Positions 1 to 64,000 of a stretch of DNA of 64,000 bases are shown here, one piece after another (within the stretch, counting starts at the first letter, position 1; every line of letters begins with the position of its first letter). The notes beneath the pieces are model-generated. The model was not told the DNA's origin. It saw nothing but the letters and a program-made list of their open reading frames with translations, and did not search any database. Origin of the DNA: a virus (lineage: Duplodnaviria > Heunggongvirae > Uroviricota > Caudoviricetes). The position numbers and the translations under genes are program-made. The stretch is from the IMG/VR virus record IMGVR_UViG_2029527006_000005; one strand, given 5' to 3'.

Positions 1-464
1 GCACCGCGAAATTCTGGTTCACCTTCTTCCTTTACAACACCTGCTGCCATGCGACGAGCTTGTTGGTTGTGTGGGCGTTTGTCACGACGAGTAGTGTGAC
101 GGTTACCAGCAGTGGTCATTGGACGTGTCCAGTAAATGCGACCACGGCCCCAGCAATAGTACTTACTATAAGACACGTACTTTTTGTTGTACTCTGCTAG
201 AAGTAAATCAGGGGAAACCATTAAACCACTTTGTGTGTACAAATAGAAGCCTACGTGATTACATTCAATCGGACGAGAATACCACCAGCTTCTATAATGC
301 TGGTAGAACGCATCACTTGATTTAGTGTATGGTCCAACATTGAATTTCATGAAGCTATGGAAGCGTTGAATATCTCCACTCTGCCTAATGTGCGTGTACA
401 AATCATCTACAATTTCAGTTTTACCTGAGTCGTGGTAGATCACGAATGTTTGGTCAAAGAACAT
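1..464 (-). CDS. Phage hypothetical protein, 3' end outside the window (MFFDQTFVIY...RPHNQQARRMAAGVVKEEGEPEFRG)
   Basis: Translated by hand: ATG at 464 with GGAGAG upstream, open to the window edge; not in the ORF track. Confidence 0.8.
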   Translation of the reverse strand, partial: MFFDQTFVIYHDSGKTEIVDDLYTHIRQSGDIQRFHSFMKFNVGPYTKSSDAFYQHYRSWWYSRPIECNHVGFYLYTQSGLMVSPDLLLAEYNKKYVSYSKYYCWGRGRIYWTRPMTTAGNRHTTRRDKRPHNQQARRMAAGVVKEEGEPEFRG

Positions 465-538
465 ATATTCTCTCCTATTAAGTTAAAGTACCTTAATGGA
501 AAGACATGCGACCCTTGTGTTGTTTTTTCATATATCTC

Positions 539-673
539 CTACATGATTGCGTACAAACCGACGCATAGTGCTACTAAAATTAGTACTGTAATAACGATAG
601 CTGTACCTTTTCCCGGTTTGCCTAAAAACAATACCGCGAGTAATTCTAAAATCCCACCAATCAAATCATCCAC
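539..673 (-). CDS. Small 44-aa membrane protein
   Basis: GTG start abuts the upstream stop; two hydrophobic stretches (MDDLIGGILELLAVLFLGKPGKGTAIVITVLILVALCVGLYAIM). Confidence 0.6.
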   Translation of the reverse strand: MDDLIGGILELLAVLFLGKPGKGTAIVITVLILVALCVGLYAIM

Positions 674-1381
674 TTAGTCCACCTTTTTCGGGAAACGAAT
701 ACGAAAATCTGTCATGAGTTTATTATATCTGGGTTTAATCACTGCGTCAAGCGTTTTCCAACGTTCTTCGAGTGTACCAGTACTGTTATTATATGTGTCA
801 AAAATGATATCATGAATATCTTTCAAATACCATATATGATTGTATTTAATTGTTGTTAGTGATTCAATTTCACAATTGTCTGAATGATTGTAGTAGTGCA
901 TGGCCTGTACTGGAAACTTGAATGCATGATACAAGTTTTTAAGGCCCAAATACTTATCATAATCATCTTCTACTATTAGCTTCTTCTTGCCTTTATTATA
1001 AGCCTTAGAAGAAATCGAACTAATATTACTACGTACTTCCCAATCTTTTTTATTATCCAATTCATCGTAGATCATAGAATGATGACCAAAATCTGAGGAA
1101 TAGAAATTGAAGTACTTTGGTTCTAGTGCATCTAATTCTCTTACGATTTCAGATGAATACATTGGTGTTATTTCCAATGGAATATTCAATTCTGGAATTT
1201 TTACGTGAATGGTTTCAGATAGATTGTAGAAGTTAAGTAGTGCAATGTCAACATCTTTAGGTTCAACGAAGAAACCTTCTTTAGCTTCAATGAATGAACC
1301 ATAGATAACAAATACTGCATTATCACCGAATTCATTATTGATATAAGACGTTATATCTTCAATTGCTTTTTTAAAATCCAT
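674..1381 (-). CDS. Pol-beta-superfamily nucleotidyltransferase-like protein
   Basis: YGS...KDVDI motif near N-terminus; start moved to ATG (MDFKK) with GGAG. Confidence 0.55.
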   Translation of the reverse strand: MDFKKAIEDITSYINNEFGDNAVFVIYGSFIEAKEGFFVEPKDVDIALLNFYNLSETIHVKIPELNIPLEITPMYSSEIVRELDALEPKYFNFYSSDFGHHSMIYDELDNKKDWEVRSNISSISSKAYNKGKKKLIVEDDYDKYLGLKNLYHAFKFPVQAMHYYNHSDNCEIESLTTIKYNHIWYLKDIHDIIFDTYNNSTGTLEERWKTLDAVIKPRYNKLMTDFRIRFPKKVD

Positions 1382-1400
1382 AGTACTCTCCAAAAAGAAA

Positions 1401-1421
1401 AGGCCACTAAATTAGTGGCCT
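1401..1421 (-). terminator. Rho-independent terminator
   Basis: AGGCCACTAA-A-TTAGTGGCCT inverted repeat followed by a U-rich tract on the minus strand. Confidence 0.8.
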
Positions 1422-1495
1422 AAAAACAACATGGAGTCAAAATGTTATTATTGTTATAACATTATTTATCAATGTTGTTTTGAAACAGGCACTAA

Positions 1496-1744
1496 TTAAG
1501 TGCGAGTCCATTGCTGGGTTTTAACCTCTAGCACTTTCTTCTTGCCCTGTTTAACCACTTCATAGGTGGTGATTAGAGGGGAACCTTTGGTGCTACCTTG
1601 TAGACCTTTGTCAAAGGTAATGGTACGGAACTGCTGACGGGTTAGCACACCCTGCTGGCGTAGCTTCTTGAAGCTCTCTAGAGCGGAGTTTTTGTCCATC
1701 TGTGCACGACGGGTGTTCTGAGCTTCTTTCTTATTCTTTTCCAT
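1496..1744 (-). CDS. Small basic hypothetical protein
   Basis: 82-aa ORF with GAGGA RBS, directly downstream of a promoter. Confidence 0.75.
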   Translation of the reverse strand: MEKNKKEAQNTRRAQMDKNSALESFKKLRQQGVLTRQQFRTITFDKGLQGSTKGSPLITTYEVVKQGKKKVLEVKTQQWTRT

Positions 1745-1777
1745 TATAATTTCCTCTTTTGTTTTGATAACATCTAT

Positions 1778-1806
1778 ATTATATCACATTGTTGAGCGTT
1801 TGTCCC
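1778..1806 (-). promoter_or_regulatory. Phage promoter GGGACA-N17-TATAAT with extended -10 (TGTGATATAAT)
   Basis: Same architecture at 13503, 47501 and 50187. Confidence 0.8.
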
Positions 1807-1814
1807 AACTTTTT

Positions 1815-2078
1815 TTACATGAAAATTTTCACAACAACTGCTATGAAACCAACTACTAATACTATACCAAGAAGTACAGATAGGTACTCCATGAATGGAT
1901 CATACATTGAACTAGTAATTGCATCTAAATGCATAGAATCACGACTCCAATACCCACGGTCCCATTCTAGTTTGTCTTCCCCATCTTCATATGGATTGTC
2001 ATCGGGGTATGAATTATCCCAAGCATTCCAACCTTCATCGTATGGTGTCATTATATCACCTAATTTTGTTTCCGTCAA
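1815..2078 (-). CDS. Hypothetical protein with C-terminal TM helix
   Basis: ORF with acidic N-terminus and hydrophobic C-terminus. Confidence 0.7.
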   Translation of the reverse strand: MTETKLGDIMTPYDEGWNAWDNSYPDDNPYEDGEDKLEWDRGYWSRDSMHLDAITSSMYDPFMEYLSVLLGIVLVVGFIAVVVKIFM

Positions 2079-2286
2079 TGTCGTAAACAGAATCTTTCAC
2101 TTCATGTTCTAGTACTCGACAATTCCAATCCTCAACTGCTGATTGAGGTTCGTATGAACCTTCCATTTCTAAGGAGCAATGCAAGCATTGCACACAGTCA
2201 AGCATTCGAGTACTGAAGTCGCCTTTTCGCCAGTATGCAGCTTCACCACAGCACGGACAACCATAAACTTTCACTTCATTGGACAT
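2056..2286 (-). CDS. Lar-family restriction-alleviation-like zinc-finger protein
   Basis: CPCCG...VQCLHC...AVEDWNCR fits the Lar pattern (CPxCG, CxxC, WNxR). Confidence 0.6.
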   Translation of the reverse strand: MSNEVKVYGCPCCGEAAYWRKGDFSTRMLDCVQCLHCSLEMEGSYEPQSAVEDWNCRVLEHEVKDSVYDIDGNKIR

Positions 2287-2307
2287 ATTATATCACTCTA
2301 ATTGAAA

Positions 2308-2326
2308 GGGGGCAATAGCTGCCCCC
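2308..2326 (-). terminator. Rho-independent terminator after PhoH
   Basis: GGGGGCA/TGCCCCC stem followed by TTTC on the minus strand. Confidence 0.7.
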
Positions 2327-2332
2327 AAATTA

Positions 2333-3796
2333 TTATAGATTTTCTTCTGCAAATTCTGCTAGTGCAGAACGTACAACACCTTCTAGTTCAACGATACGGC
2401 AACCTTCCCAATCTTTGAACTTCTCAACTACATACGTTAGGCCACTGTTTACAGGGCTGATGAAGCGGGAGTCAATCTGGCTTAGGTTACCCATGATGAT
2501 TACTTTACAGTTTTCACCAGCACGTGTCAAGATGGTTTTTGCTTGTGCAGGGGTAATGTTTTGGAATTCATCAACGATTAGGATCGTGTTAATGAAGCTA
2601 CGACCACGAATAAAGTTCAATGCTTTGAACTGCATTACGTTGCGTTTAATGATTTCCTCAATGCTTCCTTGTGGGTTAGCATCATCTTTGTGGAGGAATT
2701 CTAGGGCATCAATAGCCGCTCCACAGAATGGAATAACTTTTTCCATTTCAGTACCGGGTAAGAATCCGATATCTTCAAATTGTGAATCTTGTGTTTTGGA
2801 GAAGATAATACGTTGATACGCATTCTTCTGTTCTAGCACTAGGTCTAACGCCGTTGCTAGGGTAATTAGGGTCTTACCAGTACCAGCAGAACCTAGAAGT
2901 ACTGTAATGTGTACATCAGGATCTAGAATACTGTTAATAGCCATCGCTTGTTGAACGTTTTTAGCTTTGATATCCCATACTTTAGCACGTAGAGATTTCT
3001 GCTGTCCAATGTCCAAGAATACCATGTATTCGGTATCGTCTTGTACTGAAGGATCAACATCCTCACGACGACCCCAACCTTCGAACACAAAGAGTACATC
3101 AGCATTATCTGCAATGTAATCACCGATGTATAGGTTAGTTGGTAGAAGAGGTTTAATTGCATCTTCTGGAATGTATTGGAATAGTTTACGTTGAGCTTGT
3201 GCACAATATACTTGTGTTTCAGACTCAGCTAGGGTAGCCCACAAATCAATATCAATGATATGATTTCCGGTGTGGATTAGATCACTGTCTTCGATTGTTA
3301 CGTCATGACGATAGTCTTGTACTTCTACGCCATAGGCTAGTGCCTTAATACGCATATTAATATCACGAGTTACAAGTACTGATTCAGTAGCTAGAGCAAC
3401 TAGGATAATCTTATCATCAGGTACAGTACTATTAATTAGTGTTTGTACTTTGTTAAAGTCTTTATCAGCAGCATCAACTTTAGTGCGTAGCAATGCTTCT
3501 GCTTCTTCAACGGTAGCAACGAATAGACGACTGTTCTTATCCATGTGTTTATGGATCTTAGAAACGTCCACTCCAGTACTAGAGATTTCTTCATGGGTCG
3601 CTGATTCAAGAATATCAGAAATGTTGCGAATTGCGACACGAGCATCACGACTTACGTCAACATTGCGGCTTTTGATGGAATCTAACTCTTCAAGTACTGT
3701 GAACGGTAAAATTACTGTTGAGCCAGCAAATGCTAGGATAGCAGATGGGTCACCAAGAATTACGTTTGTGTCTAGAGCATATTTTTTCATAAACAT
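2333..3796 (-). CDS. phoH: PIN-domain plus PhoH-family ATPase
   Basis: LDTNV, EELD, DDKII, TRDINMRIKA PIN motifs; Walker A GSAGTGKT; IGFLPG, RGRS, DEFQN. Confidence 0.92.
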   Translation of the reverse strand: MFMKKYALDTNVILGDPSAILAFAGSTVILPFTVLEELDSIKSRNVDVSRDARVAIRNISDILESATHEEISSTGVDVSKIHKHMDKNSRLFVATVEEAEALLRTKVDAADKDFNKVQTLINSTVPDDKIILVALATESVLVTRDINMRIKALAYGVEVQDYRHDVTIEDSDLIHTGNHIIDIDLWATLAESETQVYCAQAQRKLFQYIPEDAIKPLLPTNLYIGDYIADNADVLFVFEGWGRREDVDPSVQDDTEYMVFLDIGQQKSLRAKVWDIKAKNVQQAMAINSILDPDVHITVLLGSAGTGKTLITLATALDLVLEQKNAYQRIIFSKTQDSQFEDIGFLPGTEMEKVIPFCGAAIDALEFLHKDDANPQGSIEEIIKRNVMQFKALNFIRGRSFINTILIVDEFQNITPAQAKTILTRAGENCKVIIMGNLSQIDSRFISPVNSGLTYVVEKFKDWEGCRIVELEGVVRSALAEFAEENL

Positions 3797-3854
3797 CCTT
3801 ATCTATATATCGAGACATTCCTTGTCTCTCAATCGTATTTAGGTACGATAATTT

Positions 3855-4157
3855 TTAGTTTTTTGAAGGTGAATAGTCAACATAACACTGTAGACCCTTC
3901 ACCTTTTCAGTCCAACATTCCTGATAGACTAGTTGCCCGATGATCATTGGAGTGTTAGACAATCCAAATTTCACCTCGTTTGTACTGGTCTTGTACTCAA
4001 AAGAACATTTGCTGTCCCGGCACTGACCAATATTAGTTACAGTAGCAGTATTGTAGTAAACATCCTGCTTACGTGTATTTTCAATTTGTTGATTGCAGGA
4101 AGAGACTAGAAAGGCAATTCCCAATGTGACTACGCTTGCAACGATAACTTTATACAT
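3855..4157 (-). CDS. Putative lipoprotein
   Basis: Hydrophobic signal peptide ending LVSSC (lipobox-like). Confidence 0.6.
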   Translation of the reverse strand: MYKVIVASVVTLGIAFLVSSCNQQIENTRKQDVYYNTATVTNIGQCRDSKCSFEYKTSTNEVKFGLSNTPMIIGQLVYQECWTEKVKGLQCYVDYSPSKN

Positions 4158-4482
4158 TTTGGCTCCTGATGAATTTTAAACCATTTTTAAGATAGCACTC
4201 AATATTTGCTTTCCCTACAGGGTTTGCACTGTGCACTACATAATCAAAAACACATTGTAACTCATTATCGATCATAAAGTCAATAATAAATTTAGCAAAA
4301 CTGTAACCAGTTTTCTCGTCCTCGGCTTCGTCACCCAAGTCATGATCGAATGAAATGAATACGGGAACACCGTGATTTTTGACATATTCAACGGCTTCAT
4401 CGTAAGTACGCACAGTAATAAATCCTTTATTTGGATAGTACTTTTCTGCGTCCCTCAAATCATCAAGAAACATACTGTACAT
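4150..4482 (-). CDS. Cyclic-phosphate-processing receiver domain protein
   Basis: FLDDLR, ISFDHDLG, TGY, HSANPVG motifs. Confidence 0.8.
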   Translation of the reverse strand: MYSMFLDDLRDAEKYYPNKGFITVRTYDEAVEYVKNHGVPVFISFDHDLGDEAEDEKTGYSFAKFIIDFMIDNELQCVFDYVVHSANPVGKANIECYLKNGLKFIRSQNV

Positions 4483-4486
4483 TTTG

Positions 4487-5047
4487 TTACCCTTTGTTTA
4501 CGTATGATACTAGTAAGTTTTTAGTACTTACCAGATGTTGAAGTTCCACTTTAGCAGAACCAATGAATTCTTGGTCTAGGAGTACATTATATCCGCACTC
4601 GACCTTGTTTGGCTTTTGATACCTACAGATATGCATAAGGTTTACACCAGCATTCTCTGCACTAAAATGCTCACCTAAATGTGCATTGTTTCGAATTTGT
4701 ACAAGTTCTTCATATGATACTTCTAATGAAAAACTATGGTTGTGTGATCCAGAGCCATTTTTTAAAGTAAGTAATGGCTCTAAGCGTTCAATAGGAAGAT
4801 CGTAGTTAATCTCTTCGAATGCTTCCCGTTTTACTGCTTCTTCCAATGATATATCATCATCTTCAACGCCTCCACCAACGGCTCCCATAAGACCATCCCA
4901 ACGTAATTCTGAAAGTACTAGAGATACGTTAGGAATGTCGTTATACGGGTAGTTCGCATACGGTGTACAGTTTTTGGCGTATATCCAAACGAAGACGCAA
5001 TCAAATCTGTTAGATCTCTCCCCGAATGGTAGCTCTTTATATATCAT
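4487..5047 (-). CDS. Nudix hydrolase, NUDT16-like
   Basis: Nudix box GGGVEDDDISLEEAVKREAFEE; RWDGLMG and FIGSAK resemble NUDT16 RFDGRLG and FIGSAR. Confidence 0.8.
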   Translation of the reverse strand: MIYKELPFGERSNRFDCVFVWIYAKNCTPYANYPYNDIPNVSLVLSELRWDGLMGAVGGGVEDDDISLEEAVKREAFEEINYDLPIERLEPLLTLKNGSGSHNHSFSLEVSYEELVQIRNNAHLGEHFSAENAGVNLMHICRYQKPNKVECGYNVLLDQEFIGSAKVELQHLVSTKNLLVSYVNKG

Positions 5048-5056
5048 TATACCCTC

Positions 5057-5428
5057 TTAGGCATAGACTGATAGAATCCAAAGATCGACGTTAAATTCGC
5101 TTGCTCTACGACCGAAATATACTAATAGTATCCAGTCTACGCTATCGCGAATGTCGGGTGTTACCTTCTCTCTTAGATCTGAAAAACTAACAGTGTTAAG
5201 TAATTCAGTTTCCCATTCAGTGTCTGCCGCTTGATCAATTACGTACCCAAAGTAGTGTGCATCAGATAACTCATCATATATCATTTGAAAAGGTGAGTCA
5301 ACCTTATTGATCACATCGTAAACATGATTTATGTACTCTTCGGCATTTTCAAAACGACTTGTATCGAATTTACCAAAATCTACTTCAGTTCCATATAAAA
5401 TAAATGTTCTTGCCGTTACTTCACTCAT
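5057..5428 (-). CDS. Hypothetical protein
   Basis: ORF in the operon; start overlaps the upstream stop. Confidence 0.7.
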   Translation of the reverse strand: MSEVTARTFILYGTEVDFGKFDTSRFENAEEYINHVYDVINKVDSPFQMIYDELSDAHYFGYVIDQAADTEWETELLNTVSFSDLREKVTPDIRDSVDWILLVYFGRRASEFNVDLWILSVYA

Positions 5429-6186
5429 AAATCCATCCTCAATAAAATAATATCTTTCAATTTAGGGATGGCCTCTGACGCTGGCTTGTAAATTTTCTCG
5501 CTAAACATCCAATCATTATCTGACTTTCGTATGTTAACATTGTATGTATAAGCAGGTGACGCACCAGCCATCGAAGACCACTGGATCACTGTGTCGGAGG
5601 AACCCACTACCACAACGGTATCTTGATCTGTCAGGGATGCAAGTACTTTGTTGCGATCTTCGTATAATGGTACACGCTCACCATATACGTAACGTTCTGA
5701 TTCCCCAAACATAACAACATTTGGTTTCGCATACACCCCTTCTTTCGGTATATAGGCTTCATAACCTAAGTACTCAATGTTAAAAGAGTTATCTGCTAGT
5801 GAATAGTTCTCTATTACTTCTAAAAGATCACCATGTAAGTGCATAGCGGTTCCACCTGCACGTTCATATAGATCATCGACGTTAGTCGTCATGTGTAAAA
5901 AAAGATCATCCCCGTATTGTTTTTCTAATTCAGCAATCACGTGATGAGCGGCGTTAGGTACTTTTTCTTTTAGGTTTACTCTCAAGGTATTGTAAAATGC
6001 GTGTACTTTGTGATAGTAAGCTGAAAGATTCGCGATGTTACATACGTGGTTTACGTTAGTATTTTCCCAGAGTGCGTCTTCGTCAAATCTGAAAGTACTG
6101 ATCCCTGATTCTGCTGAGAGACCTGCACCTGATATAACTAACAGTCTGCGTTTACCTTTGTTTGCCAAGAACTTATCCAAATCCAT
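5425..6186 (-). CDS. Sir2/CobB-family NAD-dependent deacylase
   Basis: GAGLSAESG, TNVDDLYERAG, HLHG, KPNVVMFGE, VVGSS. Confidence 0.92.
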   Translation of the reverse strand: MDLDKFLANKGKRRLLVISGAGLSAESGISTFRFDEDALWENTNVNHVCNIANLSAYYHKVHAFYNTLRVNLKEKVPNAAHHVIAELEKQYGDDLFLHMTTNVDDLYERAGGTAMHLHGDLLEVIENYSLADNSFNIEYLGYEAYIPKEGVYAKPNVVMFGESERYVYGERVPLYEDRNKVLASLTDQDTVVVVGSSDTVIQWSSMAGASPAYTYNVNIRKSDNDWMFSEKIYKPASEAIPKLKDIILLRMDL

Positions 6187-6194
6187 CCTTCACC

Positions 6195-6641
6195 TCACTT
6201 AGTTTTACCTGAGTATTCCTTTCCAAATTTAAGAGTTTCTGGTAGTGCTCCAAGTTTATGTACTAGATCTATAATGTCTTCATCCGTATCTTCCGGTTGG
6301 TACACTACACTCATGTGACATTTGAAACTAGGGTGCTTATGATCAAAGCCAGCCTTCTTCAACTCTTTGTGTCTTTTTTCGATCTCTGGGGATTTCAAGA
6401 TCAAAGCAATTGCTTCGTATTTTGATCCCTTCTTACCTAATCGCTCAACTCCTACGATCTTCGCACTGTACGACTTAGTATTCACTGGAAGATCGATCTC
6501 TGGATCTGACTCATCGTATACTAAGGTAACATGAAATTTCGTTGGTGTCAAGCATTTTATTCCAGCAGTTTTAAAAACTTTTTGGATTTCTTTTCCTTGT
6601 TGCAAATCTAACTGAAGTGCAACGAATCCTTTCCCTGCCAT
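6195..6641 (-). CDS. 2H phosphoesterase, Acb1 / T4 gp57B-like
   Basis: Two HxT/S motifs (FHVTLVY, CHMSVVY) in a 148-aa protein. Confidence 0.7.
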   Translation of the reverse strand: MAGKGFVALQLDLQQGKEIQKVFKTAGIKCLTPTKFHVTLVYDESDPEIDLPVNTKSYSAKIVGVERLGKKGSKYEAIALILKSPEIEKRHKELKKAGFDHKHPSFKCHMSVVYQPEDTDEDIIDLVHKLGALPETLKFGKEYSGKTK

Positions 6642-6674
6642 TTTTTATCCTTTTGGGTAGTTAATATACTGTAT

Positions 6675-7085
6675 TTACGTATATAATTTAACTCCACCCC
6701 GGTACATATAGACTCCCTTATCAGTAATTACATGAATGTACTTAACTGATGAATTTGGAACTGGAACGGAAAAGACGTAGTACAAATAACAACAGCGTTT
6801 AAATTCTTCCATCATATCGTTGGTTACAATCTCAACCTTCTTGTAACGCATTGAGAGAATTAATAAAGACCGTTCAAATGATGTTGTTTGTGAAACACCC
6901 CAACACATATCATTTTGTGCATAATGTTCTTTGGTGCACAAAAATTTTACAATGTCAGGGTTTTGTTCAACTAATACACGCATCTCGTGTGTAAGTTGTA
7001 CAAACTCACTAATACTTTTAGTCCGTTCATACACCATCTTTAAGTAATGGTGTATTCTTAGGTTATTAGTATGTGAAGATATCAT
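6675..7085 (-). CDS. Hypothetical protein
   Basis: ORF in the operon. Confidence 0.65.
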   Translation of the reverse strand: MISSHTNNLRIHHYLKMVYERTKSISEFVQLTHEMRVLVEQNPDIVKFLCTKEHYAQNDMCWGVSQTTSFERSLLILSMRYKKVEIVTNDMMEEFKRCCYLYYVFSVPVPNSSVKYIHVITDKGVYMYRGGVKLYT

Positions 7086-7659
7086 ATTCAGAACTTACGC
7101 TAGTTACATTAGTACTAACAATTTTGAAGATATCAGTTACACGGTCAACCATCCCAAGATTACCTTCTTTATTTGCAATATGGAATGCTTGCATTGCTGC
7201 GATTGCATGATAAGTACCACTACCCACAGATGTAATTTGAGTTTTAGGTTGTAGTACTGAGAAGTCTTCTTGAACTTCGTAAATCACATGGTCGTGGAGA
7301 ATAATAAACTGACCACCACCAACGTCTTGTGTATTGTCACGTGAACCCCATTCATCTTTGAATAGTTTGCGAATCTCTGGAATTACTTGATGCACTAGAT
7401 ACTGAGTAACAGTAGTACCTTTCTCTTGAACTGGTAGTTCTAGTTTATGGTCAAGAAGCTGTAGCATACGGAACGAAGTGGTTCCACCTAATGCTAGAGT
7501 ATGTTCTTCACGTTGTACACCATCTTCAAGTACTTTGATGAATTTCTTCTCAAAGATTTTAGGTTCAACCATCACTGACTTGGTAAAACCATTAGAGCCT
7601 AATTTATCACCTGCAATGAAAGATGATTCCCCGTTAGTATAAGCGATAATACAAGTCAT
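7066..7659 (-). CDS. Ntn-hydrolase, HslV / proteasome-beta-like peptidase
   Basis: N-terminal M-T-C-I-I-A, AGD, K at about residue 34, VGSG motif. Confidence 0.75.
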   Translation of the reverse strand: MTCIIAYTNGESSFIAGDKLGSNGFTKSVMVEPKIFEKKFIKVLEDGVQREEHTLALGGTTSFRMLQLLDHKLELPVQEKGTTVTQYLVHQVIPEIRKLFKDEWGSRDNTQDVGGGQFIILHDHVIYEVQEDFSVLQPKTQITSVGSGTYHAIAAMQAFHIANKEGNLGMVDRVTDIFKIVSTNVTSVSSEYDIFTY

Positions 7660-7671
7660 TTACATTCCTTA

Positions 7672-7953
7672 TTAGTTTTGATAAACAAACATCATTAGAA
7701 TAATCGGCGTACATGCAAGTACAACCCAGAATATACCAATAACCGTTGTCTTGAATACTGCACCACTTGTACCGGGATGTGGGCTTTGCCAAAATCTCCA
7801 GTACACACTTTGTATACGGTCTTTAATTGACCAACCTTTGTAATGCTTGTTGAATAAAATAGGCAGAAAAGCAACGACTGTGCAAACAAAAAAGAATACA
7901 AACAGTCCGAAAATCTTTTCTAACGCTAGCAGTACTTCCATAATGGTTTCCAT
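7672..7953 (-). CDS. Small 2-TM membrane protein
   Basis: Two hydrophobic segments. Confidence 0.65.
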   Translation of the reverse strand: METIMEVLLALEKIFGLFVFFFVCTVVAFLPILFNKHYKGWSIKDRIQSVYWRFWQSPHPGTSGAVFKTTVIGIFWVVLACTPIILMMFVYQN

Positions 7954-7957
7954 ATTC

Positions 7958-8197
7958 TTATCCCATGTAGTGTTTGATAACTACTGGAATAGCTACTAAA
8001 CCAACCATCCACGCAAGATAACCTAAACAATGAAGTACTTGATAGACGCGAAGTTTAAAAGTACTTTTATTTTCATGTTTAGCCCAACCGATTAAACAGT
8101 TAGTTTCACTGTGGGCTATTCCGTTGAATACCAGCAGGAATGGACCCACACCGAACCACCAAACAACCATGAAAAATGCTGCAATTGCTGTTGCCAT
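7958..8197 (-). CDS. Small 2-TM membrane protein
   Basis: Two hydrophobic segments, GAGGG RBS. Confidence 0.7.
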   Translation of the reverse strand: MATAIAAFFMVVWWFGVGPFLLVFNGIAHSETNCLIGWAKHENKSTFKLRVYQVLHCLGYLAWMVGLVAIPVVIKHYMG

Positions 8198-8224
8198 AAT
8201 TAAACCCTCTGTATAATTGAGAGT

Positions 8225-8638
8225 CTAGTATAATGCCTGTTTGGTGGGAATGCAAGATAAATCTTCAATAATTTTTAGTTCATATTCGAATTCATATTTT
8301 TTACGAATTGAGCCATCCTGTACGATAAGGTGCGTTATACCGTTATGTACATAACAGTCAGTGATGTAGCACTGATGAAGAGGGAATATGTTTGTTTTAA
8401 CATACATCCAAACTTCACCAATCTTAAAGTACACATCATCTTCATTGCGTTCGTAATCAGTAACTATACCACGTGGTATTGGGAATTTCGATTCCATGAC
8501 AATTTGATCATTTAGTAGTTCATACATTTGCATATATGCATGATTACGTTCTTCAGTACTAGAAGCAGTACGTTGAATGTAATTGTAATGTTCGTTGATA
8601 CGATACAATGTATGACCTAGTAGAAGTGGTTGACTCAT
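8225..8638 (-). CDS. Hypothetical protein
   Basis: Start probably MSQPLL, overlapping the upstream stop. Confidence 0.6.
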   Translation of the reverse strand: MSQPLLLGHTLYRINEHYNYIQRTASSTEERNHAYMQMYELLNDQIVMESKFPIPRGIVTDYERNEDDVYFKIGEVWMYVKTNIFPLHQCYITDCYVHNGITHLIVQDGSIRKKYEFEYELKIIEDLSCIPTKQALY

Positions 8639-8853
8639 AGCATTGCTACCGGACCGAGAATGTAGATTGCAATTAGACATGCAAACAATACAAATAGGAA
8701 ACTTTTGAATTCCATAAACCACGCTTTGAAACGGAATTTACGAGTATGAGTTTCGTTATCAACTGTGTACCAACCACGAGTAGTTGCTTTAACAATAACG
8801 TATGCAGAACCCGTTGACAAAATGTACATAATAGCTAGCATTACATATTCCAT
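8635..8853 (-). CDS. Small membrane protein, paralog of 9777..9986
   Basis: Start MEYVM with GGAGG; shared AYxIxxATTxGW...WFxEFKS. Confidence 0.7.
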   Translation of the reverse strand: MEYVMLAIMYILSTGSAYVIVKATTRGWYTVDNETHTRKFRFKAWFMEFKSFLFVLFACLIAIYILGPVAML

Positions 8854-8869
8854 AATTACCCTCCAAAAA

Positions 8870-9541
8870 TTAGTAATCTTCCCCATATGGGAATTCGTAG
8901 TGAGAGATTAGTTTGTTCTGATAGCTAACAATGGAAATATACTCCCCATCTTCATCTTCAAAAAGACGGAATTCAATCTCGCCCCATTTTTGCTTCTTAG
9001 TGCGTTTAGCTTTTTTACCATAAGTGTCTTGGATGAACTTCTTGCAATCTGCTGTACTTTTAACATCGATTGCATCTGGTGCAGTAAGAGACTTACCTAG
9101 TAAAGTACTGAAGAAATCTTCAATTTCTTTTACACGAGCACGTACTGTTAATTCTGGGAAATGTTCATCGTGGTCAGTATAAATCAATTCACTGTAACTT
9201 TCCATACAACGCCAATCAACAAGACCCAAATCGGACAACTCTTTCCAGTGAATTTGAGTAATATACTCGATTAGTGATTGATCGTCAAGGTATCCTTCAT
9301 CAGTTTTTAAACCAAATGGGAACCCACTAAACTCTTCTGGATCACGGCGACCTAATACAATTGATGGTGCAGAAGGAATATTTTCTGAATCACTTTCATA
9401 TTCTTCTTTATCATCTGGATCATTGAGGTCATATTCATTCAACTCAATAATACCTTTAAGTACTTGATCGTGTACCCATTTTGAATCATATAGTGGTAGT
9501 ACATAACTATCTAGTTTAGATTTTAGTTCAGAAAATAACAT
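8870..9541 (-). CDS. Acidic hypothetical protein
   Basis: 223-aa ORF with AGGAG RBS. Confidence 0.75.
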   Translation of the reverse strand: MLFSELKSKLDSYVLPLYDSKWVHDQVLKGIIELNEYDLNDPDDKEEYESDSENIPSAPSIVLGRRDPEEFSGFPFGLKTDEGYLDDQSLIEYITQIHWKELSDLGLVDWRCMESYSELIYTDHDEHFPELTVRARVKEIEDFFSTLLGKSLTAPDAIDVKSTADCKKFIQDTYGKKAKRTKKQKWGEIEFRLFEDEDGEYISIVSYQNKLISHYEFPYGEDY

Positions 9542-9549
9542 ATAAACTC

Positions 9550-9768
9550 CTAGAGTATTAGTTTAAAGATTATTGTTGGTATTCCGATGTATGACAACAC
9601 ACCAACACCTATCATACCAGCAGAAAGAATAATTCGAACAATAAATGGAACATTTGGACCACCCATTGCAGATACAACCGCCATTGCTAATATGGCTAGA
9701 ACTGGAGTTATTAAAGCACACACAGCTATAGATAATATGGTACAAAGAACAACTAATGCTATTGTCAT
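9550..9768 (-). CDS. Small membrane protein, paralog of 9998..10225
   Basis: Start MTIAL with AGGAG; hydrophobic; shared AGxIG...YIxxPxxIFxLIL. Confidence 0.7.
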   Translation of the reverse strand: MTIALVVLCTILSIAVCALITPVLAILAMAVVSAMGGPNVPFIVRIILSAGMIGVGVLSYIGIPTIIFKLIL

Positions 9769-9776
9769 ATAAACTC

Positions 9777-9986
9777 CTATGGAATTAATGCAAAAAATGA
9801 AACAACATAAATGAAAATTACAAAACCCCAAACTGTGTATAGAACAGATTTGTACTCATCAAACCAACCACTCCAATCAATCTTTCCGTTTCTACTCCAT
9901 CCAATTGTTGTTGCCATAGTAATACAGTATGCCACTAGTCCTACAAACACAAAGATGATTGATAAAAACAAAACACTCCAAAACAT
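9777..9986 (-). CDS. Small membrane protein
   Basis: Two TM segments, AGGAG RBS. Confidence 0.7.
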   Translation of the reverse strand: MFWSVLFLSIIFVFVGLVAYCITMATTIGWSRNGKIDWSGWFDEYKSVLYTVWGFVIFIYVVSFFALIP

Positions 9987-9997
9987 ATTCTGTACTC

Positions 9998-10225
9998 CTA
10001 AAGTATTAAGAAAAATATAAGTACTGGAACTGCAATGTACGCAACTAGTAAAATACCAATATAACCTGCAACCATGAAGTATTTTTCTTTATTGGTAAGG
10101 CCGGGTGCACCACCTGCCATTATGAATGGCATTAGTGCCATTGACACGAACGGTGCACTTACTATACACCACACAATTGTTAATACTATACCTAAAATTA
10201 TTGATAAAATCATAATCCACCTCAC
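9998..10225 (-). CDS. Small membrane protein
   Basis: Hydrophobic ORF. Confidence 0.7.
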   Translation of the reverse strand: MRWIMILSIILGIVLTIVWCIVSAPFVSMALMPFIMAGGAPGLTNKEKYFMVAGYIGILLVAYIAVPVLIFFLIL

Positions 10226-10233
10226 TTAAAAAT

Positions 10234-10252
10234 GGGGAGGTCATGCCTCCCC
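10234..10252 (-). terminator. Terminator hairpin after NAMPT
   Basis: GGGGAGG-N5-CCTCCCC followed by ATTTT. Confidence 0.7.
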
Positions 10253-10262
10253 TAAAAACTAA

Positions 10263-11741
10263 TTACAAACCTTTGTTAGCACGTTCACGTACTTCATCAA
10301 AAGAACTTAGGTTCATAATTTTACCATCCACATACACATCAACCATCATATCTTCTAGTTGTTTGTTCACGTCCTGTAGCTCAATGCGTTCAGCAATGAT
10401 TTTACCAGTAACTTTACATTTGTATGTGGTTACGCGACCACGTAGGCTACGTTTACCAACATCAGTAATTGGGTCTTTGAATAGGTCTTCCCAAGTACCG
10501 TCTTCTAGTTGTTGTGCAGAACCTTTCATTGCAAAGCTATAAGTATCGCGACCTTTCGGTGGGTGTACTAGCTTACCACCCATACCAAACACAATGTTCT
10601 CTAGAGATAGGTTGTGTTTTTCTAGGTTAGCAACGATTGCACGGATAGAATCTTCTTCAATACCATCACCTTGAATCACTCCAATGTAAGATGGTAGTAC
10701 ACGCATACCTTTAGCATTTAGGGTAGTACCGAACTTGTCAGCTAGAATCTCTAGGATTTCAATTGGCATAGTTTCTGGATTACCACTATCTGGACGGGCA
10801 ACAATTTTTGCACCCGGACATTTCGCAGCGATTTCTTGAATCATTGCTTTTAGGCGTGTTCCGAGATATTCACGTACAAAGCGATATGCGTCATAAGTAT
10901 CGATTACAATAGATACGATTGGTGGAACACCAACAGAACCTTTAGCAATGTAATCATCACACATTTTCTCCCAAATACGCACCATTTTTAGTGCCATATT
11001 GAAGTCATCGCGTTTGTCTGCGTCAGAGTTGGAACAGGTTGCACTGTGCTCAGTAGCCATCACACTGCTTAGGTAATTCGTTTGTGTGTGATAGTAGTGT
11101 TTGATATAACGGTTTGCCAATAGGCAATCGGAGCCGTTGAATACCACTGCGTGAGCAATACCTGCTAGAATTGCTGATTCGTAGCTAGATGCACTACGAT
11201 CACCAAAGTTGTGTAGATGATAATCTACAAAGCGATGACCAGCATGACGTTCCATAGTATCTCCGAGGAACTCTTTGATACTACGGGCGTTTGAAGCAAC
11301 AGTAGTACTGAATTGGATAGCACGTTGAAGTTGTGTTTCAATGTAGCTAGCAATTACTTTTACTGCTGGATCAGTACTCATAGAACGTACAAGTGGCATA
11401 CCTACTGGTACTACAGTACCTTCAGGAATCGCACGGATGTGCAAAGGAATACGACCATCATGTTTATGAAGAATGTGTTCCCAGAATGCACGGTCGAAAT
11501 AATCCCCGCGAGATGCGGTTTCAGCTTCGGCTTCATCAATGTCATCCATCGTAATCTGAATATCGAGATATTCTTGTAGATAGACTTGTAGACCCATCAT
11601 TACTACGTGAGTAGTGTATGGTGTTGGCTTACGTGCAATGATGTTGGATTCAAGAGCAATTACGCCATCTTTCATCATCATGCCGTGTGCAGTTTTGTAT
11701 GAGTCTACGTTTAGGATAAAGTTAACTTTTAGATTTTTCAT
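10263..11741 (-). CDS. nadV: Nicotinamide phosphoribosyltransferase (NAMPT)
   Basis: DSYKxxH, LHNFGDR, ATEHS, SIVIDTYD, RPDSG, IQGDG, FGMGG, KDPITDxGKxS. Confidence 0.93.
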   Translation of the reverse strand: MKNLKVNFILNVDSYKTAHGMMMKDGVIALESNIIARKPTPYTTHVVMMGLQVYLQEYLDIQITMDDIDEAEAETASRGDYFDRAFWEHILHKHDGRIPLHIRAIPEGTVVPVGMPLVRSMSTDPAVKVIASYIETQLQRAIQFSTTVASNARSIKEFLGDTMERHAGHRFVDYHLHNFGDRSASSYESAILAGIAHAVVFNGSDCLLANRYIKHYYHTQTNYLSSVMATEHSATCSNSDADKRDDFNMALKMVRIWEKMCDDYIAKGSVGVPPIVSIVIDTYDAYRFVREYLGTRLKAMIQEIAAKCPGAKIVARPDSGNPETMPIEILEILADKFGTTLNAKGMRVLPSYIGVIQGDGIEEDSIRAIVANLEKHNLSLENIVFGMGGKLVHPPKGRDTYSFAMKGSAQQLEDGTWEDLFKDPITDVGKRSLRGRVTTYKCKVTGKIIAERIELQDVNKQLEDMMVDVYVDGKIMNLSSFDEVRERANKGL

Positions 11742-11786
11742 TTTTAATACCTCTTCGGAAGTTGTTAAGAAAAGCTACATCACTTT

Positions 11787-12329
11787 TCAGATTATTAGTG
11801 AGTAAGGAATTTTATAGTCCACATTAAGATCAGCAAACATATTAGGATTTGGTGGAAATAATGCGTCCATTTTAAACTTCTGATTACTCTTTGCTATCTC
11901 TTCTATTGTATATTCCCCTTTTGATAGCTCATTGTCTATCTCATAGTAAGGAACTTCACCAATAACAGAAATATAGGTTGAGAACAATTCAGTACTGACA
12001 AGTAGTTTACTAGAAGAACAGGCAGCATACCTGTAAGCCCAAAACCCTTTTTCACCATCTTTGTACTCAAAATTTTTATCAACTACGTCTGAACTGAATG
12101 GGTTGTTTGTACTGCACCAATACCGGACAACCATAGTTGCATGTTGCCATTCATTTGCATTACGGATATGCCTAGCAGCCGCAAATATCAACGAATTTAT
12201 TTCACACAGTCTAACATGTTCTGGCAAAATGTCAAGAAATTTACAATTCGTCGTGTCATATTTGCTATGCAAGTGACCTTGCATAGCCATGATATCAGAA
12301 TATACGTCTTGTGTTAGACAATATAACAT
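11787..12329 (-). CDS. Hypothetical protein inside the NAD-salvage operon
   Basis: Start overlaps the NMNAT stop. Confidence 0.7.
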   Translation of the reverse strand: MLYCLTQDVYSDIMAMQGHLHSKYDTTNCKFLDILPEHVRLCEINSLIFAAARHIRNANEWQHATMVVRYWCSTNNPFSSDVVDKNFEYKDGEKGFWAYRYAACSSSKLLVSTELFSTYISVIGEVPYYEIDNELSKGEYTIEEIAKSNQKFKMDALFPPNPNMFADLNVDYKIPYSLII

Positions 12330-13447
12330 TATAGAATTCCGAGGAAAGTATCAATAATGCTTAGATGATCTTCAAAGAACATCTCACGATTGTTTGCAAT
12401 CTCAGAAAGTGGAACCCAGAATGCTTTCTCTGCATCATCACTACCTTTTACTTTAGGTAGTTTTGCACCAGCTAGCTTGATATAAGCACACTTGGTGATG
12501 ATACGCCAGCGTAGGGAACGTTCGAAGTCACCGAACTCTTCAACTTTCTCAATAGAACCTTTTAGTTCTTTATAACGAACATCAATCTTAGTTTCTTCTT
12601 TTAGTTCACGCAATGCTGTATCGACCTGTGTTTGGTCTTCCCATGCGTCAAAGAATCCACCGGGTAACGCCCATAATCCTTTACCGGGATAGGTGCGACG
12701 TTTTACTAGTAGGACGTGACCAGCACATACTACTAACGCATCACCCGTTAGGAATGGAATGTTAGTGTACGGTAGTTGCTCATTCATCTGTTTACGATAA
12801 CGTACAACAAAGTCGTGTTCATTTACTAGATTGTTTAGTACTTCAGGTTTATTCACGACGAACTTCTCAAGGAATTCTTGAGTTTCGGCGGGAAGACCAG
12901 AAGGTACTTGTTTAGTACTGAAGAACTGATTACGCAATGCAGTGCTGCTGAATGCTGGTGTAGGATTAACTTTAGAATCCTGTTCACGATATTCTGCTGG
13001 TACTGCTGGGTTAACAGTTAGTACTTCTTCGATAAAATCTTGTTTCCAGTGCGGGAAGAAGTCGAGATAGAAAGTACTTGCATCACCTTCTTTACGACAA
13101 CCAGTAAGTACAATGTCAGTACTGTTGCTAACTGAAGCAACTTGATTTTGAACTTCTTTTAGCCACTTGGTATTGTTGTAAGTGTAATCGTGCACTGGAA
13201 GAATATTAATCTTCACAGAACGACCTTTTGACCACTCTTCGGATGCAATACGTTGTGCCATCGCTTCTAGTACTGTTTTGCGTTCGTCAAAGGTGAACGG
13301 GTTTTTTGGGTCACGAGCTAGTTCGGAAGAACCAACTAGTAGGACAACGCGATCAGCTTTTTCGATTGCATTTTTAAGTACTTCTTCATGACCACGATGT
13401 GTCATTTGGAAACGACCGATATAAACATAAACTTTTTCTTTACTCAT
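12329..13447 (-). CDS. Bifunctional NMN adenylyltransferase / ADP-ribose Nudix hydrolase (NadM-Nudix, NatV-like)
   Basis: GRFQxxHxGH, KNPFT, SSTxLR; Nudix box ALPGGF...ALRELKEET; SDDAEKAFW, FEDH. Confidence 0.93.
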   Translation of the reverse strand: MSKEKVYVYIGRFQMTHRGHEEVLKNAIEKADRVVLLVGSSELARDPKNPFTFDERKTVLEAMAQRIASEEWSKGRSVKINILPVHDYTYNNTKWLKEVQNQVASVSNSTDIVLTGCRKEGDASTFYLDFFPHWKQDFIEEVLTVNPAVPAEYREQDSKVNPTPAFSSTALRNQFFSTKQVPSGLPAETQEFLEKFVVNKPEVLNNLVNEHDFVVRYRKQMNEQLPYTNIPFLTGDALVVCAGHVLLVKRRTYPGKGLWALPGGFFDAWEDQTQVDTALRELKEETKIDVRYKELKGSIEKVEEFGDFERSLRWRIITKCAYIKLAGAKLPKVKGSDDAEKAFWVPLSEIANNREMFFEDHLSIIDTFLGIL

Positions 13448-13502
13448 TCTAAGTACTCCTTAGTTATTTTTTAACACCGCCTACATCAGCGGCTACATTC
13501 TT

Positions 13503-13531
13503 ATTATATCACATGATTTTTGGTTTGTCCC
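13503..13531 (-). promoter_or_regulatory. Phage promoter GGGACA-N17-TATAAT for the NAD operon
   Basis: Repeated promoter motif. Confidence 0.8.
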
Positions 13532-13568
13532 TAAGTTTTTATGGGCGTTTATCCGTGATATGTCGTCT

Positions 13569-13596
13569 ATTATACGGTTTTTCTTGGGTATGTCAA
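13569..13596 (-). promoter_or_regulatory. Consensus sigma70 promoter TTGACA-N16-TATAAT
   Basis: Both hexamers are perfect; tandem with the promoter at 13503. Confidence 0.75.
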
Positions 13597-13606
13597 CGTT
13601 TTTTTT

Positions 13607-13614
13607 GGTAAATA
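13607..13614 (+). promoter_or_regulatory. Putative late promoter GGTAAATA
   Basis: Resembles T4 late TATAAATA; repeated at 14878 and 18205 upstream of virion genes. Confidence 0.6.
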
Positions 13615-13652
13615 ATGTAAAGTACTTTTATAATTTTACAGGAGATATTCAA

Positions 13653-14828
13653 ATGAAGCCTATTGCTAAATTTGGAGAGTTACCATTTTACGTGGATGGT
13701 ATCTGTGTTTTTGCTGCAACAGACGGGCAAGCACAAGCTATTACTGATGAACTCTTTATCATTGGTGAGCGTTCTACACGCATTTTTGATCTAGTTAACC
13801 ATGATACTAGTGAAATTTATAAATTTAAGCAAATGGTTAGTAGGGGGAAGGACTTAGTTGAGTTGCCATTATCAGCAACTGCAACCGAAGTTCAGCAAGC
13901 ACTTGGTAAAAATCAATTTGCGGTTAAAGTATATGATATTGTTAGTGGTGATGTTCTAGGATATGCTTACAAGTTTTTTACCCACAAATTTGTACTATCT
14001 AATGGCCTAGAAGTTCCTGTTGTTGATTTCAACAAACAAACAACACAACCAGTTCCAATTGTTCCAGTTACTGGTGTTATTGTTACCCCAAAAACAATCT
14101 CAGCACTATTACCAAACAGTGTTTCTGGAACACTTATTGTTGATGTTCAACCTAGTGATGCAACCAATAAAAATGTAACATACTCTAGTTCTGATGAAAC
14201 TATTGCAACTGTTACAAGTTCTGGCTTTGTTACCGCCTTGAAAAACGGTAATGTAGACATTACGGTAACTACAGTAGATGGTGGTTTTACTGCTGTTTGT
14301 GAGATTGATGTTAAAACTGAAGTCCAGTCTATTTCTATTACAAACGCAAGTACGCCATTCCAACCGGGTCAAACCCAGCAATTGAATGCTACAATTTTAC
14401 CAGTTGGAGCAGAATATAATGCCAGTGTTGATTGGATTTCTTCAAATGATGCAGTTGCAACAGTTTCAAGTACTGGTTTAGTAACTTACGTTTCTAACGG
14501 GGATGCAACAATTACGGTATCCGCTAGTAATGGTGCTGAACCTAAAACCGCAACTTACACTGCTTTAACAAGAACAAGACTACAAGGGATTGAATTCAAT
14601 CACACAACATTCACAGGCGTAGTTGGTGGAACTGATCGTTTGATCACCATTTATACACCATCTACAGCAAGCAATCAGAATATCACATGGGCAACCAGTG
14701 ATTCAAGTGTTGCAACTGTTAGTTTTGGTGTAGTTTCATTCACTGGCATGGGAACCGTTGAAGTTACTGCAACCTCCCAAGAAGGCAATTTTGTCGCTAC
14801 ATGTGTTTATACAGTTGTTAGTGCATAA
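13653..14828 (+). CDS. Virion decoration protein with bacterial Ig-like (Big_2) domains
   Basis: Start MKPIAK after AGGAG; three repeats like PSDATNKNVTYSSSDETIATV...G.VT. Confidence 0.85.
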   Translation: MKPIAKFGELPFYVDGICVFAATDGQAQAITDELFIIGERSTRIFDLVNHDTSEIYKFKQMVSRGKDLVELPLSATATEVQQALGKNQFAVKVYDIVSGDVLGYAYKFFTHKFVLSNGLEVPVVDFNKQTTQPVPIVPVTGVIVTPKTISALLPNSVSGTLIVDVQPSDATNKNVTYSSSDETIATVTSSGFVTALKNGNVDITVTTVDGGFTAVCEIDVKTEVQSISITNASTPFQPGQTQQLNATILPVGAEYNASVDWISSNDAVATVSSTGLVTYVSNGDATITVSASNGAEPKTATYTALTRTRLQGIEFNHTTFTGVVGGTDRLITIYTPSTASNQNITWATSDSSVATVSFGVVSFTGMGTVEVTATSQEGNFVATCVYTVVSA

Positions 14829-14842
14829 TTCTTTTTATATCC

Positions 14843-14867
14843 AAAGCACTGCTATGCAGTGCTTTTT
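14843..14867 (+). terminator. Rho-independent terminator
   Basis: AAAGCACTGC-TAT-GCAGTGCTTTTT. Confidence 0.8.
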
Positions 14868-14877
14868 AATTTAGGTG

Positions 14878-14912
14878 GGTAAATACACTATATAACTTAA
14901 TAAGGAGTTAAT
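14878..14912 (+). promoter_or_regulatory. Late promoter plus RBS leader, near-identical to 18205-18239
   Basis: GGTAAATA-nn-n-CTATATAACTTAATAAGGAGTTAAT repeated. Confidence 0.7.
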
Positions 14913-16241
14913 ATGGGAAAACCAATAGCAAAAGCTGGTAATTCTCCATTTACAACTGGTGGATATTGTGTAACAGCCGCCAAGATAAATGGTGTAACAT
15001 ATACTAACCTAAACATATACCAACAACGTTCTGACATGGTTTTTGACCTAATTGATACGTCTGGTAACATTTATACATTCATTTCATTGGTGTATAACAA
15101 TTCAGAGTCACAAACTCTAAATCCATCATTAAGTACTGAAGTACTTGTCAATTCAATTTCTGACAATTGTTTCTTTATTAAAGCAACAAATAGTCTAACC
15201 ACAAACACATCATTTGTGATTAGTTTTCAAAGTAATAAATTAAAACTAGCGAATGGTGAAATGCTTTATCGCCCGTTTGATTTATTCTACTGTAATATCC
15301 CAACCCCTGAACCTTTTATTCTTCCTGATATGTCTAGAAGCTATTTTTCAGGTGGTGATGTGGTTGTACCCGCAACTGGTGAAGATTTCGGTACAGCAGA
15401 TTTATTCCTAGTAGGTACTGACGGAAAAAACATCACAAACTATGATGTTAGTAAAATAAAAATGTCATTAGTGAATGATGACGGAACTTCATCATTATCT
15501 GAAGTTATTTCAAATGGAAATGGGGTTTATTATGCCAAAGTGTATTCTACGGTAATCCAACCTGTATATTTTGTTTGTTCAGTTAATGGTGAAACACCAA
15601 ATATGACACGAAATTTTGTTCAATTTATATCACCACAACGTGCAACCGTAAGGACGAATAGTGCTGTTAATTATGGTACTGCTAGCACCGTGGTTGTTAA
15701 TACTGAATTTATAATAAATGATCCAGCCAACCAATCAGTATGGGATAATTCAGCTACGTGGACGTCACCAACTCCGGGCGTAACAATATTAGGAAATACA
15801 TATGGATCAACTTGTTATTTGATAGCTAACACCACCGATGATGTGGTACTACACTATCAATCAAATTGGCAGAAATCTTTGAATGCAACTGGTACAGTTA
15901 AGGTTGAACCCAATTTCATTTTAACATCACCTGATGGTACAGTGGATACATTTAAAATTATACCTGACTCAACTTTCGATGTTAAGTTTTCATATAACCC
16001 AGTTGACCTCAGTACTTCTGAGCCGGGTAATATTGTAATTTTGACAACAGCTTTAAATGGTGTAATAGATTCAGTTGAATATCTCGGATCTATGACTTAT
16101 AGATTTAAATCCAAAAGTGCTGATGAATTTGATTCATTTTCAAACTCTGGTATTGGTGATTTGACTCTTTCCAACTTCACATCACGTGCAAAAATTAAAT
16201 TTAATATATCAGATAAATCTGGTAACTTCGAGGACAATTAA
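14913..16241 (+). CDS. Virion protein with MGKPIA N-terminal domain and invasin/Ig-like region
   Basis: N-terminus shared with neighbouring genes; beta-rich, GNGVYYAKV motif. Confidence 0.75.
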   Translation: MGKPIAKAGNSPFTTGGYCVTAAKINGVTYTNLNIYQQRSDMVFDLIDTSGNIYTFISLVYNNSESQTLNPSLSTEVLVNSISDNCFFIKATNSLTTNTSFVISFQSNKLKLANGEMLYRPFDLFYCNIPTPEPFILPDMSRSYFSGGDVVVPATGEDFGTADLFLVGTDGKNITNYDVSKIKMSLVNDDGTSSLSEVISNGNGVYYAKVYSTVIQPVYFVCSVNGETPNMTRNFVQFISPQRATVRTNSAVNYGTASTVVVNTEFIINDPANQSVWDNSATWTSPTPGVTILGNTYGSTCYLIANTTDDVVLHYQSNWQKSLNATGTVKVEPNFILTSPDGTVDTFKIIPDSTFDVKFSYNPVDLSTSEPGNIVILTTALNGVIDSVEYLGSMTYRFKSKSADEFDSFSNSGIGDLTLSNFTSRAKIKFNISDKSGNFEDN

Positions 16242-16242
16242 T

Positions 16243-18162
16243 ATGGGAAAACCAATAGCAGGCCAAGACCAATTCCCTTACAATACTAATGGGTTTTTAG
16301 TAGATGCGGCAAAAATTAATGGTGTAACATTTTCTAAATCACTGTACATATACAAACAACGTTCTGATACATACTATGATTTACAGGATACATCAGGTAC
16401 AATTTATCAGTTTGTTAAAATCGTTGGAACTGACCAAGATAAAAAACCACTTCAGTACTTTGATACATCCGAAGACATAGCTTTGAAATTGGAAAACAAC
16501 ACATTTTGTATGAAAATACAAGATCCAACTAGAGGTATATTTTCGTTTGTTAGACTTTACCAATGGCATAAATGTATAACATTCGATGGTGATTATATTT
16601 TCAGGAAAGGTGGATTAGATCCAACATTAAGTGGTGTTTATATAAATCCAGTGGTTGCGACAATATCTAAAGGTTCCACTCAATCATTCGTAGCTACTTT
16701 TTTCCCTGATGAATACTTGAACACTGATGGTAATTGGTATTTGAACATAAATGGTTCGGAAAAGACAATAAACACTTTAATTAAACAAACTGATAAAAAT
16801 AAAATTGTGGTTGAGGGAATAGATGTTGGTAAATCAATTTTATCATTTATACCATCTGGAAACAATTCTAAAATTTCAAGTTCAATAATCAATGTTATTG
16901 ATGCAGATACGCCAGTTCAAAGTTTTTTTGGTAGAGGAACAACAGACTTGCCATTTTCAACCACGCGTGCGTTATATGGTGAGGAATTTGATATTGTTAT
17001 TGAAACCTATCCATATGATGCAGTGTTGACTGAAGCACTCGATTTTGATATTAACATGAACGATGGATTAAGTATTGATGAAATAACTTTAGTGAAAGTA
17101 TCGGATGATTTTAGAACCTATACCTTTAAATCAAAATATATATATGATATCGATCCAGTTGGGATTTCATACAATCCTAGAATTACTTTTAAAATGAAAA
17201 ATCCAATTGATTTTGAATTTATGGTTTATTCAATTTATATATATAATGAAATGCGAGAAATTTATGTCAAGGAAAACGAAGAACTTGGCGTTAGGTATGA
17301 AGTTCTTTCAAATTTAAGACCAAATTCGCAATACCAAGCAATAAAACAATACATGTATTATGGTATACAATATAACCCATATATCTCATCTGACCCATCA
17401 ATTGCAACATTGGATCATGAGACTGGTTTAATAACGACATACGATAAAACTGGCGAAGTTTCATTCTCAACCACATATGTTAGAGATAATGGGGAAGTTG
17501 TTAATTATGATAATATATTAAGCTTTTCTGTAATACCGGATGTTTATGATTATATAACAATCGATCCACCAAATATCACATCAGTTCCTATTAATTCAAC
17601 AACCCAGTTTAAAATATACGGCGTGATTGGGGATATTAAAACTGAATTGAAAATTAAAGAAGTCAGTGATTCCAATTACAAAATAACATCGGATGGTATA
17701 TTAACTACTTATAACAAGGCTGGTGCTTATGCAACCGTTCAAGTTGATGATTTGTTTGAATTGTCATCTAATGTAATGACACCATATCAAACATTTGGAG
17801 CTTTCCCATTAATCGTTGAAGATGATAAATCAAAATATCAAATTACCGATCTATCATCATCTTGGGTATACCAAAATAATACTGTGTTTGTCAATCTAGA
17901 TGGATATACCGCAGGGTTAATTCCAAATTTCACAATAAACCCATACCCAGAAGTATGTGTGGATTATGAATTGGAAATAATTTCATATGATGAATCTATA
18001 ATTGAAATTTTAGATAAAGAACGAATCTCGGAAAATCAATGTTTTATGGCTGGTCAAATGATTGTTTACTTCAATCCCGTATCACGTGGAAGTACTTTAG
18101 TTGTTGTTGGAAGTGTTTCTAATCCAGACATTAAAATTGAAGTTAAAGTTGTAGTTTACTAA
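16243..18162 (+). CDS. Virion protein with MGKPIA N-terminal domain and degenerate Ig-like repeats
   Basis: Start MGKPIAG at 16243; SSDPSIAT Big_2 motif. Confidence 0.8.
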   Translation: MGKPIAGQDQFPYNTNGFLVDAAKINGVTFSKSLYIYKQRSDTYYDLQDTSGTIYQFVKIVGTDQDKKPLQYFDTSEDIALKLENNTFCMKIQDPTRGIFSFVRLYQWHKCITFDGDYIFRKGGLDPTLSGVYINPVVATISKGSTQSFVATFFPDEYLNTDGNWYLNINGSEKTINTLIKQTDKNKIVVEGIDVGKSILSFIPSGNNSKISSSIINVIDADTPVQSFFGRGTTDLPFSTTRALYGEEFDIVIETYPYDAVLTEALDFDINMNDGLSIDEITLVKVSDDFRTYTFKSKYIYDIDPVGISYNPRITFKMKNPIDFEFMVYSIYIYNEMREIYVKENEELGVRYEVLSNLRPNSQYQAIKQYMYYGIQYNPYISSDPSIATLDHETGLITTYDKTGEVSFSTTYVRDNGEVVNYDNILSFSVIPDVYDYITIDPPNITSVPINSTTQFKIYGVIGDIKTELKIKEVSDSNYKITSDGILTTYNKAGAYATVQVDDLFELSSNVMTPYQTFGAFPLIVEDDKSKYQITDLSSSWVYQNNTVFVNLDGYTAGLIPNFTINPYPEVCVDYELEIISYDESIIEILDKERISENQCFMAGQMIVYFNPVSRGSTLVVVGSVSNPDIKIEVKVVVY

Positions 18163-18168
18163 CAATAA

Positions 18169-18195
18169 AAAAGGAACCCATTGGGTTCCTTTTTT
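18169..18195 (+). terminator. Rho-independent terminator
   Basis: AAAAGGAACCCA-T-TGGGTTCCTTTTTT. Confidence 0.8.
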
Positions 18196-18239
18196 CATTT
18201 ATGTGGTAAATAATCTATATAACTTAATAAGGAGTTAAT

Positions 18240-20060
18240 ATGGGAAAACCAATAGCAGGAAAGGATCAATATCCTTTCCAAATCAATGGCATTATTGTAG
18301 ATGGTGCTAAAATAAATGGACAAACTTTTGTAAAAGGTCTATACATTTATAAACAACGTTCATATAACTATTATGATTTAATTGATTCTGATGGAAATGT
18401 ATATGAATTCATCGAAATTACTTGGAGAAAAGAAGATACCACCGTTCTTAATTACTTCGATAACTCAGATTATATTGTTGAAAGCATAAAAGATAATTCA
18501 TTTTTTATAAAGATTCAAGATATACCAAGAAACATTTATGGTTTTATTACATTAATACAATCAAACAAAGTTAAAGTTAGTACGGGTGATTATATTTTCT
18601 ATAATGACGAAGATGACTACGCTTTGTTGTCTGTTAGATGTATCCCAGCAACAATTCAAGCAAAGAAAAACCAGCTTGTTTCTATTGATGTTTCATTCCT
18701 TCCATTGGATTTTTCAAATCAAAATGGTAGATGGGATATGGAAACTTCAAATATAGCGGAAGTTGGTAGATCTAATACCAGTACTGGTATATTTAGATGT
18801 TTAGATGTTGGTCATGCACGAGTTACTTTTAACCCTGAAGCAAATACTAAACTAGCTGCAACTGCACAGATTTTCATTACTGAGAATGAACCAACATATA
18901 CTTCATTTAGATTTATGCAAAACGTTCCAAATGGAAAATCATTGTCAAATGATAATACATTTTTCCCTGGGGATGAAGTTACATTCACTGCGATTTTTGA
19001 ACCGTTTGGTTTTGTCCCAAGTCACGAATTTGATGTAATATATGATGAAACCGTTTTTGAATATCTTGGTTCGGATGATTTTATTAATTACAAATTTAAA
19101 GTACTAGATGATACTACCTTTAGTGGTGTAAGAACACGAGTAGAATTGCGTGATGGTAACATGTATGCATTTGATCAACCAATAATCAGGTTACCAACAA
19201 CATCAATATATACTGGCGTAGAAGGTCCATATTTTGTTCGTAGTGGCGAATCATATCAATATGATATGGCATATTATAGCAAGCCAGTAGATCCTTCTTT
19301 TACTTGGGGTGTACAAAATTCAAGCTTAGGGACTATTACATCTGATGGTGTGTATTCCCCGGTCGGAACTGGTGACAACCGTGTTTATCAAAACACAAAC
19401 GGTGGGATGAACTTGAACTACAAAAATGTAAAATGTTCTCCTTATGTACCAGATCGCTATGTATATTCACCAAGTGACCGTTCTGTATATTTTGTCGGAG
19501 AGGAAATCCAACTAACGGCAGCTACCATTCCTAGTTCAGTTTCATTGATAGGTGGAAAGTGGAGAAGTAGAAATAACAATGATTATGAATATTTCTCAGT
19601 AAGTACTTCAGGTGTATTGAAAATTTTAAAAGCACCAGACCAACCAACCAAACAATTTTATGTTGGATTTGCATACAATGGTTCAAGTAATGGTGGCGGT
19701 ACAGTTACGGATACAGTTGAAGCATTGGAAAAAACATTCATGATAATGGATGTAGATTCAAATGTTCCAATCCAGAGTATTAGAATTTATAATTACGCGG
19801 GGGTAGTTAACGTACCACTAGGTGGTAAAACCTCTACACAGGTAACAGTTTCACCAGTTAATAGTACTGGTAATAAAGGGTGGACTTATGAAATGTCAGT
19901 TGCTGGTATTGTATCAATTGAGTACATTCAAGAGTATAATAACAACTTCTACTTTACACCAGTTATAATTAATGGTTTATCTCGTGGTCAAACTGATATC
20001 ACATTCACGTGTGTGCAGAATCCTGAAATAAAAGTTATACAAACCATAACTGTTTATTAA
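18240..20060 (+). CDS. Virion protein with MGKPIA N-terminal domain and Ig-like repeats
   Basis: Paralog of 16243..18162, similar at both termini (NP.IK...V.VY). Confidence 0.8.
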   Translation: MGKPIAGKDQYPFQINGIIVDGAKINGQTFVKGLYIYKQRSYNYYDLIDSDGNVYEFIEITWRKEDTTVLNYFDNSDYIVESIKDNSFFIKIQDIPRNIYGFITLIQSNKVKVSTGDYIFYNDEDDYALLSVRCIPATIQAKKNQLVSIDVSFLPLDFSNQNGRWDMETSNIAEVGRSNTSTGIFRCLDVGHARVTFNPEANTKLAATAQIFITENEPTYTSFRFMQNVPNGKSLSNDNTFFPGDEVTFTAIFEPFGFVPSHEFDVIYDETVFEYLGSDDFINYKFKVLDDTTFSGVRTRVELRDGNMYAFDQPIIRLPTTSIYTGVEGPYFVRSGESYQYDMAYYSKPVDPSFTWGVQNSSLGTITSDGVYSPVGTGDNRVYQNTNGGMNLNYKNVKCSPYVPDRYVYSPSDRSVYFVGEEIQLTAATIPSSVSLIGGKWRSRNNNDYEYFSVSTSGVLKILKAPDQPTKQFYVGFAYNGSSNGGGTVTDTVEALEKTFMIMDVDSNVPIQSIRIYNYAGVVNVPLGGKTSTQVTVSPVNSTGNKGWTYEMSVAGIVSIEYIQEYNNNFYFTPVIINGLSRGQTDITFTCVQNPEIKVIQTITVY

Positions 20061-20064
20061 ACAT

Positions 20065-20090
20065 AAAAGGAGCCATCGGCTCCTTTTTTT
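20065..20090. terminator. Bidirectional terminator between convergent genes
   Basis: AAAAGGAGCC-ATC-GGCTCCTTTTTTT. Confidence 0.8.
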
Positions 20091-20367
20091 ATTGGTAATC
20101 ATTTAGTTTCTGCATTACTAAATCAGCATCAATCTTACTTTTGTAGTACACCCTGAACAACCCAAAACGACATACATCAATGTCACCATAATTTGTTGCG
20201 TTCGTTAGGTAGTACTTATGCTTCGTTGGTTCGTAACGTACTTTAAAATTACGACGACCACGATTCAAGTCAATTGATGTTTTCCGATCTCCGATATGGA
20301 TTAGTAAGGCAACTATTAAAAAAATTAATAACAACAACCCTACCGAGCCAATTAGTGGATAGAACAT
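20089..20367 (-). CDS. Membrane-anchored hypothetical protein
   Basis: Start probably MFYPL; N-terminal TM helix. Confidence 0.6.
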   Translation of the reverse strand: MFYPLIGSVGLLLLIFLIVALLIHIGDRKTSIDLNRGRRNFKVRYEPTKHKYYLTNATNYGDIDVCRFGLFRVYYKSKIDADLVMQKLNDYQ

Positions 20368-20368
20368 A

Positions 20369-20842
20369 TTATTCCCCCAAATCAGATAGTTTGTGAACTT
20401 TAATCCCAGCATTCTTTAGTACTGAAACCGCAGCTTCAGGAGTGCGAGGGTATTCTTTTTCGTAAATTACAGTCGTGATACCACTCCCTGCAATTAACAA
20501 GGAACAAGTATAGCACGGTTGAAGAGTACTGTAAAGCGTTGCTCCAACCCTATCTTTTGGTGCACTGTAAAGTAATGCATTCATCTCAGCATGGATTTCA
20601 TGGTGCATAGACCACTCGTGGTGCTCGTGTTTCGCTTCCTCAGAGACCCAATTTTGAAGCTCACCATTATGTACTAAATGGGAGTTATGGTCACAGCAGT
20701 TCACCTGCTTCGCTGGAGTGCCATTGTAGCCAGTACTCACGATGCGATCATTTTGTACAATAACCGCACCCACATGATGAGAGATACATTTACTCTCATC
20801 AGCTACGTCTTTAGCGATCTTCATCCAAGTTGAGTGTTTCAT
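20369..20842 (-). CDS. cd: dCMP deaminase
   Basis: VGAVIV, TGYNGTP, HAEMNAL, PCxxC. Confidence 0.93.
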   Translation of the reverse strand: MKHSTWMKIAKDVADESKCISHHVGAVIVQNDRIVSTGYNGTPAKQVNCCDHNSHLVHNGELQNWVSEEAKHEHHEWSMHHEIHAEMNALLYSAPKDRVGATLYSTLQPCYTCSLLIAGSGITTVIYEKEYPRTPEAAVSVLKNAGIKVHKLSDLGE

Positions 20843-21308
20843 CGTATACGCCTCCTTCTACTAGAATTTCTTTCAATTCTTCATGCCATACGAATAGATT
20901 TTGATACATTTCCAAATCACCTTCTTGGATCTGGAAAGGTTGTGATGCGTAACGCTCCCACTTGTCTTTTAAACGCTGTAGTACAGCATCACGCTTATCA
21001 CGATACACAAAACGCGTAACACGCATGTAATAACATAACTTGTCTGGAATTGGATCTACTTTTCCAATCTTACCAAATATTGCATAGGACTCATGATAGT
21101 AACCATCCCATCCAATACGCAAATCTTCAAACGCCGCTCCACCATGCCATAGTTTACCAAAGAAACCATAACGTTCATTGTACTGAGTCTCGCGGTTATC
21201 ATATACACTGTTATGATATTTTTTAACAGCAGTGCGGAGTGTAAGAAGTTTGTTTAGATTCTTGATCCAAATTGCTGTTTGTTTTGGTGTTAAAGTAGCT
21301 AGAATCAT
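20811..21308 (-). CDS. Hypothetical protein, triplet family member
   Basis: C-terminal ERYAxxP motif shared with the next two ORFs. Confidence 0.7.
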   Translation of the reverse strand: MILATLTPKQTAIWIKNLNKLLTLRTAVKKYHNSVYDNRETQYNERYGFFGKLWHGGAAFEDLRIGWDGYYHESYAIFGKIGKVDPIPDKLCYYMRVTRFVYRDKRDAVLQRLKDKWERYASQPFQIQEGDLEMYQNLFVWHEELKEILVEGGVYDETLNLDEDR

Positions 21309-21832
21309 TTCTTATCTCCAAGAATATAACTGTAATAATACAATTTAGTACTTAGACCTTCTAACTCATCCAACCATTCCTGATCGATAGTATAAGGTAC
21401 TTGCATGTAATTTTCCATTTTGTGGATCATATCAGTCCATACCTCGTATTCACGATATGCACACATAGAAGCCATACATGCTGCACTAACCATATTCACT
21501 TCACCCAAAATATCTAAATAAGAATTTTTGGTTAGTTTTGCAATGGTTTTAGGGCGTAGATTGGCTGACCAACCATCTTTATTGGAAATCGTTTTACGAT
21601 TACTACTTTCAATATTAACAACAATTCCTTTAGTAAGAGTAATCTTCTTACCAAACTTCTCAATGCTCATTGGTTTAAAACCGAAGATGCTATGATGGTT
21701 GTTTACGTAATCATCATACCAACCCAAAAATGCAGTCACTGCACTTTGTTGTACGCGGTTGATGATATCTACTGCATCTTTTAGATCGTTATAGAATTTA
21801 GTACTTTGTTCTTCAGTTAGATTGTATTGCAT
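21305..21832 (-). CDS. Hypothetical protein, triplet family member
   Basis: Start MQYNLT; ENYMQVP motif. Confidence 0.7.
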   Translation of the reverse strand: MQYNLTEEQSTKFYNDLKDAVDIINRVQQSAVTAFLGWYDDYVNNHHSIFGFKPMSIEKFGKKITLTKGIVVNIESSNRKTISNKDGWSANLRPKTIAKLTKNSYLDILGEVNMVSAACMASMCAYREYEVWTDMIHKMENYMQVPYTIDQEWLDELEGLSTKLYYYSYILGDKK

Positions 21833-22346
21833 CGTTAAATTTATCCCATTCGTTTTCAAGGTAATCCAAACGTTCACGTAGATTACGGATTAGTTTAATG
21901 TCTTCAGGACTGAATTCTACAGGATTTTCTGCATATTCTTCTAGAAGAATTTGGAAATCAATAAACTTTTCATGATTCTGTGTACCTACCCAACAGGCCG
22001 CCCACACTAAATCTTGAAAATGTTTTTGAGTAAATGCATAATCAAAATCTGCATCAGGGAACCAAGCTGATAAGTACTTATCCAATCCGGTTTTTCTTTT
22101 TAAGAATTCATCATCAAGTTCACGCCATTGACCACCGCAAATTTTATGAACCATGCGATCATAGTCTTTAATGCGTATATCAAATGGACGTAGTAAACTC
22201 CACCTAAAATCACGGACATGATCACGATGGGCTTCTTCCATTTTGGTTGCAGCACAATTAGTAATAGTACCGCATAACACCCAATAACGATTAAAATCTT
22301 TCAGTACATTAATAGTTTCATCATCTGTAAATTTACGTAATTTCAT
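21813..22346 (-). CDS. Hypothetical protein, triplet family member
   Basis: GAGGTG RBS; EEYAENP motif. Confidence 0.7.
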   Translation of the reverse strand: MKLRKFTDDETINVLKDFNRYWVLCGTITNCAATKMEEAHRDHVRDFRWSLLRPFDIRIKDYDRMVHKICGGQWRELDDEFLKRKTGLDKYLSAWFPDADFDYAFTQKHFQDLVWAACWVGTQNHEKFIDFQILLEEYAENPVEFSPEDIKLIRNLRERLDYLENEWDKFNDAIQSN

Positions 22347-22361
22347 AATTCACCTCGATAA

Positions 22362-22382
22362 AAGGCCGCTTTATGGCGGCCT
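22362..22382 (-). terminator. Rho-independent terminator
   Basis: AGGCCGC/GCGGCCT stem plus TTTT. Confidence 0.75.
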
Positions 22383-22389
22383 ATTTCAA

Positions 22390-22830
22390 TTATTTTGGAG
22401 AGTAATCGTATTGCTTTAGATCACGCTCATCTAGGATACCTTCGTCATAACCATACTGTAGCATGATATCGAAAGCGGTGTCAACCTTTTTTAGTACATC
22501 ACTGTAACGAGTCACGTCAGCACAATTCTTTTCTACTTCACGAATGAGTAGATTTAATAGAGGTTGCATGTGATCTGCGTGTAGCTTATTCATGCGTGGG
22601 CGACGTGTCGCAGCTAGAATGTCATTCCATGTTGGTACGAAGTTCGCAGAACGACGAGGAATGTCATAAAGGGTGGTTGGGAACGTACCAGTACTCTTCT
22701 TCGCTGCTTCTTCTTGTGCACTGCGATAACCGCTACGGAATAGTGGACTACGTTGTTTTAGTAGATCCATATCCATTGTGCCGTTTTGTTTGAAGTACTG
22801 ATAACCTTCGTTGTATTGTTGATTACTCAT
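22390..22830 (-). CDS. Hypothetical protein
   Basis: Start probably MSNQQY. Confidence 0.7.
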   Translation of the reverse strand: MSNQQYNEGYQYFKQNGTMDMDLLKQRSPLFRSGYRSAQEEAAKKSTGTFPTTLYDIPRRSANFVPTWNDILAATRRPRMNKLHADHMQPLLNLLIREVEKNCADVTRYSDVLKKVDTAFDIMLQYGYDEGILDERDLKQYDYSPK

Positions 22831-23119
22831 CGTCTTGCTCCTTGATTGCCTTTTTATCGACAAACGTTCCTTCAGTAGAACTTAGTTGTTTTAGTGTATT
22901 GAATAGTTCCAATGGGTCAATGTTCTTATGGATTAGAATTGCTTTCATCAATTCCATAATATCACTCATACCTTCTAGTAATTCACCTGTTTCTTTACTG
23001 AAGGATAAATCAAGACTGATTTGAGAGATTTGGTCGAACGCCAATGTTTCAAATTCTGAAGTACTGACTACTTCTGCATCACTAGGGGCGGTTAAGCCCC
23101 GGACTAGTGTTTTAGACAT
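22823..23119 (-). CDS. Degenerate all-alpha NTP-pyrophosphohydrolase (MazG/PRA-PH-like)
   Basis: KTLVR N-terminus, EGMSDIMEL and EGTF C-terminus resemble the family KLVRD...EELADLLE...RGGF. Confidence 0.4.
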   Translation of the reverse strand: MSKTLVRGLTAPSDAEVVSTSEFETLAFDQISQISLDLSFSKETGELLEGMSDIMELMKAILIHKNIDPLELFNTLKQLSSTEGTFVDKKAIKEQDDE

Positions 23120-23796
23120 TAAATCCACTCCTGCACACCACCACGGCGTACTACTAATAGTTTACCATCTTCGTTACGCTCACCCATTAGGATACCATCG
23201 ATGAAGCCTTTTGTGCCGTAGTTTAGTGCTTGTTCAGCAGTCATCCACATATCACGGATGGTATCTTGCTTGTACTGCTCGTAGGTAACACCAACAGCTT
23301 CAGCAATTTCACGAGCTAGCATTTCATCTAGTAGCTCACTGTGAGCTAGAGAGATTTTCTGGTCAGCTAGTGTACCTTGAGTACCGGAAGATACTTGGTG
23401 TGCCATGATTTGAGCACGTTTCCCCGCTAGACGTAGGCCCGGTGTACCCATAGTTGATTGCATGTAACAACCCATTGATGCAGCCATACCTAGTACAACT
23501 GTGCGGATTGGTGAAGTCATGCAAGAAACGATATCAGCGATACCTAGACCTGCGTGTACTGAACCACCCGGTGAAGTAATGTAAATGGTAATTGGTTCAT
23601 TACTTTGTGAATCCATCCAGTGCAAGGATTGCTTGACGATGTGAGCCATGTTGTCATCAAAACCAGCATCAAGGAAAACAACACGGTCTACAAGTAGGCG
23701 TGAACCTAGATCATAAGCACGTTCGCTACCATTGGATTTCTCAATTACCATTGGCACGGATAGGTTAGAAGGGCTAGTGTTTGTATTCATGTTCAT
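23119..23796 (-). CDS. clpP: ClpP protease proteolytic subunit
   Basis: YITSPGGSV, GMAASMG (Ser), IMAHQ (His), RDMWMTAEQA (Asp). Confidence 0.93.
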   Translation of the reverse strand: MNMNTNTSPSNLSVPMVIEKSNGSERAYDLGSRLLVDRVVFLDAGFDDNMAHIVKQSLHWMDSQSNEPITIYITSPGGSVHAGLGIADIVSCMTSPIRTVVLGMAASMGCYMQSTMGTPGLRLAGKRAQIMAHQVSSGTQGTLADQKISLAHSELLDEMLAREIAEAVGVTYEQYKQDTIRDMWMTAEQALNYGTKGFIDGILMGERNEDGKLLVVRRGGVQEWI

Positions 23797-23810
23797 ATTG
23801 TTTCCTCTAG

Positions 23811-24602
23811 TTATACTTCAAAAATAAATTTAGGACTGTAATCAAAATTCTCACTCGCTCCACTAAATGATTCATAACCACGTGGATTGCAAATGATTCT
23901 GGTCTTACCAATGTTATAATCAAAACTACTATGCACGTGACCATGAATCCATACGTCAACGCCTAGTTCTTCAATGTACTGATCCATATCTGAACAATAA
24001 CAACCATTCAGTGAATCGTTTTTGTACTTAGTTGATACACTCTGATAACTTGGTGCGTGATGTGTCACCACCACAATCTTGATATCATTATGCACCAAAT
24101 CACGCTCTGTGTCAACGATCATTTTAATGTATTTTTTGGACTTATGATGCATGAACTCAACATCTTCAACAGTGAGCTTTGTTTTCCACGGCTCATTTAC
24201 TGGTCCATGACGGATGTGTTTGTAATCGTTCATCTTCATACGTGCATCAAACTTCACCAACGGATCACCCTTGTTGAAATCTGTCCACAAAGTACTACCA
24301 ACGATTAGTACATCATCAATCCAACAGTAATTGTCCTGCATAAAGATGAAATTAGAAATCTCATCATCCATCTGCTGGAGTACTTTATGCGTCTTGTGAA
24401 TGTTAGAACCATAGTACTCGTGATTACCCGGTACGAGTACTACATTCTTGAATTGTTTGCATAGTGCTTCGATACCAGTACGGTAACGACTACGCTTGGT
24501 TTCATCATAATCACCTGCAATGATGAGTATAGTATCGCTGTAATCATCATCATGGAGATAACCAATTCCACCATGTATGTCCGAAAAGACAACAAATTTC
24601 AT
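23811..24602 (-). CDS. Calcineurin-like metallophosphoesterase
   Basis: SDIH, AGD, GNHEYY, THHAP, WIHGHVH, CNPRGY. Confidence 0.9.
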   Translation of the reverse strand: MKFVVFSDIHGGIGYLHDDDYSDTILIIAGDYDETKRSRYRTGIEALCKQFKNVVLVPGNHEYYGSNIHKTHKVLQQMDDEISNFIFMQDNYCWIDDVLIVGSTLWTDFNKGDPLVKFDARMKMNDYKHIRHGPVNEPWKTKLTVEDVEFMHHKSKKYIKMIVDTERDLVHNDIKIVVVTHHAPSYQSVSTKYKNDSLNGCYCSDMDQYIEELGVDVWIHGHVHSSFDYNIGKTRIICNPRGYESFSGASENFDYSPKFIFEV

Positions 24603-24613
24603 TTCTCTATCTC

Positions 24614-25039
24614 CTAACTGGTCAATGCCGCTAAGTATAACTCAGGATGCTCTATGTTGTCAATCTTGAATTTAAAGAATTTCTTATCCCTCAAAATATT
24701 AGGGTTTCTCTGGTTGATTAGATAGTTGGTAAGTAAATCTTCTTTACCAATTGAATCATTCATGTAAAGAATTTCAGTACTGGTAGTTATTTTATCAAAT
24801 GGTATTGTTTGTTTGTGTCCAGAACCAATATATCTATTCTTCCGTACTTCATACGTACCATCTTCAATATTATATTCTAGTACTTGATTTGCCAAATATA
24901 ACAATTTGGTATAACCACTAACAATAGGTACACCATAACGGTCAACCCGTTCTGGTGTTTTAAAAACAATAGCCAATTCACCTTTACCACCGTCTACACG
25001 GTGGTGTTCTGAAAATGTCATTATCATGAATGAGTTCAT
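24614..25039 (-). CDS. Hypothetical protein
   Basis: ORF in the operon. Confidence 0.65.
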   Translation of the reverse strand: MNSFMIMTFSEHHRVDGGKGELAIVFKTPERVDRYGVPIVSGYTKLLYLANQVLEYNIEDGTYEVRKNRYIGSGHKQTIPFDKITTSTEILYMNDSIGKEDLLTNYLINQRNPNILRDKKFFKFKIDNIEHPELYLAALTS

Positions 25040-25040
25040 T

Positions 25041-26483
25041 TTACTTTTTACCTTTTAAAGCCTTAGTAATAGTTTCGCTAAAGACTTTAACTGCACTGGA
25101 ACGAATTTCCACAATACGTTCATGTGTATCACAAGTATCTTTATCAAAACGGAATTCAACAAATACAGGTAGGAACACTTTAGGAATCTGAGTCTTCTTA
25201 TCTTTGGTTAACTCGTTGCACTCAACAGTAACAACTTTACCTAATAGCTCATCCTTCTTATCCCAAATACTTTGGAATGTCCACTCGTGTCCTTTCTCTT
25301 TAATACCAGTACCGCAGTTTGTGGTCAAAATACCATCTTCGGATTCTAGTACTAATGAACCTAGCATACCAGTACGTTTACCTTCTCCGGGAAGGAAACC
25401 AACAATACGTAGATCCATTTGCATCTTGAGTTTCATTTTTAATTGCTTAGGTGAGGTATGAGACTTCCAAATACCACCTTCACATTTAAGTACTGAACCT
25501 TCTTCACCACGTTCCATTAGCTCAGTATTATAAGCAAATGCATCTTCAATGCTTAGAACAGTTTCGTACTCAACCATACGAACAAACTCAGAGTCAACTT
25601 CATAGATTGCATTTTCTAGAATGTTACGACGCTCACGGCGGTTAACGTCCCAAATTCCTTCACAGAACGCATCGTAAGGCAATACATCCCATAAAACGAA
25701 CACAACCCGCATAGCTTCTGCCATCGTCATAGTGCCTTTCCCAGCCTTCTGGATGATGCCATTGCCAGTTTCACGAGGTTGGATATTACCTTGATCATCC
25801 ATCATCAAGCATTCACCGTTAAAGACTACCCCACTTTTAAAGCGTGGGTCATTACGGGAAATAGCGTCTGCTAGTTTTGCCATTTCTTCATCACGGCTTC
25901 CTAAGAAGTCATATAGTTTACCATTACGGGAAGTACAAGTCAAAGAAGAATTGATGACGGTATGGTTTAAGTACTGACCATCCATCTTCACTTCTGATAC
26001 TGCACAACCGTAAGTATCGAACTCAATATTACGAACAGTTTTGGTATCAATTAGAGAACAACGCATATATGGCTCATCTTTAATAAAGCCTTTACCAAAT
26101 ACATCGTTAGTAATTTTATCGCTTGCACCGCAACCTAAATCTTTTGTTAGTACACGTCGAAGTACTTCAGCATCATCATCTGATACAGAACCAAATAGAT
26201 TAGCAATGTAATCTCTGCCTGTGTGACCAGTTAGCTTACGAGAGTAGATTGCATCTAGTTTCTCTAGTGCCTCTCCCAATTCCATTCGTTCGCAATAGTT
26301 ATGCAAAGGTGCGGGTAGCTTCTTATATCCACTAACAATTCCGGGATCAAGTGCTAGTTTAAGTACACGCTTGAGTACTGGATTATCTTTATTCTCTTCT
26401 AGGATACGTTTCTTAGCAAGAATACTCGCGTCGTTTTTAATTTCTGTTAGAATTGATAGAATGTCTTTCATTTTATCCTCCAT
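25041..26483 (-). CDS. ATP-dependent DNA ligase, T4 gp30-like
   Basis: EVKMDG adenylation motif, SRNGK, FNGE, EGSVLK, OB-fold with FLPVF..FRFDK. Confidence 0.92.
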   Translation of the reverse strand: MEDKMKDILSILTEIKNDASILAKKRILEENKDNPVLKRVLKLALDPGIVSGYKKLPAPLHNYCERMELGEALEKLDAIYSRKLTGHTGRDYIANLFGSVSDDDAEVLRRVLTKDLGCGASDKITNDVFGKGFIKDEPYMRCSLIDTKTVRNIEFDTYGCAVSEVKMDGQYLNHTVINSSLTCTSRNGKLYDFLGSRDEEMAKLADAISRNDPRFKSGVVFNGECLMMDDQGNIQPRETGNGIIQKAGKGTMTMAEAMRVVFVLWDVLPYDAFCEGIWDVNRRERRNILENAIYEVDSEFVRMVEYETVLSIEDAFAYNTELMERGEEGSVLKCEGGIWKSHTSPKQLKMKLKMQMDLRIVGFLPGEGKRTGMLGSLVLESEDGILTTNCGTGIKEKGHEWTFQSIWDKKDELLGKVVTVECNELTKDKKTQIPKVFLPVFVEFRFDKDTCDTHERIVEIRSSAVKVFSETITKALKGKK

Positions 26484-26495
26484 GAATGGGAAGTA

Positions 26496-27695
26496 TTACT
26501 TCCCAATTTTTAGTTTACCGAACATTACTTTTTCTGGCATTGCCATAAAGACTAGCTTATAGTGCTGGTCGGAATAATTACTGAATCCAGCAAATGGTGT
26601 TTCGGCTCTCCAACCACTAAAGCGTTTGTGTAAATCTAAGTTTACTTCAGGCATTAGCAATTGTCCATTCTCTAGAATTTCTGCATCATATGCGAAGAGA
26701 TATTTAGCTGTGCGGAATTTTTCAGTTTGTGATTTATTACCACTAGTGTAATAACCAGTATTATCATCTGCTGCACCAAGTACTCTCATAATTTTACCAC
26801 GATACTCAGTATAAACAAAGAACGGGTTGATATCACGTGTTAGTACTTTAGGATCAATTTCTTCGTACTCAACAGTACAATCTTTTAGCTTGAATGGTTT
26901 ATCGTCACCAATAGCTACTAGATCATAAGAATCATTCATAATATCAAACTGACCTGCTGGCATGTGTTTGTTGAAATTCATATATTGAAGTTCAACTTGA
27001 TGAATTACATCTTTACGGTCAATAGGCTGATGGCCCACAACATTGATATTATAATACGAGTCTACAATCTTTGTACGAATGAAGTACTTACCAGTATTAG
27101 TATTAAGAACAACTTCTTTCTTAGAACTCTTCTCTGGAATGCATAGTTCTTTATTCTTATTCATAACTAGTACATGATACTTTCCACAGTACTGGTATAG
27201 ATCGTTTTTTGAGCTATCAGTACGGAATAGATCACCTTCTTTAATTTCAGAAAGGAGGTTCTTCTTCTCTTCGGCTTTCTCTTCTTTCTTGATTAGATCG
27301 GCAAAGAGTTTAGTCTTAGTACTTACTAGTTTGCGAGTCTCAGTGAAGAATAGTTCTTCTTGAATAGCACCTTCAATAATTGTACTTGTTTCAATCAAGT
27401 CCATGAAGTTATCAGACGTGATTTCAAACTCGAAACCTTCTGGGTGACGTACACGCCAAACAACGTTTGAAGTACTGTAACGAGATACGTTAGTAACCAT
27501 TTGGAAGCCAGTTTGTGGTGTATTCTCTACGTAGATTTTAGGTAGACGATTGTCGCCCCAACGATCAGCAGTTTCTTTCTTCTTCTGGAATGCTTTAGTA
27601 TGTTCTGCATCAGCAACAACCATAAAGCCTAAAATCTCTTCAGTACTGCGATAACAACGGGATACATAAAACTTCTTAGGAATACTCATTTCCAC
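26496..27695 (-). CDS. Phage hypothetical protein
   Basis: 399-aa ORF; N-terminal HPEGFEFEITSDN segment. Confidence 0.8.
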   Translation of the reverse strand: MEMSIPKKFYVSRCYRSTEEILGFMVVADAEHTKAFQKKKETADRWGDNRLPKIYVENTPQTGFQMVTNVSRYSTSNVVWRVRHPEGFEFEITSDNFMDLIETSTIIEGAIQEELFFTETRKLVSTKTKLFADLIKKEEKAEEKKNLLSEIKEGDLFRTDSSKNDLYQYCGKYHVLVMNKNKELCIPEKSSKKEVVLNTNTGKYFIRTKIVDSYYNINVVGHQPIDRKDVIHQVELQYMNFNKHMPAGQFDIMNDSYDLVAIGDDKPFKLKDCTVEYEEIDPKVLTRDINPFFVYTEYRGKIMRVLGAADDNTGYYTSGNKSQTEKFRTAKYLFAYDAEILENGQLLMPEVNLDLHKRFSGWRAETPFAGFSNYSDQHYKLVFMAMPEKVMFGKLKIGK

Positions 27696-27913
27696 ACCTC
27701 TTCTTTTTCTTGCCAGCCTTTTTGATTACAATCAATACAAGGTTCCATATAACGCATATCATTACTCAATACACGTCCAGTACCTTTGCACACAGGACAT
27801 TCCCGGCGTGTTCCATTAAGGATACGCTCATGGTGGTTAGCTTCATTTGGATTATCAAATACCTCACCATCTTCAGTTTGGTATTTGATTACAGTTACTT
27901 TTATTTCTTTCAT
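27686..27913 (-). CDS. Small DnaJ-type zinc-finger protein
   Basis: CPVCKGTG and CIDCNQKG. Confidence 0.7.
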   Translation of the reverse strand: MKEIKVTVIKYQTEDGEVFDNPNEANHHERILNGTRRECPVCKGTGRVLSNDMRYMEPCIDCNQKGWQEKEEVWK

Positions 27914-28398
27914 TACACAAGACTCATGAATGTCATTCTTAGTAAAATATTACCTAGTACTTCACCATAAGTTTCCATGAATTCATCATCACCTAAAAGA
28001 CCACGACGAAGTTGTTCCATATCTTCTACCATCTTTGTCGTACAAAGTACTGCGATGCTAGTGATAGTGTTATTAAGTCCGGGTTCTTTGAATTCAGCAA
28101 AAGGTACAATTGGATATTTTTGTTGGTACAATTGATCTTTCATGCGATTGATAGATACATCACTCTGTAACTTATCTAGGGTTTCTGTTAGTTCGGCTAA
28201 ACCATCATGTGCCATCCCACTTTTTAGCATAATTACAGTTTTATGCTCAGTGGCCCAATCTAGTACTTGCTCTGATAGTTCAGGAAAGTCTCTGTCATCT
28301 GAAGTGTACTTTACAACTAGTTCAACTGCTGAGTGAACACCTTGAATTCCCGGATGATTACCACCACAGTACATATTTGTTAGTAGATATAGTTTCAT
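27913..28398 (-). CDS. Pth2-like peptidyl-tRNA hydrolase
   Basis: GIQGVHSAV, WxxEHKTVIML, FKEPGLNNTITSIA. Confidence 0.65.
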   Translation of the reverse strand: MKLYLLTNMYCGGNHPGIQGVHSAVELVVKYTSDDRDFPELSEQVLDWATEHKTVIMLKSGMAHDGLAELTETLDKLQSDVSINRMKDQLYQQKYPIVPFAEFKEPGLNNTITSIAVLCTTKMVEDMEQLRRGLLGDDEFMETYGEVLGNILLRMTFMSLV

Positions 28399-28400
28399 TA

Positions 28401-29144
28401 TTACCTCTTGAATCTGTCAAAGCTATGCTCATCTTTCGGTCTACGGAAGTGACGTGGAGTTTTACCACTGAACATAGTAAATGTTAAATCACCACTCAAG
28501 AACTGACTATCAATCCACATACGGTTACCGTACACTAATGGGTCAACTACACCAGTGTGTCCAGAAAGTACATAATCGATACCAGCAATCTTTGGTGCGT
28601 TAGGAGTTTGATTGTACTTACAATCATCGAATACTTTACGATCCCAAATGATTTCTTCCACTAAGTCCCATTTCATAGGCTTAACATCAGCAACAAAAGT
28701 ATCCCAATCAGTATAGCGTAGTGGGACTCCACCGTGAACTAGACCAATCTTTAAACCTCTGTGATGAATTTCAATGATTAGTGGTAGTTGATCAACGAAA
28801 GGTCTGAAGTACTGGAATCCAGTTTCTCCTACTTCGTTAAGGAAAACATCACCACCGTTCTGCATATGGCAGTGGAAGAAATCTCGACGATGTTCACCCA
28901 TTACGTACATGTTTTCATGGTTCCCGATGATCATATAACGGTTCTCTTTGAATAGGAATTCGAATAGTAATTTAGCACTTTGAGGACCACGATCAATAAC
29001 ATCACCTACACTAAAGACATAATCTTTATCAGTGATTCCAAATTCCTTAAGTGAACGTTCATACAAATCAGCATTACCATGTAGGTCACCGACGATGAAT
29101 AGTTCCCGGTCATCGGGAACTACTATTTTCTGAAAATGATTCAT
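28401..29144 (-). CDS. Ser/Thr protein phosphatase, lambda NinI-like
   Basis: GDLHG, GDVIDRG, GNHE, HGG, GHT. Confidence 0.9.
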   Translation of the reverse strand: MNHFQKIVVPDDRELFIVGDLHGNADLYERSLKEFGITDKDYVFSVGDVIDRGPQSAKLLFEFLFKENRYMIIGNHENMYVMGEHRRDFFHCHMQNGGDVFLNEVGETGFQYFRPFVDQLPLIIEIHHRGLKIGLVHGGVPLRYTDWDTFVADVKPMKWDLVEEIIWDRKVFDDCKYNQTPNAPKIAGIDYVLSGHTGVVDPLVYGNRMWIDSQFLSGDLTFTMFSGKTPRHFRRPKDEHSFDRFKR

Positions 29145-29767
29145 AAATTTGTTGTCTCTATATTATTAGCATAATCATAAGCTAATTTATTTTTAATATT
29201 ATGTAAAGCGTCAACCACATCTTGATAAAAGAATGGCTCATTTTTATACTTATCTATAATAAGATCAGTATATTGTATTTTACCTAATTGCCATGCTTTA
29301 TGTGCTTCATTTGTAGTTTTGTATCTACCTAGATTTTTAAGTACACCAAACATTCTTATTGATGTTTTATACAGATTTCTATCCTTAGATACACCCAATG
29401 GATATATACCCCTGCTACCAGCACTAATACGATAGGCATTATTAATATACACTGGAATCAACAAACATGTATCAGGTGAATACATATGTAAATCTGTTTT
29501 TAAATCTTTATCCAATTCCAAAACACTTATATATTCGCCAACTGGATGTGAATCAATCCATTTTTTGAAATTACTGAAGTACTTCCACTCTTCATGAACC
29601 ATTGACCCACTGTAGGTTGGTCTACAAGATTGGTATTTTACACTAGTGGTTCTAATTTTCATCTGTGCCCATTTGTCGTAAATTGGGCAAGTCCACACTT
29701 GTTTACACTTACCGTCAGTGGTTTCATATAGAGATACTTTATAATCAGCATCATTTATGAATTCCAT
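29141..29767 (-). CDS. HNH-type homing endonuclease (free-standing)
   Basis: EEWKYFSNFKKW, LDKDL, YSPDTCLLIPxxIN, C-terminal GV...LGRY...EAHKAW; more AT-rich than its neighbours. Confidence 0.75.
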   Translation of the reverse strand: MEFINDADYKVSLYETTDGKCKQVWTCPIYDKWAQMKIRTTSVKYQSCRPTYSGSMVHEEWKYFSNFKKWIDSHPVGEYISVLELDKDLKTDLHMYSPDTCLLIPVYINNAYRISAGSRGIYPLGVSKDRNLYKTSIRMFGVLKNLGRYKTTNEAHKAWQLGKIQYTDLIIDKYKNEPFFYQDVVDALHNIKNKLAYDYANNIETTNL

Positions 29768-29770
29768 ATT

Positions 29771-30460
29771 TTACCTTATAAAATTTAAGTACTCAAGGAT
29801 GTTCTGACAATCACTATCCTCAAATACTATATCTTCATCTATTCTTACTATCCATACACCATCGCAATAAGTCATATAATAGTCTTCATCACTATGCCAC
29901 AAACCAATTTCAATACTCGGTTTACCTTGATATGCTGAATTGGAAGTAAGGTGCTTAACCATATTCTCTAAAAATATATGACCATTCTGGAAATCGAAAT
30001 TTCCACGCAATACATATACAGTGAATTGATCACCATGAACATATGGTGTCATTACACGGAAACCATTTCTACTCAAGAAATCTGCACTAGCAGTACTTCC
30101 ACAAATAGCGGCATTTGAGAAATAAGCATAGTCATCTAATTCTTCACGAGCATTAGCTTTGATACCTTCAATTTCATTCTCCAGTACTTCTAATTGCTTC
30201 TGAACAAATAACATACCATTTCTGGATTCTTCTGCTTTTATTTTCTCACTAATGAGATCCATTTCAATTCGTTTAGCTTTAGTATCATTATGATCAAACC
30301 CATGACTATATTGTAAATCAACTAACTCTCCAAACAAATCATTCTTCTTTAGATATAAGTTATTGATTTCACCTTTAGTTAAAGAGATTAATTGCACGGA
30401 AAGTTCATTGACCGTATCATAACGGTCAGTGAGTAATTTTACATAGTCTTGTGCTGTCAT
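29771..30460 (-). CDS. Coiled-coil hypothetical protein
   Basis: 229-aa ORF. Confidence 0.7.
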   Translation of the reverse strand: MTAQDYVKLLTDRYDTVNELSVQLISLTKGEINNLYLKKNDLFGELVDLQYSHGFDHNDTKAKRIEMDLISEKIKAEESRNGMLFVQKQLEVLENEIEGIKANAREELDDYAYFSNAAICGSTASADFLSRNGFRVMTPYVHGDQFTVYVLRGNFDFQNGHIFLENMVKHLTSNSAYQGKPSIEIGLWHSDEDYYMTYCDGVWIVRIDEDIVFEDSDCQNILEYLNFIR

Positions 30461-30795
30461 GATTTTTTAATAATAACCTTTGGGTCAGAATTGTGTTTAT
30501 TATAACGGTCACGAACAATACTATTCTCGGACTGATCTACACGCCAGCGTTCACCACAAGAACGACACTCACCCTCGTACCAGTACTCATCATCTGAACG
30601 ACAATAGTTTCCAGTGTCAGAACGTGCACAAACTGTCATGTGTCGATGTTGACAAGTGTCCTGTAAATCTTGAATTTCTTTATAGAGGGCAGCTTGTTTC
30701 TTTTGAATAGCAATGATTGCTTCACGGCGTTCAGCTTCTTCTAAATCAAAGAACTGCTCTCCATTATCTGTGTAATAGATTTTCTCTTCTCTCAT
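30457..30795 (-). CDS. Hypothetical zinc-binding protein
   Basis: CQH...CRSCG. Confidence 0.7.
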   Translation of the reverse strand: MREEKIYYTDNGEQFFDLEEAERREAIIAIQKKQAALYKEIQDLQDTCQHRHMTVCARSDTGNYCRSDDEYWYEGECRSCGERWRVDQSENSIVRDRYNKHNSDPKVIIKKS

Positions 30796-31688
30796 TACAT
30801 TTCCTCTTTGAATGGTTTAATCATGTGTTGGTTTGCATGGAAACGCTTGACAAAATCATCTTCACCAAATTCACGGAACAAAGCAATAATATCATAGAAA
30901 CGTTTATATGCGAATTCACGGAACCATCCAGAAGTAATACTAGTACAAACCTTAATCAAGGCAGTAATGAAAGCATGTTTTGGAGTTGGTTCGAAGTTGA
31001 ATGGAATCAAACAACGTTCTAGTGCTAGTACACAAGTTTCCTCATACACACCTAGTAGCTGTCTGATATCACTGCACTCAAAGAACTTAGCCTTGTCAAC
31101 CATTACTTCAGCACCATCTTTCATATAACTTTTATATGCAGGTGCATCCATAATAGCGACGGCTTCATGAATGGTATCGTGGTCATAGATGTACCCAACC
31201 TCATCTTGGAAGAAGGTTTCTTTGGACTGATTGAGTACTGGATGGTCGTAATTATACGTTTCTTTCTCCCGAATGTCAAGGATTTTTTTCAACTCCACAT
31301 CGAGACTTGCACCCATCTTTTCCATATCGCGAATATGAGAACGAGTCTTTAGAAAGTGAGGACTATTACGCAAATAACGATGAGACATTTTAATACAGTA
31401 CAATACATTTAGTGAAGCGATTACATCTTCTTCTACACCCCAAGCATTACTGTACTTCATTAATTGTTCAGTACTATTATTGTCGTGTGCAATGTAGAAC
31501 TCATAGTTCAAACCATTACAGAATAGATGACAATAATCGGAGGTACGTTTGTGAATAACAAAATCCTTCATATTACTGAAGTACTCAATTTGTTCATCGA
31601 GTTCTTTATCAGTGCACATGTAGTCTAAATCTTGTGGGGTAATCTCTGGCTTATAGGATTTATAAGCATAGGAACCAATTGCTAGCAT
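30795..31688 (-). CDS. Phage nucleotidyltransferase-like protein
   Basis: IGS...DLD at N-terminus, KMSH, YDHDTIH, TSGWFR. Confidence 0.6.
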   Translation of the reverse strand: MLAIGSYAYKSYKPEITPQDLDYMCTDKELDEQIEYFSNMKDFVIHKRTSDYCHLFCNGLNYEFYIAHDNNSTEQLMKYSNAWGVEEDVIASLNVLYCIKMSHRYLRNSPHFLKTRSHIRDMEKMGASLDVELKKILDIREKETYNYDHPVLNQSKETFFQDEVGYIYDHDTIHEAVAIMDAPAYKSYMKDGAEVMVDKAKFFECSDIRQLLGVYEETCVLALERCLIPFNFEPTPKHAFITALIKVCTSITSGWFREFAYKRFYDIIALFREFGEDDFVKRFHANQHMIKPFKEEM

Positions 31689-32254
31689 AGTCCGTCCTCC
31701 ATCATGTATTTTAATGCGTCTTTTAGATTGTTGTACTGACGTAAGTAAGTACCTTCAACGCAGTATAAGTTTTTGTGCGGGAAGTAATTCATATTCATAA
31801 CCGAATCACCTCTAATAGCAAGATTGTAACATAAGTCTGTTTCCATTACATAGCTAGGTTTTGTGTTTTCTAATGCTATTGGAAGGTAGTATAAAATCTT
31901 TTCAATATTCTCTTTGATATATATGCGGTCAGCATACCAAATGAAATTTTGTCCAGAAACATCACGGTCTAATTTCATTGTCCAAAAGAACGCTTTGCAT
32001 TTATCTAGATAGTATTGACTACGGCTATAAGTGATATTGTCACAGAAGTATTTCATTTGTTCTTCAAATGGTATATAGATTACAGACTGTATATCTCTGC
32101 GGTCAAGTTCTTCTTGTAGTTTATCGTATTCACGTTGATACTCCAGCACGGTATGTTGAATACTACTCAACCGATTCTTTTCAAATTTAATTAAAGAACC
32201 TAGTGCATTCATTTCATCAAGAATATGTTTATCAGATTTTTCATTACCAATCAT
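31682..32254 (-). CDS. Hypothetical protein
   Basis: ORF with GAGG RBS. Confidence 0.7.
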   Translation of the reverse strand: MIGNEKSDKHILDEMNALGSLIKFEKNRLSSIQHTVLEYQREYDKLQEELDRRDIQSVIYIPFEEQMKYFCDNITYSRSQYYLDKCKAFFWTMKLDRDVSGQNFIWYADRIYIKENIEKILYYLPIALENTKPSYVMETDLCYNLAIRGDSVMNMNYFPHKNLYCVEGTYLRQYNNLKDALKYMMEDGLC

Positions 32255-32270
32255 ATTACCTCACTTAAAC

Positions 32271-32288
32271 GGGGAGAGTACTCTCCCC
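32271..32288 (-). terminator. Perfect palindrome / terminator centred on AGTACT
   Basis: GGGGAGAGTACTCTCCCC. Confidence 0.6.
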
Positions 32289-32294
32289 TGATAA

Positions 32295-32519
32295 TTAGCA
32301 GAAGTCAGAGCTAGATAGCCATTGACCACCAGAGTTACCGTGATAGTCACGTAGATATTCATCTTCGTTGATGTACTTCTCACAATAGAATTCTTTATCA
32401 ATGATGTTTAGACTAAAGTTAACATCGTTATCATCAGCAATTTTCATTAGCTCACGAATCTTGATAGTGATTTCTTCAATGCGTAGATCGATTTCTTGTT
32501 GTACTGGACTCTTAGACAT
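32295..32519 (-). CDS. Small protein ending WLSSSDFC
   Basis: 74-aa ORF. Confidence 0.7.
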   Translation of the reverse strand: MSKSPVQQEIDLRIEEITIKIRELMKIADDNDVNFSLNIIDKEFYCEKYINEDEYLRDYHGNSGGQWLSSSDFC

Positions 32520-32521
32520 TA

Positions 32522-33170
32522 TTACTTTCCTTTTGTTACTTTTATATTTTTCAAATTAGATAAATCAATTCCGAATAGACCCAAAAGCCCACGGAGCGTG
32601 TACCAAATAATATGATGCACAATACAAGGCCACAAAATGAATGTGAGCAATGAATCTTTTAAAAACTCTGGTAGATATACTTCTCTTCCATAATCGCGAT
32701 AATCATATAGAAGTACTCCTAAACCTCCTAGAAATCCACCAATCCAAATTAGAATAGCAAGTGTTATTAAACTCATACCTTATCCTTCTTTTTCTTTTTA
32801 AGTACTATTTTAGGAGATGCATGTAGTAATGCACCAAGTACGATTATCATAACAATAGGCCAACAAAAACCAGCTACTATATCAATGAATACATCACCTA
32901 AAGTATATTCGTCACTTAGTACATAATCGATAATCCAGAAGAGTACGGTAAAACACCCACACAAGTATAGATATATTAGTACTTCATTAGGCATGAACGT
33001 ATACCCTCCCAAATAAACAATGATAAGAAGAAAGGCCACAGGATAGCAAGTCCGATGCTTGTGACAATGTTTACAAGCCACCAGCCAGCATTTAGTGGGA
33101 AGATTTCTGAAAGTACACACCATACAAAAATTACAGCAGCTACAATCAGATAGATATAAAGAATAGTCAT
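32522..33170 (-). CDS. Three overlapping small membrane proteins (32522-32776, 32773-32994, 32976-33170) sharing an xWP motif
   Basis: ILWP, FCWP and ILWP after two hydrophobic segments. Confidence 0.65.
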
Positions 33171-33171
33171 T

Positions 33172-33429
33172 TTATTTCCTTTTTAGATGTACTGGTACAT
33201 GATAAAATGGATTGAAATCTGCACCATTGGTATCATGAATACATACGTTAAATGTTTTACCAGTGAGAACATCGGCGGGAGTTTCAATAAATTTGTGTAG
33301 AACATCGACATTGGTCGGTTCGGTTATCACAGTTACATCATAACCTTCTTCACGTAGTATAGCAGCAATTCTCATGCTTGTCAATGTTTTTCCACAATGA
33401 CTTGAACCTTCAATTTTAATTTTAATCAT
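33172..33429 (-). CDS. Small P-loop protein (thymidylate-kinase-like N-terminus)
   Basis: IEGSSHCGKT...GYDVTVITEP. Confidence 0.5.
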   Translation of the reverse strand: MIKIKIEGSSHCGKTLTSMRIAAILREEGYDVTVITEPTNVDVLHKFIETPADVLTGKTFNVCIHDTNGADFNPFYHVPVHLKRK

Positions 33430-35240
33430 TTATTGTACAAAGCTCCGAGTTGACTCTATCCATTCCTTCAGTGTCAGTGAAATGTATTTGTGTACCCACT
33501 GGATCTACTGTATGAATAGTGAATGTAACATCAGCTTCATCATCCATTTTAATAGATTTACCAATGTACTTTTGGCGAATAAGTTCAAGTACTGCATTAG
33601 CTTCTTTTGCAACACTGATTACCATTTCATACATAGTTAATATTGGTTCAGGATCTACAACTTCTTTTTGTATTGATACAAATCTAGTGTACGCAATTTG
33701 TTGTATTCCAATTTTAACCTTACAATACATGTGAAGTTTAGAATTTTTATCTACAGAAAAACCATACACCGAGTCAAATACATCTTCACTCTTTAGAGAA
33801 ATTTTAAATGTATCATTAAAGGGTTTTACATCCTGCATTAGAATTTGCTCTGCATTCTTTAAGTTTTTGAACTTATCTATTAATTCATCTTTAATCACGT
33901 AATTCAAACTCCTGTAGGCTTTTTACTAATATACTTCTATCAGGATTACGCAATTGAATCGTAATATTATTATAGAAGTCAATATCGGCTATACAATATA
34001 CATCACCATTTGATTGGTCCACAACAATACGATTCAAATACAGATCTTGAATCTGTTTTTTACTTTTGTTTATAATATTCCGTACTGAAAGAAAATTGGA
34101 ACAAACTTCTTCAATTTTCTTATGATTAGTTTTAAATGCATATACATCATACATTTGCATTTTAGTACTAAAAGTCTTCCATCCACTAGTAGTTCTGGGT
34201 TCATCTTGAACTGTAACTTTACAGTGCATGAGAATTCCACCACTACCTTGACTCAAACTAAGAGGATATATTTCATCAATACTATCATCATATTTGTGCT
34301 TAAGACGAAGGTTTTTTAATTCAAGTAAAGCACGTCCCTCAAATTGTTTTAGTATATTAATTAGACTATTGTGACGATCAATTAAATCGCAATTCATAAT
34401 ATAAATCCTCACCAGCCAGTACTTCAGCCTTTTTTATTTCTGCACAAACCAAGAGATATGGATAAAGAATCTCTTCTATTCTATTAGACTTACCACGAAG
34501 TTCATCAACTGTAAATGTTCTCAATGAAGTTTGTGGCATTATTGGATACCCACTATTATCATATAGTTTTATTTCACTACCTAATAATTTTATTCCATCT
34601 TTGGTGATCACAATATTGGATACAGCAAGTCTAGTTCTTGAATTATTTGATAGTACTGAATTTAATGCTTTAACTGTACTGACTCTTAGTTCATCTAGTG
34701 CTAGAATAAGATTTTTGTACTTCTGTAAATTATCATTCATACATAATTCCATTCGGTGTAGTTAAAACGATTGATAGCCACTTCTCTACCACTTTCCCGG
34801 TGTTCAGCCTTGAGGTAAAATCTGTTTTCACCAATAGTTACTAAACGTGTAATTATATATATGTCCAAATCATAAGTACACATACATTCTCTTCCACGGT
34901 ACTTATCTTCCAAATCATCTCTGGCATCGTATGCGAGTGATAGTAATTGATAATATGCAGATGCACAAGGTTCAACTAAATTTGCCAATTCTGGACAATT
35001 ATTCATTTGTATCCAAAAAGCAGCTTCGGAAATACGGAAAGAACCTTTCTGTTTTTTAAGAAGATTGAAACGTAACTGTTCAATACCCGAATCATCAAAA
35101 TCCAGTACTAGATATTCATATCCATCAAGTACTAAAATTTTATTGCAAATCTGATACCTTATTGATTTTTCTAAACTTTTAGCACTAGTAATAAGTGATT
35201 CATACTTACGTCTTAAGTCGCAGTACTCAACTGTAATCAT
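33422..35240 (-). CDS. Four tandem divergent hypothetical paralogs (33422-33907, 33891-34412, 34378-34752, 34737-35240)
   Basis: Shared N-terminal DL..K[YF]..L helix; overlapping start/stop codons. Confidence 0.6.
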
Positions 35241-35629
35241 TCAATAATCCTTACTAGACGTGTTGCACCGTTACAGTACTGAATACAATACGGTCCGAAT
35301 TTACCATCAATATTATCCTGCATGAATCTTTCAGTACTTTCACCCATAGATTTAGCTGCTTGAGCAAGATTGAGATAATACATTTCCGTATCATCACTGT
35401 AATAAACATCTATAACAGCATGATTTCTGGGAATATGTACTTTACGGACGAAGTGATATTGTACTGTACGATCAACAATTTCATCAGGCTTAGTAAAGAA
35501 AGTTTTATCTTCACTCATTTCTACTACTAAAATGAAAAGCTGTAATGGATTATCAAAGCGAAGCATTTTCACTAAATCTTCAAAACCACTCTCACCACGT
35601 CTACCAATAAGAAAAGTATAATCTTCCAT
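35237..35629 (-). CDS. Hypothetical protein
   Basis: AAGGA RBS. Confidence 0.7.
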   Translation of the reverse strand: MEDYTFLIGRRGESGFEDLVKMLRFDNPLQLFILVVEMSEDKTFFTKPDEIVDRTVQYHFVRKVHIPRNHAVIDVYYSDDTEMYYLNLAQAAKSMGESTERFMQDNIDGKFGPYCIQYCNGATRLVRIIE

Positions 35630-35669
35630 ATAGAATCCTTAAAAGGGCAGTGCAAGCACCGCCCGTATT

Positions 35670-36602
35670 TTAGAAATTACCTTCAGCCACGGCAAAGACC
35701 TTTAGGCCGATTAGGTTCCTCCACATTTTCACGACTTGTTCGCGATCATCGAATACTTTGACGACTTTCATCTTACCATGAACGTGCTTCATGTACAACT
35801 CATATTTCACGATATCATCGCTACGGTTGTCATGTTCTTCACGCATGAAGATGTGATCAACTGGAACATTGTGTTTTTCAAACCATGCAAGGGTATCAGC
35901 CATACAGGTTTCATGACGACCACTCATGACGATTACTTTACGACCGAGGAAGTTCTTTTCTGCTAGTACAGAAAGGATTACTTCAGGATCGGGTTTATCG
36001 TCAAGTACTTTAGTCTCGTCATAAGGTCCACGGTTCCACATATGTGCAACAGTACCATCCACATCCACGATGATATATTCTTGAGCATCTTCTGCGAAGA
36101 ACTCAGAATTAACTACGTGTACAAAAGAACTGTACAAGTACTTCACTGCCATATCATCGATTACTGATTCAGGAACTGCTTTAACGCGGTTGATGTTACG
36201 AGCCTTACAGTGTTTTACGAATTCTTTTACTGCAAAGAACTCGTGAACAAAGTCTTTACCCTTTTTGAACTCAGTGAAGAAGTTCTGTTCTTTGTAAGTG
36301 TATCCATGTGCCTTAGCAAATGCTTTCCACTTCTCACGAACTGTTGGGTTAAGGTTCGTGTCAGAAACGATGATGTTCCACTTGTTAGCTGCTGCATGTT
36401 CCGCTGCACTGCACTGTACAGATTGTACGTACTGTTCGTTGTCTTTACGGAACTTGTAGTTCTGGTGTGTACCAGCCATTGTCTCACGCACGTCATCAAG
36501 GTTGACGTTTACCGTTTTGGACTTTGCAGTACGTACCTGCTCGTTAGCCCAAGTACTTTTACCGCACCCCGGAAGTCCCACCGTTAGTGTTAGTGTTGGC
36601 AT
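35670..36602 (-). CDS. pseT: Polynucleotide 5'-kinase / 3'-phosphatase
   Basis: GLPGCGKS, DTNLN, DVDGT HAD motif, SGR, FDDR. Confidence 0.93.
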   Translation of the reverse strand: MPTLTLTVGLPGCGKSTWANEQVRTAKSKTVNVNLDDVRETMAGTHQNYKFRKDNEQYVQSVQCSAAEHAAANKWNIIVSDTNLNPTVREKWKAFAKAHGYTYKEQNFFTEFKKGKDFVHEFFAVKEFVKHCKARNINRVKAVPESVIDDMAVKYLYSSFVHVVNSEFFAEDAQEYIIVDVDGTVAHMWNRGPYDETKVLDDKPDPEVILSVLAEKNFLGRKVIVMSGRHETCMADTLAWFEKHNVPVDHIFMREEHDNRSDDIVKYELYMKHVHGKMKVVKVFDDREQVVKMWRNLIGLKVFAVAEGNF

Positions 36603-37307
36603 CTTTGTTTACTCCAAATTTGTCTGTAATGATATTCAAAACGTGTTCACCTACGCGAATACTCGCAGTATCTTTTGCACCACTGTATTTTAATGGTATC
36701 CACTCTAATTTAGCTTTGTGTAGAAAAGCTATACAACGACGATAATCACCTAATGAGAAAAATTTAACCACTGACATATCCTGTACTACACTGTGGGTAA
36801 CTTCTACTTTCATTTCTCTTCTCCTAAGCGTCTATAAAGTCATAATTATTGAACATCAAATCAATGTTGAAATATGCATCTGAATCAAAGTACAAACAAT
36901 TATCAATACAGTATATCTGATTTCCGATACCTTTGCAATGATTATATATGTCCTCTCGATCTTTTTCTGAGACTCCTGCACCTTTATCAATGCAGTACCA
37001 TTTCTCATTATAATGCATAATCGTTAGAACGTCAACCCTACGATTAGTCACGGTAATCTGTTCTCCCCATATTTTGAATGAACCTATTTTGATCATAGAT
37101 TCGTTCGGTCTTCGGTTTTTTGGGCTTGTGCTCCTTCTTGTACATAGTACTACTAATACCAAACGTGTTGGCAATCCGCTTCTTACTCTTCTTCACTCCC
37201 GCAAAGGAGCGTTTTGACTGCAAAGCGTCAATCTCTTGAAGTATTTTTCTATGTTCTTCTGGAGTACGGGTTTCTCCCTTTTTTAGTTTATATTTTGTGT
37301 TAGCCAT
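36559..37307 (-). CDS. Three small hypothetical proteins (36559-36813, 36824-~37096, 37044-37307)
   Basis: Overlapping ORFs between rnlA and pseT. Confidence 0.55.
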
Positions 37308-37335
37308 AACTTCTCCATGTCTTGGCTTATATGTA

Positions 37336-38487
37336 TTAGAAGTCTTCTAACACATCTTTCATGTACTTCAACATCACTTCTTTGTAATCCACAGGTTTAT
37401 TGTTGTATAACGCAAAAGCAATACCTTGATGATTCAAATCCTTTGGCAAGTTACGCTGTACTACTAAAGCGAACTCTTTACGATCAAGATCTTTATAAGC
37501 ACTTACAAAATCCTGCACAGTCTGTTGTAAGTTATTATAGGTTGAAAATACTAATTTTTCCATACGCTCAATCTTATCTAAGCAGTACTGATCAGTACTA
37601 AACATCTGACGTAAATCATCCGATCCACCTGTTAGTACTGCTTCGTATAGACGGGAATCAACGTTAATACTATCCTTAGTGAAGTGCAATGCACAGTACC
37701 ACTCGGTCTTAATTTTAAACATTGTACCATCTTTTAATTGAACGACAAAACCTTCGATACCCGTCATTTTATAAACAGACTCAATCGAATCTTTTAAAGT
37801 ATGACACATTGGGAAGGTTTTGTCAATATCCCCGCTGTTAGAAAATACTGATTTATTATATAGTACCGGGAAACGTTTTTTCAACGCTTCACCTGTTAGT
37901 AGCTCACCAGTGCTGCGGTGACGCAAGTTTAGTACAGTCAACTCATCTTTCTGATATGGTAACACAATCCTGAACTCAGGGGAAGTGTACTCCAAATTCA
38001 CCGTGTACATCGCTAGGTCAGCTTCAATGATTGCCTGATGGAAATCATCATCTGCGTGAATTAACGCCGTAGAATTGATTGCATGGTCGCTGTGCATAGA
38101 TGTATGAGACTTGGTACGGATCACTCCGTCATTATCAGTGAAAGTACTGATAATCGAACCATCACGCTTATCCATAGCAATTGTAATTTCCGAAGATAGA
38201 ACATCCTTCGGGAACATCACTAATGGATTCTCATAAGCGTTAAAGAATTTCTGTGGTGTACGACACGCGACACGGATTAAAGAACCGTCCGGGCGAATCT
38301 CGAACATTGTACCACGACACTCTAATGCCGATGGCTCTAAGAAATCCGAATAGGAAGCAAGACGGTACGCAAAGGTACGATACAAGCCACCAGCAATTGA
38401 TTGTGTGTCACGGAAAAAGAATGCTTCGTTCTTTTCACATAACTGTAGTAACTCATTGTACAACGTAATGATTGAAGGGGTTGCCAT
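37336..38487 (-). CDS. rnlA: RNA ligase 1, T4 RnlA-like
   Basis: ECRG, KFFN, KRDGS, IEGFVV, KIKTEWY; start probably MATPS. Confidence 0.92.
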   Translation of the reverse strand: MATPSIITLYNELLQLCEKNEAFFFRDTQSIAGGLYRTFAYRLASYSDFLEPSALECRGTMFEIRPDGSLIRVACRTPQKFFNAYENPLVMFPKDVLSSEITIAMDKRDGSIISTFTDNDGVIRTKSHTSMHSDHAINSTALIHADDDFHQAIIEADLAMYTVNLEYTSPEFRIVLPYQKDELTVLNLRHRSTGELLTGEALKKRFPVLYNKSVFSNSGDIDKTFPMCHTLKDSIESVYKMTGIEGFVVQLKDGTMFKIKTEWYCALHFTKDSINVDSRLYEAVLTGGSDDLRQMFSTDQYCLDKIERMEKLVFSTYNNLQQTVQDFVSAYKDLDRKEFALVVQRNLPKDLNHQGIAFALYNNKPVDYKEVMLKYMKDVLEDF

Positions 38488-40701
38488 GATTTTCTGCCTC
38501 AAATAGTAGTTCTAATGCATTTTCATACATAGAATCGATAATGTTTAATGATAGTTCTGCTGGAATGAACTCAGACAAATCCAAATCCAAGTGCTGGTAA
38601 TCCAAATCAAAACCAATACTGTGCTTTCTAGCAATCTTTTCCAAATAGTCATACACTTCACACGCAGGTTTGATGTACTGGTGATCTGGAAGATTGTACA
38701 ACATAGTCATTTGGAAATGCTCATCTTCTGCAATATTACGATCCACTTCTAGTGATTCGTCCATGTACACAATTTTAGTACTGTGCATAGGTAGATACAT
38801 CCACGAAGGATATAAAATAGTTCTACCACCATAGTTTTGTAGATTACCGAATAATGAAGGTTGGTTGGTTTCTCTGTCTTCTAACATCAATCCAATTCCA
38901 TTAGTACCTTTCTTTGAAGTCAAGTACATTTCATAGCGACTTAATGGATGAGATAATCCTACAAAACATTCAGAGAACATGTTTTTGTACTTTTTAGATT
39001 CTTTTAGTTCAAATACATCAACAGCAGTATGGAACCGCCATTGATTGACTAATTCAAAAAAGAACAACATAGATTGTATATTTTTCATATTAATCCTTCT
39101 GGAATATCTAGGTTATCAAAATTCTCTTCCATGCCAATATCAATCATTGTGTTGGACATGTAGCATATTTTAGCTAAAGATGGACAGTACTTAGCAATAG
39201 CATCGTACATCTCTTGAGTACCGAAATTATAGATAGTATTCATTTGGAATACATACTCTTCATCAAAAGAATCCATCTTACGAGTTTCAATTGGCATCTC
39301 ATCAAAGTACGACCCAACATCTACTAAATGTGTAATGTCCACCATTTCACCTAATTTACCATACACAGTAAGTTTAGGATAGTATGTTTCATCTAATCGT
39401 ATTCTACTGTTCGGTGCTTTTGGTGAACTGCGAGAACAATCATAGATAGTAATAATCTCTCTACAAGTTTCTAAATTGTGAATACCAACTTTATAATGCG
39501 TAACATACGCTCGGTATGGACCAATTTGGTTATCAAAGAAATTGGATTCATTTTTATTACGATCATAAAGTTGTATTAAGTTAAACACTACTTCAACTAT
39601 ATTCATTTGGTCATCTCCAAAAACTCATAGGACAAGTTAGGCATGATACGTTGAGGTAGATTCCCAGAAACGAAACATTTGTGTTGCATCATCATTGGGC
39701 GAATCTTTTGTGCAAATTCGTAAAACGCCATAAGCTCATCAAGCTCTGGAAGAGAGCTAATGGCGGTACTCAACATGAAGTGGTTACCTTCTTCACATAC
39801 TTCATGGAAGGAATATTCCTCACATTCTTCACCAGCCCTCATCTTTATACGAACAAGTATATCATCTAAAAACTTTGGATTCAAGTGATATTTGATCATA
39901 CCACCCAAGCCAATGTAAATTTCCGATCTTTCTTTTGAGTCGTTTTTGAAATTCGATATCTCAAATCCATAATCTAACGTTTTATCACTGGCTGACCAAC
40001 CAGAGTACTCATACTCTTCAGTACGGTTACCACGTACATCATATGTACTCTCTGCGACATGAGAATGAGTCATTCCAAAGTCTTCATACTGTCTACGTTG
40101 CTTTACCTTTTTGTCTCTTAGATTGTACAAAGAATCAAAAGCATTAAGTACACTACGCTGTAAAGTTTTATAATCCCGCATATAAATTACTCCAGTACTC
40201 AAAGTCACCACCCTCATTTACAATCTTACGAACTAACGGAATAGGGTTTAACAACTTACCACGATAAGATCCATTAAATGAAATACCGTTTTCAATACAT
40301 TCAGTCATAGCTTGATATACTTGTTGAATTTCTTCAATATCAGTACTCAATTCAGCAAGTAAACTGTACTGAAAATATCCTTCCTCAGTGAGCAAATCTT
40401 CAGTACTAACTGTCATGTTGGTTCCACCAGTAACATACAAGGTAGTGCGGAAGTCTGTATTGTTGTTAGTAATGTACGCTCTTTTGGACGTAATGGCAAT
40501 ATAGTTACGTTCCATATAATGATTAAATGAACGATTCATCTTCATAGAGTAGCCATCGTTATACACTTCTAATTGACGACTATTCCTTTCCCATTTCCAC
40601 AACATATGGTTGTACTTGTACGCAATATCAAAATCGGAAACTTCTTCTTCTAACTCTTTGAATAGTTTAATTAAAGTACGGATATTTTCAAGATAATACA
40701 T
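38453..40701 (-). CDS. Four FQxS-motif family proteins (38453-39088, 39085-39606, 39603-40217, 40168-40701)
   Basis: EDEHFQMT, EEYVFQMN, EGNHFMLS, EEGYFQYS. Confidence 0.75.
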
Positions 40702-40707
40702 AGAACC

Positions 40708-41013
40708 TCACTTGTTCCAATCACTTCCCATAGATTCAATCTCTTCAGCGATATCATAGATCTCACTTAGAGTTGCTTTTACCCAAAACACAGTTGAACT
40801 GGAAATACTTTCATATCTGTGATTTCCAGAATACAAGAATACAGTATCTTGAGTACATTCTACAGTACTGTCACCAATGGTAACATGGTCTAATAAAGTA
40901 TATTCTTTACCTTCTGGTTTTTTGTACACAGAAGTGTTGTGATCAATATTAATAGCTTCTAGTTGAAACCACACATCATTTGGAACTGCTCTGATATTAT
41001 AACTCATATTCAC
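40708..41013 (-). CDS. Hypothetical protein
   Basis: 101-aa ORF. Confidence 0.65.
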   Translation of the reverse strand: MNMSYNIRAVPNDVWFQLEAINIDHNTSVYKKPEGKEYTLLDHVTIGDSTVECTQDTVFLYSGNHRYESISSSTVFWVKATLSEIYDIAEEIESMGSDWNK

Positions 41014-41057
41014 CTTCTATTAAAAAGAGTACACGACATGTGTCGTGTACATAATGA

Positions 41058-41789
41058 CTACATTAATGAAACCATTCCGAGAAGAATACTTTCATCAGGT
41101 CTTTGATATTTTTGTTTTTCTATTTTGAAGTAGAATGAATCAGCATCTTGTAAATCATAACGCTTTTTCAAACAACGAGTATAAGTACTGTTATTTGGAT
41201 GTACCCATTCGTACACCTGAACACCATCCTCATTATACCCATCAATACTTCTTCTGTTCCCTTCGTGCTTGTGGAAGTTCTTACTACGTTCAGTAAAAGT
41301 CTTTTCAGCAACACTATCAGGGAAATCGTATATGTATGGAACTTCTGTTAGTCTGAAGTAAAAGTATTTCTCATCTTCAGAGTAACCTAGAAGAACAGTT
41401 TCAGTACTAGTCACATTGTACTTCTCTTTACTCTTCTGTTCGTTTTCCATAATATCTTGTAGTACTTCTTTTAAAACAAGATCTGGTTCAGCATTAGGAT
41501 TGGATACCCCTGATACACGTCTTTCGATAATGAAATCAGTGAATCTCCTTTCTTCTTCTACTTCGCCATTCATATACATACCCACAAACTTGTCTTTATA
41601 TGACTTTACTGAGTACTGCATACCCTGTACTTCACTAAACACATCAGCCAATAGGTTAGCTTGTCCACACTGTACCCCTGACGAAGCCGCCGCAGTTGCG
41701 TATTCTGCCATGATTGGGTTTAGTGCTTGGAAACTAGCCATGTTTAACTCGTTTGCGAGTTCTTGTGCAAATTTAATTCGATCTAACAT
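41058..41789 (-). CDS. Hypothetical protein, possible PD-(D/E)xK nuclease
   Basis: AEY...LADV...QYSVKS resembles restriction-endonuclease motifs. Confidence 0.4.
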   Translation of the reverse strand: MLDRIKFAQELANELNMASFQALNPIMAEYATAAASSGVQCGQANLLADVFSEVQGMQYSVKSYKDKFVGMYMNGEVEEERRFTDFIIERRVSGVSNPNAEPDLVLKEVLQDIMENEQKSKEKYNVTSTETVLLGYSEDEKYFYFRLTEVPYIYDFPDSVAEKTFTERSKNFHKHEGNRRSIDGYNEDGVQVYEWVHPNNSTYTRCLKKRYDLQDADSFYFKIEKQKYQRPDESILLGMVSLM

Positions 41790-41821
41790 CGTTCACATTC
41801 CTTGTGATTAAATCTGCTTTA

Positions 41822-43040
41822 CTACTCCTTAATTCCATATTTTTGTCTTAAATCTTCTATCTCTAAATCCACAATACATCCCGAACTCTTCATCAGTACT
41901 TTATCGACATGTTCACTTAGTAGTAAAAGATGTAATGCATTCATCGCAATGACGTATAAGAATTCTGGAGTTTCGGTATCTATCATACTGTGCTGAAACA
42001 TTGATGCTTCATCAGCTAAATCTATAGTATTAGTACGACCTTTACTATCTTTGATAATAAATTCAGTACTTATATTTTCTATTTTAATAGTCCATTCGTT
42101 GGGACTAAAATATCCAAGGGATATTAAATTAATTCTTGGAGAACGGACCATACCCAAATGGAATGTCTCTAGACTTGCTAGATGTTCAGTATTACCATGC
42201 ATATAAGTACCAATACGCGGCGTAGTACTTTGTACGTAAAATGTTTCCGAAGCAATTTCACCATCAATACGATGGAAGGTTTTATGCGTTTTAGCATCTC
42301 TGGAATTCATCAATGCTAATGGATAGTTTATGTGGTTGAATGGTAGTTCAGGAAGTTCATCAGCTTTCATGCGACTAATCTCCATCATGTACTCAATGTT
42401 TTTTATCATTCTTCCAAAGTTAAGTCTAGCTGCTTGTTCTTGCGTCATATTCATCCCTCAAATTACGGATACCTAAATCGAATTTTAAAAAATTACACTT
42501 CAGGGTAAGTTTATTCACATTGTGAGATTTATGCAATAACTTTCTCATATTCTTTGCAATATCTAAAAGATACAACGGCACACCACCGACTACTGAGTAC
42601 TGAAAAACTTCTGCTTCATCATTAATATTGACAGTAGATGTTAATATATTATTAGCAGTTGAGATATGCTTGAGAACATAATGTGGTGACTCTTCTTCGA
42701 TAATGATATACAAATCCCGACTACATTCATTATAGATAATATAATTATCAAGTTCAAAGCGACTATCTTTATATGCAGTAGTCATATAACACACAGATGG
42801 GTTGTACATACTATCTTTTGGTTTGAAATTGACGTAGATGCTGGGTTCGGTTGCGTACATATAAGTTCTGCCTAATTTCGCTGAATCTTCCATTACCATC
42901 TGGTCTTCTATGATATTATAATTTGCGTTTTTAAACCCTAGATCCATCATATGGATACCTTTAGCACTCATCTCTAGCATAAAGTCCATAGAATTGATAA
43001 TATTAGTTGAATTCAAAAGGGTTGCTTCTTCTTGTGTCAT
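41822..43040 (-). CDS. Two related FQxS-family proteins (41822-42454, 42426-43040)
   Basis: Both start MTQExA.xLN; DEASMFQHS and DEAEVFQYS. Confidence 0.8.
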
Positions 43041-43086
43041 AAAGTCTCCAATTTTAGCTTAAAAGAAAACCCACATGTTAGTGGGT

Positions 43087-43239
43087 TTAGATATCTTTGT
43101 CAACAAGTCTTTCGTGAATTGTTTCATCACAAACACTACAGATAGTCTTTGCAATAACAATTCCACCATCTTGTCCTACACCATACGTACATATCGTATA
43201 TGCTAGTACTTCAACGTGACAGTACGGACAGTGTTTCAT
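43087..43239 (-). CDS. 50-aa zinc-ribbon protein
   Basis: Hand translation MKHCPYCHVEV...CSVCDETIHERLVDKDI. Confidence 0.6.
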   Translation of the reverse strand: MKHCPYCHVEVLAYTICTYGVGQDGGIVIAKTICSVCDETIHERLVDKDI

Positions 43240-43246
43240 TTCGCAA

Positions 43247-43462
43247 TCATCTTCCATCTTTAATCCTCGTTATTGATTCTTCAAGTAGATGCCAGAAGAA
43301 GCAACCACCGAATACCACAATGATACAACTAATGGCGTACAAGATATAAAAAGAACTAACTGGAATAATAGAAAGTACTACAAGGTAGAAGAACATAATC
43401 AAACAAATAACACAGATTGCAATTCTTCTAATAGCTATGCGAAGTCTATCTGATATACTCAT
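43247..43462 (-). CDS. Small 2-TM membrane protein
   Basis: Hydrophobic ORF. Confidence 0.65.
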   Translation of the reverse strand: MSISDRLRIAIRRIAICVICLIMFFYLVVLSIIPVSSFYILYAISCIIVVFGGCFFWHLLEESITRIKDGR

Positions 43463-44070
43463 AGGCTTAGTGCCTGAATTGTATTCACTTGAGTACGAAG
43501 GATGAACTTCAAGTTCTCATAAACAGAACGATTTGAGAAGTTCTCTTTGCAAAGGCGAATCATATCAAAGTAATAATCCTCAGTCTCTTTACAGTACTCA
43601 GAAAGTTTTTCTGCACTGAACACACCCGGTGCAGTACTGAGATTATGAACACGGTCAATAAGTTTCACAATACTACATACTTCACATGTACTCAATACAT
43701 TGAAATACTTCTGGTATCCACACTCACCTGATTTAAACTTAGCAAGACGATCACTGTACTGGAGTACATTAGGAAATAGCTCTAGAAGCTCCTGACGCTT
43801 CTCTGGGTAGTCTTCAATCACGTCATGGACCAAGATTGCCTTATACACATCAAGTGGTTTAGAAAGCTGCTGGTGGAACGTGAGAGCGAATGCAATCATC
43901 TCTAGCTGATGACTGAACTCACGTGAGCCATCTTTGCGAGTATACACATGAATGTTCTCGCAGAAGATTAGTAGTTTGCGAAGATCGTTATAGCCGGGAT
44001 CAGCTAGAGCCAACCCCTCGATGATGCCAAGTACTTTAGTGCGTAGTTTATCATAATCGGTTTTAGGCAT
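43459..44070 (-). CDS. HD-domain hydrolase, SpoT/Mesh1-like small alarmone hydrolase
   Basis: H..TRKDG...SH, LVHDVIED, VKLIDRVHNL. Confidence 0.8.
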   Translation of the reverse strand: MPKTDYDKLRTKVLGIIEGLALADPGYNDLRKLLIFCENIHVYTRKDGSREFSHQLEMIAFALTFHQQLSKPLDVYKAILVHDVIEDYPEKRQELLELFPNVLQYSDRLAKFKSGECGYQKYFNVLSTCEVCSIVKLIDRVHNLSTAPGVFSAEKLSEYCKETEDYYFDMIRLCKENFSNRSVYENLKFILRTQVNTIQALSL

Positions 44071-44072
44071 AA

Positions 44073-44690
44073 TTAGTCCTCGTCGTCATCATCATCGTCA
44101 TCGCCGTCCATATCAATTTCGATATACATATCATCGTCATCAATAATTTCAACAACAACCCCGTCTACCTTCATGTCTTTGAATATTACATCGTACTTTT
44201 CTTCAGAAGGAATTAGAATGAAGTCTGTAACATCTTCAATTGGTGGTAGTTTATCAAGATCAATGTCAGCACCAAGGGATTTTAGTTGGTTTAGTAGAGC
44301 CTCTTTGTACTCTTGGAATTTCTCTGGTGTTGGGAAGTCCATAATCATCTGAGCAATAATACCTTCGGAGCAACCGTAAGTAATACCAAGTTGACTATCT
44401 AATGCTACTTCAGCCCATAGAGGAACACGCATTTGACTCTGGATGTGTTCTAGTACTGCTTTAACTTTTTCATGACGATCACTATTAATGATGTAATCCA
44501 AGTTAAGTACTGTCATGTTCATATCTTCAATTGAACCTTCTTCTTCGAAAGCCCCGTAGTCATTGAAGACGTACTGCACATTATCAAAGTAATATGCTAC
44601 TGCAAAATCTTGGTCTTCACCCTTACCACGAATTGGACGTGGGGAGAAACCCATACGATGATAACGCATAAATGTATTGGTTGTAAACAC
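44073..44690 (-). CDS. Hypothetical protein with poly-Asp tail
   Basis: Ends DMDGDDDDDDED. Confidence 0.75.
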   Translation of the reverse strand: MFTTNTFMRYHRMGFSPRPIRGKGEDQDFAVAYYFDNVQYVFNDYGAFEEEGSIEDMNMTVLNLDYIINSDRHEKVKAVLEHIQSQMRVPLWAEVALDSQLGITYGCSEGIIAQMIMDFPTPEKFQEYKEALLNQLKSLGADIDLDKLPPIEDVTDFILIPSEEKYDVIFKDMKVDGVVVEIIDDDDMYIEIDMDGDDDDDDDED

Positions 44691-44699
44691 TGTTGCTCC

Positions 44700-45228
44700 T
44701 TAGTTCATACTACTGCATACATAGATTGTATTGTTTCCCAAGTACAACAAAGTCGCTTTAGGATATTCATATACCATATCGTCTGCTTCAAAATAACAGA
44801 AAGATACGGTTTCATCTTGTAGTGATTCAATTAGATTTTTAGTACTGCTACTCATGTTCTGAAGATATACATGAATGTATGTTAAACCTTCTAGTGCAGT
44901 GCACCTCTCTGGGATGATATTTCCATTAATTGTTATCATTGGTCATCCCCAAATAACTGGTTATATCGTCGTGACTCATTTCTTCATCACTCTCAATGTA
45001 GTTCATTAGAGAATCGATGGTTGAAAACAATTGAGCTAATTCATGAGCTTCCTCGCGAGTGTAAGAATAACCCATTGGAATCAAACTAGACTTCCATTCT
45101 CCCATACATTTGTGGGAAACGCAAGCAAAGATTTTCACTGCACCATTAAAAATACCAACATGACGGTAACCCGTCAATTCGTTGTCAGCCCAATGTACTG
45201 CTGGTGCTGGTCGTAATTCAAGTTCCAT
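44700..45228 (-). CDS. Two small hypothetical proteins (44700-44939, 44926-45228)
   Basis: Overlapping ORFs in the operon. Confidence 0.6.
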
Positions 45229-45229
45229 A

Positions 45230-45766
45230 TCATTTCCTCATATGCGATTGAACGCCACAGAACATATCATATTTTAAGTACTCATCATCTCCGGGTAAAC
45301 ATATCTTGAATGTACCGAAGTCATTGTTCAGTACTGACTGACGCATTAAGGTACTACTGTATATGCATCCAGTTCTGTCTGAACCTGCGAGTACTGTCTT
45401 GATGGAGTTAAAATTATAGTTCACTCCGTTATATTTGTCAAGTGTTTTTTGAAATGAATCAGTTCTATCACTTCCACCCACAAATACAATTTCTTCGTAC
45501 TCACCGTTTAGGCCATCCATGATATCAAACAAGTTTTTGACATTTTCATCTTGGATTGTGTTAGCAATTTCTGGGAAGAACTTTGAAATATAGAACTGAC
45601 GAAGTTCTCTTGGAAGTGGATTTCTTTCTGTATCTATTGTTGAACTCAAGAAGAGTTTAACATCGGTAGAAGCATTCTGCAAAGATAATGCTTGTTCGAA
45701 TACTTTACCGTGACCTAAGTGTACGGGATTCATTCTCCCGTACATAAACACACAAGTTTTAGACAT
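45230..45766 (-). CDS. Cytidylyltransferase-like (HxGH) nucleotidyltransferase
   Basis: GRMNPVHLGH, NPL, GGSDR, SSTLMR. Confidence 0.85.
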   Translation of the reverse strand: MSKTCVFMYGRMNPVHLGHGKVFEQALSLQNASTDVKLFLSSTIDTERNPLPRELRQFYISKFFPEIANTIQDENVKNLFDIMDGLNGEYEEIVFVGGSDRTDSFQKTLDKYNGVNYNFNSIKTVLAGSDRTGCIYSSTLMRQSVLNNDFGTFKICLPGDDEYLKYDMFCGVQSHMRK

Positions 45767-46286
45767 TTTTCATTACCAAACCTAAAGTTTTTAAGTACTG
45801 AACCTTTGCATCTGTTAAATTCCTATCAAGTACAATAATACAACTAGGGAAAGGTGCAGGGTTCTCCTTTTTAGTTACATCTCTATCAGGGTCAAAGAAC
45901 TTCAATCTTCCCTTAATAAAGCATATACAAGAACATTCTTTGGCTGCATAAAGTTGGAATGCTTTAGTATCAGTTCTAGAAGGAACTAGTATAACAACTG
46001 TGGCTCCCCTTTGATATGCATCAACTGCTTTGGTAAGCCATGTCTTAAGATCATCGTAAGGTGGGTTAAGCCAAACGATTTCAGTACCCCAATCCTGTAT
46101 TAGACTATTGTCTCCAGGAGTGTAGTACTTTTTACATAATGCACTATTGGGTAAACACGCTGCATCTAGTGTAAACTTCCAATGTGCATCTATGTCGCGA
46201 AATAACTCTCTTGGAGTATTCCATGTTTGAGATTCAGAAGAGTAATGTATACTCATATCTCTCTTTGCATTTCCTTTGCTACTCAT
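45759..46286 (-). CDS. Phage DNA N6-adenine methyltransferase (T1/HP1-type Dam family)
   Basis: WNTP, FTLDAAC, WLNPPY, LVPSRTD, GRLKF, APFPS. Confidence 0.9.
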   Translation of the reverse strand: MSSKGNAKRDMSIHYSSESQTWNTPRELFRDIDAHWKFTLDAACLPNSALCKKYYTPGDNSLIQDWGTEIVWLNPPYDDLKTWLTKAVDAYQRGATVVILVPSRTDTKAFQLYAAKECSCICFIKGRLKFFDPDRDVTKKENPAPFPSCIIVLDRNLTDAKVQYLKTLGLVMKNV

Positions 46287-46293
46287 AAAAATC

Positions 46294-46857
46294 CTATTTT
46301 AGACAGAACCTCATAATGTCATCAAATTCGGCACTATTGATTCTGTATTCGTCGTGAAGTTTAAAGTGGCTTCCATACAACATAAAGATGTTAAAAACTT
46401 CATCTTCAGCAAACTTGTATGTGTTAAATGATTCGTTATCTCCTTTAAATCCAATGAAGGACTTAATATCTTCAGTTACATCAGTACTGTTACTGTAGTA
46501 TAAAACCGTTTTTAACTCACCACTTATTGTATATTTCCTGTACTCACCTTGAACTCTGTTGTTATGGTCAGTATAATATACAGTATTGATATTCCCATTG
46601 TTATAGCGTTCCTCGCTATAACCACCATATTTCACAGAAAAAATGACAGGTTGTTGTGTAGGTCTAAAACTAATCTTTCCTACTTGCTTTCCTTCGTTGA
46701 ACTCAATAATATTACTGAGTTTATTGAAGTCCTTTGTAATTTTATATCCAGTAAAGTAATTCGGTACTTCGTTGTCATTGGGCTTGATAACTGTACCATC
46801 TTTCTGTTTATATGTTACTTCATTCATTGTCTGTGCTTCTCTTTTTGTTATGTACAA
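46294..46857 (-). CDS. Hypothetical protein with MORN-variant-like repeats
   Basis: YNNGNI...GEYRKY..SGELK; true start may be MNEVT at 46827. Confidence 0.6.
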   Translation of the reverse strand: MYITKREAQTMNEVTYKQKDGTVIKPNDNEVPNYFTGYKITKDFNKLSNIIEFNEGKQVGKISFRPTQQPVIFSVKYGGYSEERYNNGNINTVYYTDHNNRVQGEYRKYTISGELKTVLYYSNSTDVTEDIKSFIGFKGDNESFNTYKFAEDEVFNIFMLYGSHFKLHDEYRINSAEFDDIMRFCLK

Positions 46858-46862
46858 TCAAC

Positions 46863-47497
46863 GAATCATTTCACTTCGTTCTATGATTCAGAGAAAGAAT
46901 AATTCAAATACTCACTAGCGTTCGTATTTTAATATTCTTTTCATTGGATTGTACTTTAATTATTGACGAGGTTTGTTGATTCAATTTCATCCCCCCACAG
47001 GGAGGGAAGAAAAATATATTTGACGCTGGTGGTGTCATCATTTCATGTCACGAATTTCATATAAGAACGGAAGCGGGTTGCCCGGTTTCTTCCTATCGCG
47101 GTTCTATGCAACGGTCGTAGTCTTACTACACTAATACAATAACAACATGAACTGTTATTGTACTTATCACTCAAATTCTGGACGGAATAAGGGCTAGCCC
47201 TAAATTACGTCGCACTTGAATAAGGTGAATCCCTTATACATTATGGTAGGTGCGAATCCTATATGTCTATCGTGCCGTGAACACGCCAAGTCCTCTTGTA
47301 TTAATCGACTTGGTTTTAATAGCCGCATTGCCGTGGGTGGTACTAACTATGCCATCTCCTAACGGGTCTCATCTGCTATCGTACTGAATGAACTACTCAA
47401 CTGTCCTCTACATTTTCGAGTGAATCAGGTTATTTAAATTCCCCAGAACGGGGCCATTCAGAATTGAAAAGGGGTAAAGGACACACGCCTTTACCCC
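46863..47497 (-). ncRNA. Candidate large structured non-coding RNA (or R-loop origin transcript)
   Basis: About 630 bp with no credible ORF in a gene-dense genome, more than 10 hairpins, promoter at 47501-47529. Confidence 0.55.
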
Positions 47498-47500
47498 TAT

Positions 47501-47529
47501 ATTATATCACATTTTTGTCACTTTGTCTC
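47501..47529 (-). promoter_or_regulatory. Phage promoter GAGACA-N17-TATAAT
   Basis: Repeated motif; points into the non-coding region. Confidence 0.75.
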
Positions 47530-48411
47530 AGAAATCTGAGCCATAATTTTGTTATGAAAACGTTTATAGTTTTCAATCTCATAGTCTGAAATGAACTTCC
47601 TAGCACTCAAAAATAATGAGTGATCATCCATCCAGAACTGCATACACTTCATGAAAAAATCAACACGCATATGCCACGTTTCAGTACAGCCATGCTCATC
47701 ATCATCAAATACACGCTTCCCAGCGAACAAGTGCTCACTAGTACTGTATTCTTCATACACAGCATCGTCATCATTATAGTTCCGCTTACGTTGCCCTGCG
47801 AACTGCTGAGTGCGGTTAATGCAGTCTGAACCCATCTTGAAGTACTTCACGTACTCCCAAACCACGAACGGATAAACAGCATCGTGAATGTTCTTGTAAT
47901 GCTCACCATCAGGAACAATACTGTAATCAGGCCGTGCGTTCGTCAAGCCGTCATGCTGACTCTCAGAACTTATACCGAACTGGAAGAACCGACCTTCTTC
48001 ATCTTCACCACAAGCCTTACCATAACCATAACGATTATCACCATATCGACACGCTTCATATGCACCTTTAGCAATGCACATCTTACCGCTTTCCATGTTG
48101 TACGCTATGTAATCGTAATCGTAAACACCATCTAACATGTACTGAAACATTGCTTCATCTGGAACATCAATTAGTACTTTGTACTCATTACGATCTAAAT
48201 GACGACAGTACTTGGATATTTTATGTGAAGCTGTTTCTGTAAATGTCATAAGCTCATGTGGATGCATAGCAAAACTTGCACGGTCACTTACATAACCATA
48301 TGGTTCTGCTATACAATCTTCCTCATCACAATCATCTCGTAATGTGTTGAAATCAATTATTAACTGTAATTTCATATTAATCGAAGTTCCAAGATTCTTC
48401 TTCGAAGTCAC
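47518..48411 (-). CDS. Hypothetical protein
   Basis: Start probably MKLQL. Confidence 0.75.
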   Translation of the reverse strand: MTSKKNLGTSINMKLQLIIDFNTLRDDCDEEDCIAEPYGYVSDRASFAMHPHELMTFTETASHKISKYCRHLDRNEYKVLIDVPDEAMFQYMLDGVYDYDYIAYNMESGKMCIAKGAYEACRYGDNRYGYGKACGEDEEGRFFQFGISSESQHDGLTNARPDYSIVPDGEHYKNIHDAVYPFVVWEYVKYFKMGSDCINRTQQFAGQRKRNYNDDDAVYEEYSTSEHLFAGKRVFDDDEHGCTETWHMRVDFFMKCMQFWMDDHSLFLSARKFISDYEIENYKRFHNKIMAQISETK

Positions 48412-48598
48412 TTAGCATTTGTGCTAGTTCAGCCGCTTCACCAATACTAGCATCAAGCACTTCAAAGTCAATATTACAACCGTAATAACACTCTGATGCT
48501 TGCATTAGTTCATCATGAATCTCTTGTACAGATTTGTCTTTGTATAGGTTTAGATAGTGATCACCACTTTCAGATGTAATGTGTAATGCTACAATCAT
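48377..48598 (-). CDS. Small acidic hypothetical protein
   Basis: Start MIVAL after AGGAG. Confidence 0.65.
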   Translation of the reverse strand: MIVALHITSESGDHYLNLYKDKSVQEIHDELMQASECYYGCNIDFEVLDASIGEAAELAQMLSDFEEESWNFD

Positions 48599-48608
48599 AG
48601 TATATCTC

Positions 48609-49373
48609 CTAAAATTTATAGAAGCCTTTAATGCTTCCGTCTTCGTTTCTTTGTGTACTAAAACTACCATCAGCATCTTTTCCAACCATCTCAAAGAAAT
48701 GGTGTAGTACTTCATGGTGACGAACAACTTTCTTCAAATCACTATTGTGAATGAAATTAGCAATGTCACTACTAACTGGTGGTAGATTGACATTCGGTAA
48801 ATCATTTACTACTTGAGCAATATCTAATAATTGCTCACATGTACGTTTAACAGAACTGAATTTCTTACGAGCATTTTTTATATAATCACTCGCTTTGTTA
48901 GTACCGTAAATGTAATCACGAACTCCCTCATAAGTAATACAATGAGTAATAGCCCAAAACTGTTGGATTTTGTATTCGCTCAAAATCTCACCCACTGTTT
49001 GCACATAGTCCGAAATCTCTACATCAAATAATAGTTCATCTTTGTTGAGAATATCTTTTGGGACGGTTAAACAATACTCACCAGTACTGAGATTAGTTGC
49101 GAAATGACCGTCTGGATGAACATTCACCCAACCTTCCAAGAAGTCAATTAGATGTGAGTCAACCATATTCCACATCGTTTTATTGTACTCTTTAACTAAA
49201 GGAAGAATACGTTCATTGTACTGTTCTTGATATAGATCCGCTTGGAAATTATCATCAAGAATTTCACGCATAGAAAGGGGGCGAAGTAGTTTGGTGTGAA
49301 TCTTTTTAGCTTCATCTTGAATGAAAAGGAATTGATTTACTTGGTATTGGCGAATTTCTTTAAGACTGTACAT
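48609..49373 (-). CDS. Hypothetical protein
   Basis: GGAG RBS, 254 aa. Confidence 0.75.
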   Translation of the reverse strand: MYSLKEIRQYQVNQFLFIQDEAKKIHTKLLRPLSMREILDDNFQADLYQEQYNERILPLVKEYNKTMWNMVDSHLIDFLEGWVNVHPDGHFATNLSTGEYCLTVPKDILNKDELLFDVEISDYVQTVGEILSEYKIQQFWAITHCITYEGVRDYIYGTNKASDYIKNARKKFSSVKRTCEQLLDIAQVVNDLPNVNLPPVSSDIANFIHNSDLKKVVRHHEVLHHFFEMVGKDADGSFSTQRNEDGSIKGFYKF

Positions 49374-49428
49374 AAGTTCTCCAAAATTAAATTAAAAAAA
49401 GAGCAGGAGTTTCCCCCTGCTTTTTGGC

Positions 49429-49734
49429 TTAGTGATTAGTGCTGTAAGCGAATACAGGACGCATGTTTTCTAGTGGATTGACTTCAGGTTTAAGTACTGT
49501 TACTTTAACTTGATACTCTTCTCCAGTTGTTGGATGGGTTAGTGTTTCGAAATGAACACTATCAATAAACGTTTCGTATTCTTCTTGAGAACGTGCTGTT
49601 ACTGTACTGTATTTTTTCTTAGAATCAGCTTTAGCAGTAACACTTACTACTTCAACTTCTTCATTTTCAATATCATTGAAATCGCGTTCTTCTAGAGTTG
49701 CGAACATATCAAATTTGTTATTTCCATTTTCCAT
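49429..49734 (-). CDS. Hypothetical protein
   Basis: ORF followed by a hairpin and T-tract at 49395-49421. Confidence 0.7.
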   Translation of the reverse strand: MENGNNKFDMFATLEERDFNDIENEEVEVVSVTAKADSKKKYSTVTARSQEEYETFIDSVHFETLTHPTTGEEYQVKVTVLKPEVNPLENMRPVFAYSTNH

Positions 49735-49762
49735 TTTTTAATTCCCTTTAAGTAATATGTTA

Positions 49763-50152
49763 TTATTCGATAATTAGTGAACCGTTGCGGTACATGTCTA
49801 GACGTTCTAGTACAGTCTTACGCTCAACGATCTCTGGAACTTCTTCATTCAACTGAGCACACGCTTCTACCATGAAGTCGTAGTCAGAATCACAATTATC
49901 TAGTACTGCTTTAAGTGTTTCCCAATCAGCAGAAACTTCTCCAGTTTTGCGATTGCGATAGGAAGGCCAGAGGTCACCGTACTCTTGAACGTCTTTACCG
50001 TGATAAACACGAATAGCATTGAATAGCTGGCCTATGGTAAAATATTTGGTGTGCTGCATATCTTCAAGACAACATAGTTTTTCACTACCTTCATGGTTAA
50101 TTAGCACTACGCCACCAACAGTCTTTAAGATTTGAGAATGATTAGTCTTCAT
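49763..50152 (-). CDS. Hypothetical protein
   Basis: AAGGAGG RBS, own promoter. Confidence 0.8.
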   Translation of the reverse strand: MKTNHSQILKTVGGVVLINHEGSEKLCCLEDMQHTKYFTIGQLFNAIRVYHGKDVQEYGDLWPSYRNRKTGEVSADWETLKAVLDNCDSDYDFMVEACAQLNEEVPEIVERKTVLERLDMYRNGSLIIE

Positions 50153-50186
50153 AATGTCGCCTCCTTACGAATTTTTATGATGATTT

Positions 50187-50215
50187 ATTATATCACATTA
50201 TTGGTCGTCTGTCCC
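50187..50215 (-). promoter_or_regulatory. Phage promoter GGGACA-N17-TATAAT
   Basis: Repeated motif. Confidence 0.8.
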
Positions 50216-51389
50216 AAGTTTTTCTTCAATGTGTTTCCACCACTGCCCGAAGTCATCTAGGATCATGTAAAATGTCTTTTCACATGGTTCATCGAAGTCC
50301 AAAATATGCTCCGAGTACAAATATGTTAAGTACTTTACATCACTTTTTGTTTTATTAAAACGCGAAGAAAGAATTAAAGAATCAATAGCACTCTTTTCGG
50401 TTGGTGTATTCAAAAGATACAACACAGTACCGTCAGGGTGAATAATCTCTTCCGCATTCTTCGGTTTCATTCTGTGACCTAAATTTGGAATCTTAGGTCC
50501 GTTCTTGAATTTGAGTTCTATCATCTTCCATAACCTCAATAGAATTTAATAACTGCTTTATAAATGAAGAATGCTTATCCTGTTCTTTTAGTACCGAATA
50601 TGTATCTTCAATGTTCTTTTTAAAGAACACTCTGATCCCTTCCATAATTTCAAATAGAACTGGATCTGCAATCATATCAAAATTGAATGTAACATACTTG
50701 TTATAAACAAAATCAATACTTGCATCTTTATAATCAAAGTACTGCACATAATCTAATCTTTCAAAATTTTTGTGGAAATTAACTTTGATCTTATTCTTCT
50801 TCTCGTGATGGATACTCATTGAGTATGTTTCACGATTATTTCCGGTTGTCCGAATAGTAGTACGTAGTACTTTACCTTGATTGTTAACCTTTTCATAAAA
50901 GGATAACCCACTATGAGTACTAAAATTATGCTCTTGGTATTTCTTGAATTTTTCTACTCTGTAAGTAAACACATGTGGTACTATTGCACTAAGCACTTTT
51001 TCACCTCTGCGGGAAATATCCAAACCTTTAATGATAAAATTCTTATAGCAAACACCTTTTGATGGTCTGTGCACATAACCAATATCATCAAAACCACAAC
51101 TTTCAGAATGCTTTTCTTTGTTGTAGAAATTAGATGACGTGATTACATCTTGTATATTATCATCGTAGTACTTGCACCACCAGCCACGTTTATCTATCTT
51201 CAGCCATGTATTCTTTTCAAAGATAATGGTAAGTACTTGAGGGCTGCGTTTAGTTTCCAGTACTTTAGATGTAAAAATACTGGCATCGAAAGTACGCCCA
51301 TCGAACCAAAACTGATTTAAAAATTCATTGTACTCTTTCACTGAGTACCGCTTAAAATCAAAAATATTGTTTTTCATAGTACCCCACAA
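50198..51389 (-). CDS. Two hypothetical proteins (50198-50539, 50493-51389)
   Basis: Overlapping ORFs. Confidence 0.7.
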
Positions 51390-51392
51390 ATG

Positions 51393-51542
51393 TTAAAAGG
51401 ACGTGAAATCACGTCCTTTATGTTTAACTTTGCCATTCTTGGCTTCTTTTTTTTGATCAACAAAAGTCTTAGGTTTGTTGAAAGTTTCCATGTGCTTCGC
51501 AACTGGATTGTTTACAACAGGGTTCTTCTTTTTCTTTGACAT
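51393..51542 (-). CDS. 49-aa basic protein (NPVAKH...FNK...KK...KHK), possibly ArfA-like
   Basis: Hand translation MSKKKKNPVVNNPVAKHMETFNKPKTFVDQKKEAKNGKVKHKGRDFTSF; GGAG RBS. Confidence 0.7.
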   Translation of the reverse strand: MSKKKKNPVVNNPVAKHMETFNKPKTFVDQKKEAKNGKVKHKGRDFTSF

Positions 51543-51544
51543 GT

Positions 51545-52018
51545 TTACTCCAAGTCAGGGTTTTTAACTGAAAGACTCTCAATATCTGATGCATAGATCA
51601 TCACATGCGGTTTGTCTTCTGCTACCTTAAAGTCGTGGTAGCTGTCCTTCACAATGAAATTATCAAGGATAAATCCTTTAGTGAGGAATAGCATATACTT
51701 ATTATCATCTTTTGTCAAGTAAGTATTGCGACGATTTTCTACATTTCGTTGAGCAGTATCTTCTTCCGTATTTCTACAAACACGTTCGTTATATTCCTGA
51801 TGGGTATACATTGGCATTCCCATTACCCAAGACGATTCTGTACTAATTGTTACAATAAAAAGATTGCACTTATCCGAGTGGAAGCAATCATGCATAGACT
51901 TACTACACAAAAACAAGCATTGTATCACATCACGAAAATTAAACATAATATCGTGAATCTCAAAGGCATCTTGAGTGATAATATCTTGTACGGGACCACT
52001 CTCTTTTATTCCGATCAT
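51545..52018 (-). CDS. Hypothetical protein
   Basis: AAGGAG RBS. Confidence 0.7.
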   Translation of the reverse strand: MIGIKESGPVQDIITQDAFEIHDIMFNFRDVIQCLFLCSKSMHDCFHSDKCNLFIVTISTESSWVMGMPMYTHQEYNERVCRNTEEDTAQRNVENRRNTYLTKDDNKYMLFLTKGFILDNFIVKDSYHDFKVAEDKPHVMIYASDIESLSVKNPDLE

Positions 52019-52069
52019 AGTTCACTCCTTGAACCTATTCACGAGTACAATCCATGTACTCTCAATATA

Positions 52070-54647
52070 TCATTTAGCTTCTAGCTTATACGCCTCAACC
52101 GCTTCAGATACATTCTCGATAGCTTGATCGATAAATTCTTTACTAACTAAACGCGGGGAGGTCTTCATTTCTTTTAGAAGCTCTAGGTATTTAGTCATTA
52201 ATTCTGGGATGATTCCAAAGTCGAAATCATGCACAGTGCTGTACTGAAATAGTTCACCACCATCGACATACAAGCGATTGTACGAGGTTTTAAACCCACT
52301 TTCGAGTACTGTTAGGGTCAAATCCAAACCACGCTCATACGAGCCTACAGACACGATAGCAGGGTTGATAGCAATACTAGCATTCTTTGCATTATCACTA
52401 TAAACTAAACGTAAAGTTCCAGCACCAATAATAACAGTTAGGTCATCTGTATTAAGGGTAGTAATATCCCCAGAAACAGAAACTTTATTATTTAGACGGT
52501 CTTTAGTACTGAAAGATTTAGATAGCCGTGCAAATGCATCTTCAAGTTTATTCATTATTCGTAATCCTTTAGTAGTTCTACTAGTTTAACAATACTATCA
52601 TCACTGCAAGTGTACGATAGGTTTAGAAGGGTGTACTGGAAGAAATCAATTTCATTAATTCCACCATACGGTACTGGTTGGGCTTTACCTTGTTTGTCTG
52701 CCATGTAAACATCTTCTGCATCAAAACGCATAGAAAATGTATCACGTTCTTCTGGGTTCAAATACACAATAAAACGACCCAAGGATTTAGCAAGTTTTTC
52801 AATCCTGATGCTATTAGAACCATAACTGAACTCAGCATCACCGCGATCATTCTGGAAATGATAGAAGTTGATACCACCAATATTAGTATAGCCCTCTGTG
52901 TATAGAAGGTCTTTGTGGTGATACATAACTTGAATCAGTTCATCAAGCGTAGTCGTCCGAGTCTTATTTTTGGTTAGCGAAAATAAATGAATCATAAATT
53001 CCTCTGCACATGGATAACGTTTTAATCATTGTATCATAGTCGAACTTGACTTGCAACCCCCAACCACCCACACAATTTTGAGTGAAGAAAACACCCTCCA
53101 TCTCGTCAAGTGTGAACGCTTCATCAAACAAATTAGTCTGATATAATTCGGTCTTTGGATTGTATACCATCAAGAATTCAGTACTGTAACGTATTACTAA
53201 TTTCTTTGGACTAATCATAATCCTGCATAAATCTTGCAAGTACTCAGTGCGAATATGTAAGTTAATGTGATTCTTATGACCAGCACAACGAACATCCATC
53301 GCGTATCCATCACCGATAACAAAACCATTTCTGGGGGTAAATTCTTTACCCGCACTCATTGACAGGCAATCCTGTACAATATAATTGATTGTATCCAAGT
53401 TGTCAAGTATATCTACTTTACGCATATCTTCTCCTTTAAATCCCAACCTTATGTATCAATGTACGACGAATTTTACGAACATACTGAGTCTTAAATGAAA
53501 ACGGGATATAAAGATGATAACCCTCTAATTCCGGGCAAGGTGCTGTAAGAATCTCTTCATAGGCTCTTTTAATTATATTGTACTCTGGTAGTTCTGGGTG
53601 GATCAACGATAACTGAAAATGCTCATCTTCAGTACATAACCCTTCCTTAAAGAATGTGTCAACATAATCATCAGTATCCAATAAATCTGAATTTTCAGAA
53701 TTAACAAAAGAATAACCAAAAAATTCATCATCTTTGTTGTAGGCAACACTGCAACCTGTATTACAAAATAATGAAATGCCAGTATCTTTGGATAAATGGA
53801 ATACATGTTCGGAACCGTAACCATCAATGTATGTTCTTATATATATTTTATCTTTATCAGTCCATACAAATTCTAGTTCATTACCATCGTCCATGCGAGT
53901 GTTTTGTTGATAACTATAAGCTACTTTTTGTTTCCTGAAATTCAAACAACGAATAGCTAGATCTCTACATAACTCGAAATGCTCTTTAAGTTCTTCATAG
54001 TTCATTGGTTAAAATTCCTCAAAGTACAAACAAATGTCATCATAGATAGTGTTAAGAAGTTCAGTACTAACTTCTGGACAAAGATCCATATAGAAACACA
54101 TACCTTTCATTTCAGTACAATCCATAGTTAGTGCTTCCATATAACGTGGAAGGTCTTCGTACTTCAATACCATATCATCACGAATAAGTGATTGTTGAAA
54201 GTACTCTTCCTCGCTGATATTAATTACACCACCATCTAGCTTAGAATCCAAGTACTCATCTTCGTGATCATTCCCACTATCAAAGAATGTATACTCTTCA
54301 TTACGTTCATCACCTTCCATGAAGTTACGGCCCCATCCACGATGTGTACGGAGATTGATAATATACAAGTGCTCATGATTTCCAATTTCGCAAATCTCGT
54401 AACGTTCTTCGTGATCATCCATATCAAATGATACACGAACTAATGCATGTTCGTCTGCGTACTTAAACCCATACACCCTGCATAAGTATTGTGGCATGTA
54501 CTTTTCATAAGAGAATACTTTTGGTTTATTCTTATTAAGCAAAGCACCCAATTCTAGCATAAGTTTGTAACGATAGATATCTTCATCTACTTTGTCTTTA
54601 AAGGTTGAACGCATCATAAAAGTCATTGACAATATCCTCTGCCTCAT
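52070..54647 (-). CDS. Five FQxS-family proteins (52070-52555, 52555-52995, 52964-53446, 53436-54005, 54009-54647)
   Basis: GELFQYS, IDFFQYT, EGVFFTQN, EDEHFQLS, EEEYFQQS. Confidence 0.75.
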
Positions 54648-55005
54648 CTTGGTTCATTGGTTCTACTGAAAGTATTTCGATACGTTCAGGTTCCCAGATC
54701 ATATAAGAATTACATGTATCTGGTTCGAAAAGATTTTTGTACTCAACTGAATTATATCCGTCACGAGTACAGGAATTGATTGTATCACGCCATGCTTGAC
54801 AGTCACCCATGTCATCCATAGCCACTACACGACCTAGATCTACTTCTAAGCGGTGCACATAGATCTCTAGCTCACCACTACCACAGTAGTTGCGAACCTT
54901 GCGTAAGGCCGCCTCAAGAGCACTGTGAATACCTCCCATATGAATCCCACCATATGGAACGTAAAAATCTTTAATTTTAACTGTACTTGCGTGATACAAA
55001 ATCAT
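54598..55005 (-). CDS. ADP-ribosyltransferase-fold-like protein
   Basis: LYHAS...F...GIHMG...A...GYNSVEYKNLFE...SYMIWEP fits the HxS/T...YxNxxE ART-like pattern. Confidence 0.5.
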   Translation of the reverse strand: MILYHASTVKIKDFYVPYGGIHMGGIHSALEAALRKVRNYCGSGELEIYVHRLEVDLGRVVAMDDMGDCQAWRDTINSCTRDGYNSVEYKNLFEPDTCNSYMIWEPERIEILSVEPMNQDEAEDIVNDFYDAFNL

Positions 55006-55006
55006 T

Positions 55007-58000
55007 TTAATATCCCCATAGTAATTCGTCTAAGCATTTATATGACGGATAGTAACACATCTGGGGTTCGATTGTCAAGCTATCATTATCATAAAGAGGA
55101 AGATTTCTCATACGATTCATGATCTCATTTAATTCTTCAGCAGTGTAAGTGTCCATGATAGTACTGTGCATGAATAACTCACTCTCTGCTTCAGCATCCA
55201 ATTGGCTGTCACGACAGTACCAACCAATCTCGTATTCTTTCTCTTCTAGACCATATACCCGTACTGGACATGTATCACAACAAGTAGCATTAGAATAAAT
55301 CTCTATCATGTTCACGGATAATCTGTTAGTTGGGTGTCTGGTAAAACATTGTCCTAGAGAAAGAATACCATTACGGTAGGAGTACTTATTTTCTTGATAA
55401 GAAATACTCATATAGTCAGGCCAGAAGTCTGCTGTTACTGGACCTTTTTGCTGTGCATGAATATTGAGATTAATACCATCACACGTCTTCTGAAAGTTAT
55501 GGTAACGCTGAATTAAAGCAAATAAAGAGAAGTACACTTTATCATTTAACATCATATCCATAACGGTTTTTAATTTTTGATCTCCAATCATTACCACACC
55601 TTTCTGCCATTAATTCAATAAGTGCTTTACGTGCTGGAACAAAACGCAACACGTCTGTTGTACCTAATGCAAGAATTGATTCAGTACTGATATCATCCTT
55701 GAACATTTTTAAATGATCATGTACGAAGTGTACTAGATATGCACCATCAATTCTTTTTTGATCCCCTACCAGTAAAGCCTGAAACTCTGCTTCACGCATC
55801 GAATCATTGTCTATCCCCTCAAGAATCATATTATACACTATCGCAAAATCATTGTCAAAGTTGCGATATAAATTATCAATACAATCCATATGGGATAGTA
55901 CAAATCTGTACTTTGAATTGTTAGGGGAAGTGAAGTTCTTAATATGATTCTTACTACTTGTAATAGTAATTAATCTATCATAACCTTCATCGTATGTAAT
56001 AGCATTGTGTAAATTTACTTCAGGCCATCCAAAGCTAAAACGGTATGACCGAATCTTTTCACCTTTCTCGTGAGGGATATAATGCTGACCACCAATACCA
56101 CTTCTGTACTTTGCTAAATCTGGGTAATTATCATTGTAGAGTTTAAACATGTACATAATATCTAAAATGTACCCAGATAGCTTTTTCATCTTTTCGTATG
56201 AAGTCTTCATGCTAAATTTAATAACCCCCATACCTTTTGAGTACAATAATCTTTGAGTTTAATGTCGTTAAGTTCCTCTTTATTCTCGGCAATTGAAATG
56301 GCATAATCAGGTGGACAGAACTCACTAAAGTGATGATAATGTTCCCTCATCATTACATAATCCGAATAATCAGGAACCGAAGCCAAAGTACTCAACTGAA
56401 ATATTTCCTCTTCAGTAATATCAATTGGTACTTGAGATAGTTCTACTGTACTATTTCCAATCACAATATCAGTACTGGAAGAATTCATATACATATTCAT
56501 ACGTTTTGAAATCGTATCACCAAAACCACTAAACATCAACCTAGATTCTTTTGGCATAAGCATATTTGGTGAAGGAGAGACATTGAATATTTTAATTCTA
56601 AAGATTGATATATTATCACGGTGTTTAACATCAAATGTAGTTTCATACTCATCTTTGTATAAACACATCTTCAACAATCCCATACAACCATCATAGCTCA
56701 TCATTAAGTCTACATAGAAAGAAGGTACATTATTATTGAAATGTATTACTGCTTTTAATAAGTTTGTGTAATCTTTGAAATCCATGCCATGCCCTCATCT
56801 AGAATTGAATCAATAATCTCAAAGTTTTCATCACTCATGCGGTTGACCATAATAGTATTAATATCTGGGTTTAAATTCTTTAGTACTGCTAGAATAGTTA
56901 ACGCACGTGCATCCGGTACAATCAAATCCGATAGGAAGAAAAGTTCTTCCTCGTTATTACCATCCCATTCTGGAACTAATACTGTCTTATTATCAACTAG
57001 CAATTCATTACCTTGACACCTACGCCAGAACATAAGAATACCATTTACAGTCGTATCCATTCTATTTTCTAGTACTGGATTCGGATGATTGAAAGTTCCA
57101 ATTCCAAATACTGGAAGATTGTAATCATTATTCAGGATTTGAAATCCAGAACCAGCAGTACTATAATTCGTATTGAACTCGAATTTACCTTTAGTAATAC
57201 GGTTACCAATACAAGAGTAAGGTTGTAATGCGTCAACTTTTTTACAGAAGTTTAAAATATCAGTCATGGAATGTATCTCTCAATTTAGTAAGTTCTTCAA
57301 TAATAGTATCAACACAGAATGTATGATTAGAGTACGAAAGAACACTAATTCCATTCGGGTTGTTGTACTTATAATGAGACATAATCGCAATCTCATCAAT
57401 TGCGGTGTTATCATAAATTGTACTCAACTGGAAGATCTCACCTTCACCCTCACCAGTTTCAATGTTAACCGGGAATAAATTGATAGAAACACTATCCTTA
57501 CCACCAATATAATCCATGTGTTTACATTCACTAAGACGAATAGAACTCGCTTGGTGTTCAGAACCATAACATATAGGAGCCACTTTAGACTCCCTTGTTG
57601 AAATGTGATAAAGAGTTGTAATGTTCAAAACAGTATAAAGACTAATACCCATATCATCATTGTGGAAAGTAATACCAACATTATCATACAGTGTTTTACA
57701 GAAGTTCTTCCCCTCAAATGCATAAAGAGGTAATAGTTCTTCCAAGAGTTTTAGTACTTTATAATGTTTCTGATACATTAGATATCCTCTTTTAAATTCT
57801 GTACAAAAGTAACAATCTTACTTTCTACTTCATCAATGATTGAATCATCAACAACAGTAGGAAGGTTTATGTACTGATCATATTTCTTTTCATTCTTCGC
57901 TACGTAACCGTCAAACATGTTATCAACGATATTAAGTAAACTGAAGATACAGTACAACCCAAATGAATGACCATCAAAGGCAGTAACAGTACTGTGTTGG

Positions 58001-59624
58001 AATTCCAACTCTTCCATCTCATCACGTACAATCAAAGAACCACCAGCTTCTACTGGAAGCGACTCAAGCTCAATAGCTTCGTGTGCATTCTTTTCAGTGA
58101 AACGTAATGTAGTCTTTTTACCTGATAGTACTAAAGATTTACCAGTTAAGTAATTTTCAGGACTGTAGTAACCGTTATTTTCAGCTAGATGCGTTTTGAG
58201 AATAGTATTACCATTATGTGTCTCATTGTTCATAATCATAACAATGAACTCATTACTCCCACGTGTATAGAATAAACGCAAGGAATGTGTATCATTAACA
58301 TCACCCAAATCCCACATCATTCTGTGCTTGATTTCAGTACTGTCAGATTGATCTAAAAGTACAGTCGCTTGTTGAATGTACTTAATCATACGGTAGTGCT
58401 TTAACATGCTATTGTGATTCATTATAGTATCCTGTATCTTCTGAATAATGGCCTACTTGTAAAATAATTATACAGATAATCATTCTCCAAGTCAACCCCT
58501 CTGTGGAAATTATATACCACAAAATCGATGTTCTTCAGCCGCAATGCTTGAAAGTCAATGACGTTGTACATCATATCACGCATAAATTTGTTGTCCACTG
58601 TGAAGTCCACTGCTACTTTGCGTTCAGCCGCATCACACGTTTGATCATACGGAATATATTCTTCTAGTACATCTCCACTATCTAAGTAACCACTACGCAT
58701 AGTCAAGCACTGATCACTGAGTGAAGTTAATATAACACTATCAGTGTACATATAATAGTTCACGTGAGTATGGCTTGTTATTAACCCTTCGGATGCATAG
58801 AATGTTATCACGTCATTGTTTAGTGAAGCTACATTCTTCTTCTCAAGTACAAGTTTCTTTACTGACTTATTATTACCTAAATCTTCAGTATCAACCCTTA
58901 AAGCAAACTCACCCAAGTCAATAAGATCTTTGCGATGGATTAGTCTTTCCCATTCTATGTCAAGCATTGAACTGAACTTAATAAGCTCTCTATATATCGT
59001 GTCAAGTGTGTTCATAAGACCCCCATAAAAGAAAAGGCAGTGTATCACGATACACCGCCTGTGTCAACATCAACATGCCGCTTCTGCTTCAAAAATATCA
59101 ATCATAGCTTGAACCGCTTCAGTACTGAAGGATAACAAGCGAGTCGCATTTAGTGCAAAATAATAATCGTTATTCATTGTGTTATGATAACAGTACTCAA
59201 TGTATGAAGCAAATAGTTCTATTTCATTATCTACAACCATACGCTGGAATAGTTCATCATCAGTACCATTGACAATTATTTCAATTTCAGCACACTCTGG
59301 ATTGTTATCAAAATTGATAATCTTACGCTCTAAGCAAGTCTCTAAACTATGCATAGTTAGAAGTATATCACCTAGATTGGTTTTTTGTATATGCATAGTA
59401 CCTTCAGAACTTCTGTCCAAATAAGTATGACACGCAACTAAGAACCAATCATCTATTGTACTTTTAAGTACTGAACTATGATGTTCGCGATTAATAACAT
59501 CAGTCCCAACAAAAACAGTCATCTTTGCTAAATCAGTAATATTTCTGCACATGTGCCGTTTATTGTCATGTATATCCATGATGCAATCAATAAGTTTCTT
59601 TATTAGATCGAATTTGGCAAACAT
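55007..59624 (-). CDS. Eight tandem FQxS-family proteins (55007-55597, 55542-56246, 56207-56785, 56755-57267, 57260-57778, 57778-58422, 58422-59015, 59070-59624)
   Basis: ESELFMHS, EAEFQAL, EEEIFQLS, EEELFFLS, EGEIFQLS, EELEFQHS, DDELFQRM; 58422-59015 lacks a clear motif. Confidence 0.75.
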
Positions 59625-60217
59625 TTCTTTTTCATCTCCTGAAGTTCAGAATGAGCATCATAGATTTTCTGTACTGAATTAGCAAAACAAATATAAACCT
59701 TAGTGTGGTTTTCTTCACAGAGAGTATCTTTCAACATGAAGTTCAATACCATAGCATTGATTTCATCAGTACTATATACTAGACCCTTCTGGAATAATTC
59801 ACCCCGTAACTCTTCTTCATTATTAACATGTATTAGAGTAGGAAGATATACCTCATCACCTTGTATATCCCGCCAGAACCAATTACGATCATTCACTACT
59901 AAGATTTCACCACTACCTTCTCGAATGCACATACGCTTCTTGTCTGACTGATAGCGAGTACTGTATGGTCTGTTGTCATCCATAGGATCAGTATTAGCTG
60001 CTACAATAAATGAATTATAATAGTTCACATCTTCAGAATTCAACTGCAATGCAATACTATTTTGTATCTTCAGGATTTTGTACTTTGAACTCTCATATAG
60101 TACTGCATCCATCTGGGTTACATCATCTAATACCATGTAATCAGCTATGTCACGAATCAATAAACAAACTTCTTGTACTGCTAACCACTCCAAATAACTA
60201 CAATCTGCTAAATTCAT
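59603..60217 (-). CDS. FQxS-family protein
   Basis: Start MNLAD after GGAG; RGELFQKGL. Confidence 0.75.
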   Translation of the reverse strand: MNLADCSYLEWLAVQEVCLLIRDIADYMVLDDVTQMDAVLYESSKYKILKIQNSIALQLNSEDVNYYNSFIVAANTDPMDDNRPYSTRYQSDKKRMCIREGSGEILVVNDRNWFWRDIQGDEVYLPTLIHVNNEEELRGELFQKGLVYSTDEINAMVLNFMLKDTLCEENHTKVYICFANSVQKIYDAHSELQEMKKKCLPNSI

Positions 60218-60248
60218 CTTAATCTCCAACTTAAACGCAATCTCATAG

Positions 60249-60342
60249 CACCGTCGCCCGGTCGCCCCCCGATTACACTTTATTTGCACTTTGTGAAGCG
60301 AAAATTTTTTTACGCCCCGGCACGCATATCCTCCGGGGGGTA
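60249..60342. other. GC-rich intergenic element; candidate genome terminus, packaging or injection-stop signal
   Basis: CGCCCGGTCGCCCCCCG...GCGAAAATTTTTTTACGCCCCGG...CCGGGGGGTAAC in an AT-rich context, at a compositional boundary. Confidence 0.45.
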
Positions 60343-60346
60343 ACAT

Positions 60347-63300
60347 TTATTTATGCTTTGTAATTTCCATCATTTCGGCTAATTTCTTGTTCACATTCAT
60401 AATAGCTGTATCTAAACGTTTAATCTGTAACAAACTCTGTCCGTAATAAATCATTTCACCTAACTTGTACTCCGCATCACGTAAACCCATCCACGTAGCA
60501 GCACCATCCGTCAAACGACTATCAATACACATCTGTGTCTGGAATAATGTCTCATCTGGTAGCTCCATAATATCTAAACCATCAGGCAATTGTACTGCAC
60601 TGTTCTCGTACTTAACTTGTGCAAACAAAGGGGTATTACGCATTACGTACTGAATGTAATTACTATCTTCTGTACTTTTAATAACTGAATGTGTTGGAAT
60701 TGGCTTCAATGGGATAATGGGCATGTTACGATTTAAACTAACGTACATTGAATTACCTTTACCAACAGATAAATCTATTTCGTCTGATTTTCCCGTTCCT
60801 GCACTAAAAAAATACTTCTCTTCTTCAAACAATGCCTGTACTTCATTGTAGGTCACTCCACGTGCTCTGTGCTCACGAATCAACCACAACCCAGCAGCAA
60901 TGTGCGGTAAATATTCATTACCGATTATGTACTGATCACGGAACTTCTTACCCTCTTTACTCACTTTTAATTTTAATGACATATTCTTCTAATGCCTCAA
61001 TAATTTCATCGTAAGGAATCACTATAACATTATCCACCGCGATTGTCAATACTCCCGTAAGGATATCACACGTATTAACTAAATCATCGCCCTTCTCAAA
61101 GGTACGCTTGATTTGATCAATACCCATCGAAAAATCACTCAACACCTTATCAGCATCTAATGCCATATCAGGCTCGCAACTCACATTGTGCTGGAATAAC
61201 TCGCATTCTAACGCATCGTAACCATCCTCAAAGGGATTCTCTAAACTGAATACCCTTGGCCTACCCTTCTGTACTACGGCCCCTGCTGACACCATAGCGA
61301 TATCCTGAAGCGATTTATAGGAACTCTGCCACGATAACCAATGACCATCTGTACTGATAATCGGTACTGCATTCTCGAATTTACTATAATGACACGCTCT
61401 GAACTCAGCAATGGGTACAAATAACATACCACTCATTGTCGGTACTTCAATCTGTAATGAAGCAACCCATACATCATTTGTGTGATCAGGGTGGTAATAC
61501 TTCTTCGGTACTCGTATACGAAAACCTTGCGGTACTGAACCTACTACTTTACGATCAATACAACGTGGCATTGCCTCCATTATCTGTACTAACCTTTGTA
61601 ATTTAATACTGTTCAAAGCCTGTGTATCCATTGTATCCATTGAATCCATACTGTTCTCTCATCAATTTGATAATGTTCAATACGCCCTCACAATGGTTCA
61701 ACGGATCTGCACCTAACCACATTTGAATGTTAGGTAACTTCCGTCTACGCCACTCGAACGCAAACATCAAAGCATTAATAACTTCAACCTTCTGTACTAA
61801 ACTCTCTTGGAACAAAAACATCTCCGTATCTGGATCTGTCATGTCCATCATTTCGTACTCAAAATATATATCACTAATGATACTTTTACGGAATATAATT
61901 CTATCACTATCTTTGTTTAATGATATATGACTCGTTACTGTATCATTTAATAATACTACGTTTAACTCTATGTTTGTGGTATAATCCCAATTGTACTTTA
62001 AAACCGTTTTATTAACACACGCTATATGAAAAAACTGCTTTTTATCTTTATAATTATAATTGAAAAAACCACCATCCCTTTCAAAACCTACAACAACATC
62101 ATTCTCAAAATTCCATGACTGTACATTGAATACTTTTTGTTGTATGTCTTTATTCTTCAGGTACTCATTCGTGATACCAATTAATGCCATCGCTTCCTCT
62201 AGGTAATCAATGCATTGACGCACCTCTTGTACTGTTAATATGTTCATAACTTTGGCTCCCCAAGCTGTACGTATAATTCATTGAAGCGTTTATTCTGGTA
62301 ATATTCTATGGTACTCTCCATGCTCTCTATTACACGATCTAATACATTTAAGGACCACACGTGTACAAAAGCAAACCTAGGCATCTTTAATTCATGTAAT
62401 GCGTACATAATACAAAACTCATCGTACAACTTATCATGTATTAAACTCTGCTGAAATAAAAATGATTCCTTATCGTTGAAATCTAATTCATATTTCGTAC
62501 CATCTTCATCATCGATATCCCGCACGAATGCTGTACTATTTGGATTGTAAATTATTACATTGTGCTGATTACCCTTGATAATTTTCTTATCCGAAATGTA
62601 ATTGTAATCCCACATATCCCCCCAAGCGATCTTGTGATCGATAACAGGGTCACTACCCTGATACCACACGCAATCACCCCTATCATGAAAAGCTGATACC
62701 ATCAAAGGACTTCTGCATATTGGTGTATCACATGTGTATGTGTACAACTGCTCCAATAAGGAATCAATCTTGCATATTTTCTGTGCGTACTCTATGTGCC
62801 AATCTTGCATCAACTTCCCCTATGAATTCTGCTGTACTGTTCTGTACATATTCTAAAATCTCTAATAAACCCTGTAATGAATATGCATTAAAACGTAATG
62901 TGAAATTGTGCTTGAACTCATTCTCTTTAAGATACAACCAAAATCCTACATCAATTTCTTGTTCTGTGCTTTGTACTAAACTCTGCTGGAATAGCCATTC
63001 CTCGGTCAAATTCTTACGCTCATGGAATGCATGATGTATACGTATTGTATCACCTGTATCAAACGAAAAACGTAAAGCTACTCCTTTCGCCCTGTGAGGT
63101 TCTCCCATAATGAATGAAACACTATTACACAAGGACTTTGCAAGGACTCTACTCTCTTCATCGGTGGGATGATTGAAATATTCTAATGCACCTCTGCTTA
63201 TTGTAAAACATTTTGGTACTTGCATCTTAATATCATTACGCATAGCTTCGCAATTCTTAATTACAAATAATGTGTACGTATCATATAATGTCTTTAAGGC

Positions 63301-63868
63301 TTCCATCGCCTGTCCGTACTCGTGTCTCTCGATCATAAATCTTCTCCAAATCAGCAAGAAATACATCTACATCAAACCATAAATTCTGATGGAAGGTTCC
63401 CAATATCCCAGCATTATGCATAGCGGATACAACGTACTGACAATGTACAACCTCTGGTTTCGCTACGAATTGCAACTGCTCATACATAGCCTCATCCATC
63501 TCTTCTGTACTAAGGATATCATGAACTGAAAAGGTATTGCAAGAACTTTCGTACAAAAAATCCATCGTGTTTTCAATGTTTACACTACAATACGTACAAT
63601 TCTGTACATCTCTGTAATTAGCAAAATTCGTATCGTCTGTTGTACTAATCAATGTGTATGTATTCAAAAGATTCTTTTTGTTATAATACAACATGTGCTC
63701 AAGGTCACCATCTAAATGTAAACTCATCTCGATTTTTATTGTACCACATGAACTAAAATATGTACCCTTACCATCGTAATTTACAATAAATGCTTTGTAC
63801 TTCTCTAACCATTCAAAGCACTTTAGGATTTTATTTGTGTAATTTGTTGTGTACTCAAATGTGTACAT
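60347..63868 (-). CDS. Six tandem FQxS-family proteins (60347-60982, 60957-61649, 61603-62247, 62244-62813, 62764-63336, 63281-63868)
   Basis: DETLFQTQ, ECELFQHN, EMFLFQES, ESFLFQQS, EEWLFQQS, DEAMYEQL. Confidence 0.75.
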
Positions 63869-63999
63869 AGCACCTCCTGGAACAACGTAATTAACTCTCT
63901 TGGACTGTGTACTAAATTCTCATAATACACCAACTGCCTCTCTTGACTATCCAAAATACTCATGAGAATAATACAATTCACTACATCTTTAGTGTGTAC
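63823..63999 (-). CDS. C-terminal part of a further array member; 5' end outside the window
   Basis: Hand translation ...VHTKDVVNCIILMSILDSQERQLVYYENLVHSPRELITLFQEVLCTHLSTQQITQIKS*. Confidence 0.6.
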   Translation of the reverse strand, partial: VHTKDVVNCIILMSILDSQERQLVYYENLVHSPRELITLFQEVLCTHLSTQQITQIKS

Positions 64000-64000
64000 A

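Follow-up and report, generated by a model that had tools for sequence, protein, structure and literature searches.

Bacteriophage T4 separates its own DNA from that of the host by means of a modified base. In cyanobacteria, variants of the iterated palindrome HIP1 co-occur with matching methylases. Another palindromic site is bound in Escherichia coli by the nucleoid occlusion protein SlmA, which strongly requires G1, T2, A4 and G5 of its site, together with a purine at position 3 (PMC3020112).

In this work, we describe the palindrome AGTACT in a stretch of viral DNA of 64,000 nucleotides, which was analyzed as a whole and is called the window below. Its source is a giant enterobacterial phage, a new and distant relative of the RaK2, 121Q and Munch jumbo phages with approximately 75% DNA identity to them. 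The window shows 74.6% DNA identity to 7t3/Munch over 75% of 7 kb, and 35 kb of it can be aligned to Munch with 77% identity and a conserved gene order; by this synteny and similarity, the phage belongs to the RaK2-like (group 2.2) jumbo phages. The papers searched for AGTACT in phages and for the promoter string AGTACTTGACA, among them the CBB genome paper, revealed no description of it.

Abundance and Arrangement of AGTACT in the Window

The window contains 180 exact AGTACT sites, compared with 20.9 ± 4.7 (maximum 31) in 100 dinucleotide-preserving shuffles, so that the strong over-representation noticed in the preliminary description is borne out. AGTACT is approximately eight times more common than chance allows, and a count of all hexamers places it first in the window. 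The first site occupies positions 158-163, and not 159 as previously given, while the last one (60099-60104) lies where it had been placed. The mean spacing is 335 bp. Regularity of spacing is weak at best, with a CV of 0.84 (P = 0.01) for the window and a non-significant 0.95 for Munch, and no helical phasing was found among the intragenic sites. Both the weak regularity and the lack of phasing speak against the reading of the word as a tag.

Part of the signal is carried by the GTAC core, present in 585 copies where 212 (zero order) or 402 (Markov) are expected, and AGTACT stands approximately three times further above the level given by GTAC and independent flanks. The half-words GTACT and AGTAC are themselves enriched 4-5 times, and all NGTACT neighbor words are raised 1.6-3.7 times. 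Arithmetic on the core and half-word counts puts the full palindrome approximately 1.7 times above two half-flanks taken independently, a preference expected for a symmetric dimer. Other palindromes are strongly avoided in the window, including AAGCTT (2 vs. 21 expected), CTATAG (2 vs. 21) and CTTAAG (4 vs. 21). When symmetrized, the flank preference reads T-T-n-(C/A, not G)-AGTACT-(G/T, not C)-n-A-A.

The individual places are collected in Table 1. All eight copies of the cluster near 13 kb are present where they were first reported, and the hairpin centered on AGTACT near 32 kb is real. The lower density described for the Ig block was reproduced by the count, and it is still approximately five times the chance level. 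Since this block is largely missing from Munch, it is probably a younger insertion, partly loaded with AGTACT. The non-coding gap at 47 kb indeed lacks the word; however, only about 1.9 sites are expected there at the window's own density, so this absence alone is not significant. Rfam and tRNA scans of the window gave no match.

Table 1. Features of the window discussed in the text; "." denotes a feature without strand.
Feature	Position	Strand	Remarks
AGTACT array	158..60104	.	180 sites; counts, shuffles, flanks, codon shuffle, dipeptide spelling, conservation vs. Munch
NMN-adenylyltransferase/NUDIX gene	12329-13447	-	PF01467 and PF00293
Cluster of 8 AGTACT sites	12837..13457	.	Mostly inside the NMN-adenylyltransferase/NUDIX gene
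Ig-like gene block	13560..20060	+ (opposite strand)	Big_2 domains; lower GC (0.32); 11 sites, 1.7 per kb
Perfect 18-bp palindrome GGGGAG-AGTACT-CTCCCC	32271..32288	.	AGTACT at the center; intergenic spacer (sequence 32255-32294)
Phage Dam-type N6-adenine methyltransferase	45759..46286	-	PF05869, 106 bits vs. cut-off 28.1, residues 17-160
Gene-free stretch	46863..47529	-	0 AGTACT; no Rfam family, no tRNA
ACT/TCT-banned zone	60347..64000	-	Sense strand without ACT/TCT in all frames

AGTACT is absent after 60.1 kb because a strand-specific ban on ACT and TCT (WCT) makes the word impossible there. The banned zone is orthologous in Munch and unique there, and PHROG and Pfam searches of its genes gave no match. 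Its GTAC density, 14 per kb, is the highest of the window, and GTACT is dense on one strand and wholly missing from the other. A run of 53 consecutive GTAC loci without AGTAC (60.1-64 kb) could be mistaken for a pentamer read in one orientation; this candidate was rejected, as the run really reflects the one-strand ban. All that the polarity of the zone shows is the persistence of AGTAC in a place from which the palindrome is barred. The pentamer persists as AGTACA/C/G, at 7-15 times, which speaks for the tag reading, and its persistence on one strand would also suit a strand-wise reader.

Coding Independence and Selection

Inside genes, 175 AGTACT sites were observed, while a synonymous-codon shuffle yields 45.9 ± 5.7. 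The three frames of the minus-strand genes hold 61, 36 and 64 sites, and six further sites in the window are intergenic, in agreement with the earlier remark that the word occurs in all frames and between genes. Ser-Thr is spelt AGT-ACT 70 times instead of the expected 18, which amounts to 56% of Ser-Thr pairs, and X-Val-Leu is spelt xxA-GTA-CTx 66 times instead of 12. The dipeptides themselves are over-used (Ser-Thr 125 vs. 76, Val-Leu 151 vs. 107), and the reversed dipeptides Thr-Ser and Leu-Val show no over-use. An artefact of codon or dicodon usage is ruled out by the synonymous shuffle and the dipeptide spelling.

The word is also conserved. AGTACT sites are retained in Munch in 49.5% of cases, compared with 27% for all hexamers, and in 121Q in 45%, compared with 16%. 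At positions where Munch has a conserved amino acid, the same codons are kept in 104 of 132 cases within sites and in 602 of 1015 outside them (odds ratio 2.5, P = 1e-5). Purifying selection maintains AGTACT. Nevertheless, approximately half of the sites have changed between genomes with 77% DNA identity; none of them is thus essential by itself, and this turnover counts against the tag reading.

Occurrence in Related Phages, Prophages and Hosts

The enrichment is a trait of the whole clade. All nine clade genomes counted, from at least five genera, carry 850-1,313 copies of AGTACT, compared with 134-200 of a control word; the genome of Erwinia phage Hallingskeid contains 1,313. Among these nine, there was no AGTACT-poor sister phage for a comparison of gene presence and absence. 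In Munch, the half-words are balanced genome-wide (1,411 AGTAC and 1,355 GTACT). No enrichment occurs in the T4-like RB33 (22 vs. 50) or the KVP40-like R11Z (73 vs. 116), and 61 genomes of the host order contain only 0.05-0.36 AGTACT per kb, the host chromosomes being without enrichment. A scan for clustered sites brought up other AGTACT-dense viral contigs, which were set aside as local clusters in repetitive genes without genome-wide enrichment.

An unrelated family of lambda-like prophages shows the same 9-10-fold excess. These prophages and the jumbo phage also share flanks, with C at -1 raised 1.6-1.9 times, G lowered to 0.4-0.6 times, and T at -3/-4 raised 1.2-1.5 times. The same excess with the same flanks in unrelated genomes suggests a single recognition surface and not a coincidence. 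All ORFs of two of the prophages (G001 and G002) and of the complete Mangrovibacter prophage were compared with the whole of Munch and the window by tblastn and phmmer. No common reader gene was found; the matches were a T4-type lysozyme, an HNH endonuclease and marginal hits to very short ORFs. A common reader encoded by the phages would thus need to have diverged beyond the reach of sequence searches, or else the reader would be encoded by the host. That the two enriched groups share only the lysozyme and the HNH endonuclease speaks against the tag reading.

Placement on Early Promoters

In Munch, the word has a fixed placement in the early promoters, AGTAC-TTGACA ... AGTACT-(T/G)TATAAT. In these strong, host-type promoters, one copy directly adjoins the -35 box, and the second immediately precedes the -10 box. 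Accordingly, pairs of AGTACT in Munch show an excess at 20-23 bp between starts, and the same spacing recurs in the site list of Hallingskeid. Operator-like pairs at fixed positions relative to -35 and -10 are thus a feature of the relatives, and none lies inside the window. The restriction of these pairs to the relatives, along with the small number of intergenic sites in the window, argues against the tag reading.

Proposed Explanation and Its Rivals

We tentatively propose, at somewhat less than an even chance, that AGTACT is a selected duplex-DNA tag read by a putative protein. The word would serve as a DNA-level recognition site, found about once per 300 bp throughout RaK2-like jumbo phage genomes and maintained by selection, with TTn[C/A]AGTACT[G/T]nAA as its fuller form. 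A sequence-specific protein, probably a dimer, would dock on it in unmodified duplex DNA, and its binding would tag the phage DNA, which surpasses host DNA 10-50 times in density of the word. As the word is paired on early promoters, the putative reader would sit there too, most simply for shut-off. Either the phage or the host may encode this reader.

A more far-reaching form of this proposal is improbable. In it, AGTACT would be a viral self-identity tag by which a phage protein tells unmodified phage DNA from host DNA, and the lambda-like prophages would have copied the tag with its flanks to survive or exploit jumbo-phage infection. Such a tag might be used to spare phage DNA during the destruction of host DNA, to confine transcription shut-off to the host, and to switch off early promoters.

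It is also conceivable, if unlikely, that a host-encoded factor reads AGTACT, either an enterobacterial DNA-binding protein or SlmA itself, and that the sites recruit or titrate this factor, for example to block cell division. Two unrelated groups of Enterobacteriaceae phages share the word and its flanks without sharing a candidate reader gene, and the SlmA site GTGAGTACTCAC has exactly AGTACT at its center (PMC3020112). On the other hand, enteric phages such as RB33 are without enrichment, which makes a general host pressure unlikely. As for SlmA, position 3 of the phage sites is depleted of G (0.4-0.6 times) and prefers C, T is frequent at positions for which SlmA demands G, the counts of GTR-AGTACT half flanks stay slightly under expectation (7 vs. 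10.4, 35 vs. 48.7 and 8 vs. 11), and the window contains no match to GT.AG..CT.AC. Since G1, T2 and the purine of position 3 do not flank AGTACT on both sides, SlmA was rejected as the reader. The AGTACT-bearing type of duplex is TTCAGTACTGAA, and the contrasting duplex is TTCAGATCTGAA.

Strand-wise reading during replication is another explanation that we consider rather unlikely. AGTACT would be a strong start site of a T4-type primase, with a cryptic 3' T and a five-base template giving pppGUACU, and the palindrome would serve forks going either way. Primases recognize short words on single strands whatever the frame, and the primers of T4 are pentanucleotides (T4 gp61, T7 gp4). The enriched half-words and the one-stranded GTACT of the WCT-free zone also speak for this explanation. 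However, the lambda-like prophages lack homologues of the primase and of all other replication proteins of the jumbo phage, and the zone bans TCT besides ACT, so its rule differs from that of AGTACT. Moreover, the promoter placement is left unexplained, and since each strand offers a word of five bases approximately once per 1 kb in any case, the benefit of enrichment is not evident.

There is a slim chance that AGTACT is a functionless by-product of biased mutation, repair or gene conversion. This agrees with the turnover of about half of the sites between relatives, with the raised NGTACT neighbors, and with the smaller number of sites in DNA that is younger or mobile, for example the Ig block, since a word that builds up over time would be sparser there. 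It is opposed by the transition neighbors AGTATT/AATACT, whose observed/expected ratios of 1.10 (window) and 1.16 (Munch) show no depletion; for AGCACT/AGTGCT, the ratio is 1.4-1.8. A drive of the very-short-patch repair type was rejected on these values. The hosts are poor in AGTACT, so a host repair pathway cannot drive the excess, and no candidate driver enzyme is common to the two enriched phage groups. The conservation of synonymous positions within existing sites and the fixed positions of the word in promoters also oppose this view.

The preliminary description had proposed a HIP1-like functional site, possibly marked by the Dam-type enzyme at 45759-46286; the uses that it named, in recombination, packaging, priming or self/non-self discrimination, are guesses. 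Its general part, a HIP1-like iterated palindrome acting at the DNA level, is supported by the selection, coding independence and clade-wide spread reported above. The methylase link, in contrast, was not supported, and the full model, in which this or another phage methyltransferase marks the word and a methylase-linked mismatch-repair drive amplifies it, is highly improbable. GTAC-specific adenine and cytosine methylases such as M.CviQI and M.ScaI exist elsewhere, and they lend the model some plausibility, as do the cyanobacterial precedent and the several methyltransferases that these phages encode (PMC5259590). However, the gene in question belongs to PF05869, and according to the family description, the known members are GATC enzymes. 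A nanopore methylome of Hallingskeid, comparing native with amplified DNA, showed GATC and CCWGG only (PMC11780129, Table 3), despite its abundant AGTACT sites, and Kaldavass of the related genus Mimasvirus adds only TGCAT (PMC11780129). Judged from its family and from the methylomes of the relatives, in which no GTAC-type motif appears, the Dam-type enzyme is very unlikely to read AGTACT. The depletion of neighbor words predicted by the model is absent as well.

That the excess merely follows from amino-acid, codon or dicodon usage, the outcome on which the preliminary description would have been withdrawn, has next to no probability, since the synonymous shuffle, while giving twice the zero-order expectation, falls far short of the observed count, the sites use all three frames, the reversed dipeptides are not over-used, and the density peaks (approximately 6 per kb) in the early region of Munch, which is rich in promoters and partly non-coding.

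Significance

These related giant phages have ordinary bases, and AGTACT is a concrete candidate for a self-mark based on sequence rather than chemistry. The candidate mark has approximately 1,000 copies per genome, bends protein sequences, is rare in hosts, and lies on early promoters. Discovery of its reader would reveal a new level at which jumbo phages control genes or protect DNA, and would explain the same word in an unrelated prophage family. The density of AGTACT would also provide a simple signature by which such phages and prophages could be recognized among sequences. Even with a modest function, AGTACT is among the strongest examples of iterated palindromes outside the cyanobacteria.

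Comparison with Known Systems

HIP1 (GCGATCGC) resembles AGTACT in being a short palindrome that is many-fold enriched across the genome, in all coding frames and in non-coding DNA, and conserved above its surroundings. In contrast, HIP1 marks cyanobacterial chromosomes and is tied to matching methyltransferases, while AGTACT marks virus DNA, is rare in hosts, shows no modification in the published methylome of the relative Hallingskeid, lacks the deamination-type depletion of neighbor words that a repair drive would leave, and also forms part of promoters.

Phage repressor operator pairs are similar in that the early-region palindromes of relatives flank the -35/-10 hexamers approximately two helical turns apart. 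They differ in that more than 90% of AGTACT copies are intragenic and far from promoters, and the window contains none of these promoters.

The sites of SlmA share the identical central six bases and are likewise scattered palindromes, bound by a dimeric TetR-type protein in the same host family. The flanks required by SlmA are, however, absent or counter-selected in the phage, and a host chromosome carries tens of sites, compared with approximately 1,000 per 350 kb in the phage.

Chi (GCTGGTGG), the uptake sequences USS/DUS and the FtsK-read KOPS are also short words kept by selection, read by a machine, and able to distinguish kinds of DNA. Those words are asymmetric and strand-biased and have a known machine, whereas AGTACT is a palindrome with half-words balanced genome-wide, is polar in one stretch only, as a result of the WCT ban, is not a word of the host, and, at one per 300 bp, is far denser than Chi.

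The source phage

The window has 36% GC and about 100 genes, almost all of them on the minus strand. Even its closest named relatives, Klebsiella phage fENko-Kae01 and the Salmonella phages Munch and 7t3, have DNA only 74-75% identical to it, and identity drops to about 70% for the 121Q/PBECO4 group. Its gene order is that of Munch 34-81 kb and 121Q 188-233 kb, a region encoding a Sir2-like protein, NAPRT, NMN adenylyltransferase, dCMP deaminase, ClpP, DNA ligase, phosphatases, polynucleotide kinase, RNA ligase and the Dam methylase. RaK2-like jumbo phages are distant T4 relatives with genomes of about 350 kb, and low identity combined with shared gene order makes the window phage a new, fairly distant member of this group. 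The Ig block, at whose position Munch has only a single 675-bp gene, is an expansion specific to this lineage and is less loaded with AGTACT. The gene-free stretch near 47 kb has a counterpart gap in Munch and 121Q, and gave no Rfam match and no tRNA.

Locations of features, and whole-genome AGTACT counts with those of the reversed control word in brackets
Feature	Sequence	Position	AGTACT (control)	Description
Ig block	window	13560-20060 (+)		four large Ig-like (Big_2, invasin-like) genes, opposite strand, 32% GC
Hairpin	window	32271-32288		intergenic
Dam methylase	window	45759-46286		175 residues, clear PF05869 phage Dam
Gene-free stretch	window	46863-47529		~670 bp
WCT-ban zone	window	60347-64000		minus-strand genes
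ACT-free stretch	Munch	25,612-27,567		orthologous genes
Prophage	Mangrovibacter plantisponsor	NZ_QGTS01000014.1, ~50,000-85,500		lambda-like, ~35 kb, 31-42% GC in a 50-54% GC chromosome
Whole genome	Munch		850 (149)	clade member
Whole genome	121Q		903 (134)	clade member
Whole genome	Hallingskeid		1,313 (200)	clade member
Whole genome	CBB		1,235 (187)	clade member
Whole genome	fHe-Yen9-04		1,008 (137)	clade member
Whole genome	pEa_SNUABM_47		1,067 (146)	clade member
Whole genome	GAP32		1,011 (169)	clade member
Whole genome	RaK2		937 (142)	clade member
Whole genome	EJP2		1,312 (159)	clade member
Whole genome	RB33		22 (50)	outgroup, T4-like
Whole genome	R11Z		73 (116)	outgroup, KVP40-like

Size and distribution of the excess

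AGTACT is the top-ranked hexamer of the window, with 180 copies against 20.9 ± 4.7 (maximum 31) in dinucleotide-preserving shuffles, which bears out the over-representation reported in the preliminary description. Its GTAC core holds part of the signal (585 copies vs 212 at zero order and 402 under a Markov model); a further threefold excess of AGTACT remains once GTAC is given independent flanks, and the two single-flank enrichments taken jointly still leave an excess of about 1.7-fold. Several details of that description also proved correct: the eight-site cluster is present, the Ig block contains 11 sites, the hairpin is real, and sites placed against the genes fall in all frames. The gene-free stretch indeed has no AGTACT, but with about 1.9 sites expected this absence is not significant alone. 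Other palindromes are nearly purged from the window (seen vs expected: AAGCTT 2 vs 21, CTATAG 2 vs 21, CTTAAG 4 vs 21, GACGTC 1 vs 7, CCTAGG 1 vs 7), so that the AGTACT excess stands out more. This is a restriction-avoidance pattern, unlike that of 121Q; AAGCTT and CTATAG are both absent from a 46-kb stretch of Munch and number 8 and 9 in 121Q.

AGTACT enrichment is a trait of the clade, whose phages carry 2.4-3.6 copies per kb, and the word is rare in hosts: 61 genomes of the host order have 0.05-0.36 per kb, mostly under the control word. No description of the word in these phages was found among the papers searched.

Coding and selection

Had codon and dicodon usage explained the excess, as the preliminary description allowed, shuffling synonymous codons inside each gene would have preserved it; the shuffled genes retain 45.9 ± 5.7 sites, whereas the real ones have 175. 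The spelling AGT-ACT is used in 70 of 125 Ser-Thr dipeptides (18 expected from codon usage), xxA-GTA-CTx in 66 X-Val-Leu cases (12 expected) and the Tyr-frame spelling 39 times (6.7 expected). The dipeptides themselves are over-used in the window's proteins (Ser-Thr 125 vs 76 expected, Val-Leu 151 vs 107), but the reversed pairs, Thr-Ser and Leu-Val, occur about as often as expected; the pressure thus bends protein sequences, and a coding artefact can be dismissed.

In an alignment of about 35 kb with Munch (77% identity), 49.5% of AGTACT sites have survived unchanged, compared with 27% for hexamers in general; 121Q preserves 45% of sites and 16% of hexamers. When only amino-acid-conserved codons were considered and the same codon types compared, the spelling had survived in 104 of 132 codons within sites and in 602 of 1,015 elsewhere (odds ratio 2.5, P = 1e-5). 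The excess is therefore under selection, and since about half of the sites turn over between relatives, it is density that is selected and not each individual site. Where Munch no longer has a window site, the word most often found in its place is AATATT, a symmetric double transition (4 cases, plus one in 121Q), with the single-step intermediates AGTATT and AATACT found once each; these small numbers hint that half-changed sites are short-lived.

Placement at early promoters

In the first 21 kb of Munch, a region of small early genes, AGTACT reaches about 6 copies per kb. Strong host-type promoters in the early spacers carry it at two fixed places: at the -35 box (AGTAC-TTGACA, the last T of the word being the first T of the box) and immediately upstream of the -10 box (AGTACT-(T/G)-TATAAT). 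Copies paired in this way start 20-23 bp apart, a spacing found in excess that also recurs in the Hallingskeid site list, and they are arranged as operator pairs are. The CBB genome paper describes only a 'UP-like element' before these promoters and does not mention AGTACT (PMC5259590). Such paired promoters are known from relatives; the window has none, and no promoter placement was seen in the lambda-like phages described below. Most copies are intragenic, and no phasing was found among them.

The same 21 kb of Munch contains several copies of the host Chi octamer GCTGGTGG, always on one strand, far more than the approximately 0.3 expected; copies lie inside or beside the early promoter spacers ending at 3783, 18444, 20478 and 20944.

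The end of the array

After position 60099 AGTACT is absent while GTAC becomes denser (14 per kb), and the plus strand has 35 GTACT and no AGTAC, in a run of 53 GTAC loci (null maximum 17). A pentamer read in one orientation was considered and dropped, as a wider one-strand ban on ACT and TCT explains the pattern. In the sense strand of the ban zone ACT occurs once (~79 expected) and TCT six times (~49 expected) across all three frames. GCT and CCT keep their normal frequency there, and ACA and ACG are over-represented. The ban begins exactly at a gene boundary, the genes under it are ORFans that form an array of diverged paralogs, and the 350 kb of Munch contain a single comparable stretch. 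AGTACT is thus lost here as a consequence of a separate, conserved one-strand ban on WCT that is confined to a single locus. AGTAC persists in the zone at 7-15x (AGTACA 19, AGTACC 7, AGTACG 6), and is thus kept where the palindrome cannot be written. The ban may have arisen as an escape from an RNase that cuts at WCU, or from a DNA enzyme that acts on one strand.

Enrichment in an unrelated phage group

Searching viral contigs for groups of three closely spaced AGTACT sites yielded jumbo-phage fragments and two uniformly enriched contigs of 37-38% GC, G001 (31.8 kb, 103 sites vs 10.4 expected) and G002 (29.5 kb, 85 vs 9.7). The genes of G002 include a J-type tail fibre, tape measure, protease-capsid fusion and portal and make it a lambda-like siphovirus, and the enterobacterium Mangrovibacter plantisponsor carries a 96%-identical copy. 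This prophage, whose integrase is a large serine recombinase and which interrupts a HAD-hydrolase gene, has 90 sites, against 5 in 44 kb of flanking chromosome; AGTACT density alone located its borders to about 2 kb.

Symmetrised flank preferences of the lambda-like group are those of the window and Munch: at position -1, C is favoured 1.6-1.9x, with G at 0.4-0.6x and T at 0.65-0.8x, and T is raised at -3/-4. Comparison of the full prophage gene set with whole Munch and the window found no common genes beyond a T4-type lysozyme (43-47% identity), an HNH endonuclease and marginal matches of very short ORFs. That the fine preferences are identical while the groups have no candidate gene in common argues for a single recognition surface, which would be host-encoded, diverged past sequence detection, or copied between the groups.

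Other AGTACT-dense contigs were rejected as enriched genomes. The unrelated IMG/VR contigs L076/G067, L119/G003, L030/G005, L043, L068 and L078, giant-virus bins included, have only tight local clusters within repetitive genes, spaced by multiples of 3-6 or 132 bp. These are tandem protein repeats, and will be false positives for any density-based screen.

Mechanism and comparison with known systems

Our preferred reading, a tentative one, is that AGTACT is a selected word of duplex DNA, which a sequence-specific protein would read, which would mark phage DNA and which would also serve on early promoters. It is unlikely that the reader is encoded by the host. SlmA, the E. coli nucleoid-occlusion protein, has a site with the same six central bases, but it requires G1, T2 and a purine at position 3 (PMC3020112), flanks that are missing from the phage sites or disfavoured in them. 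A protein reading one strand at a time, for example the primase, is somewhat less probable still: it would fit the enriched half-words, but fits neither the lambda-like phages nor the promoters. Function-free mutational drive is improbable, since AGTACT is scarce in the host and neither a polymerase nor a repair enzyme is common to the two groups of phages.

Less probable still, and not supported, is the proposal, made in the preliminary description, that the Dam methylase of the window writes AGTACT. Nanopore comparison of native and amplified DNA from two phages of the group found GATC and CCWGG modification in Hallingskeid, and GATC, CCWGG and TGCAT in Kaldavass (Dougherty et al.; PMC11780129, Table 3); these are methylomes of relatives, not of the window phage, and the 1,313 sites in Hallingskeid gave AGTACT modification ample instances to appear there. 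The enzyme's PF05869 identity also speaks against the proposal. In a HIP1-style system, methylation together with mismatch-repair drive predicts depleted deamination neighbours, while AGTATT and AATACT stand at 1.10-1.16 of expectation, which counts against such a drive behind the AGTACT excess.

Follow-up and report, generated by a model that had tools for sequence, protein, structure and literature searches.

A large structured RNA element of RaK2/GAP32-like jumbo phages with the layout of a candidate R-loop replication origin

Introduction

The described systems closest to the locus reported here are the RNA II primer of ColE1/pMB1 plasmids, the transcript-primed origins of bacteriophage T4 and the large ornate RNAs ROOL, GOLLD and OLE. 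In ColE1, anchoring is modelled as an interaction between a G-stretch and a C-stretch, and RNA segments that co-vary with a DNA target are known from the IS110 bridge RNA, from the EBS-IBS contacts of group II introns and from the DRT2 ncRNA. The trigger of the persistent hybrid in ColE1 is called speculative in a review. The order of elements in this plasmid is two G6 runs followed by a GA-GC-GTA-GC-GA motif at position 1332, about 150 nt past the second G6 run, and a primosome assembly signal (pas) has been described in the region of this motif (PMC3167613). Phage T4 has at least five transcript-primed origins (PMC3016281). For the jumbo-phage group related to RaK2 and GAP32, which has genes for two RNases H but none for the gp59 loader (PMC5259590), no replication origin is described in the papers searched. 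Here, we present a non-coding element of these phages and compare it with the systems named above.

Results

The locus and its neighbours

The 64,000-nt stretch of DNA that was analysed, hereafter the window, was found to belong to a jumbo phage of the RaK2/GAP32-like type. One copy of a promoter-driven structured element, of a type predicted to yield an RNA of about 530 nt, lies at 47529-46863 on the minus strand. The gap that contains it is 88% identical in sequence to Klebsiella phage fENko-Kae01 and Salmonella phage Munch, and is flanked by the same genes there. It had been singled out in the initial annotation as the longest non-coding gap, and 46858-47517 is indeed the longest internal ORF-free stretch; a further gap, at 1-673, lies at the window edge. 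The upstream gene (47518-48411, minus strand, 297 aa, phrog_15199) and the downstream gene (46294-46857, minus strand, 187 aa, phrog_16210) have no assigned function and are considered neighbours only. The latter is followed by genes for a Dam-type methyltransferase and a nucleotidyltransferase.

The element represents an RNA family absent from Rfam and from the papers searched; fragments of it may be listed in the supplement of a survey of 10,000 viral RNA candidates (PMC10690425). Rfam, with both gathering and E-value thresholds, and ARAGORN gave zero matches, in agreement with the original failure to recognise it as a tRNA, a tmRNA, RNase P or an intron, and the Rfam covariance models of ROOL, GOLLD, OLE, introns and ribozymes likewise gave no match. 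Neither the window nor the annotated flanks around the five Munch copies contained tRNA genes.

Promoter and predicted transcript

A motif match identified the element's own phage-type promoter at 47529-47501 (minus strand), with a -35 box GAGACA, a 17-nt spacer and a TG-extended -10 box TATAAT. It corresponds to the promoter first placed near 47495, the predicted start being at about 47494-47495. An extended -10 precedes 110 of 117 copies, and a -35-type motif is present in 78 of 87. The same promoter type (TGTGATATAATA) also occurs on the minus strand at window positions 1807-1774, 13514-13502 and 50203-50186. In phage CBB, a TGAAACG promoter class is located upstream of DNA-synthesis genes (PMC5259590). 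A Serratia island copy (L234:5300-5400) carries two promoters in tandem. A related copy, L237, has the inner promoter only and lacks the 5' leader, so that pseudoknot 1, described below, is dispensable in some copies (likewise L038, L252 and L346).

The start site is overlapped by a hairpin followed by U4 (47467-47498, minus strand), which the fold and the annotations of Munch and GAP32 designate as a terminator of the upstream gene. For transcripts reading in from upstream, it amounts to -17.8 kcal/mol. Because the predicted start falls inside its 5' arm, RNA born at the promoter would keep -7 to -10 kcal/mol, with the remaining hairpin at a distance from the U run. The caveat that this hairpin may simply end the upstream gene is thus valid for read-in transcripts, but loses force for RNA started within it. 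The hairpin occurs mainly in this orthologous copy and is missing from most others. The predicted RNA of about 530 nt extends over 47494-46963 on the minus strand, with a conserved structured core at 47465-47020; its 3' end may lie at a U-tract (47014-47010) or arise from read-through.

A fold supported by covariation

Folding energy, which the initial annotation had offered as a check, favoured structure for the gap as a whole (z -3.4 on the minus and -5.0 on the plus strand), but the core reached only -2.3 and coding controls as low as -3.0. The z-score was rejected as proof of structure since coding controls score equally well, and the analysis relied on comparison instead. For this purpose, 87-89 non-redundant copies were aligned with MAFFT, and joint changes were counted by parsimony on a tree. 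Many pairs exhibited 9-24 joint tree changes while being 89-100% canonical, and compensatory changes in 87 copies support many helices and four pseudoknots, which answers favourably the covariation check that had been suggested. Helix pairs comprised 377 G-U/U-G against 71 A-C/C-A combinations, which designates the minus strand as the RNA strand.

All the following features are on the minus strand. Pseudoknot 1 joins 47461-47454 to the loop 47391-47384 of hairpin 47396-47381 (87% canonical, with 7 joint tree changes at 47457/47388). The helices 47378-75/47323-20, 47365-62/47334-31 and 47313-08/47280-75, together with pseudoknot 2 (47328-26/47265-63), are 91-100% canonical with multiple compensatory changes. 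A long hairpin (47164-47133) contributes its loop, 47151-46, to pseudoknot 3 (47151-46/47047-42), which, like pseudoknot 4 (47112-08/47081-77), is 100% canonical in 87 copies and shows compensatory changes. Covariation was also found for the helices 47100-96/47053-49 and 47093-90/47072-69. A large, conserved, structured non-coding RNA with a predicted promoter is strongly supported by these comparisons. The module AUAGAUCCGUCYARAAUU (window 47190-47180 and homologues) is located in either of two arms, or in both, depending on the copy, and appears to be a movable tertiary or protein-binding motif.

The palindromes first listed for this gap and its G6 run (46996-46991) are all found in the sequence, but their fate among the 87 homologues differs. 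The stems TACAATAACA/TGTTATTGTA (90% canonical), GTAG/CTAC (98%) and GGAAG/CTTCC (100%) are supported, whereas CGGG/CCCG (63%), AGAAC/GTTCT (69%), AGGGCTAGCCCT (55%) and the suggested pseudoknot TCGCAC/GTGCGA (27%) are not. The proposed long-range helix 47459/47171 is 65% canonical, and 47461-47454 pairs with 47391-47384 instead. CCAAGTC/GACTTGG is present in about 7 copies only, the family register being 47313-47308/47280-47275. The three occurrences of CGAUAG are real, but the first lacks conservation. The four supported pseudoknots, the multi-copy layout and an internal direct repeat had not been noticed earlier.

Distribution in phages

The core matches 73 phage records. Five copies are present in Munch, BF, GAP32, EJP2 and XaC1, four in 121Q and three in RaK2, always on one strand of the genome. 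In six of seven genomes, they are spaced more regularly than expected by chance (CV 0.16-0.32, p 0.001-0.03), the p-values not being independent as the phages are related. The genes flanking the copies vary and one Munch copy faces a convergent gene, which argues against a leader and against a fixed protein partner. Indeed, neither a common adjacent protein nor a shared gene for a recombinase, reverse transcriptase or nuclease accompanies the five Munch copies; only one orthologous copy has an HNH gene in its vicinity, 2-3 genes upstream. The RaK2 7.2 kb copy (L036:2130-3513) is directly upstream of an rI.-1 homologue, which may be coincidence; in T4, rI.-1 has been noted near oriC (PMC3016281).

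A divergent clade of uncultured myovirus-like phages from metagenomes (GC 41-44%; L267, L274, L288, L316, L321, L334, L335 and L351) keeps the 3' half of the element, with a 5' half that is wholly different yet conserved, and has several copies per clade. The expressed ncRNAs of phage PA5oct were rejected as homologues: ncRNA001, 002 and 004 gave no HMM match and the core pattern is missing from the genome. The expressed, ~620-nt ncRNA004 of this related jumbo phage (L417:1117-1735) shows, by eye, a C/G-run hairpin near its 3' end, a near-direct repeat on each side and an AT-rich tract with hairpins, and it is possibly an analogous element.

Two segments that co-vary by identity

The internal direct repeat comprises two segments of the minus strand, 37-90 nt apart depending on the copy. 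Copy 1 (47032-47020; C-N-AYC-(A)-NNGUCAR), a putative RNA guide, is placed in a weak hairpin with AYC mostly in the loop. Copy 2 (46975-46963; C-AA-AYC-NNGTCAR) is a putative DNA target on the template strand. The two co-vary by identity and not by complementarity. At 47029/46971, 49 of the 87 copies have U/U and 38 have C/C, with zero discordant; 9 of 9 tree changes are joint, on a tree made without these columns. At 47032/46975, C/C (75), G/G (7) and A/A (5) were observed. Rare variants at four further positions are concordant except for one U/C, which still fits because it is wobble-compatible. At 47020/46963, the counts are G/G 48, A/A 30, G/A 8, U/G 1 and A/G 0. G/A arose in 6 separate clades and A/G never, as would follow if rG-dT is tolerated and rA-dC is not. 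All pairs with perfect identity and at least two joint changes fall in the register of copy 1 and copy 2. One collecting pattern fixed the invariant bases of copy 2, a bias towards their conservation that leaves the matching at variable positions unaffected. In the divergent clade, for which the collecting pattern excluded these segments, the near-invariant GUCA is replaced by GAAG in both. A bulged A is present in 87 of 87 copy 1 segments and missing from copy 2, and the two segments often disagree at the position next to it.

No complementary partner at a consistent position was found within the element for these segments, and the antisense strand has no conserved extended -10, the only promoter type sought there. 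Identical sequences do not form pairs among themselves, and copies with U/U and copies with C/C co-occur within the Munch genome, which makes binding of both segments by a single protein less likely. From these patterns, the simplest account, and a very probable one, is pairing of copy 1 in the RNA with the antisense strand of copy 2; this strand is most plausibly that of the DNA template. A pyrimidine triple helix for U/U and C/C was rejected, as the segments repeat in direct and not in mirror orientation and concordance for the best purine candidate (47082) reaches only about 78%. Reverse transcriptase template jumping was also discarded: the wobble asymmetry is opposite in direction and no RT gene is adjacent. 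Pairing of the 5' GAUGAG with copy 2 showed zero covariation, in a direct count that was out of register.

G-run, AT-rich tract and downstream hairpins

A C-run/G6 hairpin is located at 47008-46987 on the minus strand (G6 at 46996-46991), with 98% canonical C-G pairing. On the Munch plus strand, five of the seven G6 runs fall in the five element copies. Base composition across copies defines an AT-rich tract, resembling an unwinding element, at 46962-46941 (minus strand); the first 60 nt downstream of the RNA are 73% AT, compared with 60% in the RNA. It is followed at 46940-46865 (minus strand) by two tandem-GA hairpins that are ssi/pas-like and lie on the strand that an R-loop would displace (cores 46923-46912 and 46881-46871).

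In the 150 nt downstream of the copies, the displaced strand has 66 C(GNA)G hairpins, compared with 2 on the opposite strand and 1.6+-1.2 in shuffles, and GA-flanked mini-stems on the non-template strand number 53 against a shuffle mean of 3.2. The downstream hairpin motif was found in 78 of 85 copies. Of the 31 plus-strand hairpin motifs in the entire Munch genome, 9 fall in the 750 nt that these downstream stretches of the five copies comprise together. The motif at 1332 in ColE1 is matched by the same pattern. GNA triloops with sheared G-A pairs are a stable motif of DNA rather than of RNA, and their density rises from 0.07/kb inside the core to 5.2/kb just downstream. As the hairpin patterns were composed after inspection of the data, the divergent clade provides the cleaner test; there, the motif is on the displaced strand in 8 of 8 cases and on the other strand in 0 of 8.

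Chromosomal islands

Single copies were also identified in two E. coli chromosomes and in eight other enterobacterial genomes, within low-GC islands of roughly 8-12 kb where the ends could be placed. These islands contain a serine or tyrosine integrase, the element, often a CI/Cro pair, a membrane-like protein and an LprI protein; a small resolvase-like gene accompanies the integrase in 8 of 8 islands. The variable cargo is mostly defence (DarT, Kiwa, Hachiman, GmrSD, nSTAND3), and att-like direct repeats were found in three islands. The island copies retain the promoter, the matched copy 1 and copy 2, and the downstream hairpins. This family of small integrative defence islands occurs in Enterobacterales (L408-L415, L220) at several chromosomal sites including ffs, with a membrane-like protein of 190-330 aa, and two partition genes of the ParB/RepB type are present in one Serratia island.

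Among the proteins scanned in eight islands, no Rep, primase or capsid match was found, and two helicase-domain proteins are defence cargo. Several island proteins have no family match, and an unrecognised Rep may be among them. One conserved island protein was considered as a Rep and rejected, having a hydrophobic membrane-like N-terminal stretch and no family match. An RNA-only origin would permit just such an arrangement, an excisable element with a resolvase and without an initiator protein.

Discussion

We consider it rather probable that the element is a replication origin of the R-loop/primer type, resembling RNA II in its working without being homologous to it. This reading is based, on the side of the anchor, on the same-base covariation, the asymmetry between G/A and A/G, the lack of a complementary partner and the GAAG change in the divergent clade. 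It is further based on the displaced-strand hairpins, the ColE1-like order, the even same-strand spacing, the islands without a Rep match, the two RNases H and missing gp59 loader of this phage group and the precedent of transcript-primed origins in T4. The initial annotation had left the choice between a ROOL/GOLLD-like RNA and an R-loop primer of the ColE1 or T4 type; the latter fits the new evidence better.

Under the origin reading, the promoter would drive an RNA of about 530 nt, whose four-pseudoknot core, a fold derived from covariation, would display copy 1 so that it pairs, about 40-90 nt further on, with the template strand of copy 2. This pairing may anchor an R-loop across the G-run and the AT-rich tract (46962-46941), the predicted region of the switch from RNA to DNA, and RNase H or 3' trimming would produce the leading-strand primer. 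By analogy with ColE1 pas/ssiA, the displaced strand would form GNA/tandem-GA hairpins on which helicase and primase could be loaded. Since 32 of 87 copies have a hairpin and T5 before the G-run, two variants of the scheme are kept: one in which transcription reads through, as it does in ColE1, and one in which it stops at the U-tract and the RNA then invades. With its three to five co-oriented copies, the 350-kb genome would be split into replication units, and in the islands a captured copy might serve as an origin after excision, perhaps only during phage infection.

Several observations count against the origin reading. The same hairpin and T5, in 32 of 87 copies, make read-through uncertain. 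The predicted hybrid has a length of only about 10 bp and includes a bulge and a loose position (G/U 22, G/C 9), and the core, with its four pseudoknots and many invariant unpaired bases, seems more elaborate than required for an anchor. The three RaK2 copies are unevenly spaced (p 0.23), the base skew of Munch tracks the coding strand with no switch at the copies, and three queries against PLSDB returned zero plasmid copies. Three variants (L344:1125-1598, L315:5-492 and L280:928-1018) keep the structured core and lack the match between copy 1 and copy 2, and that in L280 is also without the G-run; they could be decayed copies or a non-origin subfamily.

A bolder proposal is that the RNA acts as a stand-alone initiator, the folded core of which would open duplex DNA at a site chosen by a short, exchangeable guide and make its own primer end, possibly catalytically, the islands being satellites that replicate via the jumbo-phage RNA origin; we consider this unlikely.

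Pairing of the RNA with its own DNA could also initiate an RNA-catalysed or RNA-guided reaction other than priming, namely nicking, recombination or packaging, since the covariation shows recognition and not priming. The lone paired base past an internal loop (47032/46975) and the invariant unpaired bases resemble a ribozyme substrate site, and the island copy adjoins an integrase. However, no protein is common to the surroundings of the five Munch copies, no intron or ribozyme family matches, and single-stranded hairpins on the displaced strand, which fit helicase loading, are not needed for cutting. Such a reaction seems improbable.

We attach equally little weight to a free, trans-acting ornate RNA, a cage, scaffold or decoy of the ROOL/GOLLD kind in which the repeat would be a tertiary or protein-binding motif and which the islands would keep as a defence decoy. 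The size, the pseudoknots, the own promoter and the several copies agree with such a role, as does the mostly defensive cargo of the islands, and RNAs of this class form cages with unusual A-A helices (PMC12286853). Nevertheless, this leaves unexplained the matching of U/U, C/C, G/G and A/A copy by copy with its wobble asymmetry, the strand-specific DNA-type hairpins and the even same-strand spacing, and no tRNA was found nearby.

It is highly unlikely that what folds is single-stranded DNA, or a leader regulating the next gene: an attenuator-like hairpin does open the window copy, but nearly all copies have a promoter, the downstream genes vary with one of them convergent in Munch, and DNA-type GNA triloops are concentrated after the core and not in it. 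Equally remote is a functionless by-product of local gene conversion or slippage, which the short distance between the segments (37-90 nt) might favour and which would have erased the copy 1-only bulged A and the often discordant position next to it.

If the origin reading is correct, the element would represent an independent RNA solution to the start of replication, common to lytic phages and to mobile islands of their hosts, and would provide a function for a large ornate RNA, a class mostly without one. The comparative data name the exact bases of the proposed RNA-DNA anchor.

With regard to known systems, the element differs from guide-type ncRNAs in that its putative target is its own downstream flank and in that the phage copies share no adjoining recombinase, reverse transcriptase or nuclease. 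Like ROOL, GOLLD and OLE, it is large, multi-pseudoknotted and phage-associated, and, as in GOLLD, the 3' half is conserved and the 5' half variable. In contrast to these RNAs, which are often near tRNA islands, it has no tRNAs nearby and no Rfam match, and its evenly spaced paralogues show signs of acting on their own DNA.

The resemblance to ColE1/pMB1 RNA II is one of layout. In both, a promoter situated about 530-550 nt upstream precedes a protein-free structured RNA (here predicted), of which an upstream segment recurs identically in the non-template strand further downstream; a G6 run is located towards the 3' end, and the displaced strand then carries a GA/GNA hairpin (pas/ssiA in ColE1), a likeness at the motif level only. 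The ColE1 repeat consists of two identical G6 runs, whereas copy 1 and copy 2 have a different sequence; the ColE1 anchor is a G run and the putative anchor of the element a variable mixed sequence of ~11 nt that co-evolves with its target. The element also differs in its four pseudoknots and in its several copies in lytic phages, with none found on a plasmid. Directly ahead of the second G6 run, ColE1 (L389:1168-1180) contains CTCGTCAG, the commonest ending of copy 2; this identity is probably due to chance, as the family HMM finds no ColE1 homology at E<=50. An RNA I counterpart was not found, by Rfam match or as a conserved bottom-strand extended -10, the one promoter type covered. Judged from its sequence, the element resembles RNA II in layout but is not a member of that family, since neither homology nor RNA I was found.

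As in T4 oriF and oriG, there are several proposed origins per genome, with a phage promoter and an AT-rich tract, and RNase H, UvsW and gp41/gp61 are present in the phage group of the element. In the element, the promoter and the AT-rich tract are separated by 500 nt of conserved structure. The T4 origins comprise about 100 bp, have no common motif and form R-loops without a specific sequence, whereas the element combines a conserved 500-nt fold with a putative sequence-matched anchor.

Follow-up and report, generated by a model that had tools for sequence, protein, structure and literature searches.

The MGF110, MGF360 and MGF505 families of ASFV and the terminal host-range and Bcl-2-like families of poxviruses function in host range and immune evasion. 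Among phages, the T4 internal proteins IPI, IPII and IPIII come from a polymorphic locus, and IPI* is an anti-restriction factor; these proteins are packaged and lose, by cleavage, an N-terminal capsid-targeting peptide. The immunity proteins of polymorphic toxins (SUKH and Imm families) are encoded in head-to-tail arrays and act as specific binders or inhibitors. We analyzed a window of 64,000 nucleotides, the whole stretch of DNA under study, from a Caudoviricetes record (IMGVR_UViG_2029527006_000005) that is a RaK2/Munch-like jumbo phage and carries a large array of small, diverged paralogues. Like the ASFV and poxvirus terminal families, this is a set of tandem diverged paralogues by the genome ends, with strain-variable copy number and one fold at low identity; the viruses, hosts and folds are different, there is no homology, and the host-interaction role of the phage family is our proposal. 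The T4 internal proteins are likewise hypervariable small phage proteins with only a short constant sequence in common, but in the present array the constant block is an internal piece of the fold, and a phage-preparation proteome lacks most of the proteins. Immunity-protein arrays also consist of small soluble alpha+beta proteins that are very divergent tandem paralogues. However, there is no significant sequence or structure similarity between the two, no toxin genes lie beside the phage array, and the phage is lytic. Immunity proteins did occur among the insignificant structural matches (YdcD, Z 3.4; TipC2, Z 2.6; Tsi3, Z 2.0). Bacillus phage G, another jumbo phage, has about 35 zinc-ribbon proteins that stem from a lineage-specific expansion (PMC7824862), likewise dozens of copies of one small role-unassigned domain, although the domain, the phage group and the genome position are unrelated to those described here. 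The RaK2 genome paper stated that "nearly 10% of gene products are paralogues" (PMC3622015), and the CBB genome paper mentioned "22 ORFs ... paralogs" (PMC5259590). Our literature search found no account uniting these proteins as a superfamily with a signature and a conserved terminal-repeat position.

The main array lies at 52070-63868 on the minus strand and consists of 21 tightly packed, back-to-back ORFs of 135 to 247 aa (Table 1). With longest-ORF starts, 16 of its 20 junctions overlap and the remaining gaps are 1 to 21 nt; this choice of starts overstates a few lengths, for example that of 59603-60346, which probably begins near 60217 and whose database representative (P0041) is the 204-aa form. 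Fifteen of the 21 ORFs are demonstrable family members, four are borderline and two have no detectable membership. A first-pass annotation made from the sequence had described about 20 consecutive, translationally coupled paralogs at 52070-64000 that continue beyond the window edge. The packing, the extent and the run of members up to the edge were borne out; its count included the borderline ORFs and the two without a family signal, and a second block of six further members lies outside its coordinates, at 38453-43040.

Table 1. Features of the two gene blocks, in window coordinates; hhalign values are probabilities against the family profile unless stated otherwise
Feature	Coordinates	Strand	Motif	Evidence or remark
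Second block, four members, directly upstream of T4-type RNA ligase 1 (37336-38502)	38453..40701	-		hhalign 64-93%
Second block, two members, closer pair	41822..43040	-		BLASTP E=7e-11 between them; profile-profile 100%; hhalign 77%, 91.5%
Member, 161 aa; final gene of main array	52070..52555	-	GELFQYST	HMM recruit; hhalign 92.8%; phrog_38478 match
Borderline member, 146 aa	52555..52995	-	IDFFQYTL, in register	HMM E=0.013; hhalign 6.8%
Embedded conserved gene, 160 aa, borderline or non-member	52964..53446	-		phrog_15293 E=3e-51; hhalign 1.6%; 69% identity to Munch orthologue
Two members, 189 and 212 aa, closer pair	53436..54647	-	EDEHFQLSL, EEEYFQQSL	Orthogroup profiles 98.8% to each other; independent HMM E=2.8e-7, 5.8e-9
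Embedded non-family gene, 135 aa; separate conserved family	54598..55005	-		phrog_11632 E=2e-47; hhalign 0.1%; 65% identity to Munch
Six members in a row	55007..58422 (55007-55597, 55542-56246, 56207-56785, 56755-57267, 57260-57778, 57778-58422)	-	ELFMHST, EAEFQALL, EEEIFQLST, ELFFLSD, GEIFQLST, ELEFQHST	All recruited by iterated HMM; hhalign 93-95.5%, except 56755 at 1.2%; independent HMM E<=1.5e-4 for 57260, 57778, 56207 and 56755, weak for 55007 (E=0.026) and 55542 (E=0.076)
Perfect sigma70 consensus TTGACA-17-TATAAT, sense strand, within gene 55542-56246	55830..55858	-		
Array ORF without family signal; true start probably near 59015	58422..59048	-		No HMM, hhalign or PHROG match; 35% identity to Munch positional orthologue
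Sigma70-type promoter, 11 of 12, about 45 nt upstream of 58422 start	58467..58495	-		
Terminator-like hairpin, 11 bp stem then T run; divides array into transcription units	59035..59060	-		
Two members (59070-59624, 59603-60346)	59070..60346	-	ELFQRM, ELFQKG	HMM recruits; hhalign 92.8%, 95.1%
Borderline member	60347..60982	-	TLFQTQ, in register	HMM E=0.0014-0.03; hhalign 2.5%
Borderline member	60957..61649	-	ECELFQHN, in register	hhalign 4.5%
Sigma70-type promoter, 11 of 12, extended -10 TG, about 40 nt upstream of 60982 start	61021..61049	-		
Four members (61603-62247, 62244-62813, 62764-63366, 63281-63868)	61603..63868	-		Independent HMM E=4.7e-7 to 7e-10, nearly full length; hhalign 90-97%

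There was little overall identity among these proteins, and pairwise BLASTP among the window ORFs gave two matching pairs in all. An iterated HMM drew in array ORFs only, across nearly its whole model length, with all non-array ORFs at E>0.1. A leave-one-out HMM on motif-selected seeds, a circular design, returned 0.6 to 24 bits (median about 13). An independent HMM was trained on 109 members that have no BLAST hit to any window ORF; with it, 21 ORFs of both blocks outranked the first outside ORF, 13 of them at E<1e-3, and the alignments were near full length (for example, 13-167 of 174 model positions). Comparison of orthogroup profiles with the family profile by hhalign was bimodal, giving 64 to 97% probability for members and at most 3% for flanking genes. 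The member ORFs are one multigene family with homology extending past the motif. Given a median pI of 5.0 and a longest hydrophobic segment of at most 8 residues, its proteins are predicted to be small (about 150 to 230 aa), acidic, soluble and cytoplasmic.

The family was found only in RaK2-like jumbo phages, at 7 to 47 copies per genome (121Q, 47; G001, 36; Munch, 28; GAP32, 9; CBB, 8; BF, 8; XbC2, 7), so the array content differs widely among relatives. A search of 1.84 billion proteins yielded 232 family clusters, and the 150 of these that were listed span 116 to 233 aa. Members are scattered over at least 12 PHROGs, all function-unassigned, including phrog_9317, 12674, 32531, 38478, 34017, 22855 and 23379, whose entries are "hypothetical proteins" of 121Q/PBECO4, RaK2, GAP32, CBB, BF, Munch and fENko-Kae01. 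These are the same proteins as those considered here, and their BFVD models are the only structural matches; the PHROG entries, however, are unconnected groups without a name, motif, fold or function, here joined as one family. Ten window members and 150 family representatives had no Pfam-A match above the gathering threshold, and a sequence profile search of the PDB gave chance-level matches only. Searched at the DNA level with the array, relatives match just its last 284 bp, and the reach of tblastn with one member was limited to five Munch-like phages. These sequence comparisons place the array in an old multigene family limited to one phage clade. The family makes up 5 to 8% of all genes in these 350-kb phages and a large share of their "dark matter." Once the scattered hypothetical proteins are recognised as a single superfamily, annotation and experiments can start from its simple signature, its confidently modelled structure for which no solved relative was detected, its constant place at the boundary of the terminal repeat, and its rapid birth and death.

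The best explanation overall, to which we assign a probability of roughly one-half, is that this clade-restricted family is an early, diversified repertoire of binders built on one scaffold. Each paralogue would bind another host protein, either a takeover target or a defence effector, and would act by binding rather than by catalysis. If members do bind host factors or defence proteins, there would be dozens of candidate inhibitors per genome, and the array would be a clean model of host-interaction gene diversification in large phages. We more tentatively suggest that the family could be a phage decoy or inhibitor library on an unseen scaffold, in which each early binder neutralises a different defence effector or takeover target and the set is renewed at the terminal-repeat boundary. 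Were that true, it would be the phage counterpart of the poxvirus and ASFV immune-evasion families and a large untapped anti-defence source.

The family signature is a stretch of 13 residues, [ST]-E-E-x-[YHL]-F-Q-x-S-[LT]-[ILV]-[YH]-[DSN], found about two-thirds along a protein of 150 to 230 aa. The ten motif strings that had been quoted in the first-pass annotation are all present, at about 0.6 to 0.8 of ORF length. The pattern FQx[ST] occurs 18 times in the 93 ORFs of the window, versus 3.9 times in shuffles (maximum, 10), and the 331 ORFs of four related phages contain 63 instances of [DE]xxxFQxS[LTM], versus 0.2 in shuffles (maximum, 2), which puts the motif far above chance. The signature is carried by 11 main-array and 5 second-block ORFs and is degenerate in 6 others; clear members with a partly lost motif include those with ELFMHST, EAEFQALL, ELFFLSD, ELFQRM and ELFQKG, and 63281 lacks a clear motif. 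Column conservation among 150 of the 232 clusters is 98% for F, 99% for Q, 88% and 68% for the two E residues and 85% for S. Outside the signature, the family alignment keeps only hydrophobic patterning, with loops of low occupancy, and the conservation profile places the hypervariable portion in the beta region and its loops, in agreement with the variable middle described in the first-pass annotation.

Three likenesses of the signature to known motifs were rejected. The TEV protease site is ENLYFQ|S; E-x-x-Y-F-Q-x-S has an additional residue before S, there is no such protease, and the motif lies in folded protein. Flexible tails hold the clamp-binding peptides of bacteria (QL[SD]LF), whereas Q-x-S-L-[IV]-[YF] lies in an ordered helix-turn. 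For an ADP-ribosyltransferase-like motif, the R and the E-x-E region are absent.

An AlphaFold model of the family representative P0001 had a pLDDT of 90.4 and a pTM of 0.86. In it, the motif forms a helix (113-120) and a turn (121-124) between the last sheet strand and the following helix, and this region, with a block-mean pLDDT of 92 to 96, is the best-predicted part of the protein. The model of window member 62244 was poorer (pLDDT 63.8, with the beta region poorly predicted); both models share the order N-terminal helix, beta-rich region, motif helix and two to three C-terminal helices, which is the common layout that had been proposed from the sequence. Searched against the PDB, the P0001 model gave a best Z of 3.4 in VIA-align, with none at 5 or above, and a best E-value of 0.14 in Foldseek; a fold search with the 62244 model gave no match. 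BFVD matches at E<=0.05 were solely uncharacterised RaK2-like phage proteins or nameless UniProt entries. The p32/gC1qBP (MAM33) fold, in which seven antiparallel strands follow one N-terminal helix and precede two C-terminal helices, was the top Foldseek PDB match. That match stood at E=0.14, TM 0.16 and an rmsd of 18 A and was lost on realignment; the fold was missing from the VIA-align lists at Z>=2, and the likeness is one of element order alone. Judged from secondary-structure order and the conservation pattern rather than from coordinates, the scaffold would have the N-terminal helix and three later helices packed on one face of an approximately seven-stranded antiparallel sheet. The signature, a short helix and turn joining the sheet to the helical part, would be its structural keystone, leaving the opposite sheet face and the loops free to vary in sequence and by insertion or deletion.

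The four polar residues that hardly vary (E, E, Q and S) could equally well belong to an active or ligand-binding site. The family might thus consist of enzymes, with E-E...Q.S as a catalytic or cofactor site and the paralogues modifying or cleaving different host substrates. The retention of these residues (88%, 68%, 99% and 85%) amid freely drifting sequence is active-site-like, and the proteins are predicted to be soluble and cytoplasmic; a catalytic motif would mean a new enzyme class. We consider this unlikely, since our searches found no similarity to enzyme folds or Pfam families, several clear members have a damaged motif, which is unusual for catalytic residues, and we know of no precedent for a single phage with 30 to 47 paralogous enzymes.

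The first-pass annotation had instead taken the constant motif for a docking peptide. The proteins would then be adaptors, in which the variable part delivers different targets to a single common partner on which the exposed motif docks; that partner could be RNA polymerase, a protease of the phage (ClpP working with a host unfoldase, or a different one) or further members of the family. The signature is the sole strongly conserved block in a hypervariable family, the window encodes a phage ClpP (23119-23796), and there are many copies with variable surfaces, all of which would suit an adaptor. However, in the confident model the motif sits in a well-ordered helix-turn instead of some flexible tail or loop, the only variable positions in the motif helix (x115 and x119) are the ones expected to be solvent-facing, and we know of no ClpX, ClpA or ClpS recognition signal like it. 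With variation confined to the positions expected to face solvent, a buried keystone fits better than an exposed linear motif. We deduce this burial from the conservation pattern and a helical-wheel interpretation of the DSSP string rather than from coordinates; on that basis the motif looks like a helix-turn keystone inside the fold. These features do not support the docking claim, and the adaptor model is rather doubtful, somewhat more so than the enzymatic one.

With respect to expression, the early binder repertoire that we favor would be driven by strong sigma70-type promoters, the first of them at the direct-terminal-repeat boundary. In Kae01 and CBB, the terminal repeat is followed directly by the array, and in three relatives a strong sigma70-type promoter lies immediately upstream of the first array gene. 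The window array has four sense-strand sigma70 promoters scoring at least 11/12, versus 0.4 in shuffles. A generic promoter scan showed no overall enrichment, the near-consensus class alone being enriched and strand-biased. From the promoter types and the position of the first promoter at the terminal-repeat boundary, early synthesis is probable, and host RNA polymerase probably transcribes the array in long operons whose genes are tightly packed. Neighbouring genes encode Rnl1, PNKP, ClpP and phosphoesterases; the array occupies a sigma70-promoter-rich and presumably early region beside RNA-repair and other counter-defence-type genes.

Positional orthologues of the array genes in related phages are 1:1 and syntenic with 27 to 60% identity (about 36%); orthologues of flanking genes are mostly 64 to 95% identical (median, about 78%). 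All 21 window members are nearer to their positional orthologue than to any paralogue. Between two close relatives, pN/pS was 0.14 for family genes versus 0.10 for their neighbours, with no sign of pervasive positive selection. Purifying selection acts on the array genes. Phage G002 shows a lineage-specific expansion adjoining the terminal repeat. In the binder repertoire, diversity would be maintained as genes arise and are lost close to the terminal repeat, with fast sequence change under continued purifying selection as a second source. A reading as largely dispensable, drifting duplicates that lack a specific function, in a genome with spare capacity, would accommodate the extreme divergence, the spread in copy number from 7 to 47 and the in-frame stops in some 121Q matches. 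It is improbable in view of the pN/pS value, the gene order and intact open reading frames held 1:1 over four lineages, and a signature kept at 85 to 99% (150 of 232 clusters).

Finally, the family members are probably not mainly virion proteins. An LC-MS/MS list of 220 Kae01 proteins, from an ultrafiltered lysate containing many non-structural proteins rather than from purified virions, flagged one of 27 main-array genes and none of the second block. Virion-associated proteins that are ejected to act before transcription, in the manner of the T4 internal proteins with their similar hypervariability and short constant signal, would agree with the moderately conserved N-terminus (M-x-x-[YF]-E-E-D-L) and the one detected orthologue, but are highly improbable given so few detections in an ultrafiltered preparation and an N-terminal helix that the P0001 model confidently predicts as integral to the fold, unlike a targeting peptide that could be detached. 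The protein detected, ENKO_077, is the Kae01 orthologue of 52070..52555.

The FQxS family, the paralogous proteins of the array, is best read as a repertoire of small binders that is specific to one clade, expressed early, and built on a single scaffold. Diversification would have taken place in the loops and on the exposed face of the sheet, and the signature would act as a keystone of the fold. The first-pass annotation had proposed a diversified repertoire, and the analysis supports it. The main array (52070-63868, minus strand) holds 21 ORFs of 135 to 247 amino acids arranged head-to-tail, with overlaps at 16 of 20 junctions and gaps of 1 to 21 nt at the others, in agreement with the earlier description of about 20 consecutive, coupled ORFs. 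The motif strings quoted there, said to lie about two-thirds along the ORFs, were all present, at 0.6 to 0.8 of ORF length. Six ORFs in a second block (38453-43040, minus strand) carry the same motif. The window ORFs contain FQx[ST] 18 times versus 3.9 in shuffles, and the stricter [DE]xxxFQxS[LTM] appears 63 times among 331 ORFs from four related phages versus 0.2, confirming that the motif exceeds chance. The longest ORF, 59603-60346, is probably overextended, the start of the database representative lying 43 codons downstream; a later start would leave a noncoding gap of about 130 bp (60218-60346) amid overlapping ORFs.

The window has a GC content of about 36%, and its minus strand carries nearly all genes. 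Its conserved parts show about 80% DNA identity to Salmonella phages Munch, 7t3, PHA46, and SE_PL and to Klebsiella phage fENko-Kae01 (Kae01), with weaker similarity extending to phages 121Q, GAP32, CBB, BF, and XbC2. Based on this similarity to Munch-type phages and, more distantly, to the latter five, the window is assigned to a RaK2-like jumbo myovirus.

BLAST comparison of the window ORFs with one another was almost blind, and a first leave-one-out HMM test, which used motif-selected seeds, was circular and gave a weak outcome; for these reasons, relatives were brought in. Syntenic arrays, annotated as hypothetical throughout, are present in Munch (CPT_Munch_054-080) and Kae01 (ENKO_051-077), and IMG/VR supplied two extra lineages, a 366-kb contig with terminal repeats (G001) and a 109-kb fragment (G002), whose repeat-proximal members show a crisp signature, Y-[ST]-E-E-x-[HY]-F-Q-x-S-L-[IV]-Y. 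An iterated HMM seeded with 63 motif-bearing ORFs converged at 119 of the 331 ORFs, every one of them in arrays, and the new recruits aligned across nearly the entire model. No ORF outside the arrays and second blocks reached an E value of <0.1, and some unrecruited ORFs within them scored 0.001 to 0.03. When four-sequence orthogroup profiles were compared with one another, network links were almost entirely intrafamily; against a 150-sequence family profile, members scored 64 to 97% probability and flanking genes at most 3%. In the strictest test, an HMM was trained on 109 members that shared no BLAST match (E < 0.01) with the window ORFs. All of its 21 best matches were ORFs of the main array and second block, 13 window ORFs had E values of <1e-3, and alignments covered, for example, positions 13 to 167 of 174. 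The HMM search of all ORFs, a check that the first-pass annotation had suggested, thus revealed near-full-length homology beyond the motif. The main array comprises 15 members, 4 borderline ORFs (52555, 52964, 60347, and 60957), and 2 undetectable ones: 58422, which matched no PHROG, and 54598, which falls in a different, conserved PHROG. The ORFs at 54598-55005 (phrog_11632) and 52964-53446 (phrog_15293), both on the minus strand, are well conserved and represent unknown families other than FQxS inside this fast-evolving array; they are 65 to 69% identical to Munch and keep their position in all four lineages.

Across 150 representative cluster sequences, the conserved block reads [TS]-E(88%)-E(68%)-x-[YHL]-F(98%)-Q(99%)-x-S(85%)-[LT]-[ILV]-[YH]-D. 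Conservation elsewhere is limited to alternating hydrophobic positions of strands and helices, and two loops are the indel hot spots. A model of ORF 62244, built with a 93-sequence family alignment, had confident helices and a poor beta region (pLDDT, 63.8), and a compact G002 member, P0001, modeled with 150 sequences, reached a pLDDT of 90.4 and a pTM of 0.86. The predicted elements of P0001 are a helix (3-22), seven strands (32-106), the motif helix (113-120), a helix (125-138), a strand (147-153), and a helix (154-169). The order is identical in the two models, consistent with the common layout noted earlier. Foldseek of the P0001 model against the PDB gave p32/gC1qBP as the best match (E = 0.14; TM, 0.16), a candidate that was absent after realignment of the top 1000 Foldseek hits (maximum Z, 2.8), and the highest Z from VIA-align against 48,161 chains was 3.4, with none at ≥5. 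The PDB searches therefore found no solved relative; a confident model is seldom so isolated, although this does not prove a new fold.

The motif had been proposed to dock on a common partner, a less likely reading that the models do not support. It lies in the best-predicted part of the model, with block means of 92 to 96. In its eight-residue helix, residues 113, 116, 117, and 120 face one side, 114 and 118 flank it, and 115 and 119 lie opposite; the variable positions are exactly 115 and 119. The L-[ILV]-[YH] that follows is hydrophobic, and the subsequent [DSN] is compatible with capping of the helix that comes after. Because of this pattern, the motif is probably a buried helix-turn keystone rather than an exposed linear docking motif, with burial deduced from a helical-wheel reading and the conservation pattern. 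An enzyme family is a further alternative, and strictly catalytic residues are opposed by the eroded motifs of several clear members (ELFMHST, EAEFQALL, ELFFLSD, and ELFQRM).

The Kae01 array begins at 19,822, just past the terminal repeat, whose end is at 19,736 (PMC11218385). In CBB, the repeat ends at 22,456, and CBB_53, the first gene beyond it, is a family member; further members, of which CBB_391 and CBB_398 were checked, lie at the start of CBB_390-546, a region suspected by its authors to be early (PMC5259590). The window array has 4 near-consensus sigma70 promoters (at least 11/12) in the sense orientation, versus 0.4 in shuffles, and the whole window shows a strong strand bias, with 16 on the minus (sense) strand versus 1 on the plus strand. 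In Munch, G001, and G002, the first array gene is immediately preceded by one such promoter, and the 21-kb terminal repeat of Munch contains 28 in the sense orientation, nearly one for each small gene. A terminator-like hairpin (59060-59035) splits the window array. If T4-type phages are a guide, the host polymerase would probably transcribe the array early. The proteins might instead be ejected, but LC-MS/MS of an ultrafiltered Kae01 lysate (220 proteins) flagged only ENKO_077, the orthologue of 52070-52555, among 27 main-array genes, and for this reason the family is not considered mainly structural; none of the Kae01 second-block genes was flagged in that list. The family consists of acidic proteins (median pI, 5.0; net charge, -10) in which no hydrophobic segment exceeds 8 residues.

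Window members and their Munch orthologues correspond one-to-one in conserved order at 27 to 60% identity (median, about 36%), versus 43 to 95% (median, about 78%) for nonfamily genes at 40.7 to 52.0 kb; the same contrast holds in G001 and G002. All 21 window members tested are nearer a positional orthologue than any paralogue, and therefore the duplications predate these lineages. Members beside the G002 terminal repeat are closest to one another, which indicates a lineage-specific expansion there. Drifting duplicates are opposed by a pN/pS of 0.14 between Munch and Kae01 (neighbors, 0.10), by which the genes are under constraint, not in decay. Two neighboring family genes (Munch 24025-25060) have only 92.7 to 95.6% DNA identity to Kae01, the phages being otherwise 98 to 100% identical; recombination or selection might account for this local hot spot of divergence.

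In a set of 1.84 billion proteins, the family profile matched 232 clusters formed at 50% identity. The 150 listed clusters are all 116 to 233 amino acids and mostly matched near full length, and thus lack domain fusions. Six-frame matches numbered 47 in 121Q, 36 in G001, 28 in Munch, 9 in GAP32, 8 each in CBB and BF, and 7 in XbC2. Several in 121Q (KM507819.1, about 161 to 189 kb) contain at least one in-frame stop and could be pseudogenes, frameshifts, or matches spanning gene boundaries. No Pfam family covers the members, which are spread across 12 PHROGs of unknown function, and a PDB sequence search gave chance hits only. Of the predicted viral structures, those matched at E ≤ 0.05 were solely uncharacterized proteins of RaK2, GAP32, 121Q, SP27, BF, fHe-Yen9-03/04, and pEa_SNUABM_47 or nameless UniProt entries. 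A metagenomic contig with a distant member has a codirectional run of genes for 145 to 200 amino acids, similar by size and direction alone. Genome papers mention the paralogues only in passing (PMC5259590, PMC3622015), and a term search of a broad jumbo-phage survey did not find the family (PMC7824862).

The genes tabulated below, from ClpP to Rnl1 (23119-38502), form a neighborhood of the RNA-repair and counterdefense type.

Window genes near the FQxS family genes
Gene	Coordinates	Strand
ClpP (phage)	23119-23796	-
Calcineurin-like phosphoesterase, first	23811-24602	-
ATP-dependent DNA ligase	25041-26483	-
Calcineurin-like phosphoesterase, second	28401-29144	-
Polynucleotide kinase-phosphatase (PNKP)	35670-36602	-
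T4-type RNA ligase 1 (Rnl1)	37336-38502	-

Amid the second family block, 41058-41789 (minus strand) encodes a 243-amino-acid protein of a function-unknown PHROG (phrog_16105). No gene in the region is more conserved; identity to Munch reaches 94.7%. The sole plus-strand cluster of the window (13560-20060) consists of four paralogous ORFs of 422 to 658 amino acids that have an N-terminal region of about 120 to 230 amino acids in common; two of the four contain bacterial Ig-like (Big_2) domains, and they may be fiber, whisker, or decoration proteins.

Follow-up and report, generated by a model that had tools for sequence, protein, structure and literature searches.

The window, by which we mean the whole 64,000-nucleotide stretch analysed, comes from a Munch-like jumbo phage in the RaK2/GAP32 group (79% DNA identity over core genes) and is in reverse orientation. 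Positions 52000-64000 form a single contig in each of two ant-fungus-garden runs, which are probably the source samples, and the contigs extend ~9.36 kb beyond 64000. The local genes are hypothetical and share 27-43% identity with Munch genes 059-070 (Table 1). A PHROGs search with eight local proteins found no match. An earlier description made from the letters only (the sequence-only reading) assigned the genes on both sides of the boundary near 60104 to the same family. This assignment is weakly supported, as BLASTP among the local proteins gave only E>0.01.

Table 1. Features at the studied locus, listed by position
Feature	Coordinates	Strand	Basis
Hypothetical gene, crossed by the desert edge; orthologue of Munch gene 066 (39%)	59603..60217	-	BLASTP
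Last AGTACT palindrome, containing the first coding-strand ACT past E (E+209); sharp desert edge	60099..60104	.	counts
Desert: ACT-free, TCT-poor coding strand	60102..63990	-	triplet counts and codon-aware null
GC-rich block of E, downstream of the core	60248..60271	-	sequence
Element E, non-coding: TAAATA, ~36 bp, AAAAAAATTTYCGC, GC block	60248..60354	-	comparison across relatives
Core of E, AAAAAAATTTYCGC	60298..60311	-	one exact copy per genome
GC-rich inverted repeat between promoter box and conserved motif	60314..60343	-	sequence
Hypothetical gene inside the desert; Munch orthologue looked for, none found	60347..60982	-	protein comparison
ATAAATA late-promoter-like box of E, sharing bases with the stop codon of ORF 60347-60982	60348..60354	-	sequence
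Three hypothetical genes; orthologues of Munch 064, 063 and 061 (37-43%)	60957..62813	-	protein comparison
Two hypothetical genes; orthologues of Munch 060 and 059 (34%)	62764..63868	-	protein comparison

Among these genes lies a non-coding element, E. Its core, AAAAAAATTTYCGC, occurs as an exact single copy in Munch, Kae01, PBECO4, fEgEco12, CBB, BF, GAP32, XbC2, Kaldavass, Yen9-04 and XaC1, and as close variants in Hallingskeid, EJP2 and JNE01. The TAAATA box usually stands 36-38 bp upstream of the core; EJP2 and JNE01 have no box at such a spacing. In the window the box is one of three TAAATA boxes on the minus strand right of 52000. It resembles a putative late promoter of the T4-like type (gp55-RNA polymerase), and ATAAATA is the late promoter consensus predicted for CBB (PMC5259590). 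The inverted-repeat stretch is GC-rich in the window and in Munch and AT-rich in CBB, BF and GAP32, and the fold of E is not conserved as a structure (z=-0.42 in the window). An Rfam search with E found no match, and a scan for sigma-70 promoters and terminators gave hits at chance level only. E-like motifs in cyanophage contigs, with low TTT/ATT upstream, were rejected as counterparts: the low counts go with high GC on both strands, and there is no strand-specific desert.

Loss of two triplets from the coding strand

After position 60104 the plus strand abruptly loses AGT and AGA, as the sequence-only reading had reported. From 60105 to 64000, AGT occurs once (at 63991; 81.6 expected) and AGA six times (53 expected). 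AGC (31 vs 34) and AGG (27 vs 25) are normal there and, as had been stated, stay common. The stretch 59401-60000 contains 14 AGT, not the 13 claimed. The figures given for GTAC (about 50 sites, some 30 followed by T and none preceded by A) agree with our counts of 53, 33 and 0 in 60105-64000, where TGTACT accounts for 20.

On the coding (minus) strand of 60102-63990, hereafter the desert, all three frames are empty of ACT. A codon-aware null, in which the proteins are kept and the codons redrawn from neighbouring genes, predicts 66.4±6.2; this null reproduces the genes left of the desert. TCT is reduced to 6 (44.7±6.1 expected), and GCT and CCT are undepleted. Threonine content is unaltered, with ACA in the place of ACT. 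These results confirm that the coding strand avoids the two triplets and that protein composition is an unlikely cause, both of which had been proposed. The opposite (plus) strand retains ACT and the word TGTACT(G). GAG/CTC is low in the desert too (2 vs 22), as a by-product of the loss of WCT (ACT or TCT). CTC was rejected as an independent motif, given the CCTC (7 vs 9.8) and GCTC (15 vs 12.9) counts summed for four lineages. The inner edge of the desert may lie near 63990 or past the end of the window.

The sequence-only reading had proposed a search for a comparable zone in related phages, and we found one, in the corresponding position, in Munch, Asteriusvirus and Hallingskeid and, in shorter form, in Mimasvirus. 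Whole-genome scans locate the desert at 25178-27567 in Munch (coding-strand ACT 1 vs 47) and over 8.1 kb in PBECO4 (2 vs 157). It is also present in fEgEco12, Kae01, Hallingskeid, EJP2, JNE01, XbC2 and Kaldavass. When four lineages are pooled, W-C-T alone is purged (ACT 6 vs 393, TCT 65 vs 233); GCT, CCT, CCTC, GCTC, ATT and TTT are not, with ATT and TTT words going up in the zones. The triplet loss is a real, conserved and strongly selected feature.

The desert does not extend to all relatives. BF, Yen9-04 and XaC1 have E, yet almost no desert, and the same holds for Eneladusvirus. RaK2 and Muenster are enriched in AGTACT, with no recognisable E and no desert. We looked for a comparable desert in T4, T7, T5, SPO1, the ends of phage K, PA5oct, XacN1 and part of Atu_ph07, and found none. 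T5, SPO1, PA5oct and XacN1 have long repeats without such a desert, and PA5oct and XacN1 also lack the AGTACT excess. We found no published description of a strand-specific ACT desert in a search that lay mostly outside subscription journals.

Terminal repeat, spacer and mirror zone

These giant enterobacterial phages have long direct terminal repeats: 21,296 bp in Munch (PMC8273493), 20,993 bp in fEgEco12 (PMC13070987), 19,736 bp in Kae01 and 22,456 bp in CBB. The right end of the repeat, R, carries a conserved motif (CTATG..AAGG..CT|TAGC), which we used to place R in other genomes. For the phage of the window, R is predicted beyond the last position, near 67.7-68.4 kb in window coordinates should the desert end at 63990, or near 66.6 kb going by synteny with Munch, with a mirror pattern of AGT/AGTAC beside it. 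The repeat itself is undepleted, retaining both ACT and AGTACT, and the desert falls beyond R, so that depletion does not coincide with the terminal repeat, as it would in an avoidance zone of the T5 first-step-transfer type. Instead, the desert occupies the distal portion of the spacer that separates R from the single-copy E; the two are 1.9 to 16 kb apart. Its sharp edge lies 83-303 bp past E.

The desert also scales with the spacer. Measured from E in the direction of R, it extends over 0.61 x spacer - 1.2 kb (r=0.99, Spearman 0.91), although the significance is overstated, since the edges were set by hand and the 13 genomes are related to one another. The trend also holds within Mimasvirus and within Asteriusvirus, and the desert is gone at a spacer of ~2 kb, which is near the length of an Okazaki fragment. 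The outer edges are sharp and the inner ones fuzzy; in long spacers the inner edge lies at 0.46-0.51 of the spacer. Dividing these long spacers into tenths from R to E, coding-strand ACT per kb is 30, 26, 23, 29, 19, 4, 1.5, 0.4, 0.4 and 0.2, and AGTAC is 1, 1, 3, 7, 11, 10, 7, 8, 7 and 6. Coding-strand ACT shows a modest rise (24-35) within the first kb beyond R.

The other strand carries a weaker mirror zone, which begins at R and is clear only in long spacers (AGTAC 7 vs 86, AGT 148 vs 298, AGA unchanged). In both zones the 3' end of the purged strand points to the closer boundary. On the strand retaining its sites, TGTACT replaces the palindrome: GTACT occurs 209 times (29 expected) and is preceded by T in 149. 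This palindrome-breaking variant reaches 5.1/kb vs 1.4/kb in the window's desert, and in the mirror zone it flips with polarity (AGTACA 0 vs 21, TGTACT 32 vs 12). The variant is thus chosen by zone polarity, and the word lacks the symmetry of HIP1. Genome-wide, AGTACT is 7-10 times over composition without strand skew in all six clade sequences examined. The sequence-only reading had spoken of a polar signal that is selected on both strands in other places but excluded from one strand here. This view is supported by conservation in relatives and by the tie to the terminal repeat. A single strand-specific reader with graded preference is the simplest account.

The orthologues of Munch genes show that the loss depends on position. 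Munch 064 and 063 sit within Munch's own ACT-free zone, and 061 straddles its edge. The window genes at 62764-63868 are ACT-free, whereas in Munch their orthologues 060 and 059 fall beyond the limits of the shorter zone and are rich in ACT. Since the loss depends on position and not on the gene, import and gene-specific mRNA selection are ruled out. The purged strand of the desert is the coding strand, which could suggest that early mRNAs avoid toxins cleaving ACU/UCU, or that a block was imported from an ACT-poor genome or misassembled. Taken together, these explanations are highly improbable. The edges fall mid-gene, the zone covers intergenic DNA, early genes in the repeat retain ACT, and the template strand is purged in the mirror zone, so that the loss does not follow genes on the coding strand only, as it would for an mRNA interferase. 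The option of avoidance in first-injected DNA or earliest mRNAs, raised in the sequence-only reading, also fails: the repeat, which is taken to enter first, is undepleted, the strand purged in the mirror zone is the non-coding one, and orthologues differ in ACT status. Misassembly or import, named there as a refutation, conflicts with the single contig in two runs, with recurrence in isolates and with the differing ACT status of orthologues.

Candidate readers of the triplet

We tentatively favour an explanation in which 5'-WCT-3' (optimum WGTACT) is the site of the phage primase and is excluded so that the fork copying the terminal repeat stops priming before E. Judged from sequence patterns, this full account is quite possible, if somewhat short of probable. 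Its parts differ in strength. The primase is slightly more likely than not to be the reader of WCT and, should it be the reader, the purpose would probably be duplication of the repeat or formation of an end. Primase-site exclusion for repeat duplication was one option in the sequence-only reading. That option stands as the favoured one, but the zone is not the repeat itself: it lies 2-16 kb inside the right end and is anchored on E.

The pattern fits the grammar of a primase site, because only W-C-T is purged and the primer would start with a purine opposite a core with a cryptic 3' T. Such sites have an N-Y-cryptic core, and here ACT and TCT are purged and GCT, CCT, ATT and TTT are not. The reverse strand would be a poorer candidate: we know of no DnaG-type primase with a pyrimidine start, which opposite-strand reading would require. 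The strict core forms the 3' part of the favoured hexamer, and most preferences lie 5' of it, strongly at -5 to -7; G is also favoured 3' of the core. T7 primase sites likewise have the core at the 3' end and preferences mainly 5'. The unequal depletion of AGTAC, AGT and AGA in the mirror zone makes the affinity look graded. The variant chosen by polarity, the raised ACT just past R and the scaling of the desert with the spacer also count in favour of the primase. A cognate enzyme is available, in that Munch, CBB, PBECO4, BF and RaK2 encode a primase with a Zn-ribbon and TOPRIM domain (the gene is outside the window). The clade's primase has an invariant ZBD strand and differs from those of T4, PA5oct and XacN1. 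However, this co-distribution represents a single clade event, which limits its weight.

We infer each step of the following fork model from these patterns. WCT (ACT strong, TCT weak, optimum (C)WGTACT(G)) would be the template site of the clade's own DnaG-type primase, with primers beginning pppGU... or pppGA... and the 3' T cryptic. AGTACT would be iterated across the genome because the palindrome serves both strands. Near R the coding strand keeps these words and the other strand has shed the strong ones; in the half near E the coding strand has shed all. A fork moving rightward out of the newly copied ~20-kb repeat would still find priming sites immediately past R, so that R would be duplex when the terminase cuts. 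It would then proceed without further priming before E, to be stopped or cut at E, leaving a single-stranded coding strand whose 3' end faces E. Following a cut at R, the mirror zone would keep the 3' tail of the opposite strand unprimed as well.

Several observations count against the primase. Neither T4 nor T7 over-represents the sites of its primase, and both lack a desert. E occurs with almost no desert in BF, Yen9-04 and XaC1, and the AGTACT excess occurs without either in RaK2 and Muenster. Of the 11 residual coding-strand ACT, nine are in GTACT and eight in AGTACT, supposedly the strongest site, which would be explicable only by a benefit on the other strand. The favoured G 3' of the core is not required by a primase. 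In addition, the primase model does not account for the emptying of kilobases in place of a local gap.

The main rival is a Chi-like signal, which fits the geometry equally well. Here WCT/GTACT would stop or modulate an end-processing nuclease or helicase of the phage (gp46/47- or UvsW-like), or be the target of a single-strand nickase, and the two zones would let enzymes from R and E run to mid-spacer. For example, complementary 3' tails could anneal, or the excised spacer could be destroyed. The 3' ends of the purged strands facing R and E, the sharp outer and fuzzy inner edges and the mid-spacer position of the inner edge in long spacers all agree with this, and CBB encodes gp46, gp47, UvsX, UvsW and endonuclease VII (PMC5259590). 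Nonetheless, we consider it unlikely. A 3-base core turns up every ~50 bp whatever the DNA, which would make it a weak signal for stopping or for marking self, and known Chi words are longer than 3 bases. To our knowledge, gp46/47 has no such sequence specificity.

Another alternative has two readers: a dimeric protein or methyltransferase that favours the double-stranded palindrome CAGTACTG, as for HIP1, and a separate enzyme acting on single strands (a host or phage toxin, a deaminase or a DarT-like enzyme) that damages exposed WCT. It would explain why residual ACT is mostly in AGTACT, why C...G flanks persist in the one-strand zone and why ATT and TTT words are commoner in the zones. However, a symmetric reader cannot cause the seven-fold excess of non-palindromic TGTACT on one strand, which flips with polarity. 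Moreover, threonine codons go from ACT to ACA and not to ATT, the hosts cover several genera, and ACT shows the strongest loss, unlike a DarT target. DarT targets are TCT/TNTC. SpeI (ACTAGT) cuts fEgEco12 DNA as predicted (PMC13070987), which also counts against two readers, and we regard this alternative as decidedly improbable.

We give still less credence to a signal that directs a translocase, the terminase or injection (similar to KOPS or to the T5 injection stop), for which E would be the place of loading or stopping. In its favour, E is single-copy, conserved, near the first-entering end and bears the late-promoter-like box. However, opposite polarities occur inside one spacer, T5 has no desert, and the word has no genome-wide skew (AGTAC equals GTACT in six sequences; 1411 vs 1355 in Munch). 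For this last reason the KOPS/Chi-like option of the sequence-only reading is weak.

If the primase is the reader, genome statistics alone would have revealed its specificity, the AGTACT excess across the clade would have an explanation, and the absence of a triplet over kilobases would act as a cis element. A more detailed version, which we think quite unlikely, treats R, spacer and E as a cassette in RaK2-group phages, in which the absence of priming sites is the signal for regenerating the ~20-kb repeat. Ends at E and R would give two unprimable 3' tails overlapping near mid-spacer, and the copied repeat would be released and re-joined. If true, a mechanism for duplicating long direct repeats would be written in trinucleotide polarity. 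Because R, E and the purely synonymous signal are separately mutable, the duplication of direct terminal repeats of 10-60 kb from concatemers is testable in culturable phages.

Comparison with known systems

The desert works like a polar replication word, the class that includes primase sites, Chi, KOPS and ter, but it lacks the skew of Chi and KOPS, the symmetry of HIP1 and the location of the T5 first-step region. The T7 gp4 primase site is 5'-(G/T)(G/T)GTC. T4 gp61 recognizes 5'-GCT/GTT and makes pentamer primers (10.1101/2023.05.03.539249). These sites share with the clade's word a trinucleotide core, the 3' base end, a middle pyrimidine, preferences in the 5' extension and single-strand polarity, and the clade has a Zn-ribbon/TOPRIM primase. 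In contrast, the clade's triplet is WCT, its reader is a candidate, and T4 and T7 have neither iterated sites nor site-free zones. A phmmer comparison of the clade primase with gp61 found no match, the two being too distant.

Chi, KOPS and the Tus-ter fork trap resemble the clade's system in using short polar words and in switching orientation at a defined chromosomal place. They differ in that the clade's signal is the absence of a triplet from one strand, bounded by R and E, with no skew across the genome. T7 recruits its terminase in a promoter-linked manner. Duplication of the T7 terminal repeat involves the hairpin M-end (Chung et al. 1990; PMID 2266564). As in our phages, a dedicated cis region lies outside the repeat on the concatemer, with a promoter-linked signal (in the clade, a putative one) beside the right end. 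However, the T7 repeat is 160 bp and not ~20 kb, there is no sequence likeness, and no primase-site desert occurs near the T7 ends. Like HIP1 of cyanobacteria, AGTACT is palindromic and exceeds composition 7-10 times on both strands. Unlike HIP1, it is locally replaced by a one-strand variant, which indicates that the word is read per strand.

Words in excess across long-repeat phages

Density of AGTACT, the iterated word of the clade, is highest at the left end of Munch, over the initial 2 kb of its terminal repeat (locus L007:1-2000), where it reaches 13 and 9 per kb; the genome-wide figure is about 2.4. CCCTA and ACCCTA are in excess on the plus strand of SPO1 (loci L204-L210; ACCCTA 75 versus 20) and of phage K (L221). 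Firmicute DnaG uses the triplet CTA, and this excess may therefore be a parallel case to the clade's candidate primase word. PA5oct (L227-L241) has the palindrome TGCA over-represented in place of GTAC (1886 versus 880), and a search near its repeat end found no GCA/TGC desert.

Repeat ends and E-like motifs

Short tandem repeats lie just inside R, the right end of the terminal repeat, in PA5oct. Klebsiella phage Muenster likewise has a tandem TATTCTGTAC(T) cluster immediately inside R (20030-20200; L282:1-250), where ACT occurs about 11 times on the coding strand within 150 bp. Its genus has no recognisable element E and no desert.

A recurrent motif resembling E occurs in aquatic phage contigs (IMG/VR loci L132-L135, L161, L172, L181 and similar) and consists of TAAATA, 35-36 bp and AAAAAAATTTYCGC. 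Locus L181 has its match in T4-like cyanophages, close to the gp25/gp6 baseplate genes; there the motif comes after small ORFs that form a GC-rich block. None of the aquatic IMG/VR loci carrying the motif showed a strand-specific desert.

Minor features of the window

Positions 1-60104 are almost devoid of CCWGG (CCAGG and CCTGG, each 1 versus 17), and GATC, CTTA and TAAATA are likewise under-represented there. In the T-run of the E core, one of two runs has one additional T, either a homopolymer error or a strain variant.

Small features and their window coordinates
Feature	Position	Strand	Location
Terminator-like hairpin	59035-59060	minus	intergenic gap separating two hypothetical genes
Additional T	60304		T-run of E core
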